Origin: a virus
Strand: one strand, 5' to 3'
DNA: 64,000 nucleotides
IMG/VR virus record: IMGVR_UViG_3300030419_007010
Coordinates: 97,728-161,727 of that record
The notes beneath the pieces were generated by a model. That model had not been told where the DNA came from. It worked only from the letters and a program-made list of their open reading frames with translations, and searched no databases. Both the position numbers and the translations under genes were made by a program. The first letter of the stretch is position 1, and each line of letters begins with the position of its first letter. Shown here one piece after another: positions 1-64,000 of this stretch.

Positions 1-437
1 ACCCTCTTTGTAGCTTCGGGATAACCTCCTAAAACTATTCTAGCTTGATTCATAAAATCAAACTTTGCAGTTCTTTCTGTTAAGAATTCCGGATTAAATA
101 CAATATTTAAATTAGGAAAATTATTTCTCATTTCCCTTGTTGTCCCGGGAATTACAGTTGACTTAAGCACGACGACTGTATCTTCTTTTGGCTTTAAGCT
201 TGATACTTCTTCTAGTACTGAATAGACTATGTTAAGATTAATCGAACCGTCCTTATTCATTGGTGTTGGTACAGAAACAAAAATAACATCTGATTCTTTT
301 ACTACCTCTTCCATAGAGTTCATAGACTTTAATGGGTCTTTGTCATGTACTAAAACCGGGACTACGGGACTTAGGCCAAACGATATGGACGAGCCAACAA
401 ATCCATGCCCAATCACGCCTACTTTTTCTACTTTCAT
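1..437 (-). CDS. UDP-glucose/GDP-mannose dehydrogenase family protein (runs off the window edge, C-terminus missing)
   Basis: Not in ORF track; my translation from ATG at 437 gives MKVEKVGVIGHGFVG (Rossmann), VSVPTP, LKSTVIPGTT, FNPEFLTE, all UDPGDH motifs. Confidence 0.9.
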   Translation of the reverse strand, partial: MKVEKVGVIGHGFVGSSISFGLSPVVPVLVHDKDPLKSMNSMEEVVKESDVIFVSVPTPMNKDGSINLNIVYSVLEEVSSLKPKEDTVVVLKSTVIPGTTREMRNNFPNLNIVFNPEFLTERTAKFDFMNQARIVLGGYPEATKR

Positions 438-450
438 TTATTATTTCCTT

Positions 451-2103
451 TTATTTTTTATAAACAAGAATATCATATTCAATAAAATACAGATAATCTA
501 TGTTCGTGTTAAGAAAACATTCTATTGCGTTTGTTGGGGTTTCTACAATAGGTTCTCTGTCATTAAAGCTAGTATTTAAAACTATTGGTACACCAGTTTT
601 CATATGAAACTTTTTAATCAAATCATAATACAGCTTATTTTGTTCGGCAGTTACTGTTTGAATTCTCGCTGTTTGATCTTTGTGTTCAACTGCGGGTGCC
701 TTACCTAACTTGTCCGACTTAAACTTAAATACAAAGCCCATATATGGAGACGGAAAATAGTTTTCGAACCACTCGTTTCCACACTCCTCAAGAACAGAAG
801 GGGCAAATGGACGATACCATTGTCTGTGTTTTACTTTTTCATTAATTAATGATTTCATCTGATGGCTAATAGGATTAGCTAAGATACTTCTGTTTCCTAG
901 CGCGCGTCGGCCAGATTCAGATCTGCCTTGAAAAACACTAATTATATTGTCCTCTATAAGTAACTCAACACATTCATCTAAAGAACACTTTCTTACAGCT
1001 AGCTTATCAATATTATTTTCGATTGATTTTTCAACATCTTCTCTGCTGTAGACTTCTCCAAGATATGGAGAAACAAAATCATCTAGGTTTCTTTCATTGT
1101 TTAAAACGGAAAACCAGTGATATTGACATGCACCAATAGATAATCCTCCGTCGTAAGGGACGGGAGGTACAAATACATTCTTTATTATTCCATCAAATTT
1201 ACTCTTAATTTTTCCAGTAAAAGAAGAATTTAAGCTAACGCCGCCGGCTAGGCAAAGATTATCAAATTCAATATTATTGTTTTTTGCTAACCCAACCATT
1301 TGATTAATAATATCAAAAAGTATATCTTCTGTCACTTTTTGAAGTGCAGCTGCAAGATTCATTTTTTCTTTTTCATCTTTCTCAGCTATCTTTCTAAATT
1401 TGTCTAAATATGGATGAACTACATCTTCTTCTGGAGGAACATACACACCACGTTTATATCCCGGAGGACAGAATTTTACATATGGAAAATCTTCAGTAGC
1501 CATCTTCATAAAATCTTTGTAATATTTTTGCGGATCTCCAAATGCGGCCATGGCCATAATTGAACCAGCCTGGTGACCTCTCGGATACCCTGATGATAGC
1601 TTAAATATGAACCTTGTGCATCTTCCCCATAAATTACCCAGGCTCATGATATCATTATTTATTTCGAAAAGATTTGTTATCTTATTACCTTTTCCATAAT
1701 ATCCAGAAGTAGATATTGAATTGCCTTCTTCGTTTATTCCAGCACTATCAATAGTTAATATTAAGCTATTTTCATAGGGAGAGGAATAAAAAGCATGTGC
1801 AGCATGACACAAATGATGTCCATAAAAATTAATTTTATCTTTTGATAATCTATCGTGAGTATTATATGTTTCGCCGCCGTTAGCTTCTAGGTTTGTATTT
1901 GGCAAAGGAGAGACCCAATGATCTATATCTTCCATATCCAAGTTATTTTTAGACAAATATTTTTCTTCTAAATATAGTAGAGAATCTCCACCAGATTCTT
2001 TTAAGCGAGTATATCTTTCTATTTCAATGTGCTCTACGACTTTTCCGTCATCTAAAACACAATAGCCGCCGTCGTGCCAATTATATAATCCAACAACTTT
2101 CAT
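451..2103 (-). CDS. O-carbamoyltransferase (NodU/CmcH/TobZ family)
   Basis: HD near N-terminus, HHLCHAAHAF, LAGGVSLN, RALGNRSILANP, KHRQWYRPFAPSV, TARIQTV, LNTSFN motifs. Confidence 0.95.
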   Translation of the reverse strand: MKVVGLYNWHDGGYCVLDDGKVVEHIEIERYTRLKESGGDSLLYLEEKYLSKNNLDMEDIDHWVSPLPNTNLEANGGETYNTHDRLSKDKINFYGHHLCHAAHAFYSSPYENSLILTIDSAGINEEGNSISTSGYYGKGNKITNLFEINNDIMSLGNLWGRCTRFIFKLSSGYPRGHQAGSIMAMAAFGDPQKYYKDFMKMATEDFPYVKFCPPGYKRGVYVPPEEDVVHPYLDKFRKIAEKDEKEKMNLAAALQKVTEDILFDIINQMVGLAKNNNIEFDNLCLAGGVSLNSSFTGKIKSKFDGIIKNVFVPPVPYDGGLSIGACQYHWFSVLNNERNLDDFVSPYLGEVYSREDVEKSIENNIDKLAVRKCSLDECVELLIEDNIISVFQGRSESGRRALGNRSILANPISHQMKSLINEKVKHRQWYRPFAPSVLEECGNEWFENYFPSPYMGFVFKFKSDKLGKAPAVEHKDQTARIQTVTAEQNKLYYDLIKKFHMKTGVPIVLNTSFNDREPIVETPTNAIECFLNTNIDYLYFIEYDILVYKK

Positions 2104-2106
2104 ATA

Positions 2107-2835
2107 TCATTCCTCAAATTCTTTTTTAATTAAAACTTGTCCATAATCAATTTCGTCATCTGGTACCCTTCTATCATCAAAAAAGATTCGCCTGTCCATA
2201 ATAATAAGCTCTTTTTCATGATCGTCAATCTCGTCAATAGCTTTTGCACACTCAATATTATCTACTTTTTTAGTAGGAAGATGATAATCATCAAAAAGAA
2301 GAAATTTTGTAAATTTATTTTTTGTTAAAATCCAATCAGATTTAGTAGCTTGGTATGTATGGTCTCCATCAATATAAACAAAATCAAATTCTTCATTTAA
2401 TGATAATAGAATATTTTGTGAAAAGCCTGGGATGAGTTGTATATTATTTTCAGTGAACCAGTGGTTCGGAAAAGTGTTTCTTAGCCTGTCTACATGATTT
2501 TTTGTTTCTTGATTATGGAAAAGTGGGTCTATAGAAACAATCTTGCCTCCGCCGTTTTCTGCTAGTGCTTTGGCTGCGCATATAGTTCCGTATCCTCTAC
2601 CAAAACCAATTTCTAGAAATGATTTAAGGTTGTACTTCTTGATTAGATGATATATTAAAATGCCTCTTTCATAATTTGGTCTAAAGAAACATCCTACTTT
2701 TTTATAGAGTTCGCTGTCAGGTGAACGCGTTTTCTTTGCGGTATGTTCTCCAATTTGATCAAAATCGCCTAGATTAATATCGTCTAGTGGATACCCAAGC
2801 TCTTCTAACTTTTCTATTATATGAATTTGTTCCAT
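2107..2835 (-). CDS. class I SAM-dependent methyltransferase (Methyltransf_24-like)
   Basis: LEIGFGRG, FDFVYIDGDHTY, FDDY motifs. Confidence 0.85.
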   Translation of the reverse strand: MEQIHIIEKLEELGYPLDDINLGDFDQIGEHTAKKTRSPDSELYKKVGCFFRPNYERGILIYHLIKKYNLKSFLEIGFGRGYGTICAAKALAENGGGKIVSIDPLFHNQETKNHVDRLRNTFPNHWFTENNIQLIPGFSQNILLSLNEEFDFVYIDGDHTYQATKSDWILTKNKFTKFLLFDDYHLPTKKVDNIECAKAIDEIDDHEKELIIMDRRIFFDDRRVPDDEIDYGQVLIKKEFEE

Positions 2836-3468
2836 TTATATCTCCCAATCTTTGTATTCTGGTTCTTTAGTTTTATTGTTATTATGCATTCTGTAACGAT
2901 AAAATGGATATCTAAGATGATGAATCTTATAAAAATCACCTAATCTTTTTCGTAAGTTCTCTTCTTCTTTGTGTCGCATATTAGGATCATATGCACCCAT
3001 TTCAACAAGTAAATCTTTTCTGTACATTATACCACAAGAAATATTGTCTTTTTCAGCATATTTTCTCTCTAAAACATTTTCATAATTGTCTATCAAAATA
3101 TAGTCACAAGATACACAGAACGCGTCGTGATTTGCTTCTAAATATTCCTTCATAAAATAGCACATATCATCAGAAACATAATCGTCAGCATCAACACGAA
3201 TAACAAATTGCCCTTTAGCTGCTTTTATTCCTTTGTTGGCGGAAGCTGCAACTCCTAAATTCTTCTTGTTTTTTATTAATTTAATGTCATCCAAGAAGGG
3301 AACCATAACTTCCCAAGATTTATCTGTGCTCTTATCATCTACAACAATTACTTCAACATTAACATTCTTCTGATTTAAACAGCTTCTAATGCATCTAGCA
3401 ATATATCTTGAATAATTATAGTTAGTTATAATAATTGAAACATCAGGATTAGACATAATTTTCCTCAT
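2836..3468 (-). CDS. glycosyltransferase family 2
   Basis: VSIIITNYN, VVDDKSTD, RVDADD; start may be 3456. Confidence 0.92.
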   Translation of the reverse strand: MRKIMSNPDVSIIITNYNYSRYIARCIRSCLNQKNVNVEVIVVDDKSTDKSWEVMVPFLDDIKLIKNKKNLGVAASANKGIKAAKGQFVIRVDADDYVSDDMCYFMKEYLEANHDAFCVSCDYILIDNYENVLERKYAEKDNISCGIMYRKDLLVEMGAYDPNMRHKEEENLRKRLGDFYKIHHLRYPFYRYRMHNNNKTKEPEYKDWEI

Positions 3469-5083
3469 ACCAGAGACACAAAATCAAAAATGCAAACTTC
3501 AAATATCCATTTTTAATGTCTTTGACGTTAAATCCTTCTTTAAAAATATTAGACTTTATAATCTCACAATTATTGATTACTTCATCAAACTTGTCATTCC
3601 ATCCATCAAAACCCAACATAAAGCCAATTTTGTTTCTATGCACAAACTCTTTATCGTAATATTGTTCTAAAAGTTTTTTGATTGGATACTTACGTATTTT
3701 ACCAAACATATTCTCATATGTTAAGCGATTTGAATATTCCACTACGCGGTGATCCAAAAAAGGAACTCTAACTTCTAAAGAGCTAGCCATGCTCATTCTA
3801 TCTACTTTCTGGAGTATGTCTCCTTCCAGAAAAAATCTAATATCCAGAAGTCTCATTATTTCATTTTTATCTTTTGTTTCATAAGGCAATTTAGTTAACA
3901 TATAATCATATGTGTCATTCTTATATTCATTCTGCAAAAAATCTAAATTTGTGTTGCGAAAAAACCTTTCTGATATTGGTATTTCCGTATTGTTGTACTT
4001 GTTGTAACCACAAAACACTTCATCAGAACCATCTCCGCCTAAAGCGACAGTAACATTGCTAGATATTTTATTGGATATCAGATAAGTTGGTATAATTGAA
4101 GAATCTGCGAAAGGCTGACCAAAGTGTCGAACCAGTTTTCTTAAAAAGTTGAGCTTAATTTCATCGTAATTTACAAAGATATCAGTGTGATTTGTCCGAC
4201 ATTTGTTTGCAACCAACAGAGCATACTCTTTTTCATTTAGTTCTTTATCGTTAATAACAGCGGTAAAGGTTTTGCAATCTTGTTCTATCGATGATAAATG
4301 CTGCACAACCAGCGAAGAGTCGACTCCTCCGGAAAGATACGCACCATAAGGTACATCACTTCGCGTTCGTAGGGAAACCGCGTCACGAAGAAGATTTTCG
4401 AGGTACCCTAAATCGCTTTCTTTTCTTTCTTGAGGAGTTAAAGACCAATATTTCTTAATTGAACTAGCTCTGGTTTTAACATCAAATTCTAAATAATGGC
4501 CCTGCTCTAAGCTTCTGATTTCATTCCATATAGTATTTGGAGAAGCAATATAATATGTGTTAAAAAACATAGATATAGCGACAGGATCTATTGATAAATT
4601 ATCTATTCCTACTAAATCTTTTACGGAGTTAATCTCTGAGCAGAACGTTAATCCATTTTGCAGTGAGTAGAACAACGGCTTAATGCCCATCCTATCTCTC
4701 ACCAAAAAAAGCTTTCCTCTTGTTTTGTCATAAAGAGAAAAAGCAAACATTCCATTTAATTCTTTTAATGTTTTTTCTAAACCAAACTTCTCGTAGTATT
4801 TTAATAACACTTCTGTGTCAGAAGAGGTAGAAAATTCGCAATCTAAATCTTCTTTTAATTCTCGATAGTTATAAATTTCTCCATTAAAAACAAGAACTTT
4901 TTGACCATCATCAGAGATCATTGGTTGTTGTCCAGAAGATAAATCAATTATAGAAAGTCTAGTATGACCTAAAGAAACGTCTTGATCACGATAGAGACCT
5001 CTAGAATCTGGTCCGCGGTGACCAATATTATTAAGGAATGTCCTGTCAATAGGATATTTTGTAGAACCAATTATTCCGCACAT
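3449..5083 (-). CDS. asnB: asparagine synthase-like glutamine amidotransferase (AsnB/WbpS type, probably sugar amidation)
   Basis: N-terminal MCGI, HRGPD, RLSIID, FNGEIYN, LSGGVDSS, GDGSDE, LEVRVPFLDH. Confidence 0.95.
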   Translation of the reverse strand: MCGIIGSTKYPIDRTFLNNIGHRGPDSRGLYRDQDVSLGHTRLSIIDLSSGQQPMISDDGQKVLVFNGEIYNYRELKEDLDCEFSTSSDTEVLLKYYEKFGLEKTLKELNGMFAFSLYDKTRGKLFLVRDRMGIKPLFYSLQNGLTFCSEINSVKDLVGIDNLSIDPVAISMFFNTYYIASPNTIWNEIRSLEQGHYLEFDVKTRASSIKKYWSLTPQERKESDLGYLENLLRDAVSLRTRSDVPYGAYLSGGVDSSLVVQHLSSIEQDCKTFTAVINDKELNEKEYALLVANKCRTNHTDIFVNYDEIKLNFLRKLVRHFGQPFADSSIIPTYLISNKISSNVTVALGGDGSDEVFCGYNKYNNTEIPISERFFRNTNLDFLQNEYKNDTYDYMLTKLPYETKDKNEIMRLLDIRFFLEGDILQKVDRMSMASSLEVRVPFLDHRVVEYSNRLTYENMFGKIRKYPIKKLLEQYYDKEFVHRNKIGFMLGFDGWNDKFDEVINNCEIIKSNIFKEGFNVKDIKNGYLKFAFLILCLWYEENYV

Positions 5084-5916
5084 CTTATAATTTTATACTC
5101 AAACTCTGGATAATGGAAATCTCTCACAGTCGGCGTTCCAGATAAGCTAGCTTCTATCACTGGTTTGCGCGCTAGATTATAGTTTCTTCTCTCTTCAGAA
5201 TTAATACCGACATTGCTAGAGGCGGTTAAGGACTTGGAATGGAATCTTCTATTATATAAGACTTCCGGCATATTATAAATTCTATTCAATCCTAGGATTC
5301 TTATGAAAATATCTGTGTCTGCTGCAATCCTAGTCCGGCCGTCCCAGCCTCCTAGGGCTACTAAAATATCTCTTCTAAATAATACTGTACCGTTCATGCA
5401 AAACTTAAACTTAAGATATTCTTCGTAATTTCCGTCTGGCTCTAGAGAAGTTAAAAGATCATTTAAGGTAAAAGTTTCTATCACTTTTGGATATACATTT
5501 TTTCTGCTTCTGCTGCTGTTTTCATTCTCGGATATTGTATGTGGTTCATGATCTTCCCAAAACTCATTTACTGCTGTGCCTACACATGCAGCACTAGATA
5601 ATATCATAAAATTTAATTGTTTTTGTAGTCTTTCCGGCTCACTAAAATCATCCGAATCGTGAAGCCCAACATATTGTGAGTTGCAATAGTTTTTTAAGAC
5701 GAAGTTTTTGCCAGCATATGTACCAACATTCTTTTTCGAACAAATAATTGTTATTCTATCATCTTGAAAAGATTTGATTTTTTCTACTGTATCGTCGGTA
5801 CTACAATCATCAAAAATAAATAAATTAAAATTCCTGTACGTCTGATTAAGAATAGAATCTACACATTGTTCTATAGTATCAGAAGAGTTATAGGTACATA
5901 AAATAATATCAATCAC
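5071..5916 (-). CDS. glycosyltransferase family 2
   Basis: ILCTYN, FDDCSTD, HDSDD, RLQKQ. Confidence 0.9.
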   Translation of the reverse strand: MIDIILCTYNSSDTIEQCVDSILNQTYRNFNLFIFDDCSTDDTVEKIKSFQDDRITIICSKKNVGTYAGKNFVLKNYCNSQYVGLHDSDDFSEPERLQKQLNFMILSSAACVGTAVNEFWEDHEPHTISENENSSRSRKNVYPKVIETFTLNDLLTSLEPDGNYEEYLKFKFCMNGTVLFRRDILVALGGWDGRTRIAADTDIFIRILGLNRIYNMPEVLYNRRFHSKSLTASSNVGINSEERRNYNLARKPVIEASLSGTPTVRDFHYPEFEYKIIRCAE

Positions 5917-6604
5917 TCAAATACTCCTCGATTACTCTATCAATTTTACTAGCTACCTCTTGTTCTGCTTCTGGTGTTCTATCTTTAATTTGATAAAGCT
6001 TTCCTTTGTTCTTTAGTACAAAACTACTAACTGTTTGTTTTTTAATATCTGCTAGGCTATCTTTTAATACTTCGAATCCAGCAATACAAGATTTTAAAAA
6101 TAGATCTTCTATATCATCACCAGCGGCAATATCTGCTTTTTTTTGAGCGATTATTTCTCCTGCATCGATTGACTTATCAATATAGTGCAATGTTGCACCA
6201 ACACCATCTAGGTTTTCGTCATGGACTGCCCAAAAAGCGCTATCAACTCCTCGAAATAATTGAACAATTCCAGTATGTATATTTATACATCCATATTTTG
6301 GTATAGAAAATACTTCTTCTTTTAAAAGACTGCAGCCGAAAGTAAAGATAACTTCAGGATCGTGTTTCTTAATTAATTCAACAGTTTCTTTTGTGTTTAT
6401 TTGTTCCTTATCAAGAAAAGTATATGGACTTATAGGGGTCCAATCGACTTGCTCCTTAAATAATTCTTTCTCTTTTTCGTATAAAGAAGCAGAAGAAATA
6501 GGCTTATCTTCAAAAAAAATTCTGGATGCAAATGTTCTATTATATAACATTTCAGCAAAATATCTATGTCTAGGATGAGTTGAGGTTATAATTACAGTTC
6601 TCAA
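5909..6604 (-). CDS. formyltransferase (sugar N-formyltransferase/Fmt family)
   Basis: CINIHTG, GATLHYIDKSIDAGEII. Confidence 0.9.
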   Translation of the reverse strand: MRTVIITSTHPRHRYFAEMLYNRTFASRIFFEDKPISSASLYEKEKELFKEQVDWTPISPYTFLDKEQINTKETVELIKKHDPEVIFTFGCSLLKEEVFSIPKYGCINIHTGIVQLFRGVDSAFWAVHDENLDGVGATLHYIDKSIDAGEIIAQKKADIAAGDDIEDLFLKSCIAGFEVLKDSLADIKKQTVSSFVLKNKGKLYQIKDRTPEAEQEVASKIDRVIEEYLSD

Positions 6605-7290
6605 AATACCTCCAAAGGAAAAACAGATATTCTCTTGAAGGCTTCGCCTCTAGATTTTCCTATTTCATATCCGCGAACTTTAGAGAGGCCATCTAGGTAA
6701 TCATTAATACCCGAAATAACTTGTTCTTGTGAGTCATAGAAACTCATAGCTTTCATTTTAACATCAAAACTTTCTGTAACATCGACTACAAAATCAACTT
6801 CTGGTAAAGGATCCGTTATCTCAAACGCCCATAAGTCTTTGACCTTATGTGTTTTGCCAAGCTCGGGCAATACTGCTTCTGATGCCTTCCAACACGCCTC
6901 TTTTATTATTAGAGATGTATTCCTATGGTCTCTGTGTTTATCGTTTTCCGAATGTGTGATAACTAAATCAGGCTTCTTTTCTCTTATCAGTTTAATAACT
7001 TTATGAAAAAACTCTCTTGAATATTCTACTTTTTGACATTCTACGTAAAGATTGTGTATATCTTTAACACCTAAAACCTGACCAGCTAGATGAGCTTCAT
7101 ATTGGCGAGTTGTGATGATATTATCACTAGTATATTTATTTCCATGATCAACGCCAGTAGCGCCGTCGGTTATAAACACTACCTCTACATTAGAGCCGGC
7201 ATCAGTCCATTTTCGTATAGAGGCTCCACAGCCAATTGTTTCATCATCTTGATGAGCGGCAAAGACTAATATATTCTTATGTTGAAACAT
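6601..7290 (-). CDS. PIG-L/LmbE family deacetylase
   Basis: AHQDDE..GCG and HRDH motifs. Confidence 0.92.
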   Translation of the reverse strand: MFQHKNILVFAAHQDDETIGCGASIRKWTDAGSNVEVVFITDGATGVDHGNKYTSDNIITTRQYEAHLAGQVLGVKDIHNLYVECQKVEYSREFFHKVIKLIREKKPDLVITHSENDKHRDHRNTSLIIKEACWKASEAVLPELGKTHKVKDLWAFEITDPLPEVDFVVDVTESFDVKMKAMSFYDSQEQVISGINDYLDGLSKVRGYEIGKSRGEAFKRISVFPLEVF

Positions 7291-7984
7291 TTACACTGTC
7301 ACAAAAAGATCTTAAAAAGGCTAGCTGTCCAAAATTCATGGAGCAAACGTGAGCGCTTTCTGTTTTACATTGTAAATTATAATCTATTGTGAAATGTTTT
7401 TCAAGAACTTTCGCACCTCGGCGAACAGCTTCTTCACAAGCTTCATTGCCAACTGTGTGATCGCTATATCCGATCAAGCGATCGTCGAACTTCTCTGGCA
7501 TTACTTTCATAGCTTCTTCGAAAGTATGAGGGTATTTTGCTACGCAGTGGAAATATTTTACGTTTTCGTTTTCGAAAGGATATTCATCTTTATCCCATTT
7601 TCCAAGCGAACAATAAGTAAACATACCAGTATCTACCATATCTTTGCAAAAATCAAAATCCCATTCCAGCATAGAACTAGCAATTTTATTAATTTGTGCA
7701 TTAGACTCTTGAGTCCACTCGAACCTGTCTCTATGAAACGGAGATGCAAAAAAATCTATATTTAATCTCTCTGCATAATCTTTTAGTCTCAAATATTGTT
7801 CTTTTGTCATCGTAAGATATTCCCAAAGCTCCCGATTATCTCCTGGCATTCTATAGGTATCCCACAATTGGACCTTCACAGCGTCGGCTCCACCCATTTT
7901 ACATTGCAAAATCATCTGCTCTGCTCTTCTTACAGAGCCGCCCCATTGGCCGCATAACTCTGCTATAATATAAACATCACTCAT
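7277..7984 (-). CDS. neuB: N-acetylneuraminate/nonulosonate synthase (NeuB family, short, no SAF domain)
   Basis: YIIAE, GADAVKVQ, KIAS, HCVAKYP, GYSDHT, EKHFT; start placed at MSDVYIIAE. Confidence 0.92.
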   Translation of the reverse strand: MSDVYIIAELCGQWGGSVRRAEQMILQCKMGGADAVKVQLWDTYRMPGDNRELWEYLTMTKEQYLRLKDYAERLNIDFFASPFHRDRFEWTQESNAQINKIASSMLEWDFDFCKDMVDTGMFTYCSLGKWDKDEYPFENENVKYFHCVAKYPHTFEEAMKVMPEKFDDRLIGYSDHTVGNEACEEAVRRGAKVLEKHFTIDYNLQCKTESAHVCSMNFGQLAFLRSFCDSVNVST

Positions 7985-7985
7985 T

Positions 7986-8678
7986 CTAAAAATATCCCCA
8001 ATCAACATATTTTGTAACTGTTGATTTAAATTTATCTATTACTTCTTGATTAAAATCTTCGGGAGCTTTATACTTTGGTGTAAATTCCACAAGCCATTCA
8101 TCAATATACTCGTGAGCTTCCGTATTTAACAGGTGTTCAATGACTTTATACTCTGCGCCTTCAATATCAATTTTTAAAATATTGTGCTCGTCTTTACTTA
8201 AATTTTTAATAATCCAATCGGAAAGGTCAATACACTGTACAGGAAAACTTAAGCTAGGAATATTTAGAGCACAGTCGGTCTTCGCTCGATACCCATTTTT
8301 TTCTCCAGTAACAAAATGATTGTTATTAGAAAAATCTAGGCGGATTCCACGATAATACTCTGGGATATATTGGCCTGATTTAATAGCTTGCTCTTTACTT
8401 CTTAACAAAGAAGAACCGGTTCTTGTTCCCCAAGCTTGAATATAAAAGTTTTTTATTACATCTTCCACCCAGACGGCCTGAGTGTGTATTGTTATAGGTA
8501 CTGGATTATCTTCAACTTGCGCCAACGTCGCAAATTTCTCTAGCAGGGTTGTATAATTGAAGTACTCTGGTTCGAACGCGTCAATTTTAATTAAATTTTC
8601 TTTATACTTATTTTTGGCCCATGAGACTGCTTTACCGACGTTTGCGCCGCAGTCAATAAACCTAATTTTTTTAGACAT
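7986..8678 (-). CDS. FkbM-family methyltransferase
   Basis: FIDCGANVG, AFEP, LKIDIEGAEY. Confidence 0.88.
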   Translation of the reverse strand: MSKKIRFIDCGANVGKAVSWAKNKYKENLIKIDAFEPEYFNYTTLLEKFATLAQVEDNPVPITIHTQAVWVEDVIKNFYIQAWGTRTGSSLLRSKEQAIKSGQYIPEYYRGIRLDFSNNNHFVTGEKNGYRAKTDCALNIPSLSFPVQCIDLSDWIIKNLSKDEHNILKIDIEGAEYKVIEHLLNTEAHEYIDEWLVEFTPKYKAPEDFNQEVIDKFKSTVTKYVDWGYF

Positions 8679-8679
8679 T

Positions 8680-9333
8680 CTACCTCCTTAAGTGTGCTAT
8701 ATAAAATCCGTTATGCCAATCTATATGCTTTTCTATAAAGAATTCTGTTACTTTTTTGAAATTGGATTTTTTAATTGCTTCTTCAGTTGCATTTTGAATA
8801 TTTTCACCTACATCTCCAGGACAGTAATAGTCGTCGACAATTAGTATTATTTCATCATCCAGTATGGAGTCATAGTGGGCTAATATTTTACTATGAGAAT
8901 CATATGAGTGATCACCATCATAAAAAAATATATTTATTTTATCTTCAAATTTTTTTAGATCTAATTCCCAACAATTCTCTACAAAAAAAACAAATTTTCT
9001 ATCAGAAGAAGAGTATTTCTCTATATTTTTATTAATATTTTCTTCATTATCTTCTTGAAAATATCGACTCCAATTATCAATTCCGTAAAAGACCCCAGCA
9101 TTATTATAAGCTGCAGCAAAATAGCTGGCACCTCTTAACACTCCTATTTCTAGATATTTAGTTTTCTTTTTATTAGGTAATTTACATATAAGATTTAAAA
9201 GAAACTGTGAGTCTCTAGTAGACATTGCATGAGGAACAGTTTGATGACTAAGCTTCATGATATCGCCATTCAATGTTTTTACATTTTTAGTTGCCTTATC
9301 AATGCAATCTCTAATATGTTCTGTAAAATTCAT
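8680..9333 (-). CDS. class I SAM-dependent methyltransferase
   Basis: YLEIGVLRGAS, FFYDGDHSY, IVDD. Confidence 0.85.
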   Translation of the reverse strand: MNFTEHIRDCIDKATKNVKTLNGDIMKLSHQTVPHAMSTRDSQFLLNLICKLPNKKKTKYLEIGVLRGASYFAAAYNNAGVFYGIDNWSRYFQEDNEENINKNIEKYSSSDRKFVFFVENCWELDLKKFEDKINIFFYDGDHSYDSHSKILAHYDSILDDEIILIVDDYYCPGDVGENIQNATEEAIKKSNFKKVTEFFIEKHIDWHNGFYIAHLRR

Positions 9334-9337
9334 GAAT

Positions 9338-10030
9338 TTATTTTTTAATTTTTTCTAGTTTTGCATTTGGGTGTTTCTTTCTAAACTCTTCCTTAAGCTG
9401 TTCTATTTTATCGACAGGCTTCTCTAATAACCAAATGTCTTCTTCTGTATGTATATCATGTAATTCACAGACGACAACACCGCAGTTTGTACTTAAATCT
9501 TTTTGCATCACATAATCGGCCTTAAAAATACGAAAAGCTGCATTTTGCATTAGGTTAGAATCAACACTAAAAACTTCATCTCTCTCGTGTTTCTTAAAAA
9601 CCTCTATAGCATTATCCAAGTGTTCTGCTTTAATTTGCGGAGAATTTGCTTGCAGTGATATAAAAATCTCTGGTTTCTTTTGATTTTTGTTTATGTGCTT
9701 TGCTGCAGCACGAATAGCAACTTGTTTATAGACATGATCTTTTGCTAATCGTTTACTTCTCATGTGAACTTTGGCACCAAAACTTTTAGCAACTTCTGCT
9801 ATCTCTTTTGACTCTGTGCTCACCCAGGGCTCAATATCATGCTTTGATTCTTTACATGCCTTTATCGCCCAATAAAGCATCGGCTTGCCCCAAACTGGAT
9901 GTATATTTTTGTTTTTAAGCCGTTTGCTGCCGCCTCTAGCTGGTATTATAGCTACAATTTTCGGACCTTCTATCAGATTCTTCTCTCCTATGAAGTTGAG
10001 ATATTTTCCTATTAAAAAGCTTTCAGTCAT
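9338..10030 (-). CDS. neuA: acylneuraminate cytidylyltransferase (NeuA/CMP-nonulosonate synthetase family)
   Basis: AIIPARGGSKRLKNKN, LQANSP, DIHTEED. Confidence 0.9.
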   Translation of the reverse strand: MTESFLIGKYLNFIGEKNLIEGPKIVAIIPARGGSKRLKNKNIHPVWGKPMLYWAIKACKESKHDIEPWVSTESKEIAEVAKSFGAKVHMRSKRLAKDHVYKQVAIRAAAKHINKNQKKPEIFISLQANSPQIKAEHLDNAIEVFKKHERDEVFSVDSNLMQNAAFRIFKADYVMQKDLSTNCGVVVCELHDIHTEEDIWLLEKPVDKIEQLKEEFRKKHPNAKLEKIKK

Positions 10031-11015
10031 TTTTTAACACATAATCCAGTATTCTTTGTGAAGAATTAAAATTAAACAAGTACTTTTCAATCGCTTCATC
10101 AAATTGAAAAGCCTCCACTTGTACTATATCATCTATATAATTGGCAATTTTATTATATTCTACTTCTCCCTTAATGTCAATACAATAATCTTCTTTATAA
10201 AGAAAATCTAATATTTGGTTAAAGGGTTTAATATTAAAATTAATAATTGGTGTCCTCATCATCACAGCTTCTTTTATACTAGTCGAATCGAAATTGACAA
10301 CGAAATCTGCTATATGCATCAGCTCCATCGAATCATGAGGGAACCATGAGAAATCTACAAAATGATAGTCCCCGCATATCTCTTTTTGTGAAAACGGATC
10401 CTTTCCGCGAGTTTTTGTTATGATATCGTAGCCAGATTCTCGTAAAGTGTCATACAATGCACCAAAATCTATTTTGCCTATATCGCGGGTTCTAGGTAAC
10501 ACAACAAAAGCTTTTTTACCAGAAGGATTAATATTATATTTTTTATATATTTCGTTACTATCATAAGCGATATCATATTTGGGCGATCCTAAATAGAGAT
10601 TTTTTTGTGATTTTTTATCATAATGGTCTGCTATAAATTTACTTGGAAAAATTACATAATCTACCGAGTCAATATATTTCTCGTAAATCCCAGCAACAGA
10701 AAAGTCAGTCATATAAGTTAAAGAAATTTTCTTATGATTATGATCAAGGAGTTCTATAAGATCTCCTTCAATTAGAAAAAATACACCAGGATATTTTTTG
10801 GCTTCATTAGCTTGAAAAATATCAAAATTATGTAGATTTGACAACTCTTGGAGATGTTTATAATTTTTTTCTATTAGTGGAGAATTATATTTACCGCTTG
10901 AAGAAACAAAATATCTAGATTTTATATTCCTTTTATTTGCTTCAATAGTTAATGGAATAAAATATCGCAAGGATGTCATTCCATTTGTAATAAAATTTAT
11001 AAATTTTTCAGCCAT
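10023..11015 (-). CDS. putative GT-B fold transferase (CDP-glycerol glycerophosphotransferase/sialyltransferase-like)
   Basis: LGSPKYD and ADFVVNFDSTSIKEA..MRTPII resemble the TagF-like C-terminal pattern; adjacent to neuA. Confidence 0.55.
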   Translation of the reverse strand: MAEKFINFITNGMTSLRYFIPLTIEANKRNIKSRYFVSSSGKYNSPLIEKNYKHLQELSNLHNFDIFQANEAKKYPGVFFLIEGDLIELLDHNHKKISLTYMTDFSVAGIYEKYIDSVDYVIFPSKFIADHYDKKSQKNLYLGSPKYDIAYDSNEIYKKYNINPSGKKAFVVLPRTRDIGKIDFGALYDTLRESGYDIITKTRGKDPFSQKEICGDYHFVDFSWFPHDSMELMHIADFVVNFDSTSIKEAVMMRTPIINFNIKPFNQILDFLYKEDYCIDIKGEVEYNKIANYIDDIVQVEAFQFDEAIEKYLFNFNSSQRILDYVLKND

Positions 11016-11803
11016 TCATTAACTCGCTTCTTCCACAAGATAGTTTCAGGATTTGATGTAAAATCTCTAAGAAGCCCTCTTCCTAAATGAGAGAAGACTG
11101 GTACGCCGTCGAGATGATGTTCTTCTCCTCTCATATCTTCAGTCATAAACTTAATCTTTGATTTATCTATTCTGGGACTTATCAATGGTAGGCCAATCCC
11201 AGAATATTCAGACTCATGTAAGCTAGTTGGTATTTTACAAGAGGTATCTAAAAATATCTCGTCCCCAGGGGATCGGCCATAAATCTTACAATTATCTTCT
11301 GTAATTGAGATATGACAGTTTTCTGGTTTCCAACACAGTCCTGTTTCCTTAAGCTTGTCCACTAGAAAAAGGGCCATAATACAGTTTGGATTATTCATAA
11401 ATTTATTTTGATCCACACCATACTCAGTGCCAACTATTATTGTCTTCTCATCTAACAAAGATATTAATTTTTCATCCCACCCTTTACACAAAAACGCAGT
11501 GTCACAATCTAACATCATGCCGTATTTTGAATTCATTTCATCAAATATAGAATTTAAACATGTACCATGGCCAGTTCCAGTTCCTGCGCCAAATGTTAAA
11601 TTATCAAGAATAACAAACTTTTTTTTATGCTTCGTATCGATATTATCCAAAAAAGTAATATCTACTCCGGCTTGATTTATCCCAAAAATAAATTCAATAT
11701 CATAATTTCCACTAGCCGTTCTCTCTATAGAAGAAATTAAAAACTCAACAAATAACTCTGAGTTTCGGCCACACGGGATCCCAATTTGTAAAAGTTCTTT
11801 CAT
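10997..11803 (-). CDS. putative GT-A glycosyltransferase
   Basis: GTGHGTCLN, MMLDCD (DxD), GWD; operon context. Confidence 0.6.
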   Translation of the reverse strand: MKELLQIGIPCGRNSELFVEFLISSIERTASGNYDIEFIFGINQAGVDITFLDNIDTKHKKKFVILDNLTFGAGTGTGHGTCLNSIFDEMNSKYGMMLDCDTAFLCKGWDEKLISLLDEKTIIVGTEYGVDQNKFMNNPNCIMALFLVDKLKETGLCWKPENCHISITEDNCKIYGRSPGDEIFLDTSCKIPTSLHESEYSGIGLPLISPRIDKSKIKFMTEDMRGEEHHLDGVPVFSHLGRGLLRDFTSNPETILWKKRVNEWLKNL

Positions 11804-11816
11804 TAATTTTCCTCAA

Positions 11817-12905
11817 TTAATATGCATTAACCACATTAACAATCTTTTCTCTATCCTCGCTAGAAAGCCACCATCCAACAGGTATATTCATAAGCTTACT
11901 TTCAAATTCTTCAAGTCCTTTTAAGCTGTTATCTTTATACTTTTTGAAAACGCTATAGAAATCATTTCTCTTGTGGACAACATCCGTTGCAATACCATTA
12001 TCAAACATATATTTTTTAAATCTTTCGCGATCTTCTACAAGAACAGAATATATCCAGTACGAACTCTCGCTTTTAGATGATTGAGTAAGCTTTTTAACTT
12101 TCTTATTTGAAATATTTTGGTCAAAGAATTTACCATTAGAAATATGGCTATTGATAATAAAATCTACATATTTTAATTGTTCCAAACCTATTACTGCATT
12201 AATATTATTCATGTGCATTTTATATCCACATTCTGTAATATCTTGTTCCCATCTAGATCCGCCGGTAAACTTTCTATCTAGCCCAAACCATCTCAACTTC
12301 CTAACTCTTTCGTTGTCCGATTCTTTTAAACACGCAATTGCGCCGCCGTCGACGGTTGTCATATGTTTGATGGCTTGAAAAGAAAAGCAGACAAAATCAC
12401 TATGTGAACCTATTTTTTTATTATTATAGCTAGCACCTAAAGCATGCGCTGCGTCTTCAACTACTTTTATATTATTTTCTTTGGCTATAGAAGATATAGA
12501 ATCTATATCAAACGGTTGGCCGGCCCAGTGGACACCAACTATTAATTTTGTTTTTGAAGTAATTTTCTTTTTAACGCTTTCCGGATCTATATTTCCGGTA
12601 GCAGGGTCTATATCCGCAAAAACTAATTTAGCACCAGTTTGAAACAGAGGCTCGTTTGTAGCCATACAAGTCATAGCTGTTGTAATCACTTCATCTTCAG
12701 GTTTTAGATCGCAGGTATGATATGCCAAAGTTAAAGCAGAAGTACAGCTATTAACTAGAGATGTATTATTATTCTCAATATAAGAAGAAAACTCTGTTTC
12801 GAACTTATCAGAATATTCTCCCTCGGTTATAAATCCTGTTTTAAAAACCTCTTCTATTTTATACCCTATGTTGTCTGGGCAATGAACTTTAAAAAGTGGT
12901 ATCAT
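11817..12905 (-). CDS. DegT/DnrJ/EryC1/StrS PLP-dependent sugar aminotransferase
   Basis: VNSCTSAL, VEDAAHALG, FSFQAIKHMTTVDGG; start at MIPLFKV overlaps upstream stop (ATGA). Confidence 0.95.
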   Translation of the reverse strand: MIPLFKVHCPDNIGYKIEEVFKTGFITEGEYSDKFETEFSSYIENNNTSLVNSCTSALTLAYHTCDLKPEDEVITTAMTCMATNEPLFQTGAKLVFADIDPATGNIDPESVKKKITSKTKLIVGVHWAGQPFDIDSISSIAKENNIKVVEDAAHALGASYNNKKIGSHSDFVCFSFQAIKHMTTVDGGAIACLKESDNERVRKLRWFGLDRKFTGGSRWEQDITECGYKMHMNNINAVIGLEQLKYVDFIINSHISNGKFFDQNISNKKVKKLTQSSKSESSYWIYSVLVEDRERFKKYMFDNGIATDVVHKRNDFYSVFKKYKDNSLKGLEEFESKLMNIPVGWWLSSEDREKIVNVVNAY

Positions 12906-13915
12906 TCTTCCTCTAACCATTCTGGATTTTGGACAGTCCACTCAACCGTGGTTTTCAACGAGTCTTCAAAATTAATAGGTAATTCCCAGCCTAACGAACT
13001 CATCTTTTCCCCGCATAAAGAATATCTAAGATCGTGCCCAGGCCGGGAACTATGAAAATCTACCATTTCATAGTTTAAAGGTTTGCCTATTACATCTGCA
13101 ATATAGCTAGCTAATTGTAGATTATCTACTTCTTTTTCTCCAACAATATTGTATTTCTCTCCAATTTCTCCCTTCTCTAGAAGAAAAAGAATAGCTGCAG
13201 CTATATTTCTAGCATGAATATAAAATCTACTTCCAGCTCGTTTCTTGTCCGGATAGGAATGAATATAAACTTTATTGCCATTCAATACATTTTTAATTGT
13301 TTTAGGAATAAATTTTTCTACATGTTGCCTTCCACCAAAAGCATTCATTACATTTATACTCATTAGTGGTATCTTATACGTGTTTTCATAAGCAATACAA
13401 ATATTTTCAGCGGCCGATTTACTAGCTGAATACGGATTAGTTGGCTTATGTCTATCCCATTCTTTATAAGCAAGATTATCCGGAGCGGAGCCGTAAACTT
13501 CGTCAGTACTAAAATAAAAGAACATTTCCAAATCTTTTAGTTCTCTAGCATATTCTAGCATCTCAACGGTACCGTCAATGTTGTTATGAAAGAACTTACG
13601 AGGTTCTGAAATACTATTGTCCACATGAGATTCTGCAGCCATATGAATAATAAGATTAACATCCTCTCCGATTTCTTTTTTGAGGCCTACAGTAATTGGT
13701 AAGGTAATATCAACAGGAAATACCTTCACTCGTGGATGAGGATAAGACCCGTTAGACTTTAGTCTCTCTAAACCGTAGCTCGCATAGCTAAGTTTATCTA
13801 AAATAATAATATCCCAGTTGGTTTTTCGCAAGAAATGTTCTACAACATGATGTCCTATAAATCCTGCACCGCCGGTAATTACTACTTTTTTCTTATCATA
13901 ATTATATGTTTTCAT
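12902..13915 (-). CDS. rfbB: dTDP-glucose 4,6-dehydratase-like SDR
   Basis: TGGAGFIG, HMAAESHVDNSI, STDEVYG, PYSASK, RPGHDLRY. Confidence 0.93.
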   Translation of the reverse strand: MKTYNYDKKKVVITGGAGFIGHHVVEHFLRKTNWDIIILDKLSYASYGLERLKSNGSYPHPRVKVFPVDITLPITVGLKKEIGEDVNLIIHMAAESHVDNSISEPRKFFHNNIDGTVEMLEYARELKDLEMFFYFSTDEVYGSAPDNLAYKEWDRHKPTNPYSASKSAAENICIAYENTYKIPLMSINVMNAFGGRQHVEKFIPKTIKNVLNGNKVYIHSYPDKKRAGSRFYIHARNIAAAILFLLEKGEIGEKYNIVGEKEVDNLQLASYIADVIGKPLNYEMVDFHSSRPGHDLRYSLCGEKMSSLGWELPINFEDSLKTTVEWTVQNPEWLEEE

Positions 13916-14520
13916 TCTTTCCTCTTTTTAGCCACAATCAAAATGTACAATTGCGGTAAGTCTTCCCATAAGGTTCTTATACTATAAAGTATATCAAAGT
14001 TTTTGTTAATTGATTTTAGTTCCAATACGTTAGGAACTTCCTGCATAATAGCTTTGTATACGTCGTGGTAGCCAAACTTTTTTACTCTATCACAAAAGAT
14101 CTTGTATTGTTCGTTTTCTAGGAAAGAATCATCCCAAACAGCTGACCAGAGAAAATTATCGTCTTTATACGCGTATTCTTGCTCTCCGTCTTTAACCCAG
14201 CCTATCTTATAGTTTTTAAATCTCCAGTGATCGCCGAGTCCCCAATCAGCATATAATATTCCATCATCATTTAAATGCTCATGACATTTTCTTATAAACT
14301 GTTCAGGATCTCTAGCAAAATAAGGGCACCTCAAAGATATGATTGTGTCATAAGTACCGTCTAAAGACCAATCATCATTTATATCCCAATTGCCGATTTG
14401 TAAATCGTACAAATCTCCTGGAAAAACATTATTGTTTTGGAACCCTAATAGAGCTACTCTTCCCTTTGGCACAATCGTTTGTCTGTACCAAGGATTTAAT
14501 ATCCCGTCTGATTTACCCAT
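13912..14520 (-). CDS. putative methyltransferase-like protein
   Basis: YDTIISLRCPYF...HLNDDGILY resembles SAM-MTase motifs IV-VI. Confidence 0.5.
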   Translation of the reverse strand: MGKSDGILNPWYRQTIVPKGRVALLGFQNNNVFPGDLYDLQIGNWDINDDWSLDGTYDTIISLRCPYFARDPEQFIRKCHEHLNDDGILYADWGLGDHWRFKNYKIGWVKDGEQEYAYKDDNFLWSAVWDDSFLENEQYKIFCDRVKKFGYHDVYKAIMQEVPNVLELKSINKNFDILYSIRTLWEDLPQLYILIVAKKRKE

Positions 14521-14565
14521 TACCTCTTCTCAAACTCAACTATTAAATGCAATTGCTTAATTATA

Positions 14566-15054
14566 TTATTCTTTTTTCATTTTAATAGAAAACACTTTTT
14601 TGCCATTTCTTTCTATCATATTTTTTTCAATTTCATAAAAACCTAGGTTTTTGTAGAGGTTTATTGCCCGGTGATTAAATTCTAAAACTTCCAAAAGAAT
14701 ATTTTCATAATTTAGTTTTTCTAATTCTTTTAAAACACTCTTGTAAGCTTTCATCGCGTAACCCTTACCTCTGTAATTTTTGTTAATGTCGGCGCCGATG
14801 TAAAGTGAGTCTTTAGTTACGTTGCTAAATCTAAAATACCCGATTTTTTCTTTATTTTTTTCAATTATAAAATGAAAAGTAGATTGATTTAAATCAAACC
14901 ATCTTCTACACTCTTCAATTGTATGTGTAGATATATCGTGTAACCATTTAGAAACTTCATTTCTTGTTTTATTAAAAAAATCCAGGTCTTCGTATTTCAT
15001 TTTGTAAAAATTAAAATCTTTGCATTTAAAGTCTTTTAGTCTTATCTCGTTCAT
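14566..15054 (-). CDS. GNAT acetyltransferase (PseH/RimJ-like)
   Basis: YRGKGYA and LEVLEFNHRAINLYKNLGF. Confidence 0.88.
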   Translation of the reverse strand: MNEIRLKDFKCKDFNFYKMKYEDLDFFNKTRNEVSKWLHDISTHTIEECRRWFDLNQSTFHFIIEKNKEKIGYFRFSNVTKDSLYIGADINKNYRGKGYAMKAYKSVLKELEKLNYENILLEVLEFNHRAINLYKNLGFYEIEKNMIERNGKKVFSIKMKKE

Positions 15055-15085
15055 ATATTATATACATAGAATCCGGAATCGCCCA

Positions 15086-15784
15086 TTAGATTAAATCCTC
15101 CATAAAACAGAATTCTATGTTATCAATATTATCCTCTAAGAAAGATTCAAGCTTTTCTTTGTGTTTAATATTCAAATAATTACGATCCCACTCGCATGCG
15201 TGATAAACAATTTCTGTTTTTTCAAATAAATTTAATGGTTTGAGAGGAGGATTAACATTATAATAAACTACGTTATCAATCTGCTTATCATATCCCTGAT
15301 ATATATCATCTTCAGTTAGGGCTAACACCTCTATTCCAGAAGCTTTTGCAGCGCGCAAAGCATCCGGAGACATCTTCCAGGCAGGAGGTCTAAACACGGG
15401 CTTAAATAGCTCTGAGAGGTTAGCAGCGTCAGCAACTTTATACATCTCTTCAAATAGTTTCATTGCCTGTTCATAATTTAAATTCTTGAATTCATCATTA
15501 TTTGAGACACCTGGAATTCCATGAAGATACCCGTGATATCCAATTTCAAAATTTTCCTTCGGAAGTGCTTTTAAGAGTTCGCAAAATTCAGGAAAAATAT
15601 CCAACCTTAATGGACCCTTTGTTGATGTTGGTCCCACTGTCCTCCAATAAGAAATAGGAACAAATAACGTGAACTTTATATCTGGAAAAATAATCATTAA
15701 TTCAAAACATCTTTCCAAAACATTTGCTGATGAATGGGGATGTGGTGAAACGTCGTCGATGCTTATATTTACTTTATATTGCAT
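15086..15784 (-). CDS. polysaccharide deacetylase family (NodB-like)
   Basis: ISIDDV, EIGYHGYLH, FRPPAW. Confidence 0.8.
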   Translation of the reverse strand: MQYKVNISIDDVSPHPHSSANVLERCFELMIIFPDIKFTLFVPISYWRTVGPTSTKGPLRLDIFPEFCELLKALPKENFEIGYHGYLHGIPGVSNNDEFKNLNYEQAMKLFEEMYKVADAANLSELFKPVFRPPAWKMSPDALRAAKASGIEVLALTEDDIYQGYDKQIDNVVYYNVNPPLKPLNLFEKTEIVYHACEWDRNYLNIKHKEKLESFLEDNIDNIEFCFMEDLI

Positions 15785-16680
15785 ATTATCTCTACGTATT
15801 TATCAACAACTTTGTCGATAGCATCATCATATTGTAAAGCTTTGTTTTTATAAAAATCATAATTTTCACACACGGCTTCGATAGAAGCTATCATATCAGC
15901 TGGATTGTCAAAACTTAAACCATACTTATTACAATAATTGTCAACGCTTCCGCCGTTTTTATGATATACAACGGGTAATCCAGCAGCCAGCCCCTCTAAC
16001 ACATGATTAGCTCCAGCTTCCTCCTCTGAAGCTGTAAAATATACACTATTTTCTGATAATATTTTTGCTATTTTGTCGTTATCGCCAGTTGCTTCAATAT
16101 ACCTAGTATTAGTAAAGCCTATGTTATTTGGTAATCTTCCAATATATGTAAATGAGTACTTATTGTTTGCGCCAACATACTGATCTAAAAGCTTATAAAA
16201 ATGAAATCCTTTTTTAGGATTTGTAGACCAATGATGTGTAATAATATTATAAGATTGACTATCGTTGTTTCTATATTTATAGAATTCTTTTAAAGGAGCA
16301 TTGTGAATGATCTCACAGTTATCCTTAGAAAATTCTATTTTTTGTTTTGACCACTCACTAGGAAATATTAAAAAATCAGATATATTACTAGTTTTCTTTA
16401 CTAAATCAAATAACTCTGGTTTTCCATGTGTGCCAACATCTCCAATTCTTTGAATAATTTTAGACTTAAACAAGATTCTATGATTTAAAAAATGTTGATA
16501 CCATTCGCCATGTTGGTTGGGTCGCGGGTCCTGACAATATATTACATCAATATCTTCGTCAAATAACCTATAAACAACCTCATGCCCTAAATCTTTTAAT
16601 CTATCGGACAAGTTACAAATTATCTTATTACCACCGCCCCACGGACCAGTAACCGGCTCTCTATTAATATAGATTTTCAT
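15769..16680 (-). CDS. GT-B glycosyltransferase (GT4-like)
   Basis: WGGG, KKGF, EAGANHVLEGLAAGLPVV (Ex7E). Confidence 0.85.
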   Translation of the reverse strand: MKIYINREPVTGPWGGGNKIICNLSDRLKDLGHEVVYRLFDEDIDVIYCQDPRPNQHGEWYQHFLNHRILFKSKIIQRIGDVGTHGKPELFDLVKKTSNISDFLIFPSEWSKQKIEFSKDNCEIIHNAPLKEFYKYRNNDSQSYNIITHHWSTNPKKGFHFYKLLDQYVGANNKYSFTYIGRLPNNIGFTNTRYIEATGDNDKIAKILSENSVYFTASEEEAGANHVLEGLAAGLPVVYHKNGGSVDNYCNKYGLSFDNPADMIASIEAVCENYDFYKNKALQYDDAIDKVVDKYVEIICNIK

Positions 16681-17623
16681 CTTTGTACCATTTTATACAT
16701 TTTAGTATTCCATCAGATAACGATACATATTTGTGTTCTGGTATGTATGTCTTCAGCAAAGATAAATCTGGCTGTCGTCTTAGTGTGTCAAAATCACGAG
16801 AAGGAAGGTGAACTGGCGTAAACTCTTTTTCTTGGTTACTCAAATCGTGTATAGTTTTTGCTAAATCAATCATACTAATGAGGTTGTCATTACCTAGATT
16901 TACCACCTCGTTGGTGGCTAGATCTGCCAGCTTAACCGTTAAATCAACATGATCATCTATATAACAGAAACACCGAGTTTGTAAGCCATCTCCTATTATA
17001 GTAAAGTCTTCAGAATTATTAACTTTTCTTATAAATTCAGGTATTACTTGACCATACTCGGTATTATCCATCCTAGTACCGTAAGTATTAAAAATTCTTA
17101 ATATTAAGAAATCTAGATTATTCTGCTTCGCGAACATCTTAACATAAAAATCTCCAATTACTTTAGAAGACGAATAGCTGTCTCGATCTGTAAAGATATT
17201 TAATAGTATATGTTCTCTTTCTGAAGTAGGTAAAGGAGGGTTATTACCATAAGCTTCTGAAGTCGACGCATAAACAATTTTCTTAATACTTGAGCCTTTT
17301 ATGGCCTGCAGCATATTTTGTGTTATTAAGATGTTGTTGTTAAAAACATCGTGCGGGATATCATAAAAATACTTCGTGCCATTAATAGCCGCATAATGAT
17401 ACAGGATATCCGGATTATGTCGAGCAACTATTTGTTTTATCTGCTCGACATTCTCTGTTAAGTCTAATTCATAAAAAGAAAAATTATCATGATTTGGTAA
17501 ATTCTCTTTCTTTCCGCGAAAAAAGTTATCAATTCCAATAACTTTATAGCCAATAGATAACAACTTATCAGTTAAGTGGCTTCCTATAAAACCAGCAGCA
17601 CCTGTTACTAAAGCAGTTTTCAT
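16664..17623 (-). CDS. NAD-dependent epimerase/dehydratase (UDP-glucuronate decarboxylase-like)
   Basis: TGAAGFIGS, ASTSEAYG, YSSSK, RIFNTYG, GDGLQTRCFCY. Confidence 0.92.
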   Translation of the reverse strand: MKTALVTGAAGFIGSHLTDKLLSIGYKVIGIDNFFRGKKENLPNHDNFSFYELDLTENVEQIKQIVARHNPDILYHYAAINGTKYFYDIPHDVFNNNILITQNMLQAIKGSSIKKIVYASTSEAYGNNPPLPTSEREHILLNIFTDRDSYSSSKVIGDFYVKMFAKQNNLDFLILRIFNTYGTRMDNTEYGQVIPEFIRKVNNSEDFTIIGDGLQTRCFCYIDDHVDLTVKLADLATNEVVNLGNDNLISMIDLAKTIHDLSNQEKEFTPVHLPSRDFDTLRRQPDLSLLKTYIPEHKYVSLSDGILKCIKWYKDENLY

Positions 17624-18414
17624 TATTCATCTCTCATACCATCAAAAACAGTAATCTTATATTTTGAATTTTCTTTTAATAAACAATCAAAAAACTCAAC
17701 GTTAGTATTCTTTGCTAAAAATGCCATGGCTCTAGTATCTTTAGGAAGACACATACCACCGAAACCACGTAGATCAGAATTACAATCTAAATATTTTCCG
17801 TTTATTTGATTTCTAAGAGTCATAGTATTTTTAATTTTTGTATAATCAGCGTCTTGTTTTTCACACAACTCATAGAAACTATTAGCAAAAGTAACCAAAG
17901 TTGCGTTATAAACATTATTATAATATTTACAAAATTCTGCTTCTGTTACCGAAAGCTTTACAAAATTTTCAGGCAAAGAACCGTGAGCTTTTTTAATCAA
18001 TTCATAATTTGAATCTGTATTTGCTCCTATTACACAAAGATCATGGTTATTAACAAAATCCTCATACGCACATCGTTCTCTTAAAAATTCTGGAACAAAA
18101 CAAATATTCTTATTTTTAAATCTTTCTTGGAGCTTTTTAGTAGTTCCAGGAGCTACTGTAGACTTAATACAAATTAAACCTGAGTAGTTAAGCTCTAGTA
18201 GATGAGAAATTACCTCTTCTACAATGCTAGTGTCGCACTCTCCTGTCTCTTTTGACGGTGTAGGTACACATAAAAAACATATTTCAGTATGTAATACATC
18301 CTCGATCTTTGTGTCCATCCTAATATCATGTGCTATTACTTCATGTTTCAGATCTAACAAGCCCTTATATACAGCTTCACCTACTACTCCTACTCCGATG
18401 ACTCCTATCTTCAT
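17623..18414 (-). CDS. UDP-glucose/GDP-mannose dehydrogenase family, short form
   Basis: GVIGVGVVG, CVPTP, KSTVAPGTT, PEFLRE, GFGGMCLPKD; 263 aa, lacks C-terminal domain. Confidence 0.9.
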   Translation of the reverse strand: MKIGVIGVGVVGEAVYKGLLDLKHEVIAHDIRMDTKIEDVLHTEICFLCVPTPSKETGECDTSIVEEVISHLLELNYSGLICIKSTVAPGTTKKLQERFKNKNICFVPEFLRERCAYEDFVNNHDLCVIGANTDSNYELIKKAHGSLPENFVKLSVTEAEFCKYYNNVYNATLVTFANSFYELCEKQDADYTKIKNTMTLRNQINGKYLDCNSDLRGFGGMCLPKDTRAMAFLAKNTNVEFFDCLLKENSKYKITVFDGMRDE

Positions 18415-19316
18415 TATAACCTCTTAAAAAAATCTAAATATTTTTCAATATGTGTATCTAATTTAAACTGTTGGATATTATTAAAATTCTCTTCAACGTC
18501 TTCTTCAGTGGGAAAATAAATTTCTTTTTCTACATCAATAATACAATTGTCATTTAACGTTTGGCTAGCCATCCCCATATCAGTTGAAATAATTGGAACC
18601 TTCATTGCTGGCGCTTCTAGAAGAGATTGTGGGCCGCCTTCGTAACGAGAAGAAACCAAATATAAATCGCACGCTGCGTACATCTTTTGTACATCTTCCA
18701 GAGGAACCATTTCTTTATATGTATATTTTATTCCAGCTTGTTCTAACCGAGATATAACGTATTGTCTGCGCCAGCCGCCTAATAAAATATGCAAATTATC
18801 TTTTTCTAATTTCTCTACATAATCACAAAATAAATCAGGCCCCTTTTCAAGTTTAGGTGTCTTAAGATCAAAACCCTCTGTATCTCTCTGGAAAGAGCCG
18901 ATTATATAATCGTCTTTCGGCAAGCCAAGATATTGACGACAGCCTTGTTTATTAAGCTCATACCAGCATTTTTCATTATACCAATATCCTATTACTGTAA
19001 TAGGTTTATTAGTGTGTTCCTTAATGAAATTTTTTGTTTGTTCACAGGGAACATGATAATGATCAACAAACTGATCTCTTATTAAAAAATCTTGTTTGTT
19101 AAATTTATTTGGAGTAACATGATGAACAGTAAGAACTACTTTTTTTGACATTAGTAAATTAGTATTAATCTTTTGCCACGAATATCCATCTATTAACCAT
19201 ATAATATCGCTTTCTAATATATTAGTTGTAGAATATTCTTGTTTTTTAAGATACCATTCCTGTGATATTCTATCTAAAATCCAGTTTTCTCCTGGGGCTG
19301 TTGCAAATACTTTCAT
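18414..19316 (-). CDS. GT4-like glycosyltransferase
   Basis: EKGPD, SRYEGGPQSLLE. Confidence 0.88.
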   Translation of the reverse strand: MKVFATAPGENWILDRISQEWYLKKQEYSTTNILESDIIWLIDGYSWQKINTNLLMSKKVVLTVHHVTPNKFNKQDFLIRDQFVDHYHVPCEQTKNFIKEHTNKPITVIGYWYNEKCWYELNKQGCRQYLGLPKDDYIIGSFQRDTEGFDLKTPKLEKGPDLFCDYVEKLEKDNLHILLGGWRRQYVISRLEQAGIKYTYKEMVPLEDVQKMYAACDLYLVSSRYEGGPQSLLEAPAMKVPIISTDMGMASQTLNDNCIIDVEKEIYFPTEEDVEENFNNIQQFKLDTHIEKYLDFFKRL

Positions 19317-20269
19317 ATAATTTCTTCTACAATCCTCACAAAATCATCAGCATATCTTTCTTGTGTGTAATATTGAGCATATTGTAAGCCTTTTTCTACT
19401 AGCTTAAGTCTCTCTTCTTCATTATCAATATAAAATGATAACTTTGAAATTATTTCATCGTCAGACATATCCATATTAATATCAATAACAAAATCTTTAA
19501 ACAATAGCTGCTCTTCTCCAGGAATATCTGCTGCTATAGCGCTAGCACACATAGGTATCTCAATATATTTACCAAATCGAGATTTTGGTTGCCCACTACA
19601 TGTAACACATATTTTGGCAGAATTTAATGTTTGGGCATATTCAAAACTATTTCTATCTGACGCTGCGTCATGTAAAAGGCCACCAGGGTGTTGTAAAATC
19701 CCGCACCTATACTTTTGTGACATCTTGGGCAAAATGCTAGTCGCCAATCTTATTCTCAACGGATAATGGTCACCTAAAATCGATTTAGTGTGGACGGCTC
19801 CGGCTAATAAGATATCATATTTCTTTGGAAGCTGGTAATCTTTATAAATCATCTTTTCTGCACAATGTGGAATATTGACAAATTTTATATCTGTACCTTT
19901 ATATAATTCTTCATACTGTTCCATATCATTAAGATGATGACAAATAACTAATTGTGCGCCGGACTCATCAATTTCTTTTTTTGTCCACGGTACATCAAAC
20001 ATCTCGTTATAGCGAACACATTTAAGCGGCTTTGCTTTCGAAAACTCTTTTAATTCTAAAGGCTTAAAAGCTACAACTATATCCGGTTGTTCATCACCAT
20101 ATATATTATCTATATTCTCCTGCACAGTCTTCGAATCATCATAGTTGGACCAACCCAGGCCGGACCAAGTTAGTTCTGCCAGTTTACCAATTGCTCGCAT
20201 ACCATGAAATCTAACACGAGACATCTTTGTGTCGTGAGATTTTTTATTACAAAGATAAAGAACTTTCAC
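19313..20269 (-). CDS. GT-B glycosyltransferase (CgeB/Glyco_trans_1_2-like)
   Basis: KYDILLAG, YPLR, YAQTLNSAKICV, KYIEIP. Confidence 0.75.
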   Translation of the reverse strand: MKVLYLCNKKSHDTKMSRVRFHGMRAIGKLAELTWSGLGWSNYDDSKTVQENIDNIYGDEQPDIVVAFKPLELKEFSKAKPLKCVRYNEMFDVPWTKKEIDESGAQLVICHHLNDMEQYEELYKGTDIKFVNIPHCAEKMIYKDYQLPKKYDILLAGAVHTKSILGDHYPLRIRLATSILPKMSQKYRCGILQHPGGLLHDAASDRNSFEYAQTLNSAKICVTCSGQPKSRFGKYIEIPMCASAIAADIPGEEQLLFKDFVIDINMDMSDDEIISKLSFYIDNEEERLKLVEKGLQYAQYYTQERYADDFVRIVEEII

Positions 20270-20988
20270 AGAAACTTTCTCTTAAGCTGCTCATATAAAC
20301 ATTCTGGATCATATGAAGCATTCTTATCTTGTTCTGCTCGTCTCCACATCTCGTTCCAAAGATGAATACCATATACCCCATCGTCAAAATTAAAATTGAC
20401 TTCAGGATTTAAAAAGATATTCCATAGCGCGCCAGGAATTGGACAAAAAGCAGTGAAGTGTTTTACGAAAGGTTGTAGCTGGAACGTCTCAACAGATGAT
20501 TTTACAAGCCTAGGCCCAATCTCTCCCCATACTAGCTTTTCTTTTTCTTTCGACATACAAATATCAAAAGCTCTTTTTGTTACTGGATTTCCTTTAGGTG
20601 CTTTTATAACGCCGGCGTTAATATGCTGGTTCTCTTCTCCAAATGGCATAACTTCTTCAGAGGAAAAAACATACGCATCCGGAAAATCAAAGTGCTTCAA
20701 ACACACCTGATCTGTATCAACCCAATAACCACCCTTCTCATAAAGAAGCTTATATCTAAAATAGTTAGAAAATCCAGAATAGCTTTTGTGCTCGCGATAA
20801 ACAAATATCATATCTCTAGAAAGGATGTCATTACCATCTTTTACTTGTACGCCTTGTGGAACGTTTTTCACATCTCCATAAGTATACAAGTGAACTTCGT
20901 GCCCGTTCTTCACAAAAGAAGACAAACACAGTTGTTCCATTACAGATAGCTCTTTGCCTATCCAAAGAGATTGTATAATATTTGACAT
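20266..20988 (-). CDS. DXD glycosyltransferase (GT32/alpha-1,4-glycosyltransferase-like)
   Basis: IQSLWIG, SNYFRYKLLYEKGGYWVDTD, WGEIGP, IHLWNEMWR. Confidence 0.88.
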   Translation of the reverse strand: MSNIIQSLWIGKELSVMEQLCLSSFVKNGHEVHLYTYGDVKNVPQGVQVKDGNDILSRDMIFVYREHKSYSGFSNYFRYKLLYEKGGYWVDTDQVCLKHFDFPDAYVFSSEEVMPFGEENQHINAGVIKAPKGNPVTKRAFDICMSKEKEKLVWGEIGPRLVKSSVETFQLQPFVKHFTAFCPIPGALWNIFLNPEVNFNFDDGVYGIHLWNEMWRRAEQDKNASYDPECLYEQLKRKFL

Positions 20989-23078
20989 TACCTTACTACT
21001 TCACTCCAGAAGCGAGCTGGTACTGCTTTAAGATATTCCTCTGTTACAGACAAATCATCGGTAGCAAACCACTCTTCATCTTTGTGCTGCACATTATCAT
21101 TTAAATGAAGCTCACAACCCAGCAGTTTTGCCTCTATAACCATCCTAGGGCAAGTATCTGCTCCAGGGGGCAGAGAACATAAGCCCTTGGCTCCTGCTAG
21201 CATTTGAAGGGTCTCTGCGGGGTTTTTACCATGAATTTTAGTATAATCTAGATTGTTTTCCTTACACCACTCTTCGGCTTCTGGTGCTCCTTTCACCCAG
21301 TTTGGCGATCCGGGAATTAACCAAATATCGTTTTTCTTATCCTTATACTGTTCTCGAAGTTGTTTAATGAAAATGAAAAACTCTGGTTCGAAAATAGAAG
21401 TCAATCTAATGCAATTATCTTTATTCAAATCTGACATGTTTTCTAGTGTAATTTCCATTTGCTTATCAGACATGAAGAAAACCTTATTAGCGTTCTTTAA
21501 GAACGTATTTACAGATTTACCATGTTCGGAATCTTTACAATCGCAAGGTGTTCCCTCTAGAGTTTCGTGCAATTCCATATTTCTGTATTTACAAAACTTA
21601 TAATCAAACTCTACTACAAAGTAGTTAATATTTTGCTTTTCAAAAACACTTACTAGCTCTGGATTCATTTGGGTATTATTACCAAAAATCCAAGTCGCGT
21701 CTTTATGGGCTGTTACTAAAGACTCATTTAAATCTTTGCAATTTATCCCGGTATTTAATGCTGGGCATCCTCTCATTAAAGATCCCAAACTCAATTCTGC
21801 TCCTCCCAAAACTTGATTATGGAAGAAGTCGCTAGCAAATATATATTCTAGTTTCTCTGTTACATCTCCTCCGTAAATTGAGGAGGCCATTTTCTCGTAT
21901 TGGTTCTCTTCACTAAATGTTTCCAAAATCCAATTTTGCAGCTTCTTTGCCTGTTTTTTAAATCTTCCATGATCCTTAAAAACGTCGCGCATCGCAGCTT
22001 TACAAGATTTTTCGTCAGGGTAACACCACATAGAGTCTGCTTGAATTACTCCTTCCCAGACAGCTTGCTTTTGCACCGGCTGTAGTGTGTAATTTATTTT
22101 AGAAAAAAGTGGTTTAATTTTTTCTTTTCCTTTTTTACCTTTTACAGGTGCAAACAAGAAATCGCATTGACCGCTCCACTCCGGAGCAATAACCGGCATA
22201 CCACTATAAGCTGCTTCAAAAAGAGGAAGACCATAGCCTTCTCCATGGCTAGTAGAAACTATAGCTTTAAGTTTCGGATTCTTATATAAAGCATGCATTT
22301 CTTCGTCAGTCATATTTCCATGAAGAAGATATACCTTACACTTTCTATCAGGATAACTGCTTAAAATATTTTCTAATTCTTGTTTGCAACTATATCTATC
22401 CATTATGTTATTTTTAGATTTATTTGCTTTTATAACAAGACCTACTTCCTCGTCTTTAAATTCTTCAACAAACCACTTAATGGTACTATTAAGATTTTTA
22501 CGTGGGCCCCATTGAGCTACTGTAAGAAAATTAAACTTATAATCTAGTTTTATATCTAATTTTGGCTTTTTCTCATAAGTTTTAACAGGATACCCAACTG
22601 CTTCAATCGGTACGGTACATCTAAAGTCTTTTACTTCTTCTCCTGTTTCATTATTTTTTGCATGATAGCTAGTCTTTTCAAATACATCTTTTGAGTGGTT
22701 AGAAGTAATAACAATTCTATCCATCAGCATGGACTTCTCAACCCATTGTGGAGATATTTTTGTAGTTTCAATACCAGCGGTCACACCAACGTTAACGGGA
22801 GCTAATTTTTCCCATTCATTTGGTATCGTCACTTGAACGGACATATCATATTGGCCGCCCTGTTGTTGGTGGATAATTGTCTTTTTAAGAATTTGATCCA
22901 TCCAGTCTCTTTCTTCATCTGCTTCGGGAAGCCACCCTGTGTGGCCCCAATTAACAGCAATCAGATAAATATCAAACTTATCTTCATAAGCTCGGAGGGA
23001 GCGCAAAACAAATCTTGTGTGTTCGCCGTAGCCGCTTCTAGTTAGTGCGGGCCCGCGGACTAATACCTTTTTCCTCAT
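20988..23078 (-). CDS. two-module GT-B glycosyltransferase
   Basis: SGYGEH, RKNL, HGEGYGLPLFEA in module 1; GGAE and DTCPRMVIEA in module 2. Confidence 0.88.
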   Translation of the reverse strand: MRKKVLVRGPALTRSGYGEHTRFVLRSLRAYEDKFDIYLIAVNWGHTGWLPEADEERDWMDQILKKTIIHQQQGGQYDMSVQVTIPNEWEKLAPVNVGVTAGIETTKISPQWVEKSMLMDRIVITSNHSKDVFEKTSYHAKNNETGEEVKDFRCTVPIEAVGYPVKTYEKKPKLDIKLDYKFNFLTVAQWGPRKNLNSTIKWFVEEFKDEEVGLVIKANKSKNNIMDRYSCKQELENILSSYPDRKCKVYLLHGNMTDEEMHALYKNPKLKAIVSTSHGEGYGLPLFEAAYSGMPVIAPEWSGQCDFLFAPVKGKKGKEKIKPLFSKINYTLQPVQKQAVWEGVIQADSMWCYPDEKSCKAAMRDVFKDHGRFKKQAKKLQNWILETFSEENQYEKMASSIYGGDVTEKLEYIFASDFFHNQVLGGAELSLGSLMRGCPALNTGINCKDLNESLVTAHKDATWIFGNNTQMNPELVSVFEKQNINYFVVEFDYKFCKYRNMELHETLEGTPCDCKDSEHGKSVNTFLKNANKVFFMSDKQMEITLENMSDLNKDNCIRLTSIFEPEFFIFIKQLREQYKDKKNDIWLIPGSPNWVKGAPEAEEWCKENNLDYTKIHGKNPAETLQMLAGAKGLCSLPPGADTCPRMVIEAKLLGCELHLNDNVQHKDEEWFATDDLSVTEEYLKAVPARFWSEVVR

Positions 23079-24358
23079 GATACCTCTATAAGTTCGTATT
23101 TTTTATAACCTTTTCTATTTTCCCATGAACCGTACTCTTCATGAATACGGAGCATTAAAGATTCCCAGTTATTTTTATAATTTTCAAAATTGTAATTGTT
23201 TACAACATGTTGTCTGCCAGCAGCGCCAGTTTCTGCGCGCTCTTCAGGAGTCATATTATAAATCTTAAGCATGGCATCAACTAAATCTTTTCCACTAATT
23301 CTATCTTCATAAATCCATGGAATAGGCTGTGAGCCGATAATAGCTTTTGAAGACGGCTCAATCCCAACACCAAACCAATTCTCTCCGTCAGTTACCTGCT
23401 CTTGCAACCCACCGGTCATATTAACAATAATAGGAGTTTCAGTCGACAAAGCTTCCAAAGTAGCAAGACCAAAACCTTCTGCATCAGAAATATTTATAAC
23501 ACAATCGGACGAGTTATAGATAAGAGAAAGAACTTCAGGAGGAACTTTATTCTGCGAGAACATAACTTCTCCATTTGTTAAGCCTAGATGTTCAATAATT
23601 GCTTGAAGGTCTTGACCGTGCTCATCTTTAACATCTGTATGCATAACAAGACACGCTTTATCATGACCAACTTCATCCAGGAAGTCTTTAAACCAGAATA
23701 TTAAACTTCCAGACTGCTTTCTTCGTGCATTTCTATTGTTCCAAAAAAATACGAATCTGTCATCATTAATTTCAGGCATATTCTCATTCTTAAATTTTTC
23801 AATTTCCTCTTCGGATTTCTTTGAAAAAACATCAGTATCTACTGAATGAGGAAGATATAAAGAATCAACGTCCGGGGCCACGTTCTTTACAATGTCTGCT
23901 GTAACTTTTGATATCGCCGCGATTACGTCTGTAGACTCATAGAATGGTCTGTTAAATGTAGGATATGGTTTGTTATCCCAAACATGATAATAAACCATGG
24001 GCATATGGGGTCGAATCTCATCTTCTATATCCCATAACCATCCATAAAATCTAGGATCTGTCATAAACCACAAAATATCTGGCTTTTCATTACGCATAAT
24101 GGAGCGGATCATATCTTGTGTTCCATATCCATCAACTGGATAAATAATCCAATCATCCCCCCACTCTTCGGTTTTTGTTGGGTTATAGTCGTGGTGTTTA
24201 ACAGCACCGCCGAGACAAGTAAACTTAAACTTGCCTGTCGGTAACAGTGATTCAATCATATATTTTGTTTGTGTTCCAACACCTGATGGTGATAGAGGGT
24301 GGTCACTTAAGACAAGAACCTTGATTTTTTTATCCATTTTTTCCTCATTCATGCGCAA
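23075..24358 (-). CDS. GT4 glycosyltransferase
   Basis: SGVG, NRNARRK, EGFGLATLEA, TGGLQEQV. Confidence 0.9.
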   Translation of the reverse strand: MRMNEEKMDKKIKVLVLSDHPLSPSGVGTQTKYMIESLLPTGKFKFTCLGGAVKHHDYNPTKTEEWGDDWIIYPVDGYGTQDMIRSIMRNEKPDILWFMTDPRFYGWLWDIEDEIRPHMPMVYYHVWDNKPYPTFNRPFYESTDVIAAISKVTADIVKNVAPDVDSLYLPHSVDTDVFSKKSEEEIEKFKNENMPEINDDRFVFFWNNRNARRKQSGSLIFWFKDFLDEVGHDKACLVMHTDVKDEHGQDLQAIIEHLGLTNGEVMFSQNKVPPEVLSLIYNSSDCVINISDAEGFGLATLEALSTETPIIVNMTGGLQEQVTDGENWFGVGIEPSSKAIIGSQPIPWIYEDRISGKDLVDAMLKIYNMTPEERAETGAAGRQHVVNNYNFENYKNNWESLMLRIHEEYGSWENRKGYKKYELIEVS

Positions 24359-25125
24359 TGTTCCGTATTATAGAACTCGCACATGCCAAATGGAGTTTGG
24401 CATGCACTTCGATTCTTAGGGTGAAAATCCTTTTTTATATTATGAAGTGCTTTGTTCAATAAGTTAAGAGCATTTTTGGTTTTTTTTGGACCACTGGTCA
24501 CTCTAAAAATTTCAACATTATCTTTTTTAGCTGTTCTTTTCAACAAAGCAAAATAGGTTTCAATATTTTTTGGATCAATATTATGCTTTTGCGCAAAGTA
24601 GTTCTTATAGAAAGTTAACTGATACGTTGTCATGGCATCTGACTTTCGTTTTGGTTTCCAACCCCAACTACAAGTCTTCCAATCTAATATATGGTATTTG
24701 CCGTCAGGAGTTTTTACAACTAAATCAATAAATCCTTTAAAATCAAAGTCATTATCAATAGTTTCAAAAAGTTGCTCTTCTACTGAAACTACTTCGAAAT
24801 CTCCAAAGAACTCCTTAAGAAACGGGATCGCTAGCGGAGCAAGAATATCTCCTTGTGTTCTCATATCGTTTACTAAAGATTTGTTTAGATTCGCGCGAAC
24901 TTCTTCAGGTAGAGATTTTAGCTCTTCAAGAAATTGTTCTTGAAAATGAGCTTTCTCATCTAGATTTTCGTTAATAAGTGCGTTTTCGCACACAGAGTGG
25001 ATAGCACTTCCGAAAGCAGTATACTCGTTACCTTCGAAGCCTTTGATGCGATCAATATATGATAGTTTATGTTTGTGGGGGCATTCGTTCCAAATTTTGA
25101 ATGCAGAATAGGATATGTGAGACAA
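24349..25125 (-). CDS. PD-(D/E)XK exonuclease (RecB/Cas4-like phage type)
   Basis: ISYS, CP, FGSAIH, GFIDL, ILDWKT, QLTFY, C-terminal Cys cluster. Confidence 0.88.
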   Translation of the reverse strand: MSHISYSAFKIWNECPHKHKLSYIDRIKGFEGNEYTAFGSAIHSVCENALINENLDEKAHFQEQFLEELKSLPEEVRANLNKSLVNDMRTQGDILAPLAIPFLKEFFGDFEVVSVEEQLFETIDNDFDFKGFIDLVVKTPDGKYHILDWKTCSWGWKPKRKSDAMTTYQLTFYKNYFAQKHNIDPKNIETYFALLKRTAKKDNVEIFRVTSGPKKTKNALNLLNKALHNIKKDFHPKNRSACQTPFGMCEFYNTEHCA

Positions 25126-25419
25126 TTAGCCCTCTTGTTTTTTTGCTGTTTTTGTTTTTCGAGGCTTTTTAGTAATTTTACTAACCGGTTTTGATTGTTT
25201 TACTAATTCAAAAGCCCATGTTCCTATTCTAGCATGATCGGAACCATTATGCAAGACAATTTCTTTAATACATTTTCCAAATTTCACACCCTTGTTTTTA
25301 AGATATTCTTCAACATGTGTGGTGTGGACTCTCAATTTCCCAGCAGATCCTAATGATTCTATTTTCACATCAACTTCTAGTTGATTATTTTTTTCTTTTA
25401 TATTTACTTTCTCAAACAT
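25126..25419 (-). CDS. hypothetical protein with Lys-rich tail
   Basis: ORF in frame with operon; basic C-terminus. Confidence 0.6.
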   Translation of the reverse strand: MFEKVNIKEKNNQLEVDVKIESLGSAGKLRVHTTHVEEYLKNKGVKFGKCIKEIVLHNGSDHARIGTWAFELVKQSKPVSKITKKPRKTKTAKKQEG

Positions 25420-26086
25420 ATTGTTCTCCTAGAGCATTTAACTCATTAATTTTATTATATAATTTAGGACAAGTTTTGGATAAATACCTTCTGTCACCTA
25501 AATAGAACTCTTCAAAACCATTAGCAAAATATTCACGCAAGGAAGTTACTCCATAAGCAGATGAGAATATGCCTTGTGAAAGAGTATTTAGTTTGGGGTA
25601 ACCTACATCTTGATACAAATAATTGTCAAATTCTATTGAATAGTCTGTTTCTAAAAAATTATAACCAGAAGTATCGATACCATGATTTCTTAAAATTGAT
25701 TCTAGCTTCTTTCTTTTCATTAAGAACTCTGATTCGACACTATTATCAGCATATATTTCAGCGCCATGTATTTCTTCTAAAGAATGAGAAATCTCATGAA
25801 CAATATCATCTATCATATCTGAATTGTCACTTTGTTCATTTGTGAGATACAGAGCGCCATCTTTATACATTGCATTTACAGATCTTGCTTGCATTTCTTC
25901 AAAATATCCAATATACATTACGTCAATTGCATGGAACATATACCTGGGTAAAAGACTCTCTATTTTTTGAATTACCTGTGTCAAATCAACATTTTCAGGC
26001 AGAGGATCTTTCTCTACAATATCAACAGAATTGAAAATACTATATTGCTTTGTTGGACTAATGAATTTTGAAATTTTATTCGTCAT
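25412..26086 (-). CDS. putative zincin-like metallopeptidase
   Basis: HEISH motif plus downstream EYFANGF. Confidence 0.65.
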   Translation of the reverse strand: MTNKISKFISPTKQYSIFNSVDIVEKDPLPENVDLTQVIQKIESLLPRYMFHAIDVMYIGYFEEMQARSVNAMYKDGALYLTNEQSDNSDMIDDIVHEISHSLEEIHGAEIYADNSVESEFLMKRKKLESILRNHGIDTSGYNFLETDYSIEFDNYLYQDVGYPKLNTLSQGIFSSAYGVTSLREYFANGFEEFYLGDRRYLSKTCPKLYNKINELNALGEQYV

Positions 26087-26333
26087 CTTGTTGATTAGCA
26101 GTATTTAAGTGTGTCTGATCACTCAAACCTTGCTCATATCCTCTTACCCAATTCTCTTCCGCAACTGCGATCAAAAATTCAGGAAATTCGTGAGCCATTA
26201 CGCTAACAACATTTTCAACAGTAATTTCTCCATTCTCCGGGTCTAGTTTATTACCAATATAATCAACAATTACTTCCTTAAGAGAAGTGTCTGTCTCTAT
26301 TGTTTTATTTAATTCTTCGTTGTGAATATCCAC
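26076..26333 (-). CDS. hypothetical phage protein
   Basis: GTG start with GGAGG SD; acidic. Confidence 0.7.
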   Translation of the reverse strand: MDIHNEELNKTIETDTSLKEVIVDYIGNKLDPENGEITVENVVSVMAHEFPEFLIAVAEENWVRGYEQGLSDQTHLNTANQQDDE

Positions 26334-26387
26334 TTTAAACCTCCATATATAGTGTACACAAAAATGCCAATAATTTTAATTTAATTA

Positions 26388-27701
26388 TTATAATATTTTA
26401 GCTGCCAGAGTAGCAACTTTTGAGCGCTCGCCTTTTTTCAAAGATACGTGTCCAGCGATCTCATGTTCTTTAAACTTTTCTATTGCATAAGATAAGCCAT
26501 TTGATATCGAATCTAAATATACGTTGTCTATCTGCTCAATATCTCCTGTTAAGATAATCTTTGTACCCTCACCTACTCTAGTAATAATAGTCTTTAACTC
26601 GTGTACAGAGAGATTTTGAGCTTCGTCAATGATAATAAACGCATTAGAAATAGAGCGGCCTCTGATATATGTAAGTGCTTCTACTTCAATAGTCCCGTTT
26701 TCATATAACAGTTCGATTGTTTCCTTGTTATCTCCTAGAAGAAACTCCAGATTATCCTGAATCGGCATAAGCCAAGGGCTCATCTTCTCTTCTAAAGTTC
26801 CTGGCAGGAAGCCAATATCCTTTCCTACAGGCTGAACTGGTCTGGAAACTACAAGTTTTTTATACCGCTTGTTTTTATCTTCCATAATTTGTTCTAGACC
26901 TGCTGCAATTGCTAACAAAGTCTTACCACAGCCGGCCTTGCCGGTCATGGTAACAATTGGTATATCTGGATTCATAAGAAGATTTAATCCGAACAGCTGC
27001 TCTTTGTTACGAGCTTTGAGTCCCCAAATAGGATTTTTATATTCTACTATTGGTTTTAATGGTAAATTGTAATTTACAAATTTTGATAATGCTGTTTTCT
27101 TTTCATTTTGATTCGACACCAACATAACAAATTGATGAGGATTTATTTTAATGTCCTCTTCAAACAAATATATTTCTTCGTCAGAATAGAATCTATCAAT
27201 TAGTTGGTCATCTACTAAATGTTGTACAAATCCAGTATATAACTCGTCAGTATTACTAACAACTTGTTCAGTAATAAAATCTTCTGTTGGTATTTGAAGA
27301 GCATCACACTTTACACGCATGTTAATATCACGCGTAACAACAGTCAGCTTCTTCTTTTGAAGACGCTTCTTTTCTGTCATCGCAGTGCCAATAATTTGGT
27401 TATCTGCGTTAGACAAATCAAAGTCATCTGGTAAATCAAATACGTCGTATCCTCGTATCGAAAGGATACCTTTTCCACTACCTAATTTTACTCCTTCATA
27501 CAGATTTCCATTCTCGCGGAGATCATCTAGAATACGTATGGTTATTCGAGCGTTTGCTCCAACTCCATCTTGTCTTTTTTTGTGCTTATCTATTTCTTCG
27601 ATGACTTTTAGTGGAATTATTATGTCATTATTTTTATACGAAAAAATGGAATCTGCGCTTGTGAGGAGCACATTGGTATCAAGCAGATAAGTTTTTTTCA
27701 T
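26388..27701 (-). CDS. phoH: PIN-PhoH (PhoH2) protein
   Basis: N-terminal PIN (LDTNV, ADN, RDINMRVK), GKAGCGKT, GFLPG, YIRGRS, IDEAQN, GDIEQID, ERS. Confidence 0.96.
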   Translation of the reverse strand: MKKTYLLDTNVLLTSADSIFSYKNNDIIIPLKVIEEIDKHKKRQDGVGANARITIRILDDLRENGNLYEGVKLGSGKGILSIRGYDVFDLPDDFDLSNADNQIIGTAMTEKKRLQKKKLTVVTRDINMRVKCDALQIPTEDFITEQVVSNTDELYTGFVQHLVDDQLIDRFYSDEEIYLFEEDIKINPHQFVMLVSNQNEKKTALSKFVNYNLPLKPIVEYKNPIWGLKARNKEQLFGLNLLMNPDIPIVTMTGKAGCGKTLLAIAAGLEQIMEDKNKRYKKLVVSRPVQPVGKDIGFLPGTLEEKMSPWLMPIQDNLEFLLGDNKETIELLYENGTIEVEALTYIRGRSISNAFIIIDEAQNLSVHELKTIITRVGEGTKIILTGDIEQIDNVYLDSISNGLSYAIEKFKEHEIAGHVSLKKGERSKVATLAAKIL

Positions 27702-27755
27702 CTATCATCCTTGTATTAGTAATTAGCTTTCTAGTTATTTTTAGAGGTATTTTAT

Positions 27756-28595
27756 ATGAGAAGTTATTTTAAAGCTATTTTACTTACATTATCTTTATTA
27801 CTTTTATCATCATGTTCCTCTACTATACAACAAACAAAACAAAATTTTAAATGGCCTCGTGACAGTTTTGTAAAATATGAGACATATGTCTATCGCCAGA
27901 CCTGTGTGCCGGTAGATCCAGACAACATGAAATCAAAGTGTTATGAGAGGCAACAAGGGTATACAGGCTCCGGAGCTATCATCGCAAACGGCTTTGATGG
28001 TTCTTATGTTTTAACTGCTGCTCATATGTGTAATCGTCAAGCAGATCTAGATATGTTACAATCTTTAGAGCCAAAAGATTCAGAAGAATCAGAAAATGTC
28101 AGCTTCTTTGCAAAACATTATGTTAGAGATTTAGATGATTTTACATATAATGCAGAAATTGTTTCTTATAACTCAAATTTAGATGCATGCGTTGTGTTTG
28201 TTTGGGGGCTTTTTAAGGATCCTCTAAAAATTGCAAAAAAGAGGCCAAAAATTGGTTCTAGAACATATAACATTGCCGCGCCTGCAGGCTTCTTTAAGAA
28301 AAACTTAATCCCTTTATTTGAAGGGTTTTATATTGGCAAATGGGATAAATACTCATCCGTATACACGATACCTGCAATTGGAGGCAGTTCCGGCTCTCCC
28401 ATCCTAAACAAGAAAGGCGAGTTAATTGGCTTAATATACGCAAGACATAATAGATTCCATCATATAACCCTTTCTCCAGAGTTTAAAAAACTAAAGAAGT
28501 TTATATTCGATTCTATTAATAGTCATTCGAAAGAAAGAGCTAGAAGCCAAGAATTAGATTTGCGACGCTCAATTATTATTAAGTTCAATAAGTAA
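27756..28595 (+). CDS. trypsin-like serine protease, predicted lipoprotein
   Basis: LLLSSC lipobox, TAAH, D, GGSSGSP catalytic motifs. Confidence 0.9.
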   Translation: MRSYFKAILLTLSLLLLSSCSSTIQQTKQNFKWPRDSFVKYETYVYRQTCVPVDPDNMKSKCYERQQGYTGSGAIIANGFDGSYVLTAAHMCNRQADLDMLQSLEPKDSEESENVSFFAKHYVRDLDDFTYNAEIVSYNSNLDACVVFVWGLFKDPLKIAKKRPKIGSRTYNIAAPAGFFKKNLIPLFEGFYIGKWDKYSSVYTIPAIGGSSGSPILNKKGELIGLIYARHNRFHHITLSPEFKKLKKFIFDSINSHSKERARSQELDLRRSIIIKFNK

Positions 28596-29066
28596 TTATT
28601 TTGAGTGTTTGTCAGCTACACTACTGGCTGCATATGCATTGGGCTTTATCTTACAGTCGAATCCTGCACCTCTAGCATATCCAGTTAGCATTTCTGTAAA
28701 CTTGCTCGTTCCGTTATTTTTGTCGGCGCCGCTAACATCTAAATGAATTTCAATATCTAATACGGGAATAAGTTCCAAAAGCTTAAGCCCTAATTCAACT
28801 GATTTTTGAACTTCTGCCAAAATTCTCTGTAAAAGATTCGGGTATTTTCTCTTATTGATAATTGTTCTCTTAATAAAATAACGTCCACCGTTCTGGCTAT
28901 CTCCGTCATAAAGACATATAGCTAAAGAGAATATACAATCTTGTTTTTTAACATGACTATCAGTTCCTACCGAAATCTTACCGTTGTCTTCTTTGTGCTC
29001 CAAAATAATATCAACAATTTCTTCGAATGATATTTTATCTCCAGAACCAGTAAACCAATCAGCCAT
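28596..29066 (-). CDS. RNase H-like YkuK/DUF458 family protein
   Basis: VGTDS, EIHLDV, IKPNAYAASSVADKH. Confidence 0.85.
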   Translation of the reverse strand: MADWFTGSGDKISFEEIVDIILEHKEDNGKISVGTDSHVKKQDCIFSLAICLYDGDSQNGGRYFIKRTIINKRKYPNLLQRILAEVQKSVELGLKLLELIPVLDIEIHLDVSGADKNNGTSKFTEMLTGYARGAGFDCKIKPNAYAASSVADKHSK

Positions 29067-29292
29067 AATTGTTCTCCATAATAACTAGGCAACCATAGTT
29101 GTCAAAGTATTGATCATGATAAGTCCAACCATAATCTTCAATAATTTTAATAACTATGCTTCTCATTTTTTCAGATTTTCCAGTAATAATTTGAAAAGGA
29201 GGATCTAAAAAATTAATATATTCTATTACTACATCAATTACTTCTTGATGAGGCAAATGATGCAAGTCTAAAGTTGGGAGGTTATCACGCAT
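29059..29292 (-). CDS. stand-alone Smr domain protein
   Basis: TLDLH, IITGKS, NYG motifs of the Smr fold. Confidence 0.75.
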   Translation of the reverse strand: MRDNLPTLDLHHLPHQEVIDVVIEYINFLDPPFQIITGKSEKMRSIVIKIIEDYGWTYHDQYFDNYGCLVIMENNYG

Positions 29293-29824
29293 TTAGTTTT
29301 TTAGTATAATCATACATCGCAATTCCCGAAGTTGTACCAACGTTCATACTGCGAACTGAACCGTATTGTGTAATTGAGACCACATGATCAGCTAAATCTA
29401 ACATTTCTTTCGAGAGGCCGACTCCCTCTTCTCCAAAAATCATAAGAGAGTTTTCTGGCCAGTCGAAGTTTTCCATCGATACGGCGCCCTCTACATTATC
29501 CAGACATACGAACTTGTATTTAGACTTAAGAGATACAAGTACATCATAATTATCAATGTAGTTAAGGTCGACGTAATGATGAGTGCCAACAGCGCCCCGC
29601 CTGTCATACTTTCTTTTACCGTAGTAAAATACTTTTTCAGCGTTAAAAGCATTTGCATTCCTTATCATCGTTCCAATATTAAAATCACCATTCCAATGTT
29701 CCATCATAACAGCAAAATCATGAGATGTTGATCTTAAAGTATATATTATTTCTTCTTTTGTTTTGCCTTTGAAACGATCTTCAACATTGTAAGTCCAGGA
29801 ATTCCATCTATTTGCTACTGTCAT
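29285..29824 (-). CDS. SpoU/TrmH-family RNA 2'-O-methyltransferase
   Basis: NIGTMIRNANAF, FGEEGVGLS, ITQYGSVRSMNV; start placed at MTVANRW. Confidence 0.92.
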   Translation of the reverse strand: MTVANRWNSWTYNVEDRFKGKTKEEIIYTLRSTSHDFAVMMEHWNGDFNIGTMIRNANAFNAEKVFYYGKRKYDRRGAVGTHHYVDLNYIDNYDVLVSLKSKYKFVCLDNVEGAVSMENFDWPENSLMIFGEEGVGLSKEMLDLADHVVSITQYGSVRSMNVGTTSGIAMYDYTKKLNA

Positions 29825-30074
29825 TTTTTTCCCAATTCCAAAATTGTTCTTCCGAGTCCCACTCAAAAGTACCGTTCTCTGAAAACCATCTATTAACTCC
29901 ATCAGTTAAAACATCTAAATAAGCAGCTTCTAATTCTTTAAACGATTTTATTCGAGCCTTTGAGAAAGATGTATAATTTCCATCATTATCCTTATAAAGT
30001 TCAACTAGTTCACAGTATTCTTCTGTTTCCCAGAGATCCGGATAATTAATTTTAATTAATCCATACTTCCACAT
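29808..30074 (-). CDS. hypothetical protein
   Basis: ORF tiles between neighbours. Confidence 0.6.
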   Translation of the reverse strand: MWKYGLIKINYPDLWETEEYCELVELYKDNDGNYTSFSKARIKSFKELEAAYLDVLTDGVNRWFSENGTFEWDSEEQFWNWEKNDSSK

Positions 30075-30075
30075 C

Positions 30076-30558
30076 TTACATGCTGCTGATTGTTGGAGTT
30101 GTTTGTGACTTGAATACAGCCACTACCGAAGGGAATGGAGCAGAATTCTTTTCTTTACTCTCACTCTCGAACTTAAGTCGGCCTTTAATAAAATGTAGCT
30201 CCGAAGCCTTCATCATATAATTATGAAAATACTGTGTGTCTGTCCTTGCTGGACAAAGTAGTACTACTGTTGTATTCGGGTTTCTAGATTCTTCATAAGC
30301 TTTCTTAACCCAATGCTTTAGTTCCTTGCCATATGGAGGATTAACAAACACCGTTTCCCCTTCCCAGCTTTTTGATAATCCATCATCTTTTGCTGTATAA
30401 TATTTCTTACACTTTGCGGTCTTTGTTGTCGCGCATGGATCTAAAGTAAAATTGAATTTTTCGTCTAGCTTATCAAAAAACGGTTGTGGTGTTGCCCACT
30501 CATTGCTCTTTGAGCTAAACATTAGTTGTGTTGTAGAATTATTCATTTGTGCCTCCAC
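30076..30558 (-). CDS. dam: phage DNA N6-adenine methyltransferase (Dam, lambdoid/HP1 type)
   Basis: EWATP, FTLDPCA, DGL..SW, VNPPYG, PARTDT, GRLKF, APFPS. Confidence 0.95.
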   Translation of the reverse strand: MEAQMNNSTTQLMFSSKSNEWATPQPFFDKLDEKFNFTLDPCATTKTAKCKKYYTAKDDGLSKSWEGETVFVNPPYGKELKHWVKKAYEESRNPNTTVVLLCPARTDTQYFHNYMMKASELHFIKGRLKFESESKEKNSAPFPSVVAVFKSQTTPTISSM

Positions 30559-30793
30559 TTACTAATTCTAAATAATGTTCCGGAAAAACGTGTATTCTAT
30601 TCGTTTTTGGAAAAATGACTTTTATGAGGTTTGCCTTTGGTAGAGGAGATCCATCATCATCAGTGAAGCGCTGTTCTAATTCTTTTACTTCTAGAATAAT
30701 CGCGATTTCTTCATATGATATTGTGGGAGTTGCCATTTTGTCTATAACGGAATAAATTTTTCTTCTTTTGACTAAATCGCCAATTTTCATCAA
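30539..30793 (-). CDS. small SH3/KOW-like protein (KIGDLV family)
   Basis: MKIGDLV start, beta-rich, ends LELVS. Confidence 0.55.
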   Translation of the reverse strand: MMKIGDLVKRRKIYSVIDKMATPTISYEEIAIILEVKELEQRFTDDDGSPLPKANLIKVIFPKTNRIHVFPEHYLELVSGGTNE

Positions 30794-31134
30794 TCTTCTA
30801 TATCTCTACGAAATTTAGACCGGTGTGCTTCCAATATAGCACTGGCTGCAGCCTCTTTGTTTTCAAAAGAGCCTATAGTGGTCATATTCGACGCTGTGTG
30901 CGCTTTCCATGTATATAACCACCTCACCTTCGGATCAAGCTTCAAAGTCTTGTCTGCGCGGTATTTCGGCCAGTCTATGTTGGGATTCTCTTGAATCTTT
31001 AAAGATAACTCGCCTATCAAAATACCGTCATACCAAACGTTGGTATTTGAAGTGTATTTTTGTTTGGTAAAGGAAAACTTACCAATATCCTCTTTCATGA
31101 CGCCTCGTATTCTTTGAATACTATTGTAGCTCAT
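30790..31134 (-). CDS. hypothetical protein
   Basis: ORF track; overlaps downstream start. Confidence 0.6.
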   Translation of the reverse strand: MSYNSIQRIRGVMKEDIGKFSFTKQKYTSNTNVWYDGILIGELSLKIQENPNIDWPKYRADKTLKLDPKVRWLYTWKAHTASNMTTIGSFENKEAAASAILEAHRSKFRRDIED

Positions 31135-31156
31135 GCAACTTAAAAAGTCAAGAGTT

Positions 31157-31702
31157 TTACCAATAATAGACTAAAGAACTATTTGGTACCGGATAAAGTC
31201 CATAGAATTCACCATCTGCAAACATAACTGCTAGCGGTATTTCTACTGACCATGCTACATTATCTAACATTCTTAATTCGAATCCAATTCCCGGTCCTAC
31301 ACCAACACCCCAATGTGATTCATCTTCACAAAAGATATCATCGTCGTCGCTACAGTTGTCCCACATAGCTAGTCCACCAACTCCCAAGCTAGCATATGCC
31401 ATAGCTTCTTTGCCTTGGTGTAAACGATAGAGAATACCCCCGCCAAGTGAAACGGTGCCATCTTCTGGAGTAATAAAGGGCAGGCCTGTAACTTGCCAGC
31501 CCCAGGGTGATGGGTCTCCCGGGTCTGGTAGATATCGATATGTCGCACCTAGGCCTCGTGTAGAACCGGCTGCGAAACCAACAGAATGTTCTGCCTTTGC
31601 TCTGCTGCTAAAAAGGCCTATAAGCGTTGCGATAAATATTCCAGTTACTAAAGCGATAATAGCACCTGTTAAAATATTGTTTAAAATCTTTACATTTTTC
31701 AT
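31157..31702 (-). CDS. putative outer-membrane beta-barrel protein
   Basis: Signal peptide ending AKA; alternating Gly/aromatic strands; terminal YYW. Confidence 0.65.
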   Translation of the reverse strand: MKNVKILNNILTGAIIALVTGIFIATLIGLFSSRAKAEHSVGFAAGSTRGLGATYRYLPDPGDPSPWGWQVTGLPFITPEDGTVSLGGGILYRLHQGKEAMAYASLGVGGLAMWDNCSDDDDIFCEDESHWGVGVGPGIGFELRMLDNVAWSVEIPLAVMFADGEFYGLYPVPNSSLVYYW

Positions 31703-31956
31703 TCTTCTTCTCCTTGTTGGCTAGCTAACTGATTCAAGAAATCTTCGGTCGGCTCTGTAAATTTTACCATTTCTTCTAAAGTCTTAATATTTTCTCTCGC
31801 GTTTGTAAGCTTTTCTGTCCAAGTCTCTAATTCGCCCAGGACGTTTGAGTGATCGGGCACGCCGACAACGTTATTAAAATACATATCCAAAACAGCTAGC
31901 GCTTCAGATTCTTTAGATTTATAATGTGATAATATTGCATTGTATAGATTATTCAT
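31699..31956 (-). CDS. hypothetical phage protein
   Basis: VGVPDH motif in a helical protein. Confidence 0.65.
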   Translation of the reverse strand: MNNLYNAILSHYKSKESEALAVLDMYFNNVVGVPDHSNVLGELETWTEKLTNARENIKTLEEMVKFTEPTEDFLNQLASQQGEEE

Positions 31957-31962
31957 TTTTCC

Positions 31963-32193
31963 CTACTTAAAGTCTGGTGTTGGAATGCTAGTCTCTGGAT
32001 CGATTGTCACATTACCTTTTTTATGTTCTAGTATAAAGTTTTTTGCTGCTTTCTTATTGCGAAAATTTGTTAGATACTTATATCTTCCAATTTCTTTAGA
32101 TTCGTCAACTATTCTTACTTCATAACATCCATGGCGAACGTGATCAATTTGGTAATAGCTGTGTTTATTTATTTTTAAGTCAGATGATTTCAT
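31963..32193 (-). CDS. hypothetical protein
   Basis: ORF track. Confidence 0.6.
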   Translation of the reverse strand: MKSSDLKINKHSYYQIDHVRHGCYEVRIVDESKEIGRYKYLTNFRNKKAAKNFILEHKKGNVTIDPETSIPTPDFK

Positions 32194-32809
32194 CGATAAG
32201 TCCGTAGTCTAGGCATGTTTTAGCATCCCACCAAAGGTCATGCTTTAAAATTTCAGCCAGTTGTTTTCTTGGAATTTTGGTATATTGTTCATAAATTCCT
32301 TTGATCTTTTTCATAATCAACTCATTATTCTGCATATCATCCTTGAGTTCTTCAAACTTTCCCCAAGAGCCGGCGGAAATCTGATGAATTAACATGAAAG
32401 CATGTTTGTGCATTAGTCGGTGATCCGCTACAACACTCATAATAGTGGCAGCAGAGGCAGCACAGCCATCTACAATAGAGTGAACTGGTACCTTACAGTT
32501 CAAGATGTGATCTACACTAGAGAACCCGGCGAAGACACTCCCACCATAAGAGTTAATATGCAAATTAAGAGGTGCGACCACTTCCATACCTAACGAGTTA
32601 GAATAATTAAAGTATTTCATTCCAAGAGAATCTAATTTTTTATTCAAAGTTAGGTTATTTGTTCTTGTTACTTCTGCATAAAAGTATATGTCATTGTTCA
32701 TTGATTCAATTCTATGTTTTGAGTCACTGTGGTTTGCACCATCGGAGCCTGCTGCCGAATCTACAATTTTTTCTTTCTTTTTTGCTGCTAGCCAATAATC
32801 TTCATTCAT
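32180..32809 (-). CDS. clpP: ClpP-family serine protease subunit
   Basis: INSYGGSV, CAASAA (catalytic Ser), MLIHQ (His), DLWWDA..CLDYGLIDEII. Confidence 0.92.
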   Translation of the reverse strand: MNEDYWLAAKKKEKIVDSAAGSDGANHSDSKHRIESMNNDIYFYAEVTRTNNLTLNKKLDSLGMKYFNYSNSLGMEVVAPLNLHINSYGGSVFAGFSSVDHILNCKVPVHSIVDGCAASAATIMSVVADHRLMHKHAFMLIHQISAGSWGKFEELKDDMQNNELIMKKIKGIYEQYTKIPRKQLAEILKHDLWWDAKTCLDYGLIDEII

Positions 32810-32813
32810 AATA

Positions 32814-33479
32814 TTACTTCCAAAAATCGTGTTCCATTTCTTTCTCTAGAGTTCTTTTATTATATTCGTTATATAATTGTTTCCACTTTTCATCATTATT
32901 TTGTGCATTGTCGCCAATTTCCCAAAGCATTTGAATATCCAATCTCTTGCACAATTCTGTTTCAGGAGTATTTTCTTTTGTCCTGCTTCCGCCGTTTCCA
33001 AAAATATCAGGTGTTAAATATTTTAATGTTTCACAGACTGTATCATCGTCGTCATATGCTGGTATTATTTTATCTACTTCCGGAATTCCTTGCAGAAACG
33101 TCTTTCTCGTTTCGTATGCCATAATTCCTGCTTCAGGCCTGTTTCTCTCTAACCATCTATCGCTATTTAGTATAATAACAACTTTGCCGTATTTAGAAGC
33201 CTCTTGAATCATATTTAAGTGACCCAAACTAAAAGGATGAAAGGCTCCGCTCAATGCAACAACACGAGTATGTCGACCTTTTTTCTTTTTCTGTGAAGTT
33301 CCTATACTAACAGTATCAACTCTTTCATAGGTTTCAACTTGAATTTCATCGTCTCTTATCTTTATTCTAACAACTTCACAGTCGTTATTATCAACAATAA
33401 TAACTTCATCGCCATGGCGAGCTTGATCTGCATCAGTGACAATTAATTTAGAATCACTTTTTCGTATTATAGATTTCAT
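32814..33479 (-). CDS. cytidylyl/adenylyltransferase (GCT/RfaE-like) with extra N-terminal domain
   Basis: SGAFHPFSLGH (variant HxGH), LNSD, FGNGG. Confidence 0.8.
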   Translation of the reverse strand: MKSIIRKSDSKLIVTDADQARHGDEVIIVDNNDCEVVRIKIRDDEIQVETYERVDTVSIGTSQKKKKGRHTRVVALSGAFHPFSLGHLNMIQEASKYGKVVIILNSDRWLERNRPEAGIMAYETRKTFLQGIPEVDKIIPAYDDDDTVCETLKYLTPDIFGNGGSRTKENTPETELCKRLDIQMLWEIGDNAQNNDEKWKQLYNEYNKRTLEKEMEHDFWK

Positions 33480-33481
33480 AC

Positions 33482-34276
33482 TTAATCAAAAGGAATTGTT
33501 GGTACCTCATTAAACAGAACCAAATTAATCTTGTTTTCCATCAGAGCGTTCCAATAACCCTCTTCAACCAATCTTATACCCATATCTTTTGTTGTTACCA
33601 ATACGGATAATGGCCACGCATGTTGTGGCAGATATTTGGCGATTTCTCTATTCGGATCTGCATACATCTTATAATTCAATTTTTTATTAGCGAGATCTTG
33701 AGTCATAAGTTGCCAATTTTCCATAAATTTCAAATCTGCGTGAAAGTCACCGCTATTTGACTTATCGCGACTATCATCAAAAGGAACTTCTCCGGGAATA
33801 TTAGTATTTCCAAGCGTGTATATAATCTCCAAACCATCAACATTATATTTTTCATATATGTTTATTAAAGCAGCGGCTTCAGATAAGCAAGGACCGCACC
33901 ACCCAGCAGAGCTAACCAAAATAAATGCTTTATGTTTATCATGATTATACATATCAGACAAGCTTATCCACTGCTGATCCCATGGATTATAAAAAGTCAT
34001 ATTCGGAAGAACTTTAAATTTTTCAATCGAATAAGGTCCGGGAGGATAATCCAAGGGAGCAGCAGAAGTTTCAGGATCAGTCTCAATAATATCTGTTATC
34101 TCAACTTCTTCTTTGACTATTCTGTCTGCGGTTTTTTCAATATCAAATGACATAGAAAACGCATCGCCAACAGCAAATGATACTGAATCTGTTTCTTCAA
34201 CCTCCTGATCAGCTAAAGTTACGTTCTCTTGGCATGCTACCAAAAACATTGCTGTAATAAAGATAGTGTATTTCAA
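33482..34276 (-). CDS. thioredoxin-like redoxin lipoprotein
   Basis: FLVAC lipobox, AGWCGPC, AWP cis-Pro. Confidence 0.8.
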   Translation of the reverse strand: MKYTIFITAMFLVACQENVTLADQEVEETDSVSFAVGDAFSMSFDIEKTADRIVKEEVEITDIIETDPETSAAPLDYPPGPYSIEKFKVLPNMTFYNPWDQQWISLSDMYNHDKHKAFILVSSAGWCGPCLSEAAALINIYEKYNVDGLEIIYTLGNTNIPGEVPFDDSRDKSNSGDFHADLKFMENWQLMTQDLANKKLNYKMYADPNREIAKYLPQHAWPLSVLVTTKDMGIRLVEEGYWNALMENKINLVLFNEVPTIPFD

Positions 34277-34277
34277 T

Positions 34278-34598
34278 TTAATATTCCTTGTACGGCTGTA
34301 CTGGTTCTAGTGTTTCTTTTATCACAGAATATATTTTAGTTTTAGACCTTATACAATGCAATAATATGTAATGTTCGCTTCTTCCAGGTGAGGGTGCGTA
34401 AAATTTTCCTAGTGTTATTCTAATGTTTTTACAGCTGCAAGACATAGCAGAGTTCTTTGTATCTATGTCCTTGGTATAAAAAATGTCCCCACAATCTGCA
34501 CATTCAATCGCTCCGGTTGTTTTAGATTTTTTGTCTTTTGCCTCTTCTACATCAACTATTGTAGAATTAAAGCCAAAGCCTTTGCGAACTTTTTTCAT
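34278..34598 (-). CDS. Zn-ribbon protein
   Basis: CADC ... CSC. Confidence 0.55.
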   Translation of the reverse strand: MKKVRKGFGFNSTIVDVEEAKDKKSKTTGAIECADCGDIFYTKDIDTKNSAMSCSCKNIRITLGKFYAPSPGRSEHYILLHCIRSKTKIYSVIKETLEPVQPYKEY

Positions 34599-34601
34599 AT
34601 T

Positions 34602-34784
34602 TTAATCTAATAAGAGCTTCTTTTCTTCTTTTAAACCTGTTTCTTTTTCTTCCAGAAGTTCTTCTAATTGAAGTTTAGCTAAATGAGGGTACTTATCAAA
34701 TAGTTCCGGAAGAGTTAATTTTTCTTCAATTTGAATTCTTTTTATTTCTTGAGCGACTTTTCCGAGTTTTCTTTTTCCGTTCAT
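34602..34784 (-). CDS. hypothetical protein
   Basis: ORF track. Confidence 0.55.
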   Translation of the reverse strand: MNGKRKLGKVAQEIKRIQIEEKLTLPELFDKYPHLAKLQLEELLEEKETGLKEEKKLLLD

Positions 34785-35052
34785 TGGACTTTTCTAGCTC
34801 CTTTTTGATTTTTTCGTATTTTAATGCTCTTAACTGATAGTTTTCGAAAAACTTATAGCATTCTGGGCCCGGTTTCTGGGCACCCATACTCTTATAGTGT
34901 TTTGCGCACATCTCTGCATTAATAGCGTTTGTAATTGCTTCTGAACCATCATCAAAGCCCATTATATATGCTTGTTCAGGGCTAGTATTAGATGGTATAG
35001 CCGTAGAAGTTAGCAAAACTGTCAAGGCTGCCACGAATTTATTAGTTATCAT
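34726..35052 (-). CDS. hypothetical secreted protein
   Basis: Hydrophobic N-terminus, basic tail. Confidence 0.55.
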   Translation of the reverse strand: MITNKFVAALTVLLTSTAIPSNTSPEQAYIMGFDDGSEAITNAINAEMCAKHYKSMGAQKPGPECYKFFENYQLRALKYEKIKKELEKSNERKKKTRKSRSRNKKNSN

Positions 35053-35330
35053 TTCTTCTCTGCCTTCTTCTTGCTTTTTCGCTTTGTCTTAGTTTTCTTT
35101 TTTGCTTTCTTTGGTTCAAAATCAGGGTGGAGACGAGTCTTGACTACAAATTTGCCGGTGGAACTTCTTCTCTTAATTTTAACCTGCATGCCTTCAATTT
35201 TATTTTCGGACCATTTAGTGGTTAGTTCTCCTTGACGAACAACAGCTTCAGTAAATGTTTCATGAGAACTGTCTGTATCCCAAGGCTTTCCTTGTTGGAT
35301 TACTTTTTTTTCTTCCATTATTTCCTCCAA
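35049..35330 (-). CDS. hypothetical protein with Lys-rich tail
   Basis: ORF track; histone-tail-like C-terminus. Confidence 0.6.
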   Translation of the reverse strand: MEEIMEEKKVIQQGKPWDTDSSHETFTEAVVRQGELTTKWSENKIEGMQVKIKRRSSTGKFVVKTRLHPDFEPKKAKKKTKTKRKSKKKAEKK

Positions 35331-35342
35331 TAAGGCCAGAGT

Positions 35343-35534
35343 TTAAAGCTTGTCGACTATTTTTCTCATATCTTCCGTAACCATACGACGAAAATTATTT
35401 ACTTCTTTTTTCAAAGTAACAACCTCATCCTTAAGATTACTTAAGCTCGTGCTTAATTGGTTATTTTGTTTTCTCAATGTTTCAACTTCGCTTTGAAGTG
35501 CTTTATTCGTTACTGATGACGTCTTCGGGGCCAT
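35343..35534 (-). CDS. coiled-coil small protein
   Basis: Heptad Leu pattern; AGGAG SD. Confidence 0.7.
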   Translation of the reverse strand: MAPKTSSVTNKALQSEVETLRKQNNQLSTSLSNLKDEVVTLKKEVNNFRRMVTEDMRKIVDKL

Positions 35535-35601
35535 TATTTTCTCCTGTTAAAAACCATCGCAGTTCGTAAACGTATAACTAACTACGACTACATAGCTTAT
35601 T

Positions 35602-35629
35602 ATTATACCAAACATTAAATATTTGTAAA
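35602..35629 (-). promoter_or_regulatory. sigma70-like promoter TTTACA-N16-TATAAT
   Basis: Near-consensus hexamers upstream of a hairpin-containing leader and the 35534 start. Confidence 0.6.
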
Positions 35630-35669
35630 GCTTTTCTTTAAAGTCCACAATTAATCCTCAATTTTTACA

Positions 35670-35742
35670 AGCCTCCGGACAGATTCGAACTGACGACCTG
35701 CTGATTACAAATCAGCTGCTCTACCAACTGAGCTACAGAGGC
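35670..35742 (-). tRNA. tRNA-Thr(UGU)
   Basis: Cloverleaf: acceptor GCCTCTG/CGGAGGC, D arm GCTCAGTTGGTAGAGC, anticodon GCTGA-TTTGTAA-TCAGC, TTCGAAT loop; CCA not encoded. Confidence 0.96.
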
Positions 35743-35892
35743 ACTATTTTTTTAAAAATTTCAATAGCTTCTTACAAAGAGCAACTATTATTTTATTCCT
35801 ATCATAGAATATATTCAATTGGTCTAACCCAGCCAAAGATTTAATCTTTTTAATTTCCTCTTCATCTAGATTTTCTAAATCGAGTTTTTCTT

Positions 35893-36060
35893 TCATTTCC
35901 ACAGCCAGAACCATCTGCCACGGTATGTTTGGTGAGGGCCAAGGTGTGTTTCATTTTTAACACAAAAAAAAGTAGAATCTCCTAATACTATTTTTGCTTG
36001 GCATTGTTGTTTTTCTAATTCAGGGACGCCGCCGAGGAATCTTTTAAACCACTGTAACAC
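35893..36060 (-). CDS. 55-aa putative Zn-binding protein (C..C..H..H)
   Basis: Not in track; GTG start after AGGAGG; MLQWFKRFLGG..QC..FC..THLGPHQTYRGRWFWLWK. Confidence 0.55.
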   Translation of the reverse strand: MLQWFKRFLGGVPELEKQQCQAKIVLGDSTFFCVKNETHLGPHQTYRGRWFWLWK

Positions 36061-36082
36061 ATTTTGTCCCTCCTGTTAGTAA

Positions 36083-38038
36083 CTATAAGCTTTTGAAAGG
36101 AAATTCTACTTTTGCTACTTTTCCTAATGTTTTGTTCCAATTCTCTTTTGAATCTATTAGCCATTGTTTAAGAGCATCTAAGCTGCGTGCTGAAGCTTCT
36201 TGACCAGTTCTTAATCCTTCATTTCGAAGTTCAAAATCTAATTTGTTCTGTGCGGGCGTCCAAAGATTTTTTGCATTTTGTATGGGCTGGTAACCGAGTC
36301 TGTCTCGTGGCGCGTCTTTTTCATCTTCTATAAATTGCATAATATACCATAATTTTCGTTGCTTATATTCATATATTGCCATGGCGAACATTCGCTTGGT
36401 ACTGTACCCTCCAAGAGTTCCTGCCTCATATTGACTTCGAAGATATTGGTCGACATTTGCAAACTCTTGACCTCTCATATGAATCGATATAGCATTAGCT
36501 ATATATTCTAATTCTTTTTTATTTGGATTTCTTCCAATTAATTCATTAAAGGCTTTTTTGATATAAGGTACAGCTTGTCTAGTGTATTTATGCATTTCTC
36601 TTCGCTTAACATGAACAAAGGACATCTTATTGTCAAAAGTTTTAATATGATCTACTGCGGTTGCACTAAAGAACACTGCCTGCATAGGTTCTGCATGGTG
36701 AATCATACCTTTACCTGTATAATCCGATACCCCATCGACGCCGATTGCTCGGAGAGTCTTTGCCCAAGCTTTCATATCATTAGTTTTTTGTTTGGTGTAA
36801 CTTCTTGTAATATTCCATAATATTCCCAAAGGAGTCTTAAAACTGGAGGCTTCGGTAGCTAGCTGTACAGCGGGGCTCATTTTAATTGTTTGTATAGTTC
36901 CGGATTTATTATCTTTAATGCCTAGATGTTTTTTCCATTGTTCTGCAGTAAAATATCCCCATCTATTCCCAGTACCTATTGCATTACTAATACCCAAAGA
37001 CGGATAATCCGGATTCTTTTTTAATGCTTCTTGTGATTTTTGTTTTAGAAAATCCCACGCGTACATTACTGCTTTTGCATGATTTAAATTAAATCCTGGC
37101 TCCTTTATTACGCCTTCTGGATATTTTTCACTAGCTCTCTGTAAAGTTCGTACTGAATCGATTTCAGGATCATAACCTACTTTTTTATGTACTGCATCAA
37201 CGTGCTGTTGAGTAGCATCAAATTGACCTTTGACGGCGTAGCTAGCTACCCATCTTATCATATTACTAAAATAATCTAGACGCGTATAGTGGCTAGCGGC
37301 ATACTTAAAATATTTTTTTATCTCTTCAAATGCATCTTTTAAATTAGGATCTGATACTTGGCTTTCTAAAAAATACTCATCATCTTTTTTACTCAAAAGT
37401 CGTCTTAAATCATCAATAGCATCAAGTTCCTGTTCGACGTGCCCTTTTTGTACTTGTTTTTTAAATTTTCCAAATTCTTCGTACATGTAGGGCGCTTGTT
37501 CAAGATAACTGTCTATCTCTCCGTCCGGAGTTCTCCTAGCCATTCTTTTTGTAAGTTTTTTACCTACAGGTTCAGAAAATAACTTTATTAATTTTTCGTT
37601 TAAGTCTTGCTCTGTGAACTGATCATTATATAAAATTTCTGCTTCTTTTTTTGGCTTTACTATATGAAGAAATTTTCTTTCAGAAGCAAAAGGTATTTTT
37701 CCCTTTTCAAGCTGGGTGAGGATTTCTTCATTAACAGGATAAAAGTAGATTCCCATTGGAGTCTCCCAAGGAGATTTTGGATTGATGCCGACAATATTAA
37801 TATCAGCAAAGTGCATATAATGGGTTGGCTTTTGACCTGACGGAACAGAATACTTTTTAAGATTATCCAACATAGTCGGAAGCTGGATTCCACGTTTTTT
37901 AGCAGCAGTAGCTTCTTCAATATCAGATTCTAATTCTTTTAAGATATTAGAAACACTAGTATTTTTGCTCTCAACAATATTTTCTTTTTCATTGCGAGCG
38001 GATCCAAGAAAATTACGCCATTTATCTTCTAATTTCAT
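36083..38038 (-). CDS. large leader-tagged protein with possible split ADP-ribosyltransferase-like fold
   Basis: N-terminal MKLEDKWRNFL; YMHF, GIYFYP and EPMQAVFF resemble ART-PolyVal-type motifs (by eye). Confidence 0.5.
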   Translation of the reverse strand: MKLEDKWRNFLGSARNEKENIVESKNTSVSNILKELESDIEEATAAKKRGIQLPTMLDNLKKYSVPSGQKPTHYMHFADINIVGINPKSPWETPMGIYFYPVNEEILTQLEKGKIPFASERKFLHIVKPKKEAEILYNDQFTEQDLNEKLIKLFSEPVGKKLTKRMARRTPDGEIDSYLEQAPYMYEEFGKFKKQVQKGHVEQELDAIDDLRRLLSKKDDEYFLESQVSDPNLKDAFEEIKKYFKYAASHYTRLDYFSNMIRWVASYAVKGQFDATQQHVDAVHKKVGYDPEIDSVRTLQRASEKYPEGVIKEPGFNLNHAKAVMYAWDFLKQKSQEALKKNPDYPSLGISNAIGTGNRWGYFTAEQWKKHLGIKDNKSGTIQTIKMSPAVQLATEASSFKTPLGILWNITRSYTKQKTNDMKAWAKTLRAIGVDGVSDYTGKGMIHHAEPMQAVFFSATAVDHIKTFDNKMSFVHVKRREMHKYTRQAVPYIKKAFNELIGRNPNKKELEYIANAISIHMRGQEFANVDQYLRSQYEAGTLGGYSTKRMFAMAIYEYKQRKLWYIMQFIEDEKDAPRDRLGYQPIQNAKNLWTPAQNKLDFELRNEGLRTGQEASARSLDALKQWLIDSKENWNKTLGKVAKVEFPFKSL

Positions 38039-38053
38039 GTTATTAAATAGTAA

Positions 38054-38587
38054 TTAAATATCTATATCAGCCAGTATTCGATTAATTTCTTTAATCATTT
38101 TAGTATGTTTAAAAGTCCAACCTTCATATAAGGCACCTTCATGGTCTGGATCTCCTAAAATATTCCCGCTATTCCATAAAGCAACATGAACTAACTCGTG
38201 AATTAAAGAAGTAGAAGCTATTCTTTCATATCTCGTTTTATGAATTTTTATATAAGTTGGGGATAAGGCCAAGCCTTTTGCTTTTCCTCTTTTAATTTTG
38301 CCATCCATAGAATAACCTAACATGCTTTTTTGTTTGTCAGATACCCATTCTATCATTAATTTGTTTAAGGCTTTATGTACTTTTTTGTTTCTGTCTCCAA
38401 ACTCTTCACACCATTTCTTATAAAATAGTTTTATAGCAATAGAGACGTTTTTTGGATGAGGCCATGTATTTTTTTCTTGAATCTGCCATGCACTTTCATA
38501 GTCTGGTATCTTGCTCATCTGGGTTGCTGTGGGAATTCCTGCGCAGCCCGTTATAAAGAAAGACAACAGTAGTACTACTAATCTCAC
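38054..38587 (-). CDS. lipoprotein with HExxH zincin motif
   Basis: FITGC lipobox; IHELVH ... DH. Confidence 0.7.
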   Translation of the reverse strand: MRLVVLLLSFFITGCAGIPTATQMSKIPDYESAWQIQEKNTWPHPKNVSIAIKLFYKKWCEEFGDRNKKVHKALNKLMIEWVSDKQKSMLGYSMDGKIKRGKAKGLALSPTYIKIHKTRYERIASTSLIHELVHVALWNSGNILGDPDHEGALYEGWTFKHTKMIKEINRILADIDI

Positions 38588-39477
38588 GACATAGGTCGCC
38601 TCATTTGCATGTCTTGCTTTTGAATTTGCAGATATACCTTCTTTCTAAACTTGTTTAATTCTTCTTGATTATTTTTTAGTACGTCTGCATAATCCCTTAC
38701 AACACCTGATATCTCTGGATATCTTTCTAAATCAACAGGATTCATCTTTCTAATCACCTGGAGCGCTTTTCTAGCTGAATACTTATCTAGGAGTTGTTCT
38801 GCTGCTTCGTGGGCATACGCGTCGATTTCTCCGTGTCTGGTAAGATATAGTTCTCTTTCGTCAGGTGTATCTTCTTCTGGAGGGTCTTCTCCACATATTT
38901 CACGATATCTATCAGGATCTCCTGCTGGAACTTGTTTTGTATCACATACCATTTCTCGATATGCTTCATAATCAGAAAGGCCTTTTGAACTCGCTTGTTT
39001 TTTTAATTGATAATAGTGGATTAATTCATGATTTAAAGTTGTGGATATTTCCTTTGATAATTCGCGAGGATTCAAATCATCAAAATTAAAATCTTCAGAA
39101 ATAGAACGCAGTTCCAACCATATAACATGTTGTCCGTCTAATTCTTGATAAGGTCCTCTATATTGTCCTCGTAAAATCCAATTATTTGGATATGAACCAA
39201 ATTCATCCGATGGGCTTAAGGCATATACTTCATCACCAGCAGAAACGTTAAAATATATATTTGATACTTTATTAAGTGAATTTTGAAGTGTTTCAGTGGC
39301 AGGAGTTCCCATCATATTATCTAAACCGTCTTCTTTCAAGTCGATATCTTCGGGATTATTTGATTGAGTCCAAAAAGTAGAATCAACAATTGCTTGAAAA
39401 ATAGCGTCTTTTAATTCTGTTTCTAAAGATGTAACTTCATTTACGTACTTCCGCCAGTTTTCAAGTAGGAGTTTCAT
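38584..39477 (-). CDS. leader-tagged zinc metallopeptidase-like protein
   Basis: MKLLLENWRKYVNE leader; HELIH and EIDAYA. Confidence 0.7.
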   Translation of the reverse strand: MKLLLENWRKYVNEVTSLETELKDAIFQAIVDSTFWTQSNNPEDIDLKEDGLDNMMGTPATETLQNSLNKVSNIYFNVSAGDEVYALSPSDEFGSYPNNWILRGQYRGPYQELDGQHVIWLELRSISEDFNFDDLNPRELSKEISTTLNHELIHYYQLKKQASSKGLSDYEAYREMVCDTKQVPAGDPDRYREICGEDPPEEDTPDERELYLTRHGEIDAYAHEAAEQLLDKYSARKALQVIRKMNPVDLERYPEISGVVRDYADVLKNNQEELNKFRKKVYLQIQKQDMQMRRPMS

Positions 39478-39941
39478 TAAAATTGCTTCCCTACTACTAA
39501 ATATTCATCACCCTTAAGAAACGAAGGGTCTATACCGGCATTAGTAAGAACATTAAAAACAAAACTACCACAATTCTCAGATCTTTTTTCAGGATGGTCC
39601 ATTCTACAAATAATTCCATCGGGAACATCAACTGTTTGTGACAATTTCATAGTTTTATAAATACCCATTTTAGCAGCTTCTTCTGGAGAGTTTGGAACTG
39701 ACTTTACATTTTGCCAGAACTTCTCGTCTTTCATAATGTCTTTCCAAGTACTTATAACTGGTTCTACAAGCTCGCCGCGGTGGCCCGACATATCTTTCAT
39801 ACTACCATTTGGTAAAACGAAGCCTACGTGGTCCCATTTATTATTCTTAATACCCCAGGCAGACTTCATAAAAAATAATGTATTAGAAACATCTTTATTT
39901 TCATTTAAATACTTTCGCCAGTTTTCAAATAGTATTTTCAT
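39477..39941 (-). CDS. leader-tagged permuted papain-like (NlpC/P60-like) protein
   Basis: MKILFENWRKYLNE leader; WDHVGF precedes NCGSFV (His-before-Cys order). Confidence 0.6.
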   Translation of the reverse strand: MKILFENWRKYLNENKDVSNTLFFMKSAWGIKNNKWDHVGFVLPNGSMKDMSGHRGELVEPVISTWKDIMKDEKFWQNVKSVPNSPEEAAKMGIYKTMKLSQTVDVPDGIICRMDHPEKRSENCGSFVFNVLTNAGIDPSFLKGDEYLVVGKQF

Positions 39942-40477
39942 GTTGTGCTTCTGTATACTTGTTTAAAAAGTTGTTGTACAGCAGGGTCACCTTTGTAGTG
40001 TAGATCTAAAGCAACTTTTAGCTGATCCAGATCTTTAAGTTTTTCGTCTCTTGGTAAACTTTCGTAAGGCTTAAACAACGCTGGGTTGTCTTTTTTTTGC
40101 CACGAGTTATGCTTCATCCAAACTTCATGGAATTTAGAAGCTAAACTGTTAATATCTTCAGCTGATTTAATTGGCATGCTCTCAACAACTTTTGCATAAT
40201 CAACAGCAGGGCCGCCATTTAATAATTGATTAAGAGATGGCACAATTTTATCTGCAGTCTGATTAATATTCTGATAGGCAACACCATCCTCTATTTTTAT
40301 TCCCTCATAGCCTTTGAGTTGTTCTGCAGTTGGCTTGCCAGGAATTTGTTTAAATTTAGGATCATTTCCTTTTTTTCTTCTATGGTCTTTCAGCCATTGG
40401 GTATGCATTTTATCTGTCATTTGTTTAGCTAATGACTCATTTAGATATTGGCGCCAATTTTCAAATAAGTTTTTCAT
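39938..40477 (-). CDS. leader-tagged RyR-domain-like protein
   Basis: MKNLFENWRQYLNE leader; HEVWM...NPALFKPYESLPRDEKLKD matches the RyR repeat pattern. Confidence 0.65.
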   Translation of the reverse strand: MKNLFENWRQYLNESLAKQMTDKMHTQWLKDHRRKKGNDPKFKQIPGKPTAEQLKGYEGIKIEDGVAYQNINQTADKIVPSLNQLLNGGPAVDYAKVVESMPIKSAEDINSLASKFHEVWMKHNSWQKKDNPALFKPYESLPRDEKLKDLDQLKVALDLHYKGDPAVQQLFKQVYRSTT

Positions 40478-40481
40478 TTAT

Positions 40482-41279
40482 CTATTTTCCTGTTACAAAA
40501 TAATATCCAGCCGCGGCTAATTTATTTCGGTCTGTGATAGGCTTATTATTTGCATCTGTTAAATCTCCTCCTGGAAATGCTGTAATTGGAGATATTAATA
40601 ATTTTCCATCAGATACTTTTCCTATAATCCCAGCAATAAAACTCATATTTTGAGTATCTTTACCTTCACCAGATGTTATAGCTACCCTCTCAATTTGATA
40701 AGCTTTTGAATTAGATTCTGGAGTCCAAATAGGAATTTTCAACAAGTCTTCTCCTTGTTGAGCCAATTTAGCACCTTCTTCAGTTGTAACAATTGCTCCT
40801 TTTTTTTGTTCTCCGGGGATATATTGTTGATTTCGAAATTCTGTTACAGAAGTGTGTTTTTTCATTTTAGCTACTTCTTCGGGAGAAGCTTTTTTTACAT
40901 TTGCAGTACCAACTGGTATTCCGGCCGGCAAATCTAACCATTTAATTCTTGTAGGGTCACTCGTATCATTAGGATTATTTTTAGATACCAATGATATAAT
41001 CGCCTTTTGAAAATCTACGTTCGGTGAAAATTTGGATCCTGGTTGGGAATTTGGACCCTTAACATGTCTTGATTTAATGTGATCAAAATTATCCCTAGTA
41101 CCGATTATATAATAATTTCCAGCAGGAGATATAGTATTTTTATCTGCTTTGACTTTTCCTCTTATATATTTATTTAATTCATTATCTGGATTATCAATAA
41201 TTTGTTGAATTTCTTCAAAAGGAACTTGTCCAACCTCTTCATTTACATATTGGCGCCAGGATTCAAATAAGTTTTTCAT
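40482..41279 (-). CDS. leader-tagged putative toxin-type RNase (EndoU-like)
   Basis: MKNLFESWRQYVNE leader; DHIKSRH, GSKF, ITAFP. Confidence 0.5.
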   Translation of the reverse strand: MKNLFESWRQYVNEEVGQVPFEEIQQIIDNPDNELNKYIRGKVKADKNTISPAGNYYIIGTRDNFDHIKSRHVKGPNSQPGSKFSPNVDFQKAIISLVSKNNPNDTSDPTRIKWLDLPAGIPVGTANVKKASPEEVAKMKKHTSVTEFRNQQYIPGEQKKGAIVTTEEGAKLAQQGEDLLKIPIWTPESNSKAYQIERVAITSGEGKDTQNMSFIAGIIGKVSDGKLLISPITAFPGGDLTDANNKPITDRNKLAAAGYYFVTGK

Positions 41280-41443
41280 TTCTTGTTTTGCCTCGCTATT
41301 TTTTTAACTTGCTTTTGTAGTTTTGTTACTTCAGTTTCTAGACTATCTAATCTACTTTGTGTTGTATAATAAAATCCACCTAAAGTGGCAGCAATCGTTA
41401 AAAGGGTAATAAGGGTCTTAATATCTATATTTTCTAACTTCAT
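41276..41443 (-). CDS. 55-aa single-TM plus coiled-coil protein
   Basis: Not in track; MKLENIDIKTLITLLTIAATLGGFYYTTQSRLDSLETEVTKLQKQVKKIARQNKK. Confidence 0.65.
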   Translation of the reverse strand: MKLENIDIKTLITLLTIAATLGGFYYTTQSRLDSLETEVTKLQKQVKKIARQNKK

Positions 41444-41445
41444 GT

Positions 41446-41874
41446 TTAATCCTCGTTAGTAAATATTTCACTACCCTTGAAGTTTTCTGCTTTTTCTTCT
41501 CTCGAAAAAGTTCTAATAACGCCGGCCTTCTTTTCTAAAATATAAATTATTTCTAGAGGTTGGAATCCAACAATTATTTTTCCTTTGACAATGAAAAGGG
41601 GAACTGCGCTAAGACGGCCTTTATAGCCTATCGATTTAGCATACTTTACTAACTGTTCGTAATCATTATCGTTTTCAAAGTCTTTTTCAATATAATGAAT
41701 TTCATTGTCTTTAAGAAACTCTTTAGCTTTGTCGCACCACGAACACCATGAAGTCGAATATAAAACTACAACATCATCATTTAATGAAACAGTTTCTTTT
41801 TTAATTTCAGTGGTTGCACAAGACATACAAGATAGTAAGAAGACACAAGATAATAATATTAATAGATATTTCAT
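41446..41874 (-). CDS. glutaredoxin/NrdH-like lipoprotein
   Basis: Lipobox-like Cys; YSTSWCSWC, AVP, IVGF. Confidence 0.85.
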   Translation of the reverse strand: MKYLLILLSCVFLLSCMSCATTEIKKETVSLNDDVVVLYSTSWCSWCDKAKEFLKDNEIHYIEKDFENDNDYEQLVKYAKSIGYKGRLSAVPLFIVKGKIIVGFQPLEIIYILEKKAGVIRTFSREEKAENFKGSEIFTNED

Positions 41875-41938
41875 TTATTTTTCCCTATTTTCTACTTCAT
41901 AAATTATGCTAATAATAATACATGCGATGATTATTAAC

Positions 41939-42187
41939 TTAATCTCCACCGTAGGTTTTCCAAAGCTCTACTATCTCTTCATATTGCTTTCTAGCGTCGT
42001 AATCTACTTTACTTAAGGATTTATCTAGATGTAAAGGTTGTTTTTCTTCATCTTCTTTTTTCCAAATAAGTCTTAAAACTTCTAGAATATGTTCTTTGTC
42101 TAGTTCGTCATGGGTCTCGTTAAGATTTCTTCTTGCTTCTTTCCAAGTTAACTTATCTTTTTGTAAATCTACGCATATTAGACACAT
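41939..42187 (-). CDS. hypothetical protein (N-terminal CxxC)
   Basis: MCLIC; GGAG SD. Confidence 0.65.
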   Translation of the reverse strand: MCLICVDLQKDKLTWKEARRNLNETHDELDKEHILEVLRLIWKKEDEEKQPLHLDKSLSKVDYDARKQYEEIVELWKTYGGD

Positions 42188-42205
42188 TCACTTATTTCTC
42201 CTATT

Positions 42206-43099
42206 CTATCGGCCAGACTCGGACAGAGCGTCGTTCCAGAGTCGATAATGTGTATCCCAGGTTGATACCACCTCGCCGCGTACATTTTGAATTTCCACAG
42301 GACCATATTGTTGTATATATCCTTGAGCGAGTGCGTGGTCTTTTGCATCATCTATGTTAGCAAATGGTTCAGAGTATAATTTTGTGGCTCTGTATCTTCC
42401 GTCTGGCGGAGCCCACAAAGTAAATTCACCCATCGTTGGTCGCACATGATAATTTGGCATTTCCTTTAGCGTATTTTGCAGTTCTTCTTGAACAATTTGT
42501 TTTAGCTTTGATTCATCCAATGATCGTACCCAATCGAGCCCGCTACCGGGTTTGATGGCGTCTATATCCGAGCGTCTTTTTTGCCAATTATCTATCCTCG
42601 ATTGATCCCAGTTGCGGGGTTCCCAGGCATAACGGAGGCGGTGGGCCCTTGGTGGGTGTTCTGGGTGGGTACGACCTTCAGGATTTTTTTCATCCTTTTT
42701 TGTTCCTACTTGTCTTAAAAACCTCGCAAGATCGGGGTGCTCGCTCCGGACCTTTTTGAGTATTCTTGTCATTTCATCACTTACAGTGTTAAATTTTCTA
42801 GCTGTGGCGCCCAACTTTTCTTTTCCAAAATTTCTTTTATCTGGTCCTTCTGGCATAGCTGCATGTTCTTTTTCCAGTTCTTTTAACTCTAATGAAAGTT
42901 TTTGAAATTCTTTTATTCTTTCTATTAATCCTGGTTCATTTTCCAAAATATTGTTATACCTTTCTAACTCTTGGCTCTGCTTTTTTAACTTTCGGCCCTG
43001 ACGCCATTTATTAAATTTGTTTTTTATAGTTTCTTCTTTTAACACGCTTTGTAGTTCTTCTTCAATAATTTGTTTTAGTTTTGATTGGGTTAGTTTCAT
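42206..43099 (-). CDS. leader-tagged protein with a second internal leader copy
   Basis: MKLTQSKLKQIIEEELQSVLKE and internal ESKLKQIVQEELQNTLKE. Confidence 0.75.
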   Translation of the reverse strand: MKLTQSKLKQIIEEELQSVLKEETIKNKFNKWRQGRKLKKQSQELERYNNILENEPGLIERIKEFQKLSLELKELEKEHAAMPEGPDKRNFGKEKLGATARKFNTVSDEMTRILKKVRSEHPDLARFLRQVGTKKDEKNPEGRTHPEHPPRAHRLRYAWEPRNWDQSRIDNWQKRRSDIDAIKPGSGLDWVRSLDESKLKQIVQEELQNTLKEMPNYHVRPTMGEFTLWAPPDGRYRATKLYSEPFANIDDAKDHALAQGYIQQYGPVEIQNVRGEVVSTWDTHYRLWNDALSESGR

Positions 43100-43100
43100 G

Positions 43101-43448
43101 TTATTCTTCATATTTTACTCCTCCGGGAAGTGTTTTTGGTAGAGGTCGACCTAGAGTAGATAATATTTCATCTGCAGCTTTCTGATCTGCAGCATCCAAA
43201 ATTTCTTTTAACATCCTAACGGCCTCTTCTAGACCATCGTGAAGGATTTGTTCAGCTAGATCTTCTGCGCCTCGTTCGTAATCTGTAAGAGATCTAGATG
43301 TGCCAAGGTTCTGGACACTCATATTAGTACTCTCCAAAACACTTTCTAGAATATCAAATATTTTTTTAAGAGGATCAGAAGACTCATGTTCTAATACACT
43401 CATTTCTTCTTTTATAATCTGCTTTAGTTGTGATTTAGTTAGTTTCAC
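43101..43448 (-). CDS. leader-tagged helical protein
   Basis: GTG start, MKLTKSQLKQIIKEE. Confidence 0.75.
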   Translation of the reverse strand: MKLTKSQLKQIIKEEMSVLEHESSDPLKKIFDILESVLESTNMSVQNLGTSRSLTDYERGAEDLAEQILHDGLEEAVRMLKEILDAADQKAADEILSTLGRPLPKTLPGGVKYEE

Positions 43449-43804
43449 GTAAATGCTCCTACGTTTTGTGCCTGATAACCTTTCTTCAGCGCCCAGGCCT
43501 CAACGAAATAATGCGCGATGCCGTTGCGGATCATCGCCTTGGCTGCGTCGGCGGCATCTACTGCGCCGGCGTGATCTGAAAAATTAAATTGCTCAACGTC
43601 ACCATCTGCGAACGTAATCGTTTGACCATTCATCTGTTCAAGCATTTCTTCAAATGTGGTTGTTATCCCACCGATTTTTACAAATGGCCCACCATCGTCT
43701 TCATCATCAATAACGTTATATGTAAAGGTGCCGGCCTGCTCATTCAATACTTTCGCGAGTTCTTCTTTTATAATCTGTTTCAGTTGTGATTTGGTTAGTT
43801 TCAT
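43445..43804 (-). CDS. leader-tagged protein
   Basis: MKLTKSQLKQIIKEELAKVLNE. Confidence 0.75.
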   Translation of the reverse strand: MKLTKSQLKQIIKEELAKVLNEQAGTFTYNVIDDEDDGGPFVKIGGITTTFEEMLEQMNGQTITFADGDVEQFNFSDHAGAVDAADAAKAMIRNGIAHYFVEAWALKKGYQAQNVGAFT

Positions 43805-44058
43805 AGTTCAACGTCCTCGATGTCTAATTCTCTCATACTAGATAATACTCTTTGTACCACATCAGTAAGTCTTTCATATTTAGGATCAAAAGCATTGTGG
43901 ATAGATTCATGTTCTTCGTCTGTTAAAGCGGTTGGATGCCAATCTCCATTATACCAAATCATGATTTCTGCTTCGGGATCAAGAGTTTGAGCAGATAAAG
44001 CATGCTCATTTAAAAAATATCTTGGGTCAATACGTTTTTTATTTTTTTTTGATATCAT
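43801..44058 (-). CDS. hypothetical protein, leader variant
   Basis: KNKKRIDPRYFLNE N-terminus. Confidence 0.65.
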   Translation of the reverse strand: MISKKNKKRIDPRYFLNEHALSAQTLDPEAEIMIWYNGDWHPTALTDEEHESIHNAFDPKYERLTDVVQRVLSSMRELDIEDVEL

Positions 44059-46487
44059 TTTAAATATTTTCTCCAGGAATCAAATAAAATCTTATCTGTA
44101 ACTAGTTTATTTTGTTGGTTTTCTTCCATAACACTATCTATCACTCCCATTGTTTCTTCGGGAGTTGGCATGCCGGGTCTCCAACCACTAGGATCTTCTT
44201 GAGCGCCAGAAGCCGGCTTAAATAGTTGTGGCTCTTCTTCCATTGCCAGCTTGCCAAATTTTGCTGCAGCGTCTAGAGTTTGGTCTATAAGTATTTTATA
44301 AACTTCGTTTAAATACCTGTCTAAATACTTTGCAAACTGAATTGTGTCTTTAATTTGATCCAAATCGTCTGTCATTTTTATTTTCATATGGATGGTAGCC
44401 TTTAGGGCGGGACTCGGAGACACTTGAATATCAGGAGATAAAATCTCAACCTCAATATTTTTATATGGTATTGTATCCCAAGCTCTATCTTCTAAAAGCT
44501 TCATTTGTCGATCTTTTTGTTGATCTAGTTGTACGAATAGATCAATTGTTTTACGTAGCCAATCTTTTAAGAAGTCTGTATAGGGGCTACGAATATTCTG
44601 TTCAATTCTCTTTGTATATCTGGAGAGAAATGTTTTTTGTACTATTGACACTGCGCCCTGCTCACGTTGGTGTTGCTCACGAGTATCTTCTAACTTATCG
44701 TAATTTAAAGCTTTTAATAAGCCAGTGAGTGGTAAATCAAATTTAGGAGTGAAAAGATGGATGATACCTTTTTCAAATTTTGTATTTAGATTCTTAAATT
44801 GTTCTAGCTCGTCAAACATTTGCTTTCTAGCGTCATATTTTTCAGATTTTATGTAGCCCATATTTCCTAATTCTTCAATTGCTTTTTCTAAAATCTGAGG
44901 ATGTTTTTTATCGTATTCAGCTATTCTATTAAGAAATACTTTAAATTGGGTTACACCTTCGTGCTCATCGTGGTCTGGTTCAAATCTAACTCTAATAGTT
45001 TCTTCATAATCATTAATTTCTACTTCAACTTCATCAGGATATATACCTAGGTCATCCATCGCATCTTTGAATATATCAGTTAGTTGATCTTCATAATCAG
45101 ATGCCATTGGATTTCCATCGCCTGTATCAATCCATGGAAGGTCTTCCGGAAGATCGATTGATGTATAGGCATTCCAAATCCAGCGATGTCCACCCCAATC
45201 CCGAGGATCTTGAACATCTACATCAATATATTCAAAAGAGTGCTCGTGATCTCTTAGCGCAACTTCGAAATCTTCTGAGTCCGGACCGGCTGGATTTTCA
45301 CCTTCGTGCTCGCGAGCTACATACAAACAATCATGGGCGGCGGATTCGAATATTCTCTGTAGTACCTCTAATACTTCTTCAACATCATTAGGATCTTCTA
45401 TAGTTTCGTCATATTCTTCACCAAAATCTCTCACTAGTGTTTTGACAAGAGTCTGAACGTCTTCTGGTACGTCATCGCCCATTTCCAGATCCCTATTGAG
45501 TGTACTAAGTGTTTTTTCTGGGTTAGATACAGCACCTCCTGCTAACACATACTCCATATTTCTATAAAAATCAGAATGGTCAATATCTTTATTGTCTCTA
45601 TTATTAATATTAATAACGTCTTGATCTAAAACTGTTAGCGCTTGTAAGGAAGCATCATCACTCTTAGGTAAAAATTTACTAATAACATAATAAAAGGATT
45701 TACCTTCGTCTGTATATTTTGTATACCATTCTTCATGACCATCATAGCCCTCTACATTACAATTTCCTCTTGCAATACACCAACTTGTGGCTCCTCGTGC
45801 TCCACCTAGATGGGCTGCAGCCTCAACAGAATATGGACGAGCTAATACAAAATAATCATTTTCAATAAGAACTTCAACATCTTCAAGAGCTTTCATTTTT
45901 TCGCCTCTCTTCTTTTGGCGCTTTGAAAACCCTAGTTCTTTAGTTACAGATATAAGATCATCTAAACTTTTGTAGGAATTGATGTCTTTGTTTTTAATTC
46001 TTTGAATGTTTTTGTGGAACTCTGCAATTTCATCGCCAATTTTTATAGCGTGATTAAAAAGCTCAACAAAGAATTCATCTTGGGGATTAGGCTCGTCTTT
46101 GGCCGGCCACGCGATGTTGACGCCTAGTGGCCCCTTTAACTGCTTATCTAGTTCTGCAGCTAGCTGTTTAGTCATCCACATAAGATACTTATTGTTTTTA
46201 GAGGGATCTAAATTAGCTAGACGGTCTACAAATCGATTAACTTGAGGATATTTTTTCTCTGCGTCCTCTTTACGACCTTCCGCAATAAGGGCTATTTCTT
46301 CTTCAGTTAAAGTATCTTCTTCAGCTAAGAATCCGCCTCGTCGACCAGTTGCTGAATCTGTAGAACTAGCATAACCATCAAATCCAATAGTTTCTCTTTT
46401 GGATTCATATCTAGAACTTTGATGACCAGGGCCCGGGCGTTGATTCTCAGTAAGAAAACTTCTCCATTTATTAACAAAGTCACTCAT
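44055..46487 (-). CDS. large acidic protein with W-R leader motif at both ends
   Basis: MSDFVNKWRSFLTE ... KILFDSWRKYLK; DPSKNNKYLMW and TSWCI motifs. Confidence 0.7.
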   Translation of the reverse strand: MSDFVNKWRSFLTENQRPGPGHQSSRYESKRETIGFDGYASSTDSATGRRGGFLAEEDTLTEEEIALIAEGRKEDAEKKYPQVNRFVDRLANLDPSKNNKYLMWMTKQLAAELDKQLKGPLGVNIAWPAKDEPNPQDEFFVELFNHAIKIGDEIAEFHKNIQRIKNKDINSYKSLDDLISVTKELGFSKRQKKRGEKMKALEDVEVLIENDYFVLARPYSVEAAAHLGGARGATSWCIARGNCNVEGYDGHEEWYTKYTDEGKSFYYVISKFLPKSDDASLQALTVLDQDVININNRDNKDIDHSDFYRNMEYVLAGGAVSNPEKTLSTLNRDLEMGDDVPEDVQTLVKTLVRDFGEEYDETIEDPNDVEEVLEVLQRIFESAAHDCLYVAREHEGENPAGPDSEDFEVALRDHEHSFEYIDVDVQDPRDWGGHRWIWNAYTSIDLPEDLPWIDTGDGNPMASDYEDQLTDIFKDAMDDLGIYPDEVEVEINDYEETIRVRFEPDHDEHEGVTQFKVFLNRIAEYDKKHPQILEKAIEELGNMGYIKSEKYDARKQMFDELEQFKNLNTKFEKGIIHLFTPKFDLPLTGLLKALNYDKLEDTREQHQREQGAVSIVQKTFLSRYTKRIEQNIRSPYTDFLKDWLRKTIDLFVQLDQQKDRQMKLLEDRAWDTIPYKNIEVEILSPDIQVSPSPALKATIHMKIKMTDDLDQIKDTIQFAKYLDRYLNEVYKILIDQTLDAAAKFGKLAMEEEPQLFKPASGAQEDPSGWRPGMPTPEETMGVIDSVMEENQQNKLVTDKILFDSWRKYLK

Positions 46488-46502
46488 ATCACTATAAGTA
46501 GT

Positions 46503-46907
46503 TTATTTTTCTGTGTTTTTCTGCTCTTTTAGCTTATTTTTAACATTCTCGTTAATAGGGACTGGTTCTCCGTCGCCATCTACACGGACAAATGTCATGT
46601 CAGTTGTGCATGCAACCTTCTGTGAACCATTATATGGGCTATGTCTTCTCGCCTCTAAAGTTATAGTAATAGAGGTCGAACCAATGTCTTTTATCTTGCC
46701 ATAAATTTTAATAATTTGACCAGGACGAATTGGTTTTCGAAATATAACTTCTGAAATTTTTACAGTGACCATTCTTGGCGATTCTGCTAGTTCTGCGGCT
46801 AACGCCGCTCCGGATTCATCTAGCCAAGCTAGTAGTAATCCTCCGAAAAGATTACCGTGGAAACCAACATCTTTTGTCATACAGACATGAGTTGAAAGAA
46901 GGCGCAT
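46503..46907 (-). CDS. hotdog-fold acyl-CoA thioesterase (YciA-like)
   Basis: HGNLFGG.LLAWLDE, MVT, F.KP...G, G.TS, TFV.VD. Confidence 0.9.
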   Translation of the reverse strand: MRLLSTHVCMTKDVGFHGNLFGGLLLAWLDESGAALAAELAESPRMVTVKISEVIFRKPIRPGQIIKIYGKIKDIGSTSITITLEARRHSPYNGSQKVACTTDMTFVRVDGDGEPVPINENVKNKLKEQKNTEK

Positions 46908-46937
46908 AATATAATAATTCCTTTATGTTATAAAAAG

Positions 46938-47289
46938 TGGTGGAGGTGCCGGGAGTCGAACCCGGGTCCAGAATACATCAAATAGTTTGTCATTCACAAG
47001 GTTAGTTCATTTTATATTTTTTTTAAAGGTCTTCTTCAAAAACAAACAAAATAATTTGACCAATGAAGTATACCGCTAAGTATACAATGCTAAAAATATT
47101 TAAAGAGGCGCTAGCAATCCTCTGTCGCTACTTTGGTTAAGAAGGTAGTTAGCGAACCCCCTTATGCTGCGAGAGCATAATTTGCAACATTATCGTTGGC
47201 AATTATAGTTTCAGCGTTTTAACAGAGCCACGCTGCCCTCTGCCTTGCACAAAATATTATACTTACCCTGTCGATACCAGTTCACCCCC
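46938..47289 (-). ncRNA. ssrA: tmRNA; resume-frame tag ANDNVANYALAA* at 47162-47200
   Basis: 5' GGGGGTGAACTGGTATCGAC pairs with 3' CACCTCC-ACCA (G3:U70 Ala identity); T arm CCGGG-TTCGACT-CCCGG; ATAATT-GCC resume context; tag ends YALAA. Confidence 0.96.
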
Positions 47290-47304
47290 GTATATTATTT
47301 TTCA

Positions 47305-47406
47305 TTAGCACTTTCCAGCGCAGTCTACACAAGAGCAGCATCCACAGCAACAGCAGCAATGGTTGTTATTGAATAAGTTTGCTAATTTATGAAGTAAATT
47401 TTTCAT
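47305..47406 (-). CDS. 33-aa poly-Cys micro-peptide MKNLLHKLANLFNNNHCCCCCGCCSCVDCAGKC
   Basis: Not in track; AGGAG SD, ATG, 10 Cys; paralog adjacent. Confidence 0.75.
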   Translation of the reverse strand: MKNLLHKLANLFNNNHCCCCCGCCSCVDCAGKC

Positions 47407-47432
47407 TAGTTTGTCTCCTAGCTTTTAAAATT

Positions 47433-47525
47433 TTATAACAAATGAGCGAAATATCTGAGGGGTATAGGCCACTTGCAACACCCACAACAGCAGCAACAAT
47501 GTTTTTTATTAAGTATCTTTTTCAT
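47433..47525 (-). CDS. 30-aa poly-Cys micro-peptide MKKILNKKHCCCCCGCCKWPIPLRYFAHLL
   Basis: Not in track; AGGA SD; same HCCCCCGCC core with synonymous codon changes. Confidence 0.7.
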   Translation of the reverse strand: MKKILNKKHCCCCCGCCKWPIPLRYFAHLL

Positions 47526-47609
47526 TAGTCTAGATTCCTAATCAAAAGGAACAATATAAATAGTTTTTATAAATTAATATTACAACATAGCATATGCCAA
47601 AATCGAATA

Positions 47610-47969
47610 TCATTGTTCTTTTTTTTCAAAAAAGCTTTTAATATCAAATTCTTTTAAGAGTTTTCGAAGTTGGGTTTTTCTAAGACCCAAAAAGCTAGCA
47701 GCCTCACCTTTTGTTCTCGCTGCTGAATAAGTATACATTAATACTGCTTCTCTCGCAATATTTGGAATTGATTGCCAAAGCTTAAAACCATATAATTTGC
47801 TGTCGACCACTCTAGCGGCACACTCTAATCTGAGAGCTATCATCTCTTCGAGAGTTAAGTTAGAAAGCATTATTTCAAATTCTTCGTTCGACTTTTTTTC
47901 TGAACGTAACTTATTGGAAATGCTATAATATTCATTATCTCCGTAGAGTTTCTTCTTTCTTTCCCACAT
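47610..47969 (-). CDS. Fis-like HTH DNA-binding protein
   Basis: C-terminal TKGEAASFLGLRKTQLRKLLKEFDI matches the Fis/HTH_8 pattern. Confidence 0.65.
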   Translation of the reverse strand: MWERKKKLYGDNEYYSISNKLRSEKKSNEEFEIMLSNLTLEEMIALRLECAARVVDSKLYGFKLWQSIPNIAREAVLMYTYSAARTKGEAASFLGLRKTQLRKLLKEFDIKSFFEKKEQ

Positions 47970-48034
47970 ATGATCTTAACAAATTCGAATATTCATGCTA
48001 CAATCTAAACACTAGCTTAACTAGCAATTAGTTG

Positions 48035-48835
48035 TTAAACAACACCTTCTAACTCTTCAGGAGCCGGCTGGTCTACAGGCTCCTCGGTACCGACACCCTG
48101 CTCGTATTCTGGTGTCGTAGGTTCTTCAACTTCTGGTGACAAGTCAGTTTCAAATTTATCAAAGTATAATTTTAAGTTAGTAATTAAGTAATCATAAAAT
48201 AATTCTTTATCTTCAGTAGATCCCAGCACGTCATATGAATCAACTATATTACTACTAATTTTCTTAAATGAAGTAAAGGCCATATTTCTACCTGTTTCTT
48301 CCTGACCAGGGATCCCAAACTCTTCCCTTTCATCAGGTGGCTCTTCTACAGCAGCTTTGTCATCGATATCGATAAAAGCATCATCAGGAGGACTAGCTCC
48401 CTCTCCTCCAATATCAACTTCTACTTCTTTTACTGATACTAGCTTACTTTCTTCTCCAGCTTTTGATGTGACTCTTGGTGGAGCTAGCGTATCTTCTACC
48501 GCCTTAATAACATGAGACCTAAAAGATTGGCGCTGCTCAACACTTGAAGTAAGTTTCTTAAAATCGTCTTCTAGAACTGGGATGATTTTCTTAAGTAAGT
48601 CTTCTAATACATTAATACCAGTAGATCTATGAGGGGCGGGATCATTATCATCTACACTAGTTTCTTTTAGAAGATCTTTAATAATACTACGAAGTTTTTG
48701 TTCTTCAAGTAAAGCCTGTTGCTTTTCTGTTTCTTTCTTTTCTAAAACTATAGAAATACCTTTTCGTATTATCTTGCGAAGTTTTAGTTCTTGTAAAAAT
48801 TGTTCTCTATTTGTTTGCATGGTTCCCGCTCCCAA
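48035..48835 (-). CDS. acidic hypothetical protein with KLRxII motifs (possible head-associated protein)
   Basis: ELKLRKIIR and EQKLRSIIKDLLKE; HRSTGIN; acidic Pro-rich tail. Confidence 0.65.
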   Translation of the reverse strand: MGAGTMQTNREQFLQELKLRKIIRKGISIVLEKKETEKQQALLEEQKLRSIIKDLLKETSVDDNDPAPHRSTGINVLEDLLKKIIPVLEDDFKKLTSSVEQRQSFRSHVIKAVEDTLAPPRVTSKAGEESKLVSVKEVEVDIGGEGASPPDDAFIDIDDKAAVEEPPDEREEFGIPGQEETGRNMAFTSFKKISSNIVDSYDVLGSTEDKELFYDYLITNLKLYFDKFETDLSPEVEEPTTPEYEQGVGTEEPVDQPAPEELEGVV

Positions 48836-50777
48836 TATCCATTATAACATTAATTATTTGTTCAATTAAGTCATCTTCTTCTCTAATTAGTGTTTCTTCA
48901 TCTCTTTTACCAGGATGGCCCATATGTCCAGCAACAGATCCGCCGGCACATGATGAAACTTCTTCGAGTTCCTCTTCTTCCTCTTCTTTTTTAGTTTTTG
49001 GTTTTTTACGCTCTTTTTTTTCTGTTATAACTTCCTCAACCAAAGAAAATAGGGACTCCATGGTCAGTGTTTTTTTTTCTATTTTTTGACCAATAACCGC
49101 CAATATTTCATCTGCTGAATTAATTGACTCTTCCGGGAGCCATGGGAGAATATCTTCATTTGTAGCAATTGCATTTCTAAAATCAGTTGCATTCAACTCG
49201 GGAGGATTGGGTTCAAAAGCGAATCTTGCTGGATCTAATACTTCTACACCCTCGGATGCATATTGTTGAACATCGCCAGCAAAACGTGACTGATCACCTC
49301 CTTTAGTGCTCGAACCCAATATAATTTTATCTCCAGGTTGTGCGTAATCTTCTTTGTTATGTTCATTTGCAACAAAATCAAAGGTCGCTCCAACAGGAGA
49401 ATTCTTCGGAGATCTTAAAACTTCTACATTACTAAGACCAGCATTTCTTAAATATATATTCCAGATATCAATAGCATCTTCAGCAGTAATTTCAAGACCA
49501 CCCGGTAGATTTTTAGATATTGGTGAAACTAAAACAACTACTTTACCATTGTTTCCAACAACACTAGAATAATGTTTTACCATATCTAAATGCCCGCGAT
49601 GGGGAGGTTTAAATTTTCCAGGAATTAACGCAACAGCATTTGCATTTGTAATATCATCTTCTTTCGCGCTAACTGCAGCTTTTGGATCTTCCTTTTGTCT
49701 AAATGAAGAGTCCATCCCAGATAAAATAAATTTACCTGTAATTTTAACAGGTTTGGGGCCAAATTGGTCATCTCGCAAAACCACCCCTTCATGATTCATT
49801 AAACTTCCCATATCACTGGTTAAAGTTTTTAAGATATCATCTCCTAAAATTAGTGTAGCATGATAAAAAACAGCACCGTATATTGCAGGCTTTACATCGC
49901 TAGAATCTGCGATAAAAGAAGTAATTGGTGTGCCGTTTAATATTTCTGTATATACTAATTTACTTAAAGCTTTAATTTTTTTACCATTTGTAAGTTTAAC
50001 AAAATGATATCGAGGATTGTCAGCTTCCGCTAGCCATTCTTCCATAGATTTAGTAACGACTTCATCTTCAGGAGAAAAGTTTACTCGGAATTGCTGTGCT
50101 AAACTACTTGAAAAATCTATTTTTTCGCCAGGATTTGTTCTTGTTGGTATTGAACCATATACTTTAAAATTGTATTCTTTGGCGAAAGGAGAAACTTTTT
50201 TAATTAGTCTTTTTAAAACAGAAGGATTATATTCTAGTTCTGTGCTTGGTGCTTCCTCATCTTCAGGACGTGGCGCACCCGGGCGTGTAACACCGGTTCT
50301 AAAGTGTGTTTTTTCATAAAACTGATTTACACCATGAATAGCAAGAAAGTTATGATCATATTCAGTAACGTTAGTTTTTCTTAAAACATACTCTGTATTT
50401 AAAAAGACCGTAGGATTATCCCACATATCTAACTCTTCTAATTCCTCTTGAATACTTGGAAGAGCTTCATTAAAAATACCAAGTAATACACTGATGGCTT
50501 CCCGCATGCCATGGCCTTCGGGAAATCTTTCACCAATACGATTAAAAGTAATACCTTCAATATCAATTGGTTTTAGACTTCCACGATCAACCGCAAACTC
50601 TTTGCCATTGCGACCTTCGACTAGCTTAAAACTTACATTAACACCATCAATTTTTACAGCACCAGAATTATTAGCTAAATATTCTGCTGCATTTTCAAAA
50701 AATTCAAAAAGATCGGCCCCGTTTTTTACACGAGGTAAATCAAATGGATGCGCCATATGTCCTGCTGCACCGCCCAT
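48807..50777 (-). CDS. fusion: KxDG ligase-like domain plus HxGH cytidyltransferase/NMNAT-like domain
   Basis: GGAAGHMAHPFD, VKIDGVN, HEGVVLR, VKITGKF; PGKFKPPHRGH; NATDFR. Confidence 0.7.
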   Translation of the reverse strand: MGGAAGHMAHPFDLPRVKNGADLFEFFENAAEYLANNSGAVKIDGVNVSFKLVEGRNGKEFAVDRGSLKPIDIEGITFNRIGERFPEGHGMREAISVLLGIFNEALPSIQEELEELDMWDNPTVFLNTEYVLRKTNVTEYDHNFLAIHGVNQFYEKTHFRTGVTRPGAPRPEDEEAPSTELEYNPSVLKRLIKKVSPFAKEYNFKVYGSIPTRTNPGEKIDFSSSLAQQFRVNFSPEDEVVTKSMEEWLAEADNPRYHFVKLTNGKKIKALSKLVYTEILNGTPITSFIADSSDVKPAIYGAVFYHATLILGDDILKTLTSDMGSLMNHEGVVLRDDQFGPKPVKITGKFILSGMDSSFRQKEDPKAAVSAKEDDITNANAVALIPGKFKPPHRGHLDMVKHYSSVVGNNGKVVVLVSPISKNLPGGLEITAEDAIDIWNIYLRNAGLSNVEVLRSPKNSPVGATFDFVANEHNKEDYAQPGDKIILGSSTKGGDQSRFAGDVQQYASEGVEVLDPARFAFEPNPPELNATDFRNAIATNEDILPWLPEESINSADEILAVIGQKIEKKTLTMESLFSLVEEVITEKKERKKPKTKKEEEEEELEEVSSCAGGSVAGHMGHPGKRDEETLIREEDDLIEQIINVIMDIGSGNHANK

Positions 50778-50788
50778 TTAATTTCTCC

Positions 50789-51001
50789 TTAAGAATCAGA
50801 TTTTGTTGATAATTTAGACTTTAGCTTTTTAGCTTTCGAAACAACAGTTTGTTTTACAGAAGTTTTTTCTACTTTTGGAGCAGGAGCAGGCTTCTCACTT
50901 GCTACTTCTTTAACAACTACTGGTTTAGCAGCTGCTGCAGCTTCTGCTGCCTTTGCCTTTCCTCTTGCTCTTCTTCTACGTCTACCTTTTGGGCTAGCCA
51001 T
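50789..51001 (-). CDS. small basic Arg/Lys/Ala-rich protein
   Basis: GRRRRRARGKAKAAEAAAAAK; GGAG SD. Confidence 0.7.
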   Translation of the reverse strand: MASPKGRRRRRARGKAKAAEAAAAAKPVVVKEVASEKPAPAPKVEKTSVKQTVVSKAKKLKSKLSTKSDS

Positions 51002-51019
51002 AATAAATCTCCTTTTGAT

Positions 51020-51244
51020 TTAACCTTTTGTAACTTTATAAGGCTCTTGTTTGCCTCTTAAAGATAATGGGCCTTTGATATTTAGAATAACGGGAACTTG
51101 GATCCCGGGTTTAACGGTATCACCAGTAATATCTGATAGGGCTGACTCATCTGCACGATCATATTGTTGAGAAAGATTATCTAATGTTTTGATAATATAA
51201 TCAGAACTTATTGAAGGCGTCGTCGGTGATGTTTGTGTCGCCAT
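51020..51244 (-). CDS. hypothetical protein
   Basis: ORF track. Confidence 0.6.
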   Translation of the reverse strand: MATQTSPTTPSISSDYIIKTLDNLSQQYDRADESALSDITGDTVKPGIQVPVILNIKGPLSLRGKQEPYKVTKG

Positions 51245-52357
51245 TTACTTAATCCACTTTTTCATAAGAGCATCATAAAGTCGCTCTTCTTTAAGTTGTT
51301 CGAAGGTTTTTTTCTCGCCTCTCGCATGCCCGGATCCAGGATATGTCTCTCCGGGAAATTTCCCGCCGACGTCACGTACCGGCGCGGGTTCCTTTCTCCG
51401 CCCACCATGTTTCCTCATGCAGTCTTCGTGCGCTCCGAGCAACATGCCGGTGCTTATTTGCTCATGATTCGGGTCGTCTTTAACGGCCTGCTGCAGCTGG
51501 TTCCATGTGTCCGCACATGGATCCGAATCTTCTTCCAATTCTTCGGCCTCTTCCAAGGGCTTTTGACGATCGGCCGGCTTATCCTTGCCTCTACGATCCT
51601 CTGAATTGCCTCTACGGCGCTCCTCAAGGCTTTCCTCTTCCTCGACGACCTCTTCCCCTTCGGAGACGTCTTCCTCTTCTTCTAGCGGCTGTACACGGTC
51701 TGGCTCTTTCTCCTCCGCGCGCCGGCCGGGTCGCCTACGTCGTTCTTCAAGCTCTTCGCTTTCAGCTAGCCGTGTTTCTTGAGCCCATTCTTCGTGTGAT
51801 TGTCCGGAATGGACTTCATCACATTGTGTTGGCTCGTGTGTATGCACGGTTAAACCAGAAGCAGAGCCTTCCATTAATTTTGCTTTCAAAGCTTCTCTGA
51901 TTGCTTTTCTTAATGTTTGTTCATTCATTGTTTTTTTCCTTGATTTGGATTTGATTCCATCTTCCCAATCTCTTATAAGTAGATTTCCTTCTAAATAAGC
52001 TTCTTTCTCCATCATTCTTAAATGTTCGTCTTTTTGTGCGTAACCTTCTTCTGTTACATGATCTCCTTCAAATTCACCTCTACAATTCTGATTATGATGA
52101 ACTAATTCGTGAGAAAAAGATCTTAATATGTCCTTTGGATGTCTCTTATCAATATAAATAGATATCTCATTTGCATTTGGATCATAATAAGCTGTTTTTC
52201 CTAAAGGATTCGAAGCATTATGAGGATCTGAAACAAAAGAAAGCGCCACTGGCCTGTTAAAACCAAGGCGCTTTTGTGCATAGGGAAAAAATTTATTTAC
52301 TAACTCATGTACTTCTTGCAAACTCTCATTTGTCTTATTTGTTATTTTTAAGCTCAT
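51245..52357 (-). CDS. HExxH metallopeptidase domain plus charged repetitive tail
   Basis: DILRSFSHELVHH, EKEAY; internal MNEQTLRKAIREAL; LEERRR...PLEE repeats. Confidence 0.75.
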   Translation of the reverse strand: MSLKITNKTNESLQEVHELVNKFFPYAQKRLGFNRPVALSFVSDPHNASNPLGKTAYYDPNANEISIYIDKRHPKDILRSFSHELVHHNQNCRGEFEGDHVTEEGYAQKDEHLRMMEKEAYLEGNLLIRDWEDGIKSKSRKKTMNEQTLRKAIREALKAKLMEGSASGLTVHTHEPTQCDEVHSGQSHEEWAQETRLAESEELEERRRRPGRRAEEKEPDRVQPLEEEEDVSEGEEVVEEEESLEERRRGNSEDRRGKDKPADRQKPLEEAEELEEDSDPCADTWNQLQQAVKDDPNHEQISTGMLLGAHEDCMRKHGGRRKEPAPVRDVGGKFPGETYPGSGHARGEKKTFEQLKEERLYDALMKKWIK

Positions 52358-53300
52358 TTTTAATAAGTCTTTTTAACTTTTCCTCTGATAGAGTAATTGT
52401 TTCTTCTAGTTGGCCGGCCACCGTGGACTTTGTACCAATAGTTCCCTTTTTATATCCCCCTAAACCACCGGTCGGGGCTTTTGTAGCACGAGCTTTCTCA
52501 ACACCGCCTCTAGGTTTACGATCTTTAGCTAAACCAACAGGTGTTTCTGGATCGGTTGCTGACATTGCAACATCACCGATTTCACCAGCTTCTGGAGCAG
52601 CAGAAGGATCAATTGCTACAGACAACTCCTTTAGTTTGCCTCCAGTGCCACCAACACCAGCTAATTCGGATAATTTATCCATATAACCGTTATGTATACT
52701 AATCCAATTAACTAATTCTGCAGCTGCTCTATACACAGCATCTGCCGTTTCACCTGTAGCTACAGCTTCTGTTACGGGTTTTCCTTCTGCGTCTTCCATA
52801 CCTTCAGGAGGCCCGGTGACGACATCATCTTCGTTATCAGGTTGTAGGCCCTGGGCTCTTAATTCGGGCTCATCTTCTACAGATAACATATCTGCCAAAC
52901 GATTAAGAGAAGTGGGATCAATAGCTACCGCTTTAAGCTTAGTTTGTAATTTATCATTTGCCTGTCTAACTTTAATTTCATATTCAGCAAAAACATCTGC
53001 TAACTGAGCCATGGTAGGGGCAACCCTTTTTAAAGCTTTTTGTCCCGCAACTTCTTTTTGTTCCGGCGATGCTTCTTCTGCAGTATCAAGCGCGGCATCA
53101 AGCATTCGATTAGCCTTCGAAGCTTTTGCGAGAGTGATCCATTTTCTTAGTCCTGTTTTTGCACCAAGCTTAATTGATTGGAACACATCAGCAATATCTT
53201 CTTCAAGCATTCTTATGTGTTCTTCAGAGAGAACTTCTTTGCTTTCTTCTAATATAACTTCTTCTACAAGCTTTTTTAGCTGCGCTTTAGTTAGTTTCAT
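52335..53300 (-). CDS. leader-tagged protein (motif at both ends)
   Basis: MKLTKAQLKKLVEEVILEE ... LSEEKLKRLIKNEL. Confidence 0.72.
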   Translation of the reverse strand: MKLTKAQLKKLVEEVILEESKEVLSEEHIRMLEEDIADVFQSIKLGAKTGLRKWITLAKASKANRMLDAALDTAEEASPEQKEVAGQKALKRVAPTMAQLADVFAEYEIKVRQANDKLQTKLKAVAIDPTSLNRLADMLSVEDEPELRAQGLQPDNEDDVVTGPPEGMEDAEGKPVTEAVATGETADAVYRAAAELVNWISIHNGYMDKLSELAGVGGTGGKLKELSVAIDPSAAPEAGEIGDVAMSATDPETPVGLAKDRKPRGGVEKARATKAPTGGLGGYKKGTIGTKSTVAGQLEETITLSEEKLKRLIKNELKNNK

Positions 53301-53494
53301 CGTTTTTTCCTCTTATTAGATGGGTTATCATAGATAAACACCAATGATTTTCAATATATAATTATCTTCATATATGCTTAATAGCCGTTTTTTAATGCTA
53401 TAAAGTGACTTATTTTTTACCAAAAAAAGCCAAAAAATGCTGTTTTTTCTCTAAAAATCCTTGAAAATAGGCTATTTTTAGCCATATTTTGGGT

Positions 53495-54484
53495 TTATTC
53501 GGCTGGTGGAGCCGATTTTGAACGCTTAAAAGGCGGTTTTTTGCTAAAAGGTGCCTTATTTCCTTGCTTTCCGAGTGAAATTGTCTGTTTTTTAGCTTCT
53601 TCGTGGTCTTTTTTGACCAATTCTTGGTATTTTCCCGCTTCTTCAAGCGAAAAATCGGCTTTTTCTTGCGTTTTTTTGTTATTTTCAACGAATTTACGCC
53701 AATTTTTGCTAAATTCTTCCTTTAAAGACATCATTGCGTCATAAGAATCGGTAAAAAGGTCAGATAATCGCTGCAAATAGCCATTTCGACGCAAAACTTT
53801 GAATGCTAGGTTCTCTTCAGAGAAGATTCCACCCTTTTGAAGCCCACATCTTCTGAATTTTCTTATCTTTTCCTTGATTTTCTTCGAGAAATCATGAGAA
53901 TCATCGTATTTTTGGTGATTAAACAGCTTTTCGACCCCATCAATGAGGCTCATGAGCTTCGAAGCCTTCTTTTTAACGTCCATATAGTTAATTTCAGGCT
54001 CATTGTGAAGCGGTTCTGCTACCCATTGGTTATTTAACACCGAATAAACACCCATAGATATATGAGGTTCTTTAGAATCCTGTATATATATCTCCACTTC
54101 ATACCCGTGAATTAGGATATTGTGTTTCTTATTCCAATTTATAATCTTTTCTTTGAATAAATCTTGCAATAATTCGGTATTTTCATGAATTTTTTCGAAA
54201 TCAAGCAAGATATGAAGGTCAACATCCGAAAAACTAGACCAATTATAGCTTGCAAGCGAACCAGTAAGCAAAATATCGTCCAAAATTACTTCTTTATTGA
54301 ATAAATCAGATAAACCTAGGTCATCAAAGAACTTATTTGATATTTCTAACAGCTTTTCGCGGACTTCAGGGTCCATTAACTTGTTTTGCCATATTTCAGG
54401 CGCTAGATCATCCTGCATTTCGAGATTTGTTACGTCAATCTCTCTATGATCATCTAAAAATTCTTGCCAAAGTTGCAAATTCAT
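53495..54484 (-). CDS. Pol-beta superfamily nucleotidyltransferase
   Basis: LTGSLASYNWSSFSDVDLH, EVEIYIQD, ENLAFKVLRRNG. Confidence 0.85.
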   Translation of the reverse strand: MNLQLWQEFLDDHREIDVTNLEMQDDLAPEIWQNKLMDPEVREKLLEISNKFFDDLGLSDLFNKEVILDDILLTGSLASYNWSSFSDVDLHILLDFEKIHENTELLQDLFKEKIINWNKKHNILIHGYEVEIYIQDSKEPHISMGVYSVLNNQWVAEPLHNEPEINYMDVKKKASKLMSLIDGVEKLFNHQKYDDSHDFSKKIKEKIRKFRRCGLQKGGIFSEENLAFKVLRRNGYLQRLSDLFTDSYDAMMSLKEEFSKNWRKFVENNKKTQEKADFSLEEAGKYQELVKKDHEEAKKQTISLGKQGNKAPFSKKPPFKRSKSAPPAE

Positions 54485-54495
54485 ACAATAATTAC

Positions 54496-56448
54496 TTACT
54501 TACAAGCGTTTTCGTCAATAATTTCCATTAAACTATTATAAACAGTTAACATATCGTCTGTTAATTCATACCACTTGCCTGAAGAAGCGGTACATAGAGG
54601 TTCCCATCCTGAATGATAGTTACCATTTTCCTTATGCCAATCTTTTGAGAACACATATATCTTTGTATTAACAGTGTTTGATATCAATTGTAACAAATGA
54701 TCTTGTTCAATTTTAGGATCTAGGTAAGATTGAGGGACTTCATCTGAAAATAATATAATAACTCTCTCTACACTTGAGTCAGTACGCCAATTAACTTTGA
54801 AATTTAATAATTCTGGGTTAGATTGACCAACGCCTTTCATTGTATTCCAAGCTAAGTCCGCTAATTTGATTGGTAAGACAGCAGAGGAGACCAAATTATG
54901 CATCGCGAGATATAACGCATCATGAAGCATCTCCCGCGCGCCTGACATAGAGTATGAGTTGATGTTTAATTGAGCCATACCGGCCAAGAAATCGGTGAAT
55001 CCTGACAAGTTATGATGCAATTTAAGGTATTCTGCGTATGGACCACTAAAACCCTCTAGAGGGCCCAAAATAATGCCCCATTGAAGTACTTCTTCATCAC
55101 TATACTGGCCGGCAAATTTGTTGAGAGCAGTCATAACAGCAATAATCTCTGTATCCATAGAACCAGACCAGTCAACAATGAATAGAATATCAACTGGTTG
55201 CATTTCTTCACCAGAATCAGTTATACCATCACAATCATCATCAACGCCATTGCAGACTTCTTCTTGAGGGGTTATCTCATCTTTACAGAACCCTGGAGTG
55301 AAATACTGCGGTTCTTCTGGCATATCAACCCAATAGTTCCCCCAAACACCTTCTAAACAAGTTAACATGCCCGGTTCGCATATACCTACATATAAAGTGG
55401 CCGGATCTGCGGAATAACATTGCGCATATAGGTCTTCATCGATCAATTGATTGCAATTATCATCGAAATTGTTGCATTCTTCCGCTTCCAAAGGCATGCC
55501 CACCGTCGGATCGCATATTTCGTCTGGATCTGGGAAATAAACGCACGGTGCAACACAATCTGTCGTATAAATCTCCGTACAATTAGGATCTGCGCACTCA
55601 CACGTCTTATATCCTTGGCCACAAAGCAATGGCGACTCATTACACGGGAATAATGCCCCAACGTGGTCTATAGTACACTCACATTTAAGCTCTTCGTCGA
55701 TTTGACCGTCACAATCGTTATCAAAACCATCACAGATTTCAATTTGGACCGGAGGAGCGTTACAAGAGACCCAATTACCTGCAATACAGTATTCTATACC
55801 GACTCCGCATGCTGTTGAACACTCTTGAATGAGATCTTCATCAATATCACCGTCACAATCATTGTCAAAGCCATCGCAGACGTCTTCTGGTACAAAACCA
55901 CACTCCCCACATGCGTTTAATTGGCCTTCGTCGATAAATCCATCACAATCATTGTCCTCATAGTCGCATATTTCTTCGGAACAGATCGTTTCACAGTCTG
56001 TAAACTTAATTTTGCCTTTATCGCATACTTGGTCTTGCGTTCCTGGAAATCCATCGATTGTTATGCACTCAATTGTTCCCATATTATAGTTTGTTGGATC
56101 ACATTCCAAAAATTCTTCACATTCTCCGACTTCCAAAACCTTCGGAGGGTCAAGACATATATCTTTTACAATCTTCATACGCCAATTGGCATTTAGATCA
56201 CAAAAATACCACTCTTCACGAATACATTTCTTCCGATACTCTTCAGGAGTCATCAACTCCATAATAAGAGGGTTTGGAATTGATATCGGATATAAACTTA
56301 TAGGAGGGGCTTCATCTGGAGTATCATTACAAGAAACTACTGTCGAGAGCACCAATAATAAAACGGCGCCGTATACCAACGACATTTTTAAAATATTATA
56401 TAATTTCTTGAGTATTTTCATATTAATCGATTGGACCAAAAAGATCAT
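54496..56448 (-). CDS. lipoprotein with myxobacterial-type Cys repeats (ExCDGxDNDCDGxIDE) and C-terminal vWA domain
   Basis: Five ExC[D/N]xxD[N/D]xCxxxxD repeats; DILFIVDWSGSM MIDAS; ILFSDE; VVSC lipobox. Confidence 0.85.
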   Translation of the reverse strand: MIFLVQSINMKILKKLYNILKMSLVYGAVLLLVLSTVVSCNDTPDEAPPISLYPISIPNPLIMELMTPEEYRKKCIREEWYFCDLNANWRMKIVKDICLDPPKVLEVGECEEFLECDPTNYNMGTIECITIDGFPGTQDQVCDKGKIKFTDCETICSEEICDYEDNDCDGFIDEGQLNACGECGFVPEDVCDGFDNDCDGDIDEDLIQECSTACGVGIEYCIAGNWVSCNAPPVQIEICDGFDNDCDGQIDEELKCECTIDHVGALFPCNESPLLCGQGYKTCECADPNCTEIYTTDCVAPCVYFPDPDEICDPTVGMPLEAEECNNFDDNCNQLIDEDLYAQCYSADPATLYVGICEPGMLTCLEGVWGNYWVDMPEEPQYFTPGFCKDEITPQEEVCNGVDDDCDGITDSGEEMQPVDILFIVDWSGSMDTEIIAVMTALNKFAGQYSDEEVLQWGIILGPLEGFSGPYAEYLKLHHNLSGFTDFLAGMAQLNINSYSMSGAREMLHDALYLAMHNLVSSAVLPIKLADLAWNTMKGVGQSNPELLNFKVNWRTDSSVERVIILFSDEVPQSYLDPKIEQDHLLQLISNTVNTKIYVFSKDWHKENGNYHSGWEPLCTASSGKWYELTDDMLTVYNSLMEIIDENACK

Positions 56449-56716
56449 CGAAGTTAAAGAAAAATTTATCAGTATCTCTTATATTAACTTCTTCCATTGT
56501 ATTCCAAAGTTTAGCCAACGTCCTTCCAGCTTCTATATCTGTATCAAAGTGTTTTTTTAAAAAATGTTTATCTTCTACCAAAACTGCAAAATATGCACGA
56601 ATCTTCCATTTGAATTTATTTGTTAATTCAACACATCCAACTGGATCATCATTATTCTTTCCAACAATCCGAACTTCCGTGGTTGTATGAGAAAGCTTCT
56701 TCCAACTTATTTTCAT
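56423..56716 (-). CDS. hypothetical protein
   Basis: ORF track. Confidence 0.6.
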   Translation of the reverse strand: MKISWKKLSHTTTEVRIVGKNNDDPVGCVELTNKFKWKIRAYFAVLVEDKHFLKKHFDTDIEAGRTLAKLWNTMEEVNIRDTDKFFFNFDDLFGPID

Positions 56717-56919
56717 TCAAGGAAACTCTCGTTTATATGATTACATTCGCTACATTTAAATAACTGTATTGGTGCCATTATTTCTTCTCCTGTCGGAGAA
56801 ATTACTGGGGATATTCTTTTTATTCTATAAATTTGTACAAAATACTTGCTTTTGCACTCATCGCATTCAACATCGCCGGCATCGCGCAAGTTGAAGCTAA
56901 CATTACCTTGTTGTTGCAT
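56713..56919 (-). CDS. Zn-ribbon protein
   Basis: CDEC ... CSEC; GAGG SD. Confidence 0.7.
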   Translation of the reverse strand: MQQQGNVSFNLRDAGDVECDECKSKYFVQIYRIKRISPVISPTGEEIMAPIQLFKCSECNHINESFLE

Positions 56920-56998
56920 CTTAACCTCTATTAGTAATTAATCATCAAAAATTTAAATTCTTGAATAATTTTATTTTATCACACTTTAAGCGCGAGGT

Positions 56999-57460
56999 TC
57001 AGAACCACACGACAGTTTTGAATTGAATTAACTTTCCGAAAAAATTTTCTATTATTTTTTTATCATTTTCTTTGCAAACACCGTCAGCGCCGAGGATAAT
57101 TTTTGTATTTTGGCCAATATTCTTCGGTTTGGCCTTACCGACGTTTTCCCATGTCTCGTCATCGTCTTTATACTTAATATAACCAACCGGCAGCAAATTT
57201 TTCTGTTTTCCGGACGATGAAGGCACGATAATCAGGTCCCAGCCCATGTCATCAGCAGGATTAATGAGTTTTGGCCACTCTCCATAATCAAACTCAAGTT
57301 TGACCTTTTTCAAACCGCCGAATTTTTTCGTTTTTCCTTTTGGAGTGTCGATATTGATTTCTTGATTCGGATTTGCGCGAATAATATCAATTAGTTCTTT
57401 TTGTGTTGGAATTACCTGTTCGATCAAAAATTTTTCCCAACTTTCCAATATTTTTTTCAT
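56999..57460 (-). CDS. leader-tagged inorganic pyrophosphatase-like protein
   Basis: MKKILESWEKFLIE; IDTPKG, DYG, ADDMGWD, TKIILG. Confidence 0.6.
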   Translation of the reverse strand: MKKILESWEKFLIEQVIPTQKELIDIIRANPNQEINIDTPKGKTKKFGGLKKVKLEFDYGEWPKLINPADDMGWDLIIVPSSSGKQKNLLPVGYIKYKDDDETWENVGKAKPKNIGQNTKIILGADGVCKENDKKIIENFFGKLIQFKTVVWF

Positions 57461-57741
57461 TTAAACACTTTTTCTTTCGACGTATCAAAAAGTTTGTCCA
57501 TAAAACTCTTTTTAAGACGCAAAAGTCGTTCAAATTTGACTTTATCGCGAGCATCAGTATAAAGAGTTGTTGGTTTTTTCACTTCCCCGTCAATTAATTG
57601 CTCATTAAAATCGTAAAATTTAGCTTTTGGGCTTTTAGCATTGGATGTCGATGACAACCATATAATTAAAGATAATACCACTATAATACCAACAATTAAA
57701 ACCATTGTATCAATCAATATATTTTTAATTTTCTCAACCAT
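57457..57741 (-). CDS. GltF/CglF-like (myxobacterial gliding) secreted protein
   Basis: Signal peptide, then YDFNEQLIDGEVKKP...RDKVKFERLLRLKKSF, resembling the remembered CglF/GltF pattern DFxxxxIxGxxxKP...F..L...R.xF. Confidence 0.55.
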   Translation of the reverse strand: MVEKIKNILIDTMVLIVGIIVVLSLIIWLSSTSNAKSPKAKFYDFNEQLIDGEVKKPTTLYTDARDKVKFERLLRLKKSFMDKLFDTSKEKVFK

Positions 57742-57849
57742 ACCCGTAAATAGTTTTAAAAGGTATCTTAAAGCTTAAAGTCACTTTAAAAATATGAAAA
57801 CTTGCGTTTTCATTCTTTTTAAACCGAGTGCGAGTTAAAGTTGATAAAG

Positions 57850-58182
57850 TTACTCACCATTAATGAAACTATCGATTATTTCGCTTGTTGCTTCTAGAGT
57901 TTTTTGCAAGATCTGCAAAGCAATAACCATTTTCATCATATCCATAATGTCTTTTGGCTCGTTTGCGCTCTTTCCTACTTGTTCAGTAAGTGAAACAAAA
58001 TCGCTAGTGCTCATGTTTTGATTTGGATCGCAAAGATTGGGCGAACCAGCAGCTTGTTGGCTATTGGGTAAGCTAGCACCAGCAGAACTCCCCGCAGCAG
58101 CCGGTTTTTGCGCGGTTGCGGAACTTTGTGCGGGGCTAGCGGGGGAAGCAGCGCCTACAGCGCCAACCGCTCCTACACTCAT
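57850..58182 (-). CDS. low-complexity Ala/Ser-rich hypothetical protein
   Basis: GGAGG SD; VGAVGAVGA N-terminus. Confidence 0.65.
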   Translation of the reverse strand: MSVGAVGAVGAASPASPAQSSATAQKPAAAGSSAGASLPNSQQAAGSPNLCDPNQNMSTSDFVSLTEQVGKSANEPKDIMDMMKMVIALQILQKTLEATSEIIDSFINGE

Positions 58183-58228
58183 GATAAACCTCCATGTTTA
58201 TATAAATAACTAGTCGTTATTGGAAATA

Positions 58229-58456
58229 TTAAATGCTTCCGCTGATTGGGCGGGAGATTAAACGAATACCAGAGGTTGGAAAATAGAGTATATTATTATA
58301 TGGCCACCAGTAGATCTCAAACATTAAACCATCTCTAGTTTTGTAATAAGACAATACCATTCCGTATCTACACTGCTCGCGTGTATATACGCGTGATCTT
58401 AAATAATCAGAGTTTGGTTCAACTAAATCACCTACTTTAAAGAACTGTCTTACCAT
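58229..58456 (-). CDS. small SH3/KOW-like protein
   Basis: FKVGDLV, YGMVL, EIYW. Confidence 0.6.
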   Translation of the reverse strand: MVRQFFKVGDLVEPNSDYLRSRVYTREQCRYGMVLSYYKTRDGLMFEIYWWPYNNILYFPTSGIRLISRPISGSI

Positions 58457-58479
58457 AGTGAAATAAGTAGCAAAACAAC

Positions 58480-58508
58480 TTGACGTAAAGAAGAAATAAT
58501 GTGATAAT
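58480..58508 (+). promoter_or_regulatory. sigma70-like promoter TTGACG-N17-GATAAT (TG extended)
   Basis: Directly upstream of the plus-strand ORF at 58514. Confidence 0.55.
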
Positions 58509-58513
58509 AAGGA

Positions 58514-58723
58514 GTGTTCAGTAAAAAAATATTACCAGGAGATCTGGTAACATATAAATATCATCCGGAAAGAAAGGAAGATATAGGTTTGGTATTACAA
58601 ATAGTAGAAGGCGACCAATCCCCTTTAACATCCGGGGGAAAAGCCGCCTATATTCTATGGCCTAACCATTTCAAACAATATTGCGCGATGCATTTGATTG
58701 AATTATTTAGATCTGCGCGCTAG
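58514..58723 (+). CDS. small SH3/KOW-like protein
   Basis: PGDLV, IGLVL, YILW; promoter upstream. Confidence 0.6.
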   Translation: MFSKKILPGDLVTYKYHPERKEDIGLVLQIVEGDQSPLTSGGKAAYILWPNHFKQYCAMHLIELFRSAR

Positions 58724-58902
58724 CGAGTATTGCGCTCTTCTTGTACTTGCTTTCTAAGGGTCTTGCAAGTATTAACTACCTCTTGAAGTTGCTTTCGAAG
58801 TCTAGTACCGGCGGCATTATTTCCGCTCTCATGCTTTTCTGCATCTGTTAACGCTGTAGTTAAAGTCTCAATTAAATCATTTACACTCGTAGTAACGCTC
58901 AT
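58720..58902 (-). CDS. histone H1-like (Hc1 family) nucleoprotein
   Basis: DAEK..GNNAAGTRLRK.L..V...K.LR..V signature; AAGGAG SD. Confidence 0.8.
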   Translation of the reverse strand: MSVTTSVNDLIETLTTALTDAEKHESGNNAAGTRLRKQLQEVVNTCKTLRKQVQEERNTR

Positions 58903-58932
58903 TATCTTTCTCCTTTACATTAATAAGCTAAA

Positions 58933-59145
58933 TTAGCAATCAGCCTTCTTTTTAGACACCATCAACGCGCGCGATGCGACGTCCAACTGAAGTTCTTCCA
59001 ATATACTCGACCAATTTTCTATATCGGTCTTAGTCATCTCGTCCATCATCATCCAAAGCGAATCAACTTCGTCTTTTAGTTGCTGATTTTCTTCCTCCAA
59101 CTCTTTTATAAGTTGATCTTTTGTTTTTTCGTCTTTCTTTGACAT
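58933..59145 (-). CDS. coiled-coil hypothetical protein
   Basis: ORF track. Confidence 0.65.
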   Translation of the reverse strand: MSKKDEKTKDQLIKELEEENQQLKDEVDSLWMMMDEMTKTDIENWSSILEELQLDVASRALMVSKKKADC

Positions 59146-59224
59146 GTTATTACAATAATAAGGGAATATTGGCCCGTTTGTTAAGCCGCTAATGTTTTAA
59201 TTAGTGATTTAATTGCCATTTTTT

Positions 59225-59518
59225 CTAATTTTTATATTTTTTGGCTCGATTAATCGGCTCTCCTTCCACTATCCAATGGAAATGACCGAACGGTTCTTGC
59301 TGGTGTCTCTCAACTTTCGCATTTTTTGGGAAAATTTTTTTTACGGCATGTTTTATACACTTAATTTCGCCTTTTAGTGGCAATGAAGTGTGCCTTCGAA
59401 GCGCTACTATCCAATGATCTTCCTTTGGTAGCTTAATTACTCTCACTACTGGTGTCTCATATATGCATAATACCTTTCTTGTCTCGCATATTGTACACTT
59501 TTTCTCCTCATACTTCAT
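59225..59518 (-). CDS. HIT-like protein
   Basis: N-terminal CTIC, RRH, QQEPFGHFHW. Confidence 0.45.
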   Translation of the reverse strand: MKYEEKKCTICETRKVLCIYETPVVRVIKLPKEDHWIVALRRHTSLPLKGEIKCIKHAVKKIFPKNAKVERHQQEPFGHFHWIVEGEPINRAKKYKN

Positions 59519-59747
59519 TTTTGCTTTTTTTATTTTCCGGCAATTTTAGCGCACGGTCTTTTTCGCGTATCGATTTAAGCGCGCCGTGTGCCAAAGCCTG
59601 AATTACCCCCAATTCTGCCGTTGTCTGCTGAAGAAGCTGCTTGTACTGCTGCATAATAGCGTTAAGCTCGCCTATCTCAATAAGGAGCTGTTCTATTACC
59701 TGTCGCTTATTCCCACAAGCTTCACATTTTTGCTTTTTCCCGAACAT
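59508..59747 (-). CDS. CxxC plus coiled-coil hypothetical protein
   Basis: Start placed at MFGKKQKCEAC, 4 nt below a CTAATTA motif. Confidence 0.6.
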   Translation of the reverse strand: MFGKKQKCEACGNKRQVIEQLLIEIGELNAIMQQYKQLLQQTTAELGVIQALAHGALKSIREKDRALKLPENKKSKNEV

Positions 59748-59862
59748 ACTATAATTAGCTGCTCGCGGAAGATGCAACTGAAATTTGGGAAAATTTCCGG
59801 GCGATCGATCACGCGCGTATTTAGCTTGCTATCTCTTTCCCCCTTTCTGGTACATAGGTTCC

Positions 59863-59882
59863 GGGGGGTAGGGGGGAGGGGG
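59863..59882 (+). other. G-tract G6-TA-G6-A-G5
   Basis: Seen directly, intergenic, near the GC-content transition. Confidence 0.8.
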
Positions 59883-59892
59883 ACCCCCTTAA

Positions 59893-60150
59893 CTACTCGT
59901 TTTCGCTAGGCTTTTTTGGTGTTCCATCTTTGGATAATATAATAAATGGCATGCCTTTTTGCCATTTGATTGTAACTTTACCGTTTTTGTAAAGACTTAT
60001 AGCACCATACACCTCGTCGGCTTGCGTATACATGCCAAGACTTTCATATTCGTCAGCCATTTGTTCTAATTTGCTGAGAGTGAAGTCTATTACCTCGCAA
60101 GTGTCGCTTGCTTTGTCACTTTCCCCTTTATTTTTATCATCCTCGGACAT
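59893..60150 (-). CDS. hypothetical protein
   Basis: ORF track. Confidence 0.6.
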   Translation of the reverse strand: MSEDDKNKGESDKASDTCEVIDFTLSKLEQMADEYESLGMYTQADEVYGAISLYKNGKVTIKWQKGMPFIILSKDGTPKKPSENE

Positions 60151-60158
60151 ATTGGTAA

Positions 60159-60974
60159 TTAGGCGGTGAGACCGTTATTCGTGAAGAATTCCGCACACTT
60201 ACGGTCAAGGGCCTTGGAAATCTGGCAGACGCGCGGCTTGGAAATGCCGTTGATCTCCGCAAGTGTCGCTTGCGAAAGGGGCTCATTTCCCAAGTATTCC
60301 GCGAGGTTACGGGACTCGAAGATGTGACGGTCCCGCAAGGAAAGAGTGGAAATAAAAGAGGAAAGAACGCGCGCAATTCGCTCACTCTTGCGGACACGAT
60401 CCAGCTTCTCGTCTTGCCGAATCTCGCGAGTAGAAAGCAAGTCACCGAAAGTAGAACCGTCAGAATCGCCAACGGGAGTTGACATAGAAGTAGCAGATCC
60501 GAACACAACAGCCCAAGCGTCTGCGATCTTGTCGGCGTCCAGCTTCAAGTGATCCGCGATGGTTTCCGGTGTAATATCAACACCTTGGGCGGTAAGCACG
60601 CGGCGCGCGCGGTGAATCTTGCGGTAAAGCTCGCGAGTTGTGCGATCATCGCCGGAGACGACGCCGCGCGACTTTACAACTTCTTGACAACGCGCAACCA
60701 TCCACTGGCGCGCAACGGTTGGAAAGTTTGCACCAGAGGACCGGTCAAACACGCGGATCGCGTCAAGCGTAGCACCGGCAGCGGTGGCGATCAGATCTTC
60801 AAGCTCGATCCCGTTACGCTTGTGATTGTTGGCGACGTTGATCGCCAGTCGGATGTTAGAGAGCACCAGAGCCTTGCGAGCGTCAGCATCACCAGCCTGC
60901 GCCTGGATAGCTAGCTCGGTCTGAGCCTTGCGGGGAAGTGGAGCGTTGTCTTTTGCGATCTTGAAGAAGTCCAA
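60159..60974 (-). CDS. sigma70-family RNA polymerase sigma factor (RpoH/group-3-like, divergent)
   Basis: GDADARKALVLSNIRL, LEDLI, FD..G..F.T.A..W, SMSTPVGD, LSLRDRHI, TLAEINGISKPRVCQI; TTG start after AAGGA SD (track start 61058). Confidence 0.92.
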   Translation of the reverse strand: MDFFKIAKDNAPLPRKAQTELAIQAQAGDADARKALVLSNIRLAINVANNHKRNGIELEDLIATAAGATLDAIRVFDRSSGANFPTVARQWMVARCQEVVKSRGVVSGDDRTTRELYRKIHRARRVLTAQGVDITPETIADHLKLDADKIADAWAVVFGSATSMSTPVGDSDGSTFGDLLSTREIRQDEKLDRVRKSERIARVLSSFISTLSLRDRHIFESRNLAEYLGNEPLSQATLAEINGISKPRVCQISKALDRKCAEFFTNNGLTA

Positions 60975-61059
60975 TGTCTGATCCTTTGTTGGGGTTGCTT
61001 TCCTCGACTGCTTATAGATCATAGCACAGTCTGAACCCAATAGGGAAAAAAACGACACT

Positions 61060-61352
61060 CGTAAGTCTTTGATATCATTAATGAAGTGAAAATAGATTTA
61101 ACTAATTTCTCTTTGATTATCGCGGACTTACGGGCCTCCTTTGTAAGTTATTGAAATCATTAGACCCCAAATCACCCCGATCCAGCCTGTTTTGAGAGGC
61201 TGTGATCGTAAGTGATATCAAGGGGTTAGCGGAGTCGGTTGGTGGGGCCGATGAGGAAGGATTGAGCGCAGAGCGCGGCGAGTGCGGCATAACCGAACAG
61301 AATCATTGAACTTTCTCCTAGAGCAAAGTTAATTAAGTGATTGAAATCATTG
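61060..61352. repeat. cluster of five ~18-20 bp imperfect repeats (G/C)TAAnnnnTTGAWATCA in both orientations
   Basis: 61061-61080, 61113-61132 (rev), 61143-61162, 61213-61230 (rev), 61333-61352. Confidence 0.75.
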
Positions 61353-61376
61353 AGGATTTCAAAAGTGGGTTTTTGG

Positions 61377-61676
61377 CTAGCGCCAGCGGTTGGGGGACAC
61401 CTTGCGACCAGCGAAGGCTGACACGGTGTCATACACGCGGCGCTGACCGTCGGATCCGCCGTAGACGTCCGGGCTGGACTGTAGCGGGCTCTCGTTCTTG
61501 TCGAACCGAGCGAGCAGATACACGCCATTGACGTGCGCGATGGCCAACGTCTCACCGTTGGGCAGGTGGACACGGCGCTCGATGGTAACGGGCTCCGGAG
61601 CCTTGTTGAGTTTCTGGGTGAATCGCTCGCGAGTGTGCTGCGTGCGGCGCTTGTTGGTCTTGCACTTGGCTGCCAT
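61377..61676 (-). CDS. small basic early protein
   Basis: AAGGAG SD; promoter element upstream. Confidence 0.75.
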   Translation of the reverse strand: MAAKCKTNKRRTQHTRERFTQKLNKAPEPVTIERRVHLPNGETLAIAHVNGVYLLARFDKNESPLQSSPDVYGGSDGQRRVYDTVSAFAGRKVSPNRWR

Positions 61677-61720
61677 CGGGCTAGCTCCTTCGTGTGTCTG
61701 GGTTGCGTGGCTACAAGGTA

Positions 61721-61748
61721 ACTATAAGCACGCGGGTGAATGGATTAA
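61721..61748 (-). promoter_or_regulatory. promoter/stem-loop element copy 1 (TTAA-N13-GTGCTTATAGT)
   Basis: Exact motif spacing shared by five copies. Confidence 0.85.
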
Positions 61749-61974
61749 GGGTTGACAGTGAGAAAAAGAGGGGGTTTGATCCGTAGCCAGTTCAGCACCG
61801 GCAAAATCGCATGTGTTCATTGTACCCTGCTAGTACCGTAATTTATTTACGCTTTTACTAGCTTCCCCTATCCCACAGAAAAAAATACTCTCAGTTATAC
61901 GTAAAAAAAACTGAAGATATATCTTTTTCCCTTCAATGTCTTTGTTCTTCTCTAAAACTTTTTCATGACATTCC

Positions 61975-62250
61975 TTACTTTTGGCTCACAATTTTCACGC
62001 CTCGCACACCGCTGGATCCTTCCTTACCATCGGGATAAGTGAACCTCACATCGGGCGGGTTGACGTAAGTAACCAGCGCTGGCTTGCCTGGGTGATATCC
62101 ATAATTAATCACCACAAGATCGCCAACCTTGGGCATGGTAATATCTGCATAAGCCCTGGCGTCTCGTGCTCTCTTGACTTGCGCCCTCATGTGAAGAGGC
62201 ACGTCGCTTAAGTCATCCCAAGGCGCGGCTATTTCAAAGATATTGCTCAT
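61975..62250 (-). CDS. small protein with SH3/KOW-like C-terminal domain
   Basis: KVGDLVVI..GKPALV; GAGGA SD. Confidence 0.75.
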   Translation of the reverse strand: MSNIFEIAAPWDDLSDVPLHMRAQVKRARDARAYADITMPKVGDLVVINYGYHPGKPALVTYVNPPDVRFTYPDGKEGSSGVRGVKIVSQK

Positions 62251-62279
62251 GTGTTCCTCTTTTACCCTCCGACACCTAA

Positions 62280-62307
62280 AGTATAAGCACCGGAGGGCGT
62301 GAGTTAA
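62280..62307 (-). promoter_or_regulatory. promoter/stem-loop element copy 2 (TTAA-N13-GTGCTTATACT)
   Basis: Motif plus CCCTCCG/CGGAGGG inverted repeat. Confidence 0.85.
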
Positions 62308-62310
62308 GGG

Positions 62311-62559
62311 TTAGGACTGCTTTCCGTCAACGATGTTCGCCACGGAAACGAACAGAGCAGCGAAGTCCTTCACCTGATCCTTGTCCAGAACCAGCGAAAC
62401 CCCACGCTTGCGACCGGGGACGTTCATGGTCAGCGAGACAAGCGGAATCTCGTCATTGACCTCGCGAACGAGCACAGAGGCAAGCGCGGCCTCATTGGCT
62501 CCGGTAACGGTAAAAGTGTTCTCGACGACGACGGTTTGAGTGGTGCTCTTGTTCAGCAT
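62311..62559 (-). CDS. small early protein
   Basis: GGAGG SD; promoter element upstream. Confidence 0.75.
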   Translation of the reverse strand: MLNKSTTQTVVVENTFTVTGANEAALASVLVREVNDEIPLVSLTMNVPGRKRGVSLVLDKDQVKDFAALFVSVANIVDGKQS

Positions 62560-62603
62560 TTTGTGCGTCCTCCATGGATGCGGTGTGTTTGTCTTACGTG
62601 TAA

Positions 62604-62631
62604 ACTATAAGCACGGATCGTGCCTAGTTAA
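62604..62631 (-). promoter_or_regulatory. promoter/stem-loop element copy 3 (TTAA-N13-GTGCTTATAGT)
   Basis: Same motif and spacing. Confidence 0.85.
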
Positions 62632-62803
62632 CCCCTTGACGATCTTTTTTTGGAATAATCAAGACAATTGATCCCTCTGTGGATCCATATGCCTCGCGTG
62701 TCTGGTTACTGGCGAGCAGATCGGCAACGTCTTGAAGTGATAGCCGACCGATCCGGGCCTGGAATCGCTCGAATTCGGTGGGGATGTGATAAGTGATAAT
62801 CAC
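62624..62803 (-). CDS. 59-aa hypothetical protein
   Basis: GTG start just after the 62805 stop, with GAGGG SD (track start 63001 overlaps the neighbour). Confidence 0.55.
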   Translation of the reverse strand: MIITYHIPTEFERFQARIGRLSLQDVADLLASNQTREAYGSTEGSIVLIIPKKDRQGVN

Positions 62804-62804
62804 T

Positions 62805-63044
62805 CTAACCCTCGCAGCAATCGGGGTGTGTCCAGTTCTCATACTGCCAATCGGAGATCTCGCGATTCTTACACAGAGAATCAGTCCAATTGTTCCAAGT
62901 CTCGGAACGATGGACCTCATCGACCCACTTCCATTTTCCACCCTGCGACTCGGTTTCCTGGGCGATGATAGCGGGAAGGATATCGCGCTCGAACTCTTCA
63001 ATCGCTTCGTCGCGGGTCTTGACTGTGTACAGGTCTCTGGCCAT
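62805..63044 (-). CDS. small Trp-rich early protein
   Basis: GAGGAG SD; WNNWTDSLCK..ISDWQYENW. Confidence 0.75.
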   Translation of the reverse strand: MARDLYTVKTRDEAIEEFERDILPAIIAQETESQGGKWKWVDEVHRSETWNNWTDSLCKNREISDWQYENWTHPDCCEG

Positions 63045-63076
63045 TTTGGAATCTCCTCTGTCCCTCTGACACTTAT

Positions 63077-63104
63077 ATAGTAAGCACCGGAGGGACAGAA
63101 TTAA
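63077..63104 (-). promoter_or_regulatory. promoter/stem-loop element copy 4 (TTAA-N13-GTGCTTACTAT)
   Basis: Motif inside a ~19-bp imperfect inverted repeat. Confidence 0.85.
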
Positions 63105-63202
63105 GTACGTGAAGGGAATAGTTAGCGGGTTTCTTGTGCGGCGTATCCCACGAGCCGCTAGCGCAAACGCATTAAATAACCTCTTTGTGTGTCTACGTGT
63201 TA

Positions 63203-63230
63203 ACTGTAAGCACGGAAGGCTGAGAGTTAA
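63203..63230 (-). promoter_or_regulatory. promoter/stem-loop element copy 5 (TTAA-N13-GTGCTTACAGT)
   Basis: Same motif and spacing. Confidence 0.85.
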
Positions 63231-63232
63231 GG

Positions 63233-63421
63233 CTAGAAAGGAATATAATCCTCAAAGGGTACTCTTTTCTCTCTTATTCTCGCGATCTCTCCATCACCCA
63301 GAAGACGGTTTCTCTTTTCGCGCGCCTGATTGATTTCAAAAAACTCGATTTCTTTAATCATTTCGCACGCTTGCGAAAAGACTTGAACCATGTAAATTGT
63401 GATCATCTCGCGCTCGTTCAT
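63233..63421 (-). CDS. hypothetical protein
   Basis: GAGGG SD; ORF track. Confidence 0.6.
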   Translation of the reverse strand: MNEREMITIYMVQVFSQACEMIKEIEFFEINQAREKRNRLLGDGEIARIREKRVPFEDYIPF

Positions 63422-63423
63422 CG

Positions 63424-63591
63424 CTAACCCTCTGATATTTCAAGGCTTTTCAGATGATCTTCCAGCGCTTCCCAATTCGGTTGAACCTTGCCAGAAACCT
63501 CCGACCACGCGACACGAACAACGCGCAACGCAGAATCACCAAAAAGATAACCAGCGGCGAAGATCGCGACGATTGTGATTAGCTTTCTCAC
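63424..63591 (-). CDS. 55-aa membrane-anchored protein
   Basis: Not in track; GTGA overlap; MRKLITIVAIFAAGYLFG... Confidence 0.55.
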   Translation of the reverse strand: MRKLITIVAIFAAGYLFGDSALRVVRVAWSEVSGKVQPNWEALEDHLKSLEISEG

Positions 63592-63788
63592 GTTGCGGGC
63601 TCCCGGTTGAAACCGATCGGTGCTTTCTCTGGCGTCTTCATCATGTCGCGGATCTGACTGTCGGTCATTTTTGCCAACGCCAGTTGATCAGCGCGAACTT
63701 GAGCGAACGTAACAAGAGCCTGCGAAAGTGCAACGCTAGCCGCGTAAGTTACTGATAGAACCTTGTCAATCATCTTCTGATTCTCCAA
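63588..63788 (-). CDS. hypothetical protein
   Basis: ORF track; ends PIGF motif. Confidence 0.55.
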   Translation of the reverse strand: MENQKMIDKVLSVTYAASVALSQALVTFAQVRADQLALAKMTDSQIRDMMKTPEKAPIGFNREPAT

Positions 63789-64000
63789 AAATATTGATCA
63801 CGGAACCGATGCACAATCCGATACCCAGGCCAAGAAAAGCACAACCAATCAAATAAACAGACATTACTGATCCCTCCAGCGGTTTGCCTTCGAGCATTGG
63901 CGTCGAGGCTTGCGACATCGACCCTTGCAAACATTCAAGGTTCGCGCTTTGTGCGCGCCTGCCTTGCCAGCGTGCATCACACGCCGGTCAATCGTCTCTC

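What the first reader, a model, noticed from the sequence alone, without database searches (positions are those of the whole stretch)
36083..57460. Modular leader-tag/cargo system: unrelated effector domains share short Glu-terminated leaders (candidate capsid-targeting code)
Seen: about a dozen otherwise unrelated proteins start with one of two motifs. Class A, W-R type: MKLLLENWRKYVNE (39477), MKILFENWRKYLNE (39941), MKNLFENWRQYLNE (40477), MKNLFESWRQYVNE (41279), MSDFVNKWRSFLTE (46487), MKKILESWEKFLIE (57460), plus the weaker MKLEDKWRNFL (38038) and MNLQLWQEFL (54484). Class B: MKLTKSQLKQIIKEE (43448, 43804), MKLTQSKLKQIIEEE (43099), MKLTKAQLKKLVEE (53300). Most end in [L/I/V]-x-E, and similarity stops after that Glu. 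Established: T4 internal proteins use a ~10-aa capsid-targeting sequence removed by the gp21 prohead protease after [L/I]-x-E, and are ejected with the DNA. Inference: this is an expanded two-class packaging code that loads a diverse set of effectors (zincin, papain-like, RNase-like, RyR, PPase-like, NTase, ART-like) into the virion for immediate delivery to the host.
Basis: partly seen in the sequence, partly recalled or inferred. Interest (0 to 1): 0.88.

Follow-up and report, generated by a model that had tools for sequence, protein, structure and literature searches.

The report
Capsid-loading leader tags on phage proteins
An uncultured marine T4-like phage puts one of two 14-residue starting tags, built like the phage T4 "load me into the head" signal and ending at its head protease's cutting motif, on at least 15 unrelated proteins; this probably loads enzymes into the capsid for injection with the DNA, though neither cutting nor packaging has been measured.

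Summary
A blind clustering of all N-termini in the 161.7-kb genome recovers exactly two leader families that are not explained by homology. Class A (MKxLxExWRxYxNE) has 6 members. Class B (MKxTKSQLKQIIKEE) has 9, of which 4 are in the window and 5 outside.

The cargo parts show no similarity to each other.

Both classes obey one rule: hydrophobic at residues 8, 11 and 12, and Glu at 14. This is the T4 propeptide heptad (IPIII, gp24, Alt) moved 4 residues along. Thirteen genes fit it; 0.4 are expected by chance.

The genome encodes a T4 gp21-type (S77) prohead protease. Its capsid protein keeps the T4 L-x-E|A maturation site.

In IMG/VR both tags sit only at N-termini, on about 40 (A) and about 140 (B) cargo families. 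All 12 near-complete tagged records carry the protease. The same cargo family occurs with different tags.

A cultured relative, Flavobacterium phage immuto, has similar tags.

Cutting and packaging are untested. This is a new variant of the T4 capsid-targeting system.

The scan has already noted the same system, on this genome and on others.

The parts
38584..39477 (-). Class A tagged gene, 297 aa. Leader MKLLLENWRKYVNE at 39436-39477. Cargo has an HELIH motif.
   Evidence: HMM A E=9e-5. Register-14 rule met. Pfam BSP peptidase below threshold, E=0.017, over the HExxH region. 74%-identical orthologue with the same leader in L068.
39477..39941 (-). Class A tagged gene, 154 aa. Leader MKILFENWRKYLNE at 39900-39941.
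   Evidence: HMM A E=1.4e-5. Orthologues carry inserts of 8-28 residues directly after the leader. In the AF2 model, residues 1-10 have pLDDT below 50. The best fold matches are all permuted papain-like/NlpC-P60 proteins, but only at Z 2.5-4.4.
39938..40477 (-). Class A tagged gene, 179 aa. Leader MKNLFENWRQYLNE at 40436-40477.
   Evidence: HMM A E=1.6e-5. The ESM Atlas points to RyR-domain clusters at score 0.75-0.81, a lead only. No Pfam hit.
40482..41279 (-). Class A tagged gene, 265 aa. Leader MKNLFESWRQYVNE at 41238-41279. Cargo resembles bacterial RNase toxin domains.
   Evidence: HMM A E=2.2e-5. AF2 pLDDT 84; the leader forms helix 2-14 at low confidence and is detached from the domain. 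VIA matches at Z 5.7-7.0 to YxiD, MafB, CdiA-CT and BrnT RNase toxins. Homologues carry leader classes A, C or D.
44055..46487 (-). Class A tagged gene, 810 aa. Leader MSDFVNKWRSFLTE at 46446-46487. A second class-A-like motif lies at its C-terminus.
   Evidence: HMM A E=6e-4 at the N-terminus. The best non-N-terminal hit in the genome (E=0.06) is ILFDSWRKYLK at its C-terminus. CTA[TCA]TTA motif 14 nt upstream. 25% identity to the class A protein in L012.
44058..44093 (-). Leader-like relic or C-terminal copy (KILFDSWRKYLK, then stop). The next ORF (43801-44058) contains RYFLNE.
   Evidence: Read directly from the sequence; meaning not settled.
56999..57460 (-). Class A tagged gene, 153 aa. 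Leader MKKILESWEKFLIE at 57419-57460.
   Evidence: HMM A E=3e-4. Register-14 rule met. No Pfam hit.
42206..43099 (-). Class B tagged gene, 297 aa. Leader MKLTQSKLKQIIEEE. An internal second copy, SKLKQIVQEE, lies near residue 200.
   Evidence: HMM B E=2.7e-4 at the N-terminus and E=0.87 for the internal copy.
43101..43448 (-). Class B tagged gene, 115 aa, GTG start. Leader (V/M)KLTKSQLKQIIKEE.
   Evidence: HMM B E=2.2e-6. Leader DNA is 91% identical to that of the neighbouring gene.
43445..43804 (-). Class B tagged gene, 119 aa. Leader MKLTKSQLKQIIKEE followed by LAKVLNE.
   Evidence: HMM B E=1.9e-6. A second hydrophobic-x-Glu site at residue 22.
52335..53300 (-). Class B tagged gene, 321 aa. 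Leader MKLTKAQLKKLVEE. A weak B-like motif lies at the C-terminus.
   Evidence: HMM B E=2.5e-4. Register-14 rule met.
36083..38038 (-). Doubtful class A member, 651 aa (MKLEDKWRNFLG...).
   Evidence: Joins class A only at the soft threshold. No Glu at residue 14. CTA[TCA]TTA motif 12 nt upstream.
53495..54484 (-). Doubtful class A member, 329 aa (MNLQLWQEFLDD...). Cargo resembles a nucleotidyltransferase.
   Evidence: Soft threshold only. Pfam Polbeta E=0.0034 and NTP_transf_2 E=0.0054, both below their cut-offs.

Best explanation
The two leaders are T4-type capsid-targeting propeptides.

Proposed mechanism:
1. Each leader is a short N-terminal amphipathic helix with hydrophobic residues at positions 8, 11 and 12.
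2. The helix docks the newly made protein onto the scaffold core of the assembling prohead.
3. The phage's gp21-family (S77) protease then cuts after Glu14. Class B may also be cut after a second Glu near residue 22.
4. This frees the cargo inside the head, and it leaves with the DNA at infection.

Because the tag is a self-contained module, any gene placed behind it gains packaging. This would explain the very diverse and fast-changing cargo.

Shown here: the tags, their fixed register, their restriction to N-termini of phage proteins, their exchange between cargo families, the protease gene, and the conserved capsid maturation site.

Inferred: binding to the core, cleavage, packaging and delivery.
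For: 1. Tags and register. Thirteen genes match hydrophobic-x-x-hydrophobic-[LIVM]-x-E ending exactly at residue 14, against 0.40 expected, and none end at other registers in excess. With two corrected starts this makes 15 genes.

2. Same heptad as T4. The T4 record shows it ending at residue 10: IPII/IPIII MKTYQEFIAE, gp24 MAKINELLRE and Alt MELITELFDE. PMC9026906 reports that gp21 cuts after L/I-X-E. It also reports that residues 4 and 7 of the IPIII CTS govern targeting, and residues 8 and 10 govern processing. Those four T4 positions correspond to residues 8, 11, 12 and 14 here.

3. Protease. Pfam Peptidase_S77 E=1.3e-31 and PHROG head maturation protease E=6e-59. It is 33% identical to T4 gp21 across the GELxHP and SSRGLGS stretches, which I take from my own knowledge of gp21 to hold the catalytic His and Ser.

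4. Capsid maturation site. The major capsid protein aligns to T4 gp23 so that T4's cut site LTE65|A falls on LKE59|A here.

5. Position in other viral contigs. For class A, more than 92 stretches match, and the Met lies exactly 5 residues before the matched ENWR core in almost all cases. For class B, 154 of 179 hits have the Met exactly 6 residues before the matched QLKQ core.

6. Virus-specific. Only 3 hits in 596 Gb of prokaryote genomes, and 2 of them are the viral cargo family on MAG contigs.

7. Selection acts on the peptide. About one third of codon pairs encoding the same amino acid differ synonymously.

8. Co-occurrence. All 12 near-complete tagged records carry the S77 protease (9/9, 3/3).

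9. Link to the head gene module. In many relatives the gene slot just after the protease gene holds a tagged gene of either class, as it does in this genome (genome 37826-38914).

10. Modularity.
- One 2H-phosphoesterase-like cargo family carries leader A in two contigs and leader B in another (37% identity).
- Homologues of the 265-aa cargo carry leaders A, C or D.
- Linker insertions fall right after the leader Glu.

11. Scaffold mimicry in relatives. The class C motif R-[FW]-x-K-LAGI occurs only at the extreme C-terminus of scaffold-position proteins (38 cases) or as an N-terminal leader (7 cases). In the cultured phage immuto the scaffold ends in WQKLAGII and a leader reads MQKLAGII.

12. 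Cargo is partly enzymatic: SET, NT5C, kinase, HAD, 2H-phosphoesterase, HNH and DNA methylase domains, and an RNase-toxin-like fold.

13. Possible shared promoter. CTA[TCA]TTA lies upstream of 23 genes (3.8 expected). These include the scaffold gene, probable tail and baseplate genes (assigned from position and N-terminal sequence only) and four tagged transcription units.
Against: - No proteomic, cleavage or packaging data exist for any of these phages.
- The link with the S77 protease is confounded by descent, because all tagged records belong to T4-like lineages.
- The resemblance to the T4 CTS is a residue pattern, not alignable homology. The tag is 14 residues long, not 10.
- The resemblance of classes A and B to this phage's own scaffold or capsid termini is not significant by HMM or BLOSUM tests.
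- Some cargo domains in relatives (HNH, DNA methylase) are not obvious candidates for injection.
- The four-gene class B array lies beside replication genes, not head genes.
- The function of the CTA[TCA]TTA motif is untested.
Confidence: 0.7

Rival explanations
1. The tags do direct proteins into the prohead core, but the tagged proteins serve there as accessory scaffold or core components. They are degraded and expelled at maturation, like T4 gp67 and gp68, and are not delivered as effectors.
For: Tagged genes sit beside the protease and scaffold genes. Many class B cargoes are short, acidic and low in complexity. Some tagged proteins contain internal copies of the motif, as expected for proteins cut into several pieces.
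Against: Many cargoes are folded enzyme domains: kinase, SET, NT5C, 2H phosphoesterase and an RNase-toxin-like fold. The cargo is hypervariable between relatives, which is unlike structural core parts.
Confidence: 0.1
2. The tags are recognition or docking peptides for some other partner. Candidates are a modifying enzyme, a chaperone, a host or phage protease acting as a degradation signal, or a replication-factory scaffold. Capsid loading would not be involved.
For: The class B array lies beside replication genes. The predicted complex with scaffold proteins gave no answer either way.
Against: There is no radical-SAM gene in this genome. The tags fit the T4 protease and targeting rule position by position. 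Tagged genes occupy the slot next to the head protease gene in many relatives. A sister tag class copies the scaffold C-terminus.
Confidence: 0.12
3. The conservation lies in the DNA or mRNA. The shared starts would be recombination or gene-capture sites, or translation-initiation signals, and the peptide itself would have no role.
For: Neighbouring cassettes share 87-100% identical leader DNA. T-even internal-protein loci are known to recombine at the leader (own knowledge). A leader-like relic lies at a gene junction.
Against: Across copies the amino acids are invariant while synonymous codons vary freely. For example, Arg9 uses five codons, and Gln10, Ile12 and Glu15 are split about evenly between codons. 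The same peptide is kept in hundreds of distant contigs, always in frame and always at a fixed distance from the Met.
Confidence: 0.05

Closest known systems
Phage T4 capsid-targeting sequence (CTS) on internal proteins IPI, IPII and IPIII, and the N-terminal propeptides of Alt and gp24, all removed by the gp21 prohead protease
   Same: - A short N-terminal tag on otherwise unrelated proteins.
- Hydrophobic residues at P7, P4 and P3 and Glu at P1.
- A gp21-family protease in the genome.
- The tag is a portable module.
- Cargo genes are hypervariable and often in tandem.
   Different: - The tag is 14 residues long, not 10, with no alignable sequence similarity to the T4 CTS.
- This genome has two sequence classes, and relatives have more.
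- At least 15 tagged genes, against about 4-5 in T4.
- Cargoes reach 810 aa and include several enzyme families.
- Nothing has been shown experimentally.
Propeptides and ejection proteins of giant phages (phiKZ, 201phi2-1, SPN3US), cut by gp21-like proteases after S/A-X-E (PMC9026906, PMC5694885)
   Same: Many head-packaged proteins are processed C-terminal to Glu by a diverged gp21 homologue. Large amounts of protein are injected.
   Different: In those phages the propeptides are long and are not one shared short tag, and the P3 residue is small. Here a fixed 14-residue tag with aliphatic P3 is reused.
Encapsulin cargo-loading peptides (own knowledge, not tested here)
   Same: A short conserved terminal peptide addresses diverse enzymes to the inside of an HK97-fold shell.
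   Different: Encapsulins have no portal, DNA or protease, the peptide is usually C-terminal, and it is not removed. There is no homology.
C-terminal coat-binding peptides of scaffolding proteins, such as P22 gp8 (own knowledge)
   Same: In relatives of this phage, a leader class (R-[FW/M]-Q-K-LAGI) is nearly the same peptide as the extreme C-terminus of the scaffold-position protein. This suggests that tags use a scaffold-type contact.
   Different: The link is shown for class C in other phages. For classes A and B in this genome the resemblance to scaffold or capsid termini is not significant.

Membership tests
T4-type capsid-targeting / gp21-processed N-terminal propeptide | The tag lies at the extreme N-terminus of the protein | tested here: met
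   All 15 strong hits start 2-3 residues after the start codon. In IMG/VR the Met lies at a fixed distance in almost all of more than 270 copies.
T4-type capsid-targeting / gp21-processed N-terminal propeptide | Hydrophobic residues at P7 and P4 (targeting), aliphatic P3 and Glu P1 (processing), as mapped in T4 IPIII | tested here: met
   Hydrophobic at 8, 11 and 12 and Glu at 14 in all 15 strong tags: 13 found by the scan (0.40 expected) and two with corrected starts read directly. The T4 rule is taken from PMC9026906 and from T4 sequences.
T4-type capsid-targeting / gp21-processed N-terminal propeptide | The phage encodes a gp21-family (Peptidase S77) prohead protease | tested here: met
   PF03420 E=1.3e-31; 33% identity to T4 gp21 across the GELxHP and SSRGLGS stretches, taken from own knowledge to hold the catalytic His and Ser.
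T4-type capsid-targeting / gp21-processed N-terminal propeptide | The protease keeps hydrophobic-x-Glu specificity | tested here: inconclusive
   Indirect only: the capsid protein's LKE59|A aligns with the T4 gp23 site LTE65|A. No enzymology.
T4-type capsid-targeting / gp21-processed N-terminal propeptide | The same tag heads unrelated cargo | tested here: met
   No cargo pair is similar within the genome. There are 39 (A) and 138 (B) cargo clusters in IMG/VR, covering many Pfam families.
T4-type capsid-targeting / gp21-processed N-terminal propeptide | Ten-residue length and sequence likeness to MKTYQEFIAE | tested here: not met
   No gene fits the rule at register 10. The tags are 14 residues long and share only the heptad pattern.
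T4-type capsid-targeting / gp21-processed N-terminal propeptide | The tag is removed in proheads, and the cargo is present in virions and ejected | not testable with these tools
   Needs virion proteomics or fusion experiments.
Shared N-terminal recognition tag of a radical-SAM maturase (the rival raised by earlier scan note e1-127136) | A radical-SAM enzyme is encoded alongside the tagged genes | tested here: not met
   PF04055 has no match in the 161.7-kb record, while all 14 control genomes match. The record is 89% complete.
Sec or lipoprotein signal peptides | A hydrophobic core of 10 or more residues, with or without a lipobox | tested here: not met
   The tags are charged amphipathic peptides. 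True lipoprotein-like N-termini of this genome form their own separate cluster.

The most novel reading that the evidence does not exclude
T4-superfamily phages of marine and fresh waters may share an open, multi-class 'capsid address code'. Short N-terminal peptides would be interchangeable between cargo genes, all ending in the head protease's cutting site. At least some would be copies of the scaffold protein's own termini, so that they occupy scaffold contact sites inside the prohead. This would let a single phage load a dozen or more enzymes and toxin-like effectors, and let lineages swap hundreds of cargo families at will.
Probability: 0.4. Interest if true: 0.8.

Novelty: new variant of a known kind. 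Interest (0 to 1): 0.62.

Why it matters
T4's capsid-targeting sequence has so far been worked out mainly in T-even phages, where it serves three or four proteins. This finding suggests the same logic operates on a much larger scale in abundant uncultured ocean phages. They use different tag sequences, show tag swapping on the same cargo, and carry enzymatic and toxin-like cargoes.

If confirmed, three things follow.
- Thousands of orphan phage proteins would be identified as injected proteins, a likely reservoir of anti-defence and host-takeover functions.
- There would be a simple sequence rule for finding such proteins.
- New packaging tags would become available for loading foreign proteins into phage heads.

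A cultured phage and host pair with related tags (Flavobacterium phage immuto) makes the question directly testable.

Tried and rejected
- Pfam and PHROGs on the tagged proteins gave no hit above cut-off.
- Megablast of the region, and tblastn of a 26-aa leader, against cultured phages found nothing.
- A word-indexed protein search restricted to residues 1-40 returned only 8 close orthologues, so it did not sample leader bearers.
- Neither leader pattern (A or B), at up to 2 mismatches, nor the class C core, at up to 1 mismatch, occurs in Syn9, HTVC008M, P-SSM2, S-PM2 or immuto. My recollection that cyanophages carry these tags was wrong.
- The T4 late promoter TATAAATA is not enriched.
- BLASTP of the presumed scaffold against T4 gp22 found no similarity.
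- Predicted complex of scaffold, the conserved 139-aa protein and the 154-aa tagged protein: score 0.00, no verdict. This is not evidence either way.
- Foldseek against PDB found nothing significant for either AF2 model.
- The resemblance of class A to the capsid protein's N-terminal LLEKW helix or to the scaffold C-terminus ERWRALAGIK, and of class B to the scaffold N-terminus LEQAIIDAE, is below significance by HMM and BLOSUM tests. I keep these only as impressions.
- Literature searches found no paper containing these motifs, and none linking capsid targeting with marine T4-like metagenomes, within the library held.

Full report
SETTING

The window is the last 64 kb of a 161,727-bp IMG/VR virus record, estimated 89% complete. 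Almost all genes lie on the minus strand.

The genome has a T4-type head gene module:
- portal protein, PF07230, E=2.8e-83;
- prohead protease, PF03420 Peptidase_S77, E=1.3e-31;
- major capsid protein, PF07068 Gp23, E=2e-72.

By capsid protein, the nearest cultured phages are Microcystis phage Mel-JY01, Flavobacterium phage vB_FspM_immuto and Rhodothermus phage RM378, at 40-47% identity.

THE OBSERVATION

Regular expressions, leader HMMs and a blind all-against-all comparison of N-termini all give the same answer.
- Six genes start with class A (consensus MKxLxExWRxYxNE): window starts 39477, 39941, 40477, 41279, 46487 and 57460.
- Nine genes start with class B (MKxTKSQLKQIIKEE): window 43099, 43448, 43804 and 53300, plus five outside the window. 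One of those five directly follows the protease gene, and four form a tandem array at genome 54.0-55.4 kb.
- With the threshold above the maximum of three shuffles, no other non-homologous N-terminal cluster exists. The only other clusters are Rossmann-fold paralogues.
- Cargo parts have no pairwise BLASTP similarity.

THE TAGS ELSEWHERE

Degenerate DNA patterns for the cores of the two tags were scanned over IMG/VR.
- Class A gave 92 stretches where well under one is expected by my own rough estimate.
- In almost every copy the motif lies at a fixed distance from a start codon. That is 5 residues for class A, and 6 residues for 154 of 179 class B copies.
- Residues outside the search pattern are also conserved (M1, K2, L3, L4). 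In class A, conservation collapses right after Glu14, from 0 to 3.3 bits of entropy. Class B fades out by residue 22, with a second hydrophobic-x-Glu site.
- Synonymous codons vary freely at invariant residues. Selection therefore acts on the peptide, although neighbouring cassettes share near-identical leader DNA.
- The 84 complete class A proteins fall into 39 cargo clusters. The 166 class B proteins fall into 138.
- Pfam finds SET, NT5C, protein kinase, HAD, tRNA-ligase CPD, C5 DNA methylase and HNH domains among the class A cargo.
- In 596 Gb of prokaryote genomes, the class A pattern occurs 3 times. Two of these are a viral cargo family on MAG contigs.
- The strict class A and B patterns, and the class C core, are absent from Syn9, HTVC008M, P-SSM2, S-PM2 and immuto.

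LINK TO THE HEAD PROTEASE

- All 12 tagged records that are at least 90% complete carry an S77 protease.
- The protease here is 33% identical to T4 gp21 across the GELxHP and SSRGLGS stretches, which I take from my own knowledge of gp21 to hold the catalytic His and Ser.
- The capsid protein aligns with T4 gp23 so that the T4 maturation site LTE65|A coincides with LKE59|A here.
- In many relatives the variable slot directly after the protease gene holds a tagged gene of either class. It is followed by a conserved protein of about 140 aa that starts MKKxELKxxLKPLIKECIKE.

THE RULE SHARED WITH T4

The review PMC9026906 states that gp21 cuts after L/I-X-E. It states that the first ten residues of IPIII suffice for packaging. 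It also states that residues 4 and 7 matter for targeting, and residues 8 and 10 for processing.

Sequences read from the T4 record show the same heptad ending at residue 10. IPII and IPIII read MKTYQEFIAE, gp24 reads MAKINELLRE and Alt reads MELITELFDE.

Both leader classes here carry that heptad ending at residue 14. Class A has W8, Y/F11, L/V12 and E14. Class B has L8, I/L11, I/V12 and E14.

A scan for hydrophobic-x-x-hydrophobic-[LIVM]-x-E ending at residue 14 finds 13 genes, against 0.40 expected. All 13 are class A or B members, and no gene fits at register 10.

The two classes are therefore two versions of one design: the T4 heptad with four extra residues in front.

MODULARITY

- A 2H-phosphoesterase-like cargo family (two HxT motifs) carries leader A in L038 and L093, and leader B in L143, at 37% identity. 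A second family shows the same swap.
- Orthologues of the 154-aa and 265-aa proteins carry insertions of 8-28 residues immediately after the leader Glu.
- AF2 models place the leader as a low-confidence helix or coil, detached from a confident globular domain.
- More distant homologues of the 265-aa cargo carry other leaders. I call them class C (...RFQKLAGIL..LNE) and class D (NFDLRKYLAE...). Each ends in hydrophobic-x-Glu.

SCAFFOLD MIMICRY IN RELATIVES

The class C core R-[FW]-x-K-LAGI occurs in only two places in all the loci held. One is the last 0-3 residues of 270-800-aa proteins (38 cases). The other is 6-11 residues after an N-terminal Met (7 cases).

The long proteins start with the coiled-coil N-terminus typical of gp22-position scaffold proteins. 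The matching gene in immuto lies directly upstream of the capsid gene.

This genome's own scaffold-position protein ends in ERWRALAGIK.

The cultured phage immuto, analysed blind in the same way, has three tag families:
- 4-5 proteins starting MENFDLKKFLVEN (class D);
- two starting MKKQILSEQF[KR]RMQ[KF]LAGIITE (class C);
- four with B-like starts (MKKSQLRQIIKE...).

In immuto the scaffold ends in SRWQKLAGIIK, so the seven residues QKLAGII are shared with one of its class C leaders.

This supports the idea that such tags use scaffold-type contacts. For classes A and B in the present genome, the resemblance to scaffold or capsid termini is not statistically significant.

CARGO IN THE WINDOW

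- 265-aa protein: confident AF2 model (pLDDT 84). Its best structural matches are consistently bacterial RNase toxin domains (YxiD, MafB, CdiA-CT, BrnT, RelE-like), at Z 5.7-7.0. It has an invariant H..RH motif. An ESM Atlas lead agrees. Support is moderate.
- 297-aa protein: HELIH motif and a peptidase hit below threshold.
- 154-aa protein: only weak matches, but all to permuted papain-like or NlpC-P60 folds (Z up to 4.4).
- 179-aa protein: an RyR-domain lead only.
- 329-aa protein: resembles a nucleotidyltransferase, but its leader is doubtful.

OTHER POINTS

- Internal or C-terminal copies of the motifs occur inside tagged proteins: the C-terminus of the 810-aa protein, residue 200 of the 297-aa protein, and residue 150 of the protein after the protease. 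These are the best non-N-terminal HMM hits in the genome. They could be further cut sites, second docking sites or fusion scars.
- The motif CTA[TCA]TTA occurs 46 times on the coding strand and 13 times on the other. It precedes 23 genes (3.8 expected). These include the scaffold gene, probable tail and baseplate genes (assigned from position and N-terminal sequence only) and four tagged transcription units. This fits shared late expression, but its function is untested. The lead came from earlier scan notes.
- There is no radical-SAM gene in the genome.

STANDING

The concept is established for T-even phages (PMC3012670, PMC9026906). I found no paper in the held library that describes these marine tags.

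The scan itself has already reported the class B array of this genome, and similar tag systems in other uncultured T4-like phages.

I therefore rate this as a new variant of a known kind.

Noticed in passing
L007:47-283 (genome 37147-37383, outside the window): A 78-aa ribosomal protein bS21 homologue (Pfam Ribosomal_S21, 27.4 bits against a cut-off of 27) lies inside the head gene module, two genes after the protease. It is conserved at that place in relatives.
   Followed up: partly
window 60001-64000: G+C jumps from about 0.36 to 0.51 in the last 4 kb of the contig. This stretch holds a sigma-70-family ORF (60159-61058; regions 2, 3 and 4 all hit weakly). It could be an acquired segment or an assembly join.
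   Followed up: partly
window 35744-35914: A 56-aa ORF contains EEIKKIKSLAGL near its start. This resembles the class C leader and scaffold C-terminal motif (K-x-LAG[IL]). It is the only such case in this genome.
   Followed up: partly
L006:12683-13777 (genome 30483-31577) and relatives: The scaffold-position protein just upstream of the capsid gene ends in a conserved peptide, [DE]RW[RKQ]xLAGIK. This is shared with many uncultured T4-like phages and with the cultured phage immuto.
   Followed up: yes
L007:296-715 (genome 37396-37815): A conserved 139-aa protein starting MKKNELKQVLKPLIKECIKE follows the protease region in every relative examined. It has two I-K-E sites and is probably a prohead core protein. 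It has no Pfam or PHROG hit.
   Followed up: partly
whole genome, minus strand: The motif CTA[TCA]TTA is strand-biased (46 against 13). It lies 8-90 nt upstream of 23 genes (3.8 expected), mostly virion genes and tagged units. It is a candidate late promoter that differs from T4's TATAAATA, which is not enriched here.
   Followed up: partly
protein P0014 (metagenomic homologue of window 40482-41279): A 404-aa form has an HD domain (PF01966) in front of a class C leader-like segment, followed by the same cargo domain. It is either a fused pair of genes or a polyprotein with an internal cut site.
   Followed up: no
window 38054-38587 and 41446-41874: Two untagged genes inside the tagged array have lipoprotein-like N-termini. 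The second has a glutaredoxin domain (Pfam E=8e-9).
   Followed up: no
genome 55066 and 55397 (outside the window): The first 45 nt of two adjacent class B genes are 100% identical. In the window, the starts at 43448 and 43804 are 91% identical. This points to recent duplication or gene conversion at the leader.
   Followed up: yes

Follow-up and report, generated by a model that had tools for sequence, protein, structure and literature searches.

Immediately upstream of the tmRNA gene (ssrA) of an uncultured phage lie two very short open reading frames (sORFs), each encoding the nine-residue string H-C5-G-C2, and the question raised by this locus is whether they matter through the peptides that they encode or through the ribosomes that would read their cysteine codons. 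The original prediction had offered both answers, namely a cysteine- or metal-binding peptide pair and a ribosome-stalling sensor coupling Cys-tRNA supply to production of the phage ribosome-rescue RNA, and had regarded the arrangement as undescribed; we likewise found no description of it in the literature. We analyzed the locus in the context of a 64-kb stretch of DNA (hereafter the window) that forms the last 64 kb of a 161.7-kb viral contig (38% GC), and compared it with viral, metagenomic and protein collections.

The locus and its duplicated reading frame

Genes on the contig specify a major head protein, a portal protein, a large terminase, a ribonucleotide reductase and a DnaB-like helicase, and nearly all genes of the window lie on the minus strand. 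The terminase (TerL) shares 43% identity with the enzymes of Flavobacterium phage immuto and Microcystis phage Mel-JY01 and about 31-33% with its counterparts in T4-like cyanophages, and the source is therefore placed, by sequence comparison, as an uncultured marine myophage distantly related to T4. IMG/VR holds at least 598 relatives of this terminase, the best 80 of those at least 598 sharing 67-80% identity, and the records carrying TerL relatives are 27-81% complete. At the contig end, between window positions 60000 and 64000, the GC content rises from about 35-40% to about 50%.

Read along the minus strand, the locus comprises the gene for a 119-aa protein with a C-terminal helix-turn-helix-like region (47610..47969), a promoter-like block (47551..47585) that includes the heptamer CTATTTA (47563..47557), the 30-aa sORF-A (47433..47525), the 33-aa sORF-B (47305..47406), a spacer, the tmRNA gene (46938..47289) and, 30 nt further on, a gene for a 134-aa thioesterase of 4HBT fold (46503..46907; Pfam PF03061, E=5.6e-14). 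The stop codon of sORF-B occupies 47307..47305, and the 5' end of the tmRNA, at 47289, lies 15 nt further on. This RNA is of the one-piece type and was recognized both by ARAGORN, which gives the tag ANDNVANYALAA, and by Rfam model RF00023 (134.9 bits against a cut-off of 47; E=3e-53). The 119-aa protein has no match in Pfam or PHROG and is a syntenic neighbour, with homologues upstream of tmRNA in contigs L093, L097, L105, L108 and L331.

Both sORFs start in the context ACTA-ATG-AAA behind a Shine-Dalgarno (SD) sequence, AGGAG at 8 nt before the ATG for sORF-B and the weaker AGGA at 10 nt for sORF-A, and their H-C5-G-C2 segments differ at 5 positions over 27 nt, all of them synonymous third-position changes. 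On re-checking, the coordinates, SD sequences, start contexts, codon lists, CTATTTA site and 15-nt spacing given by the original prediction were all exact. Cysteine accounts for 0.89% of codons in the long ORFs of the genome, and runs of five or more cysteines occur, in six frames over the whole 161.7 kb, at sORF-A and sORF-B only; the two cysteine-run ORFs exceed chance expectation.

The two frames are not equivalent. With 10 Cys and 2 His in 33 aa, sORF-B is 55-85% identical to 74 members of the family described below and has all three of its features, an N-terminal helix, H-C5-G-C2 and a three-Cys tail. The H-C5-G-C2 segment is the only one of the three found in sORF-A, where relative to sORF-B a 21-nt in-frame gap deletes the core of the conserved helix and a Cys-free 13-aa tail bears no relation to that of sORF-B. 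Contig L093 (1.2 kb, from an NCBI metagenome assembly), a close relative, shares the upstream gene and the 15-nt distance to the tmRNA 5' end but has a single sORF, of the B type; the window differs from it by about 93 extra nt that correspond to sORF-A. Copies of the A type are absent from L093 and from all other IMG/VR contigs, and we rejected sORF-A as a conserved second paralogue on the ground that its form is present in no other contig; by these comparisons it is a truncated partial duplicate peculiar to the window genome. The tandem ORFs proposed earlier thus exist in the window, whereas their conservation as a pair does not hold, L093 having only sORF-B.

A possible record of the duplication is the 11-mer CTAATGAAAAA, of which the window contains three copies, all at the sORF/tmRNA locus (0.25 expected). 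The third, directly after the sORF-B stop, opens a 7-codon ORF (47282..47305, minus strand) that overlaps this stop and ends in the tmRNA acceptor stem; its ATG is ATA in L093, so it is not conserved, and the copy probably marks the boundary of a repeat that remained from the duplication giving rise to sORF-A. The recurrence of CTAATGAAAAA at this place suggests that sORF-A arose by unequal exchange between short repeats. Since the differences between the H-C5-G-C2 segments of the two sORFs are purely synonymous, they also suggest that the cysteine codons of sORF-A were maintained for some time.

A family of ten-cysteine micropeptides

We scanned IMG/VR for DNA able to encode H-C5-G-C2 and retrieved 87 contigs, 85 of which carry, on translation, the same small gene; metagenome contigs yielded at least 83 further members (81 distinct), for a total of 142 distinct peptides in the two sets. 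The reading frame is thus widely conserved. Members share a plan in which an SD sequence is followed by M-K-x-x-L-H-K/R-L-x-N-L-F-N-x-x, then H-C5-G-C2 and a short three-Cys tail, over a length of about 31-34 aa, with longer forms of up to about 50 aa that have basic tails. In the two non-members among the 87 contigs (L030 and L053), the nine-residue motif lies within larger, unrelated Cys-rich proteins with repeated H-C4/5-G-C2/3 units. One variant, at L329 (G056:C1:5922-5948), has Tyr in place of the first Cys of the run, nine Cys and an AT-hook tail, and the run is therefore not absolutely invariant.

The family is, as judged from its distribution, phage-restricted and almost never annotated. 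Among some 185,000 species genomes only two true members were found, both on MAG contigs of about 100 kb that we suspect to be binned phage DNA, and the other 18 matches in this set are GC-rich off-frame repeats. A profile search returned 9 matches in 5.8 billion protein clusters and 8 in 1.84 billion representatives, none of them named and the long ones apparently over-extended or chimeric. Pfam, PHROGs and NCBIfam contain nothing for sORF-A or sORF-B, and sequence searches of the ESM Atlas and the PDB with the peptide were equally empty. Neither the region nor the peptide matched any isolate phage by BLAST, the peptide being probably masked by the low-complexity filter, and a literature search on the motif, on phage metallothioneins and on Cys-rich small phage proteins found nothing relevant.

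Because the search was built on H-C5-G-C2, the invariance of this motif follows from its design and only the other positions are informative. Across 77 distinct genes, conservation reaches 96% for His at position -10, 94% for Leu at -8, 92% for Phe at -4 and 81% for each Asn at -6 and -3, while the codons for conserved residues vary freely (CAC/CAT at 47/27; TTA, TTG, CTA and CTT for Leu). The same 77 genes give a pN/pS of 0.38 at a pS of about 0.8, and nearly all family sORFs have a GGAG-type SD 6-10 nt before the ATG. Exactly ten Cys are present in 136 of the 142 distinct peptides, despite tails that differ in layout (x-C-x-x-C-x-G-x-C, x-C-x-x-G-C-C, T-C-C-C-K-E-K and others), that in 11 variants carry an RGRP AT-hook and that are Lys/Arg-rich in others. 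The cysteine codons of the run favour TGC (60/17 at the second Cys), the genome as a whole TGT (274:126), and this preference does not suggest selection for slow decoding. From these patterns we conclude that selection acts on the encoded peptide, in agreement with the protein-level selection originally proposed from the synonymous differences between the two sORFs, and that sORF-B is a genuine gene, with a 33-aa peptide as its predicted translation product.

The N-terminal helix motif is a part of this peptide in its own right, accompanying the Cys cluster in 158 of 160 occurrences. AlphaFold2 places a helix at residues 2-11 of sORF-B and leaves the Cys part without a defined fold, at low confidence (mean pLDDT 66.7), and the predicted helix is moderately amphipathic, with a hydrophobic moment of 0.50 that 3% of shuffles reach. 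We had considered that this N-terminus might be one of the generic leaders found on other proteins of the clade (see below), an idea that arose from a similar hydrophobic spacing, and rejected it; the motif is almost never found apart from the Cys cluster, and the Glu that the leaders have is missing from it.

Transcription of the locus and linkage to tmRNA

The CTATTTA heptamer probably marks a phage-specific, late promoter. The 35-nt block in which it lies (47551..47585) differs from L093 at a single position, with diverging flanks, and among the 74 unique regions upstream of family sORFs CTATTTA is the commonest 7-mer, found in 17 of them between -28 and -64; the tmRNA-linked loci have the variants CTAATTA, CTAGTTA and CTACTTA. 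Eight of the 20 gene-strand copies in the genome fall between genes, whereas intergenic DNA makes up 5.4% of the genome (p=5e-6); most of the eight sit 12-42 nt ahead of a gene, and the genes concerned include neighbours of the one for the major head protein (other intergenic sites: G000 155480, 135777, 82059, 31619, 28556, 25846 and 496). The inference of late expression rests on this occurrence before structural-looking genes. The heptamer is usually preceded by A-rich sequence.

Since the sORF-B gene lies between the CTATTTA motif and the tmRNA gene, the tmRNA of the window is most likely made from the same transcript as sORF-B. A consensus scan of the minus strand between 47290 and 47570, which could miss a promoter inside sORF-B, found no promoter- or terminator-like site, and no terminator-like site was found in 46800-48100, hence none between the tmRNA and the thioesterase gene. 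One transcript would then carry sORF-A, sORF-B, tmRNA and probably the thioesterase message, from which host RNase P would free the tmRNA 5' end. RNA-library contigs (X7 and X18-X20) cover only the tmRNA of relatives, and none of these contigs extends over the sORFs. No smpB was found in the phage genome, and the phage tmRNA must therefore work with host SmpB. In T4, clusters of tRNA genes yield stable RNAs that RNase P releases from polycistronic phage transcripts. The window locus resembles these clusters in having a stable RNA within a few nucleotides of its neighbours, with no promoter of its own and presumably released by RNase P, but differs in that the upstream element is a putatively translated ORF, with family stops 0-15 nt from the putative cleavage site.

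Linkage of the sORF to ssrA is not peculiar to the window, although it is far from general. The tmRNA 5' end lies 0-37 nt after the sORF stop in 11 contigs (the window, L093, L014, L019, L038, L049, L055 and four metagenome contigs), which corresponds to 7 of the 78 loci from IMG/VR and 4 of the 80 from metagenomes (about 5-9%), and 0.3-1.6 kb downstream of the sORF at 7 further IMG/VR and 6 metagenome loci. When whole records were searched, a tmRNA was found in 22 of 49 sORF-bearing records and in all 7 of those at least 90% complete, and in 14 of the 22 records with both genes the two are 13-140 kb apart. In unlinked genomes the tmRNA gene has a near-consensus sigma-70 promoter (for example TTGACA, 17 nt, TATAGT) or follows directly behind another protein gene, and no Cys-rich ORF precedes it; in L095, L096, L100, L103, L107 and L108 the sigma-70 promoter lies 5-15 nt upstream of the mature tmRNA 5' end. 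The absence of a promoter-like site for tmRNA alone in the window agrees with the coupling originally proposed, whereas the sigma-70-type promoters of the unlinked relatives do not. From these arrangements, the phages of the clade probably differ in the timing of tmRNA expression, which would be early in some and late in others.

Two further elements were seen upstream of tmRNA. In several unlinked relatives (L097, L098 and L331), a conserved hairpin-like element (G-A-G-T-C-T-A-G-C, stem, loop) is located between the helix-turn-helix gene and the tmRNA, about 40-90 nt upstream of the latter. In L102 (G028), a 64-aa ORF ends 15 nt before the tmRNA and, by eye, resembles BFD-type [2Fe-2S] proteins (C-x-C...C-x-x-C).

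On the tmRNA tree, eight of the linked loci form one well-supported clade and the other three fall elsewhere, with at least two changes of linkage forced by supported branches and four by parsimony. This looks like mostly inherited gene order with few rearrangements, the product of tight packing with no dedicated sensor. As adjacency is rare and linkage is clustered, the function of the family therefore cannot depend on tmRNA, and a sensor of Cys-tRNA acting on tmRNA fails as the family's general role, with adjacency in about 5-9% of loci and distances of 13-140 kb in 14 of 22 records. In the linked lineages, functional coupling is possible, because adjacency recurs on the tree in two to four places and the stop is always 0-37 nt away.

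For these lineages above all we considered a leader peptide acting in cis, whose cysteine run would sense charged tRNA-Cys, with stalling or termination controlling the folding and maturation of tmRNA and, at other loci, the translation of the overlapping downstream gene. The mycobacterial polycysteine sORFs, which are leaderless attenuators (Canestrari et al., bioRxiv 10.1101/834739), provide a precedent: they too are short, unannotated first-cistron ORFs with consecutive Cys codons in a longer transcript, and their criterion of at least two consecutive Cys codons is exceeded by the five, then two after one Gly codon, of the phage sORFs. The short distance from stop to tmRNA in 11 contigs, the lack of a visible tmRNA promoter between the sORFs and the tmRNA in the window and the overlap of many other sORFs with the next gene start (ATGA) would fit such a leader, as would the fact that the phage encodes no tRNA-Cys. 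A cis element on phage ssrA is also known from Melnitz-like marine myophages, in which a glutamine riboswitch follows the early promoter of a two-piece tmRNA (PMC9004378); these resemble the window in that the ssrA of a marine myophage shares its transcription unit with a separate element, but the window tmRNA is one-piece and lies behind a coding sORF and a probable late-type motif.

The comparison with mycobacteria breaks down elsewhere. The phage sORFs have SD sites, so that their mRNAs are not leaderless, together with a 5' leader and a promoter-like motif 28-64 nt upstream; they precede tmRNA, a leader-tagged protein or a replication gene, whereas the mycobacterial attenuators control cysteine and sulfur genes, and the genes downstream in the phages have no connection with sulfur metabolism. 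In the phages there is no evident RNA duplex for a ribosome to mask: the 280-nt leader is no more stably folded than shuffled sequence (z=0.25), there is no terminator, and Rfam identifies no known cis-regulatory RNA between the CTATTTA block and the tmRNA. The minimum-energy fold of the leader, computed from the single sequence, does contain weak base pairing between the G-run at the tmRNA 5' end and codons of sORF-B. Unlike the mycobacterial sORFs, the phage peptide is conserved at the amino-acid level outside the Cys run, and three tail Cys in variable positions, as well as AT-hooks, would be useless to a codon sensor. A leader that counts codons is thus disfavoured because it needs neither a fixed number of thiols nor His nor a helix, and, with tmRNA adjacent in so few loci and distant in most genomes, we consider it unlikely, an estimate that applies mainly to the tmRNA-linked lineages.

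A narrower form of coupling would leave the peptide its own function and let translation of the ten-Cys cistron also gate ribosome rescue in the linked lineages. Termination 0-15 nt from the RNase P site would leave a ribosome in place that prevents the tmRNA acceptor stem from folding, a shortage of Cys-tRNA that stalls ribosomes in the run, or the absence of translation, would free the stem, and the RNase P cut would leave the sORF message nearly non-stop and hence a substrate for the released tmRNA. We consider such a gate very unlikely.

A putative metal-thiolate peptide and its alternatives

What the family conserves is a two-part peptide, predicted to consist of a short N-terminal amphipathic helix followed by a thiol cluster made up of H-C5-G-C2 and three further Cys. 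A fixed thiol count at variable positions, two His and a helix suited to docking are features to be expected in a small metal-thiolate protein. Ten thiolates and two His would bind metal in a metallothionein-like cluster (Zn, Cu(I) or Fe-S), and the helix, with the AT-hook in some variants, would dock the peptide on a partner or on DNA. We therefore favour, at about even probability, a reading of sORF-B as a late metal-thiolate peptide whose transcript, in the lineage of the window, also carries the tmRNA. The peptide half of the original prediction accordingly seems to fit the anatomy best, without the conserved pairing that it included.

Like the metallothioneins SmtA/BmtA, MymT and Cup1, the phage peptide is very small, consists of Cys to about 30%, contains CC, C-x-C and C-x-x-C motifs, keeps a fixed number of thiols and has His that could serve as an additional ligand. 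The Cu(I) cluster of Cup1 is built on 10 Cys, and the domains of mammalian metallothioneins have 9 or 11. In contrast to these proteins, the phage family is confined to phages and combines a five-Cys run with an amphipathic helix containing an invariant Phe; five consecutive Cys are unusual even among metallothioneins. Searches of Pfam, NCBIfam and the PDB gave neither homology to metallothioneins nor similarity to a solved structure, and the proposed metal binding follows from composition and conservation.

The leader-plus-core look of the peptide, a conserved helix and then a Cys-rich C-terminus, could also be that of a RiPP precursor (streptolysin-S-type, ranthipeptide or SCIFF-type), in which a leader is read by a maturase that modifies the Cys-rich core. 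The neighbourhood speaks against this: across 86 loci, whose sORF neighbours include primase-like, SbcCD-like and leader-tagged proteins, no neighbour gene is conserved, and the 89%-complete genome contains no radical SAM (PF04055) or YcaO (PF02624) domain. The NCBIfam RiPP models have no match, and the most invariant part is the core and not the leader. With no maturase nearby or in the genome, the streptolysin-S-type reading raised earlier is not supported, and we rate the RiPP class as a whole as highly improbable.

The genes that follow the sORFs have a feature of their own. The one directly after the sORF begins, in at least 39 of 78 loci (about 50 by eye), with one of two N-terminal motifs, M-K-L-T-K-S-Q-L-K-Q-I-I-K-E-E or M-K-L-L-L-E-N-W-R-K-Y-L, found on otherwise unrelated proteins, and its start often overlaps the sORF stop (ATGA); in the window, the genes at 44055-46487, 36083-38038 and 48035-48835 carry a leader motif. 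The I-K-E and L-L-E triplets of these leaders resemble T4 prohead-protease sites, and by this resemblance the motifs may be capsid-targeting leaders.

These neighbours bear on a role of the peptide as a DNA-associated or virion-packaged protein, which would condense DNA in the manner of a protamine through thiol or metal cross-links and might be co-packaged with the leader-tagged proteins next to it. The frequency of the leader motif on the next gene, the 11 RGRP AT-hook variants and further Lys/Arg-rich tails, and the presence of the promoter-like motif at structural-looking genes would all agree with packaging. Most members, sORF-B included, nevertheless lack a basic tail, and the N-terminus of the peptide differs from the clade leaders and is never found on other cargo, which makes such a role improbable; it is compatible with metal binding and not opposed to it.

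A peptide that is phage-restricted, small and equipped with its own promoter-like motif could instead inhibit a host protein or act on the host thiol pool with no structural metal, and the conserved polar stripe of His6, Asn10 and Asn13 on the helix suggests a specific contact. A count fixed at ten thiols, however, is more in keeping with a defined cluster than with a generic redox buffer, and we regard the proposal as quite unlikely.

Proteins shorter than about 35 aa are routinely lost by gene callers, and the family described here has more than 140 distinct members in abundant marine phages against 8-9 unnamed database entries. Its linked and unlinked genomes offer a natural system for the study of phage tmRNA expression, in which the same RNA is placed under a sigma-70 promoter or behind a putatively translated Cys-rich ORF in related genomes. 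If sORF-B and its relatives bind metal as proposed, they would constitute a phage-specific metallothionein-like protein and point to a role for metal or thiol handling in infection by large marine phages.
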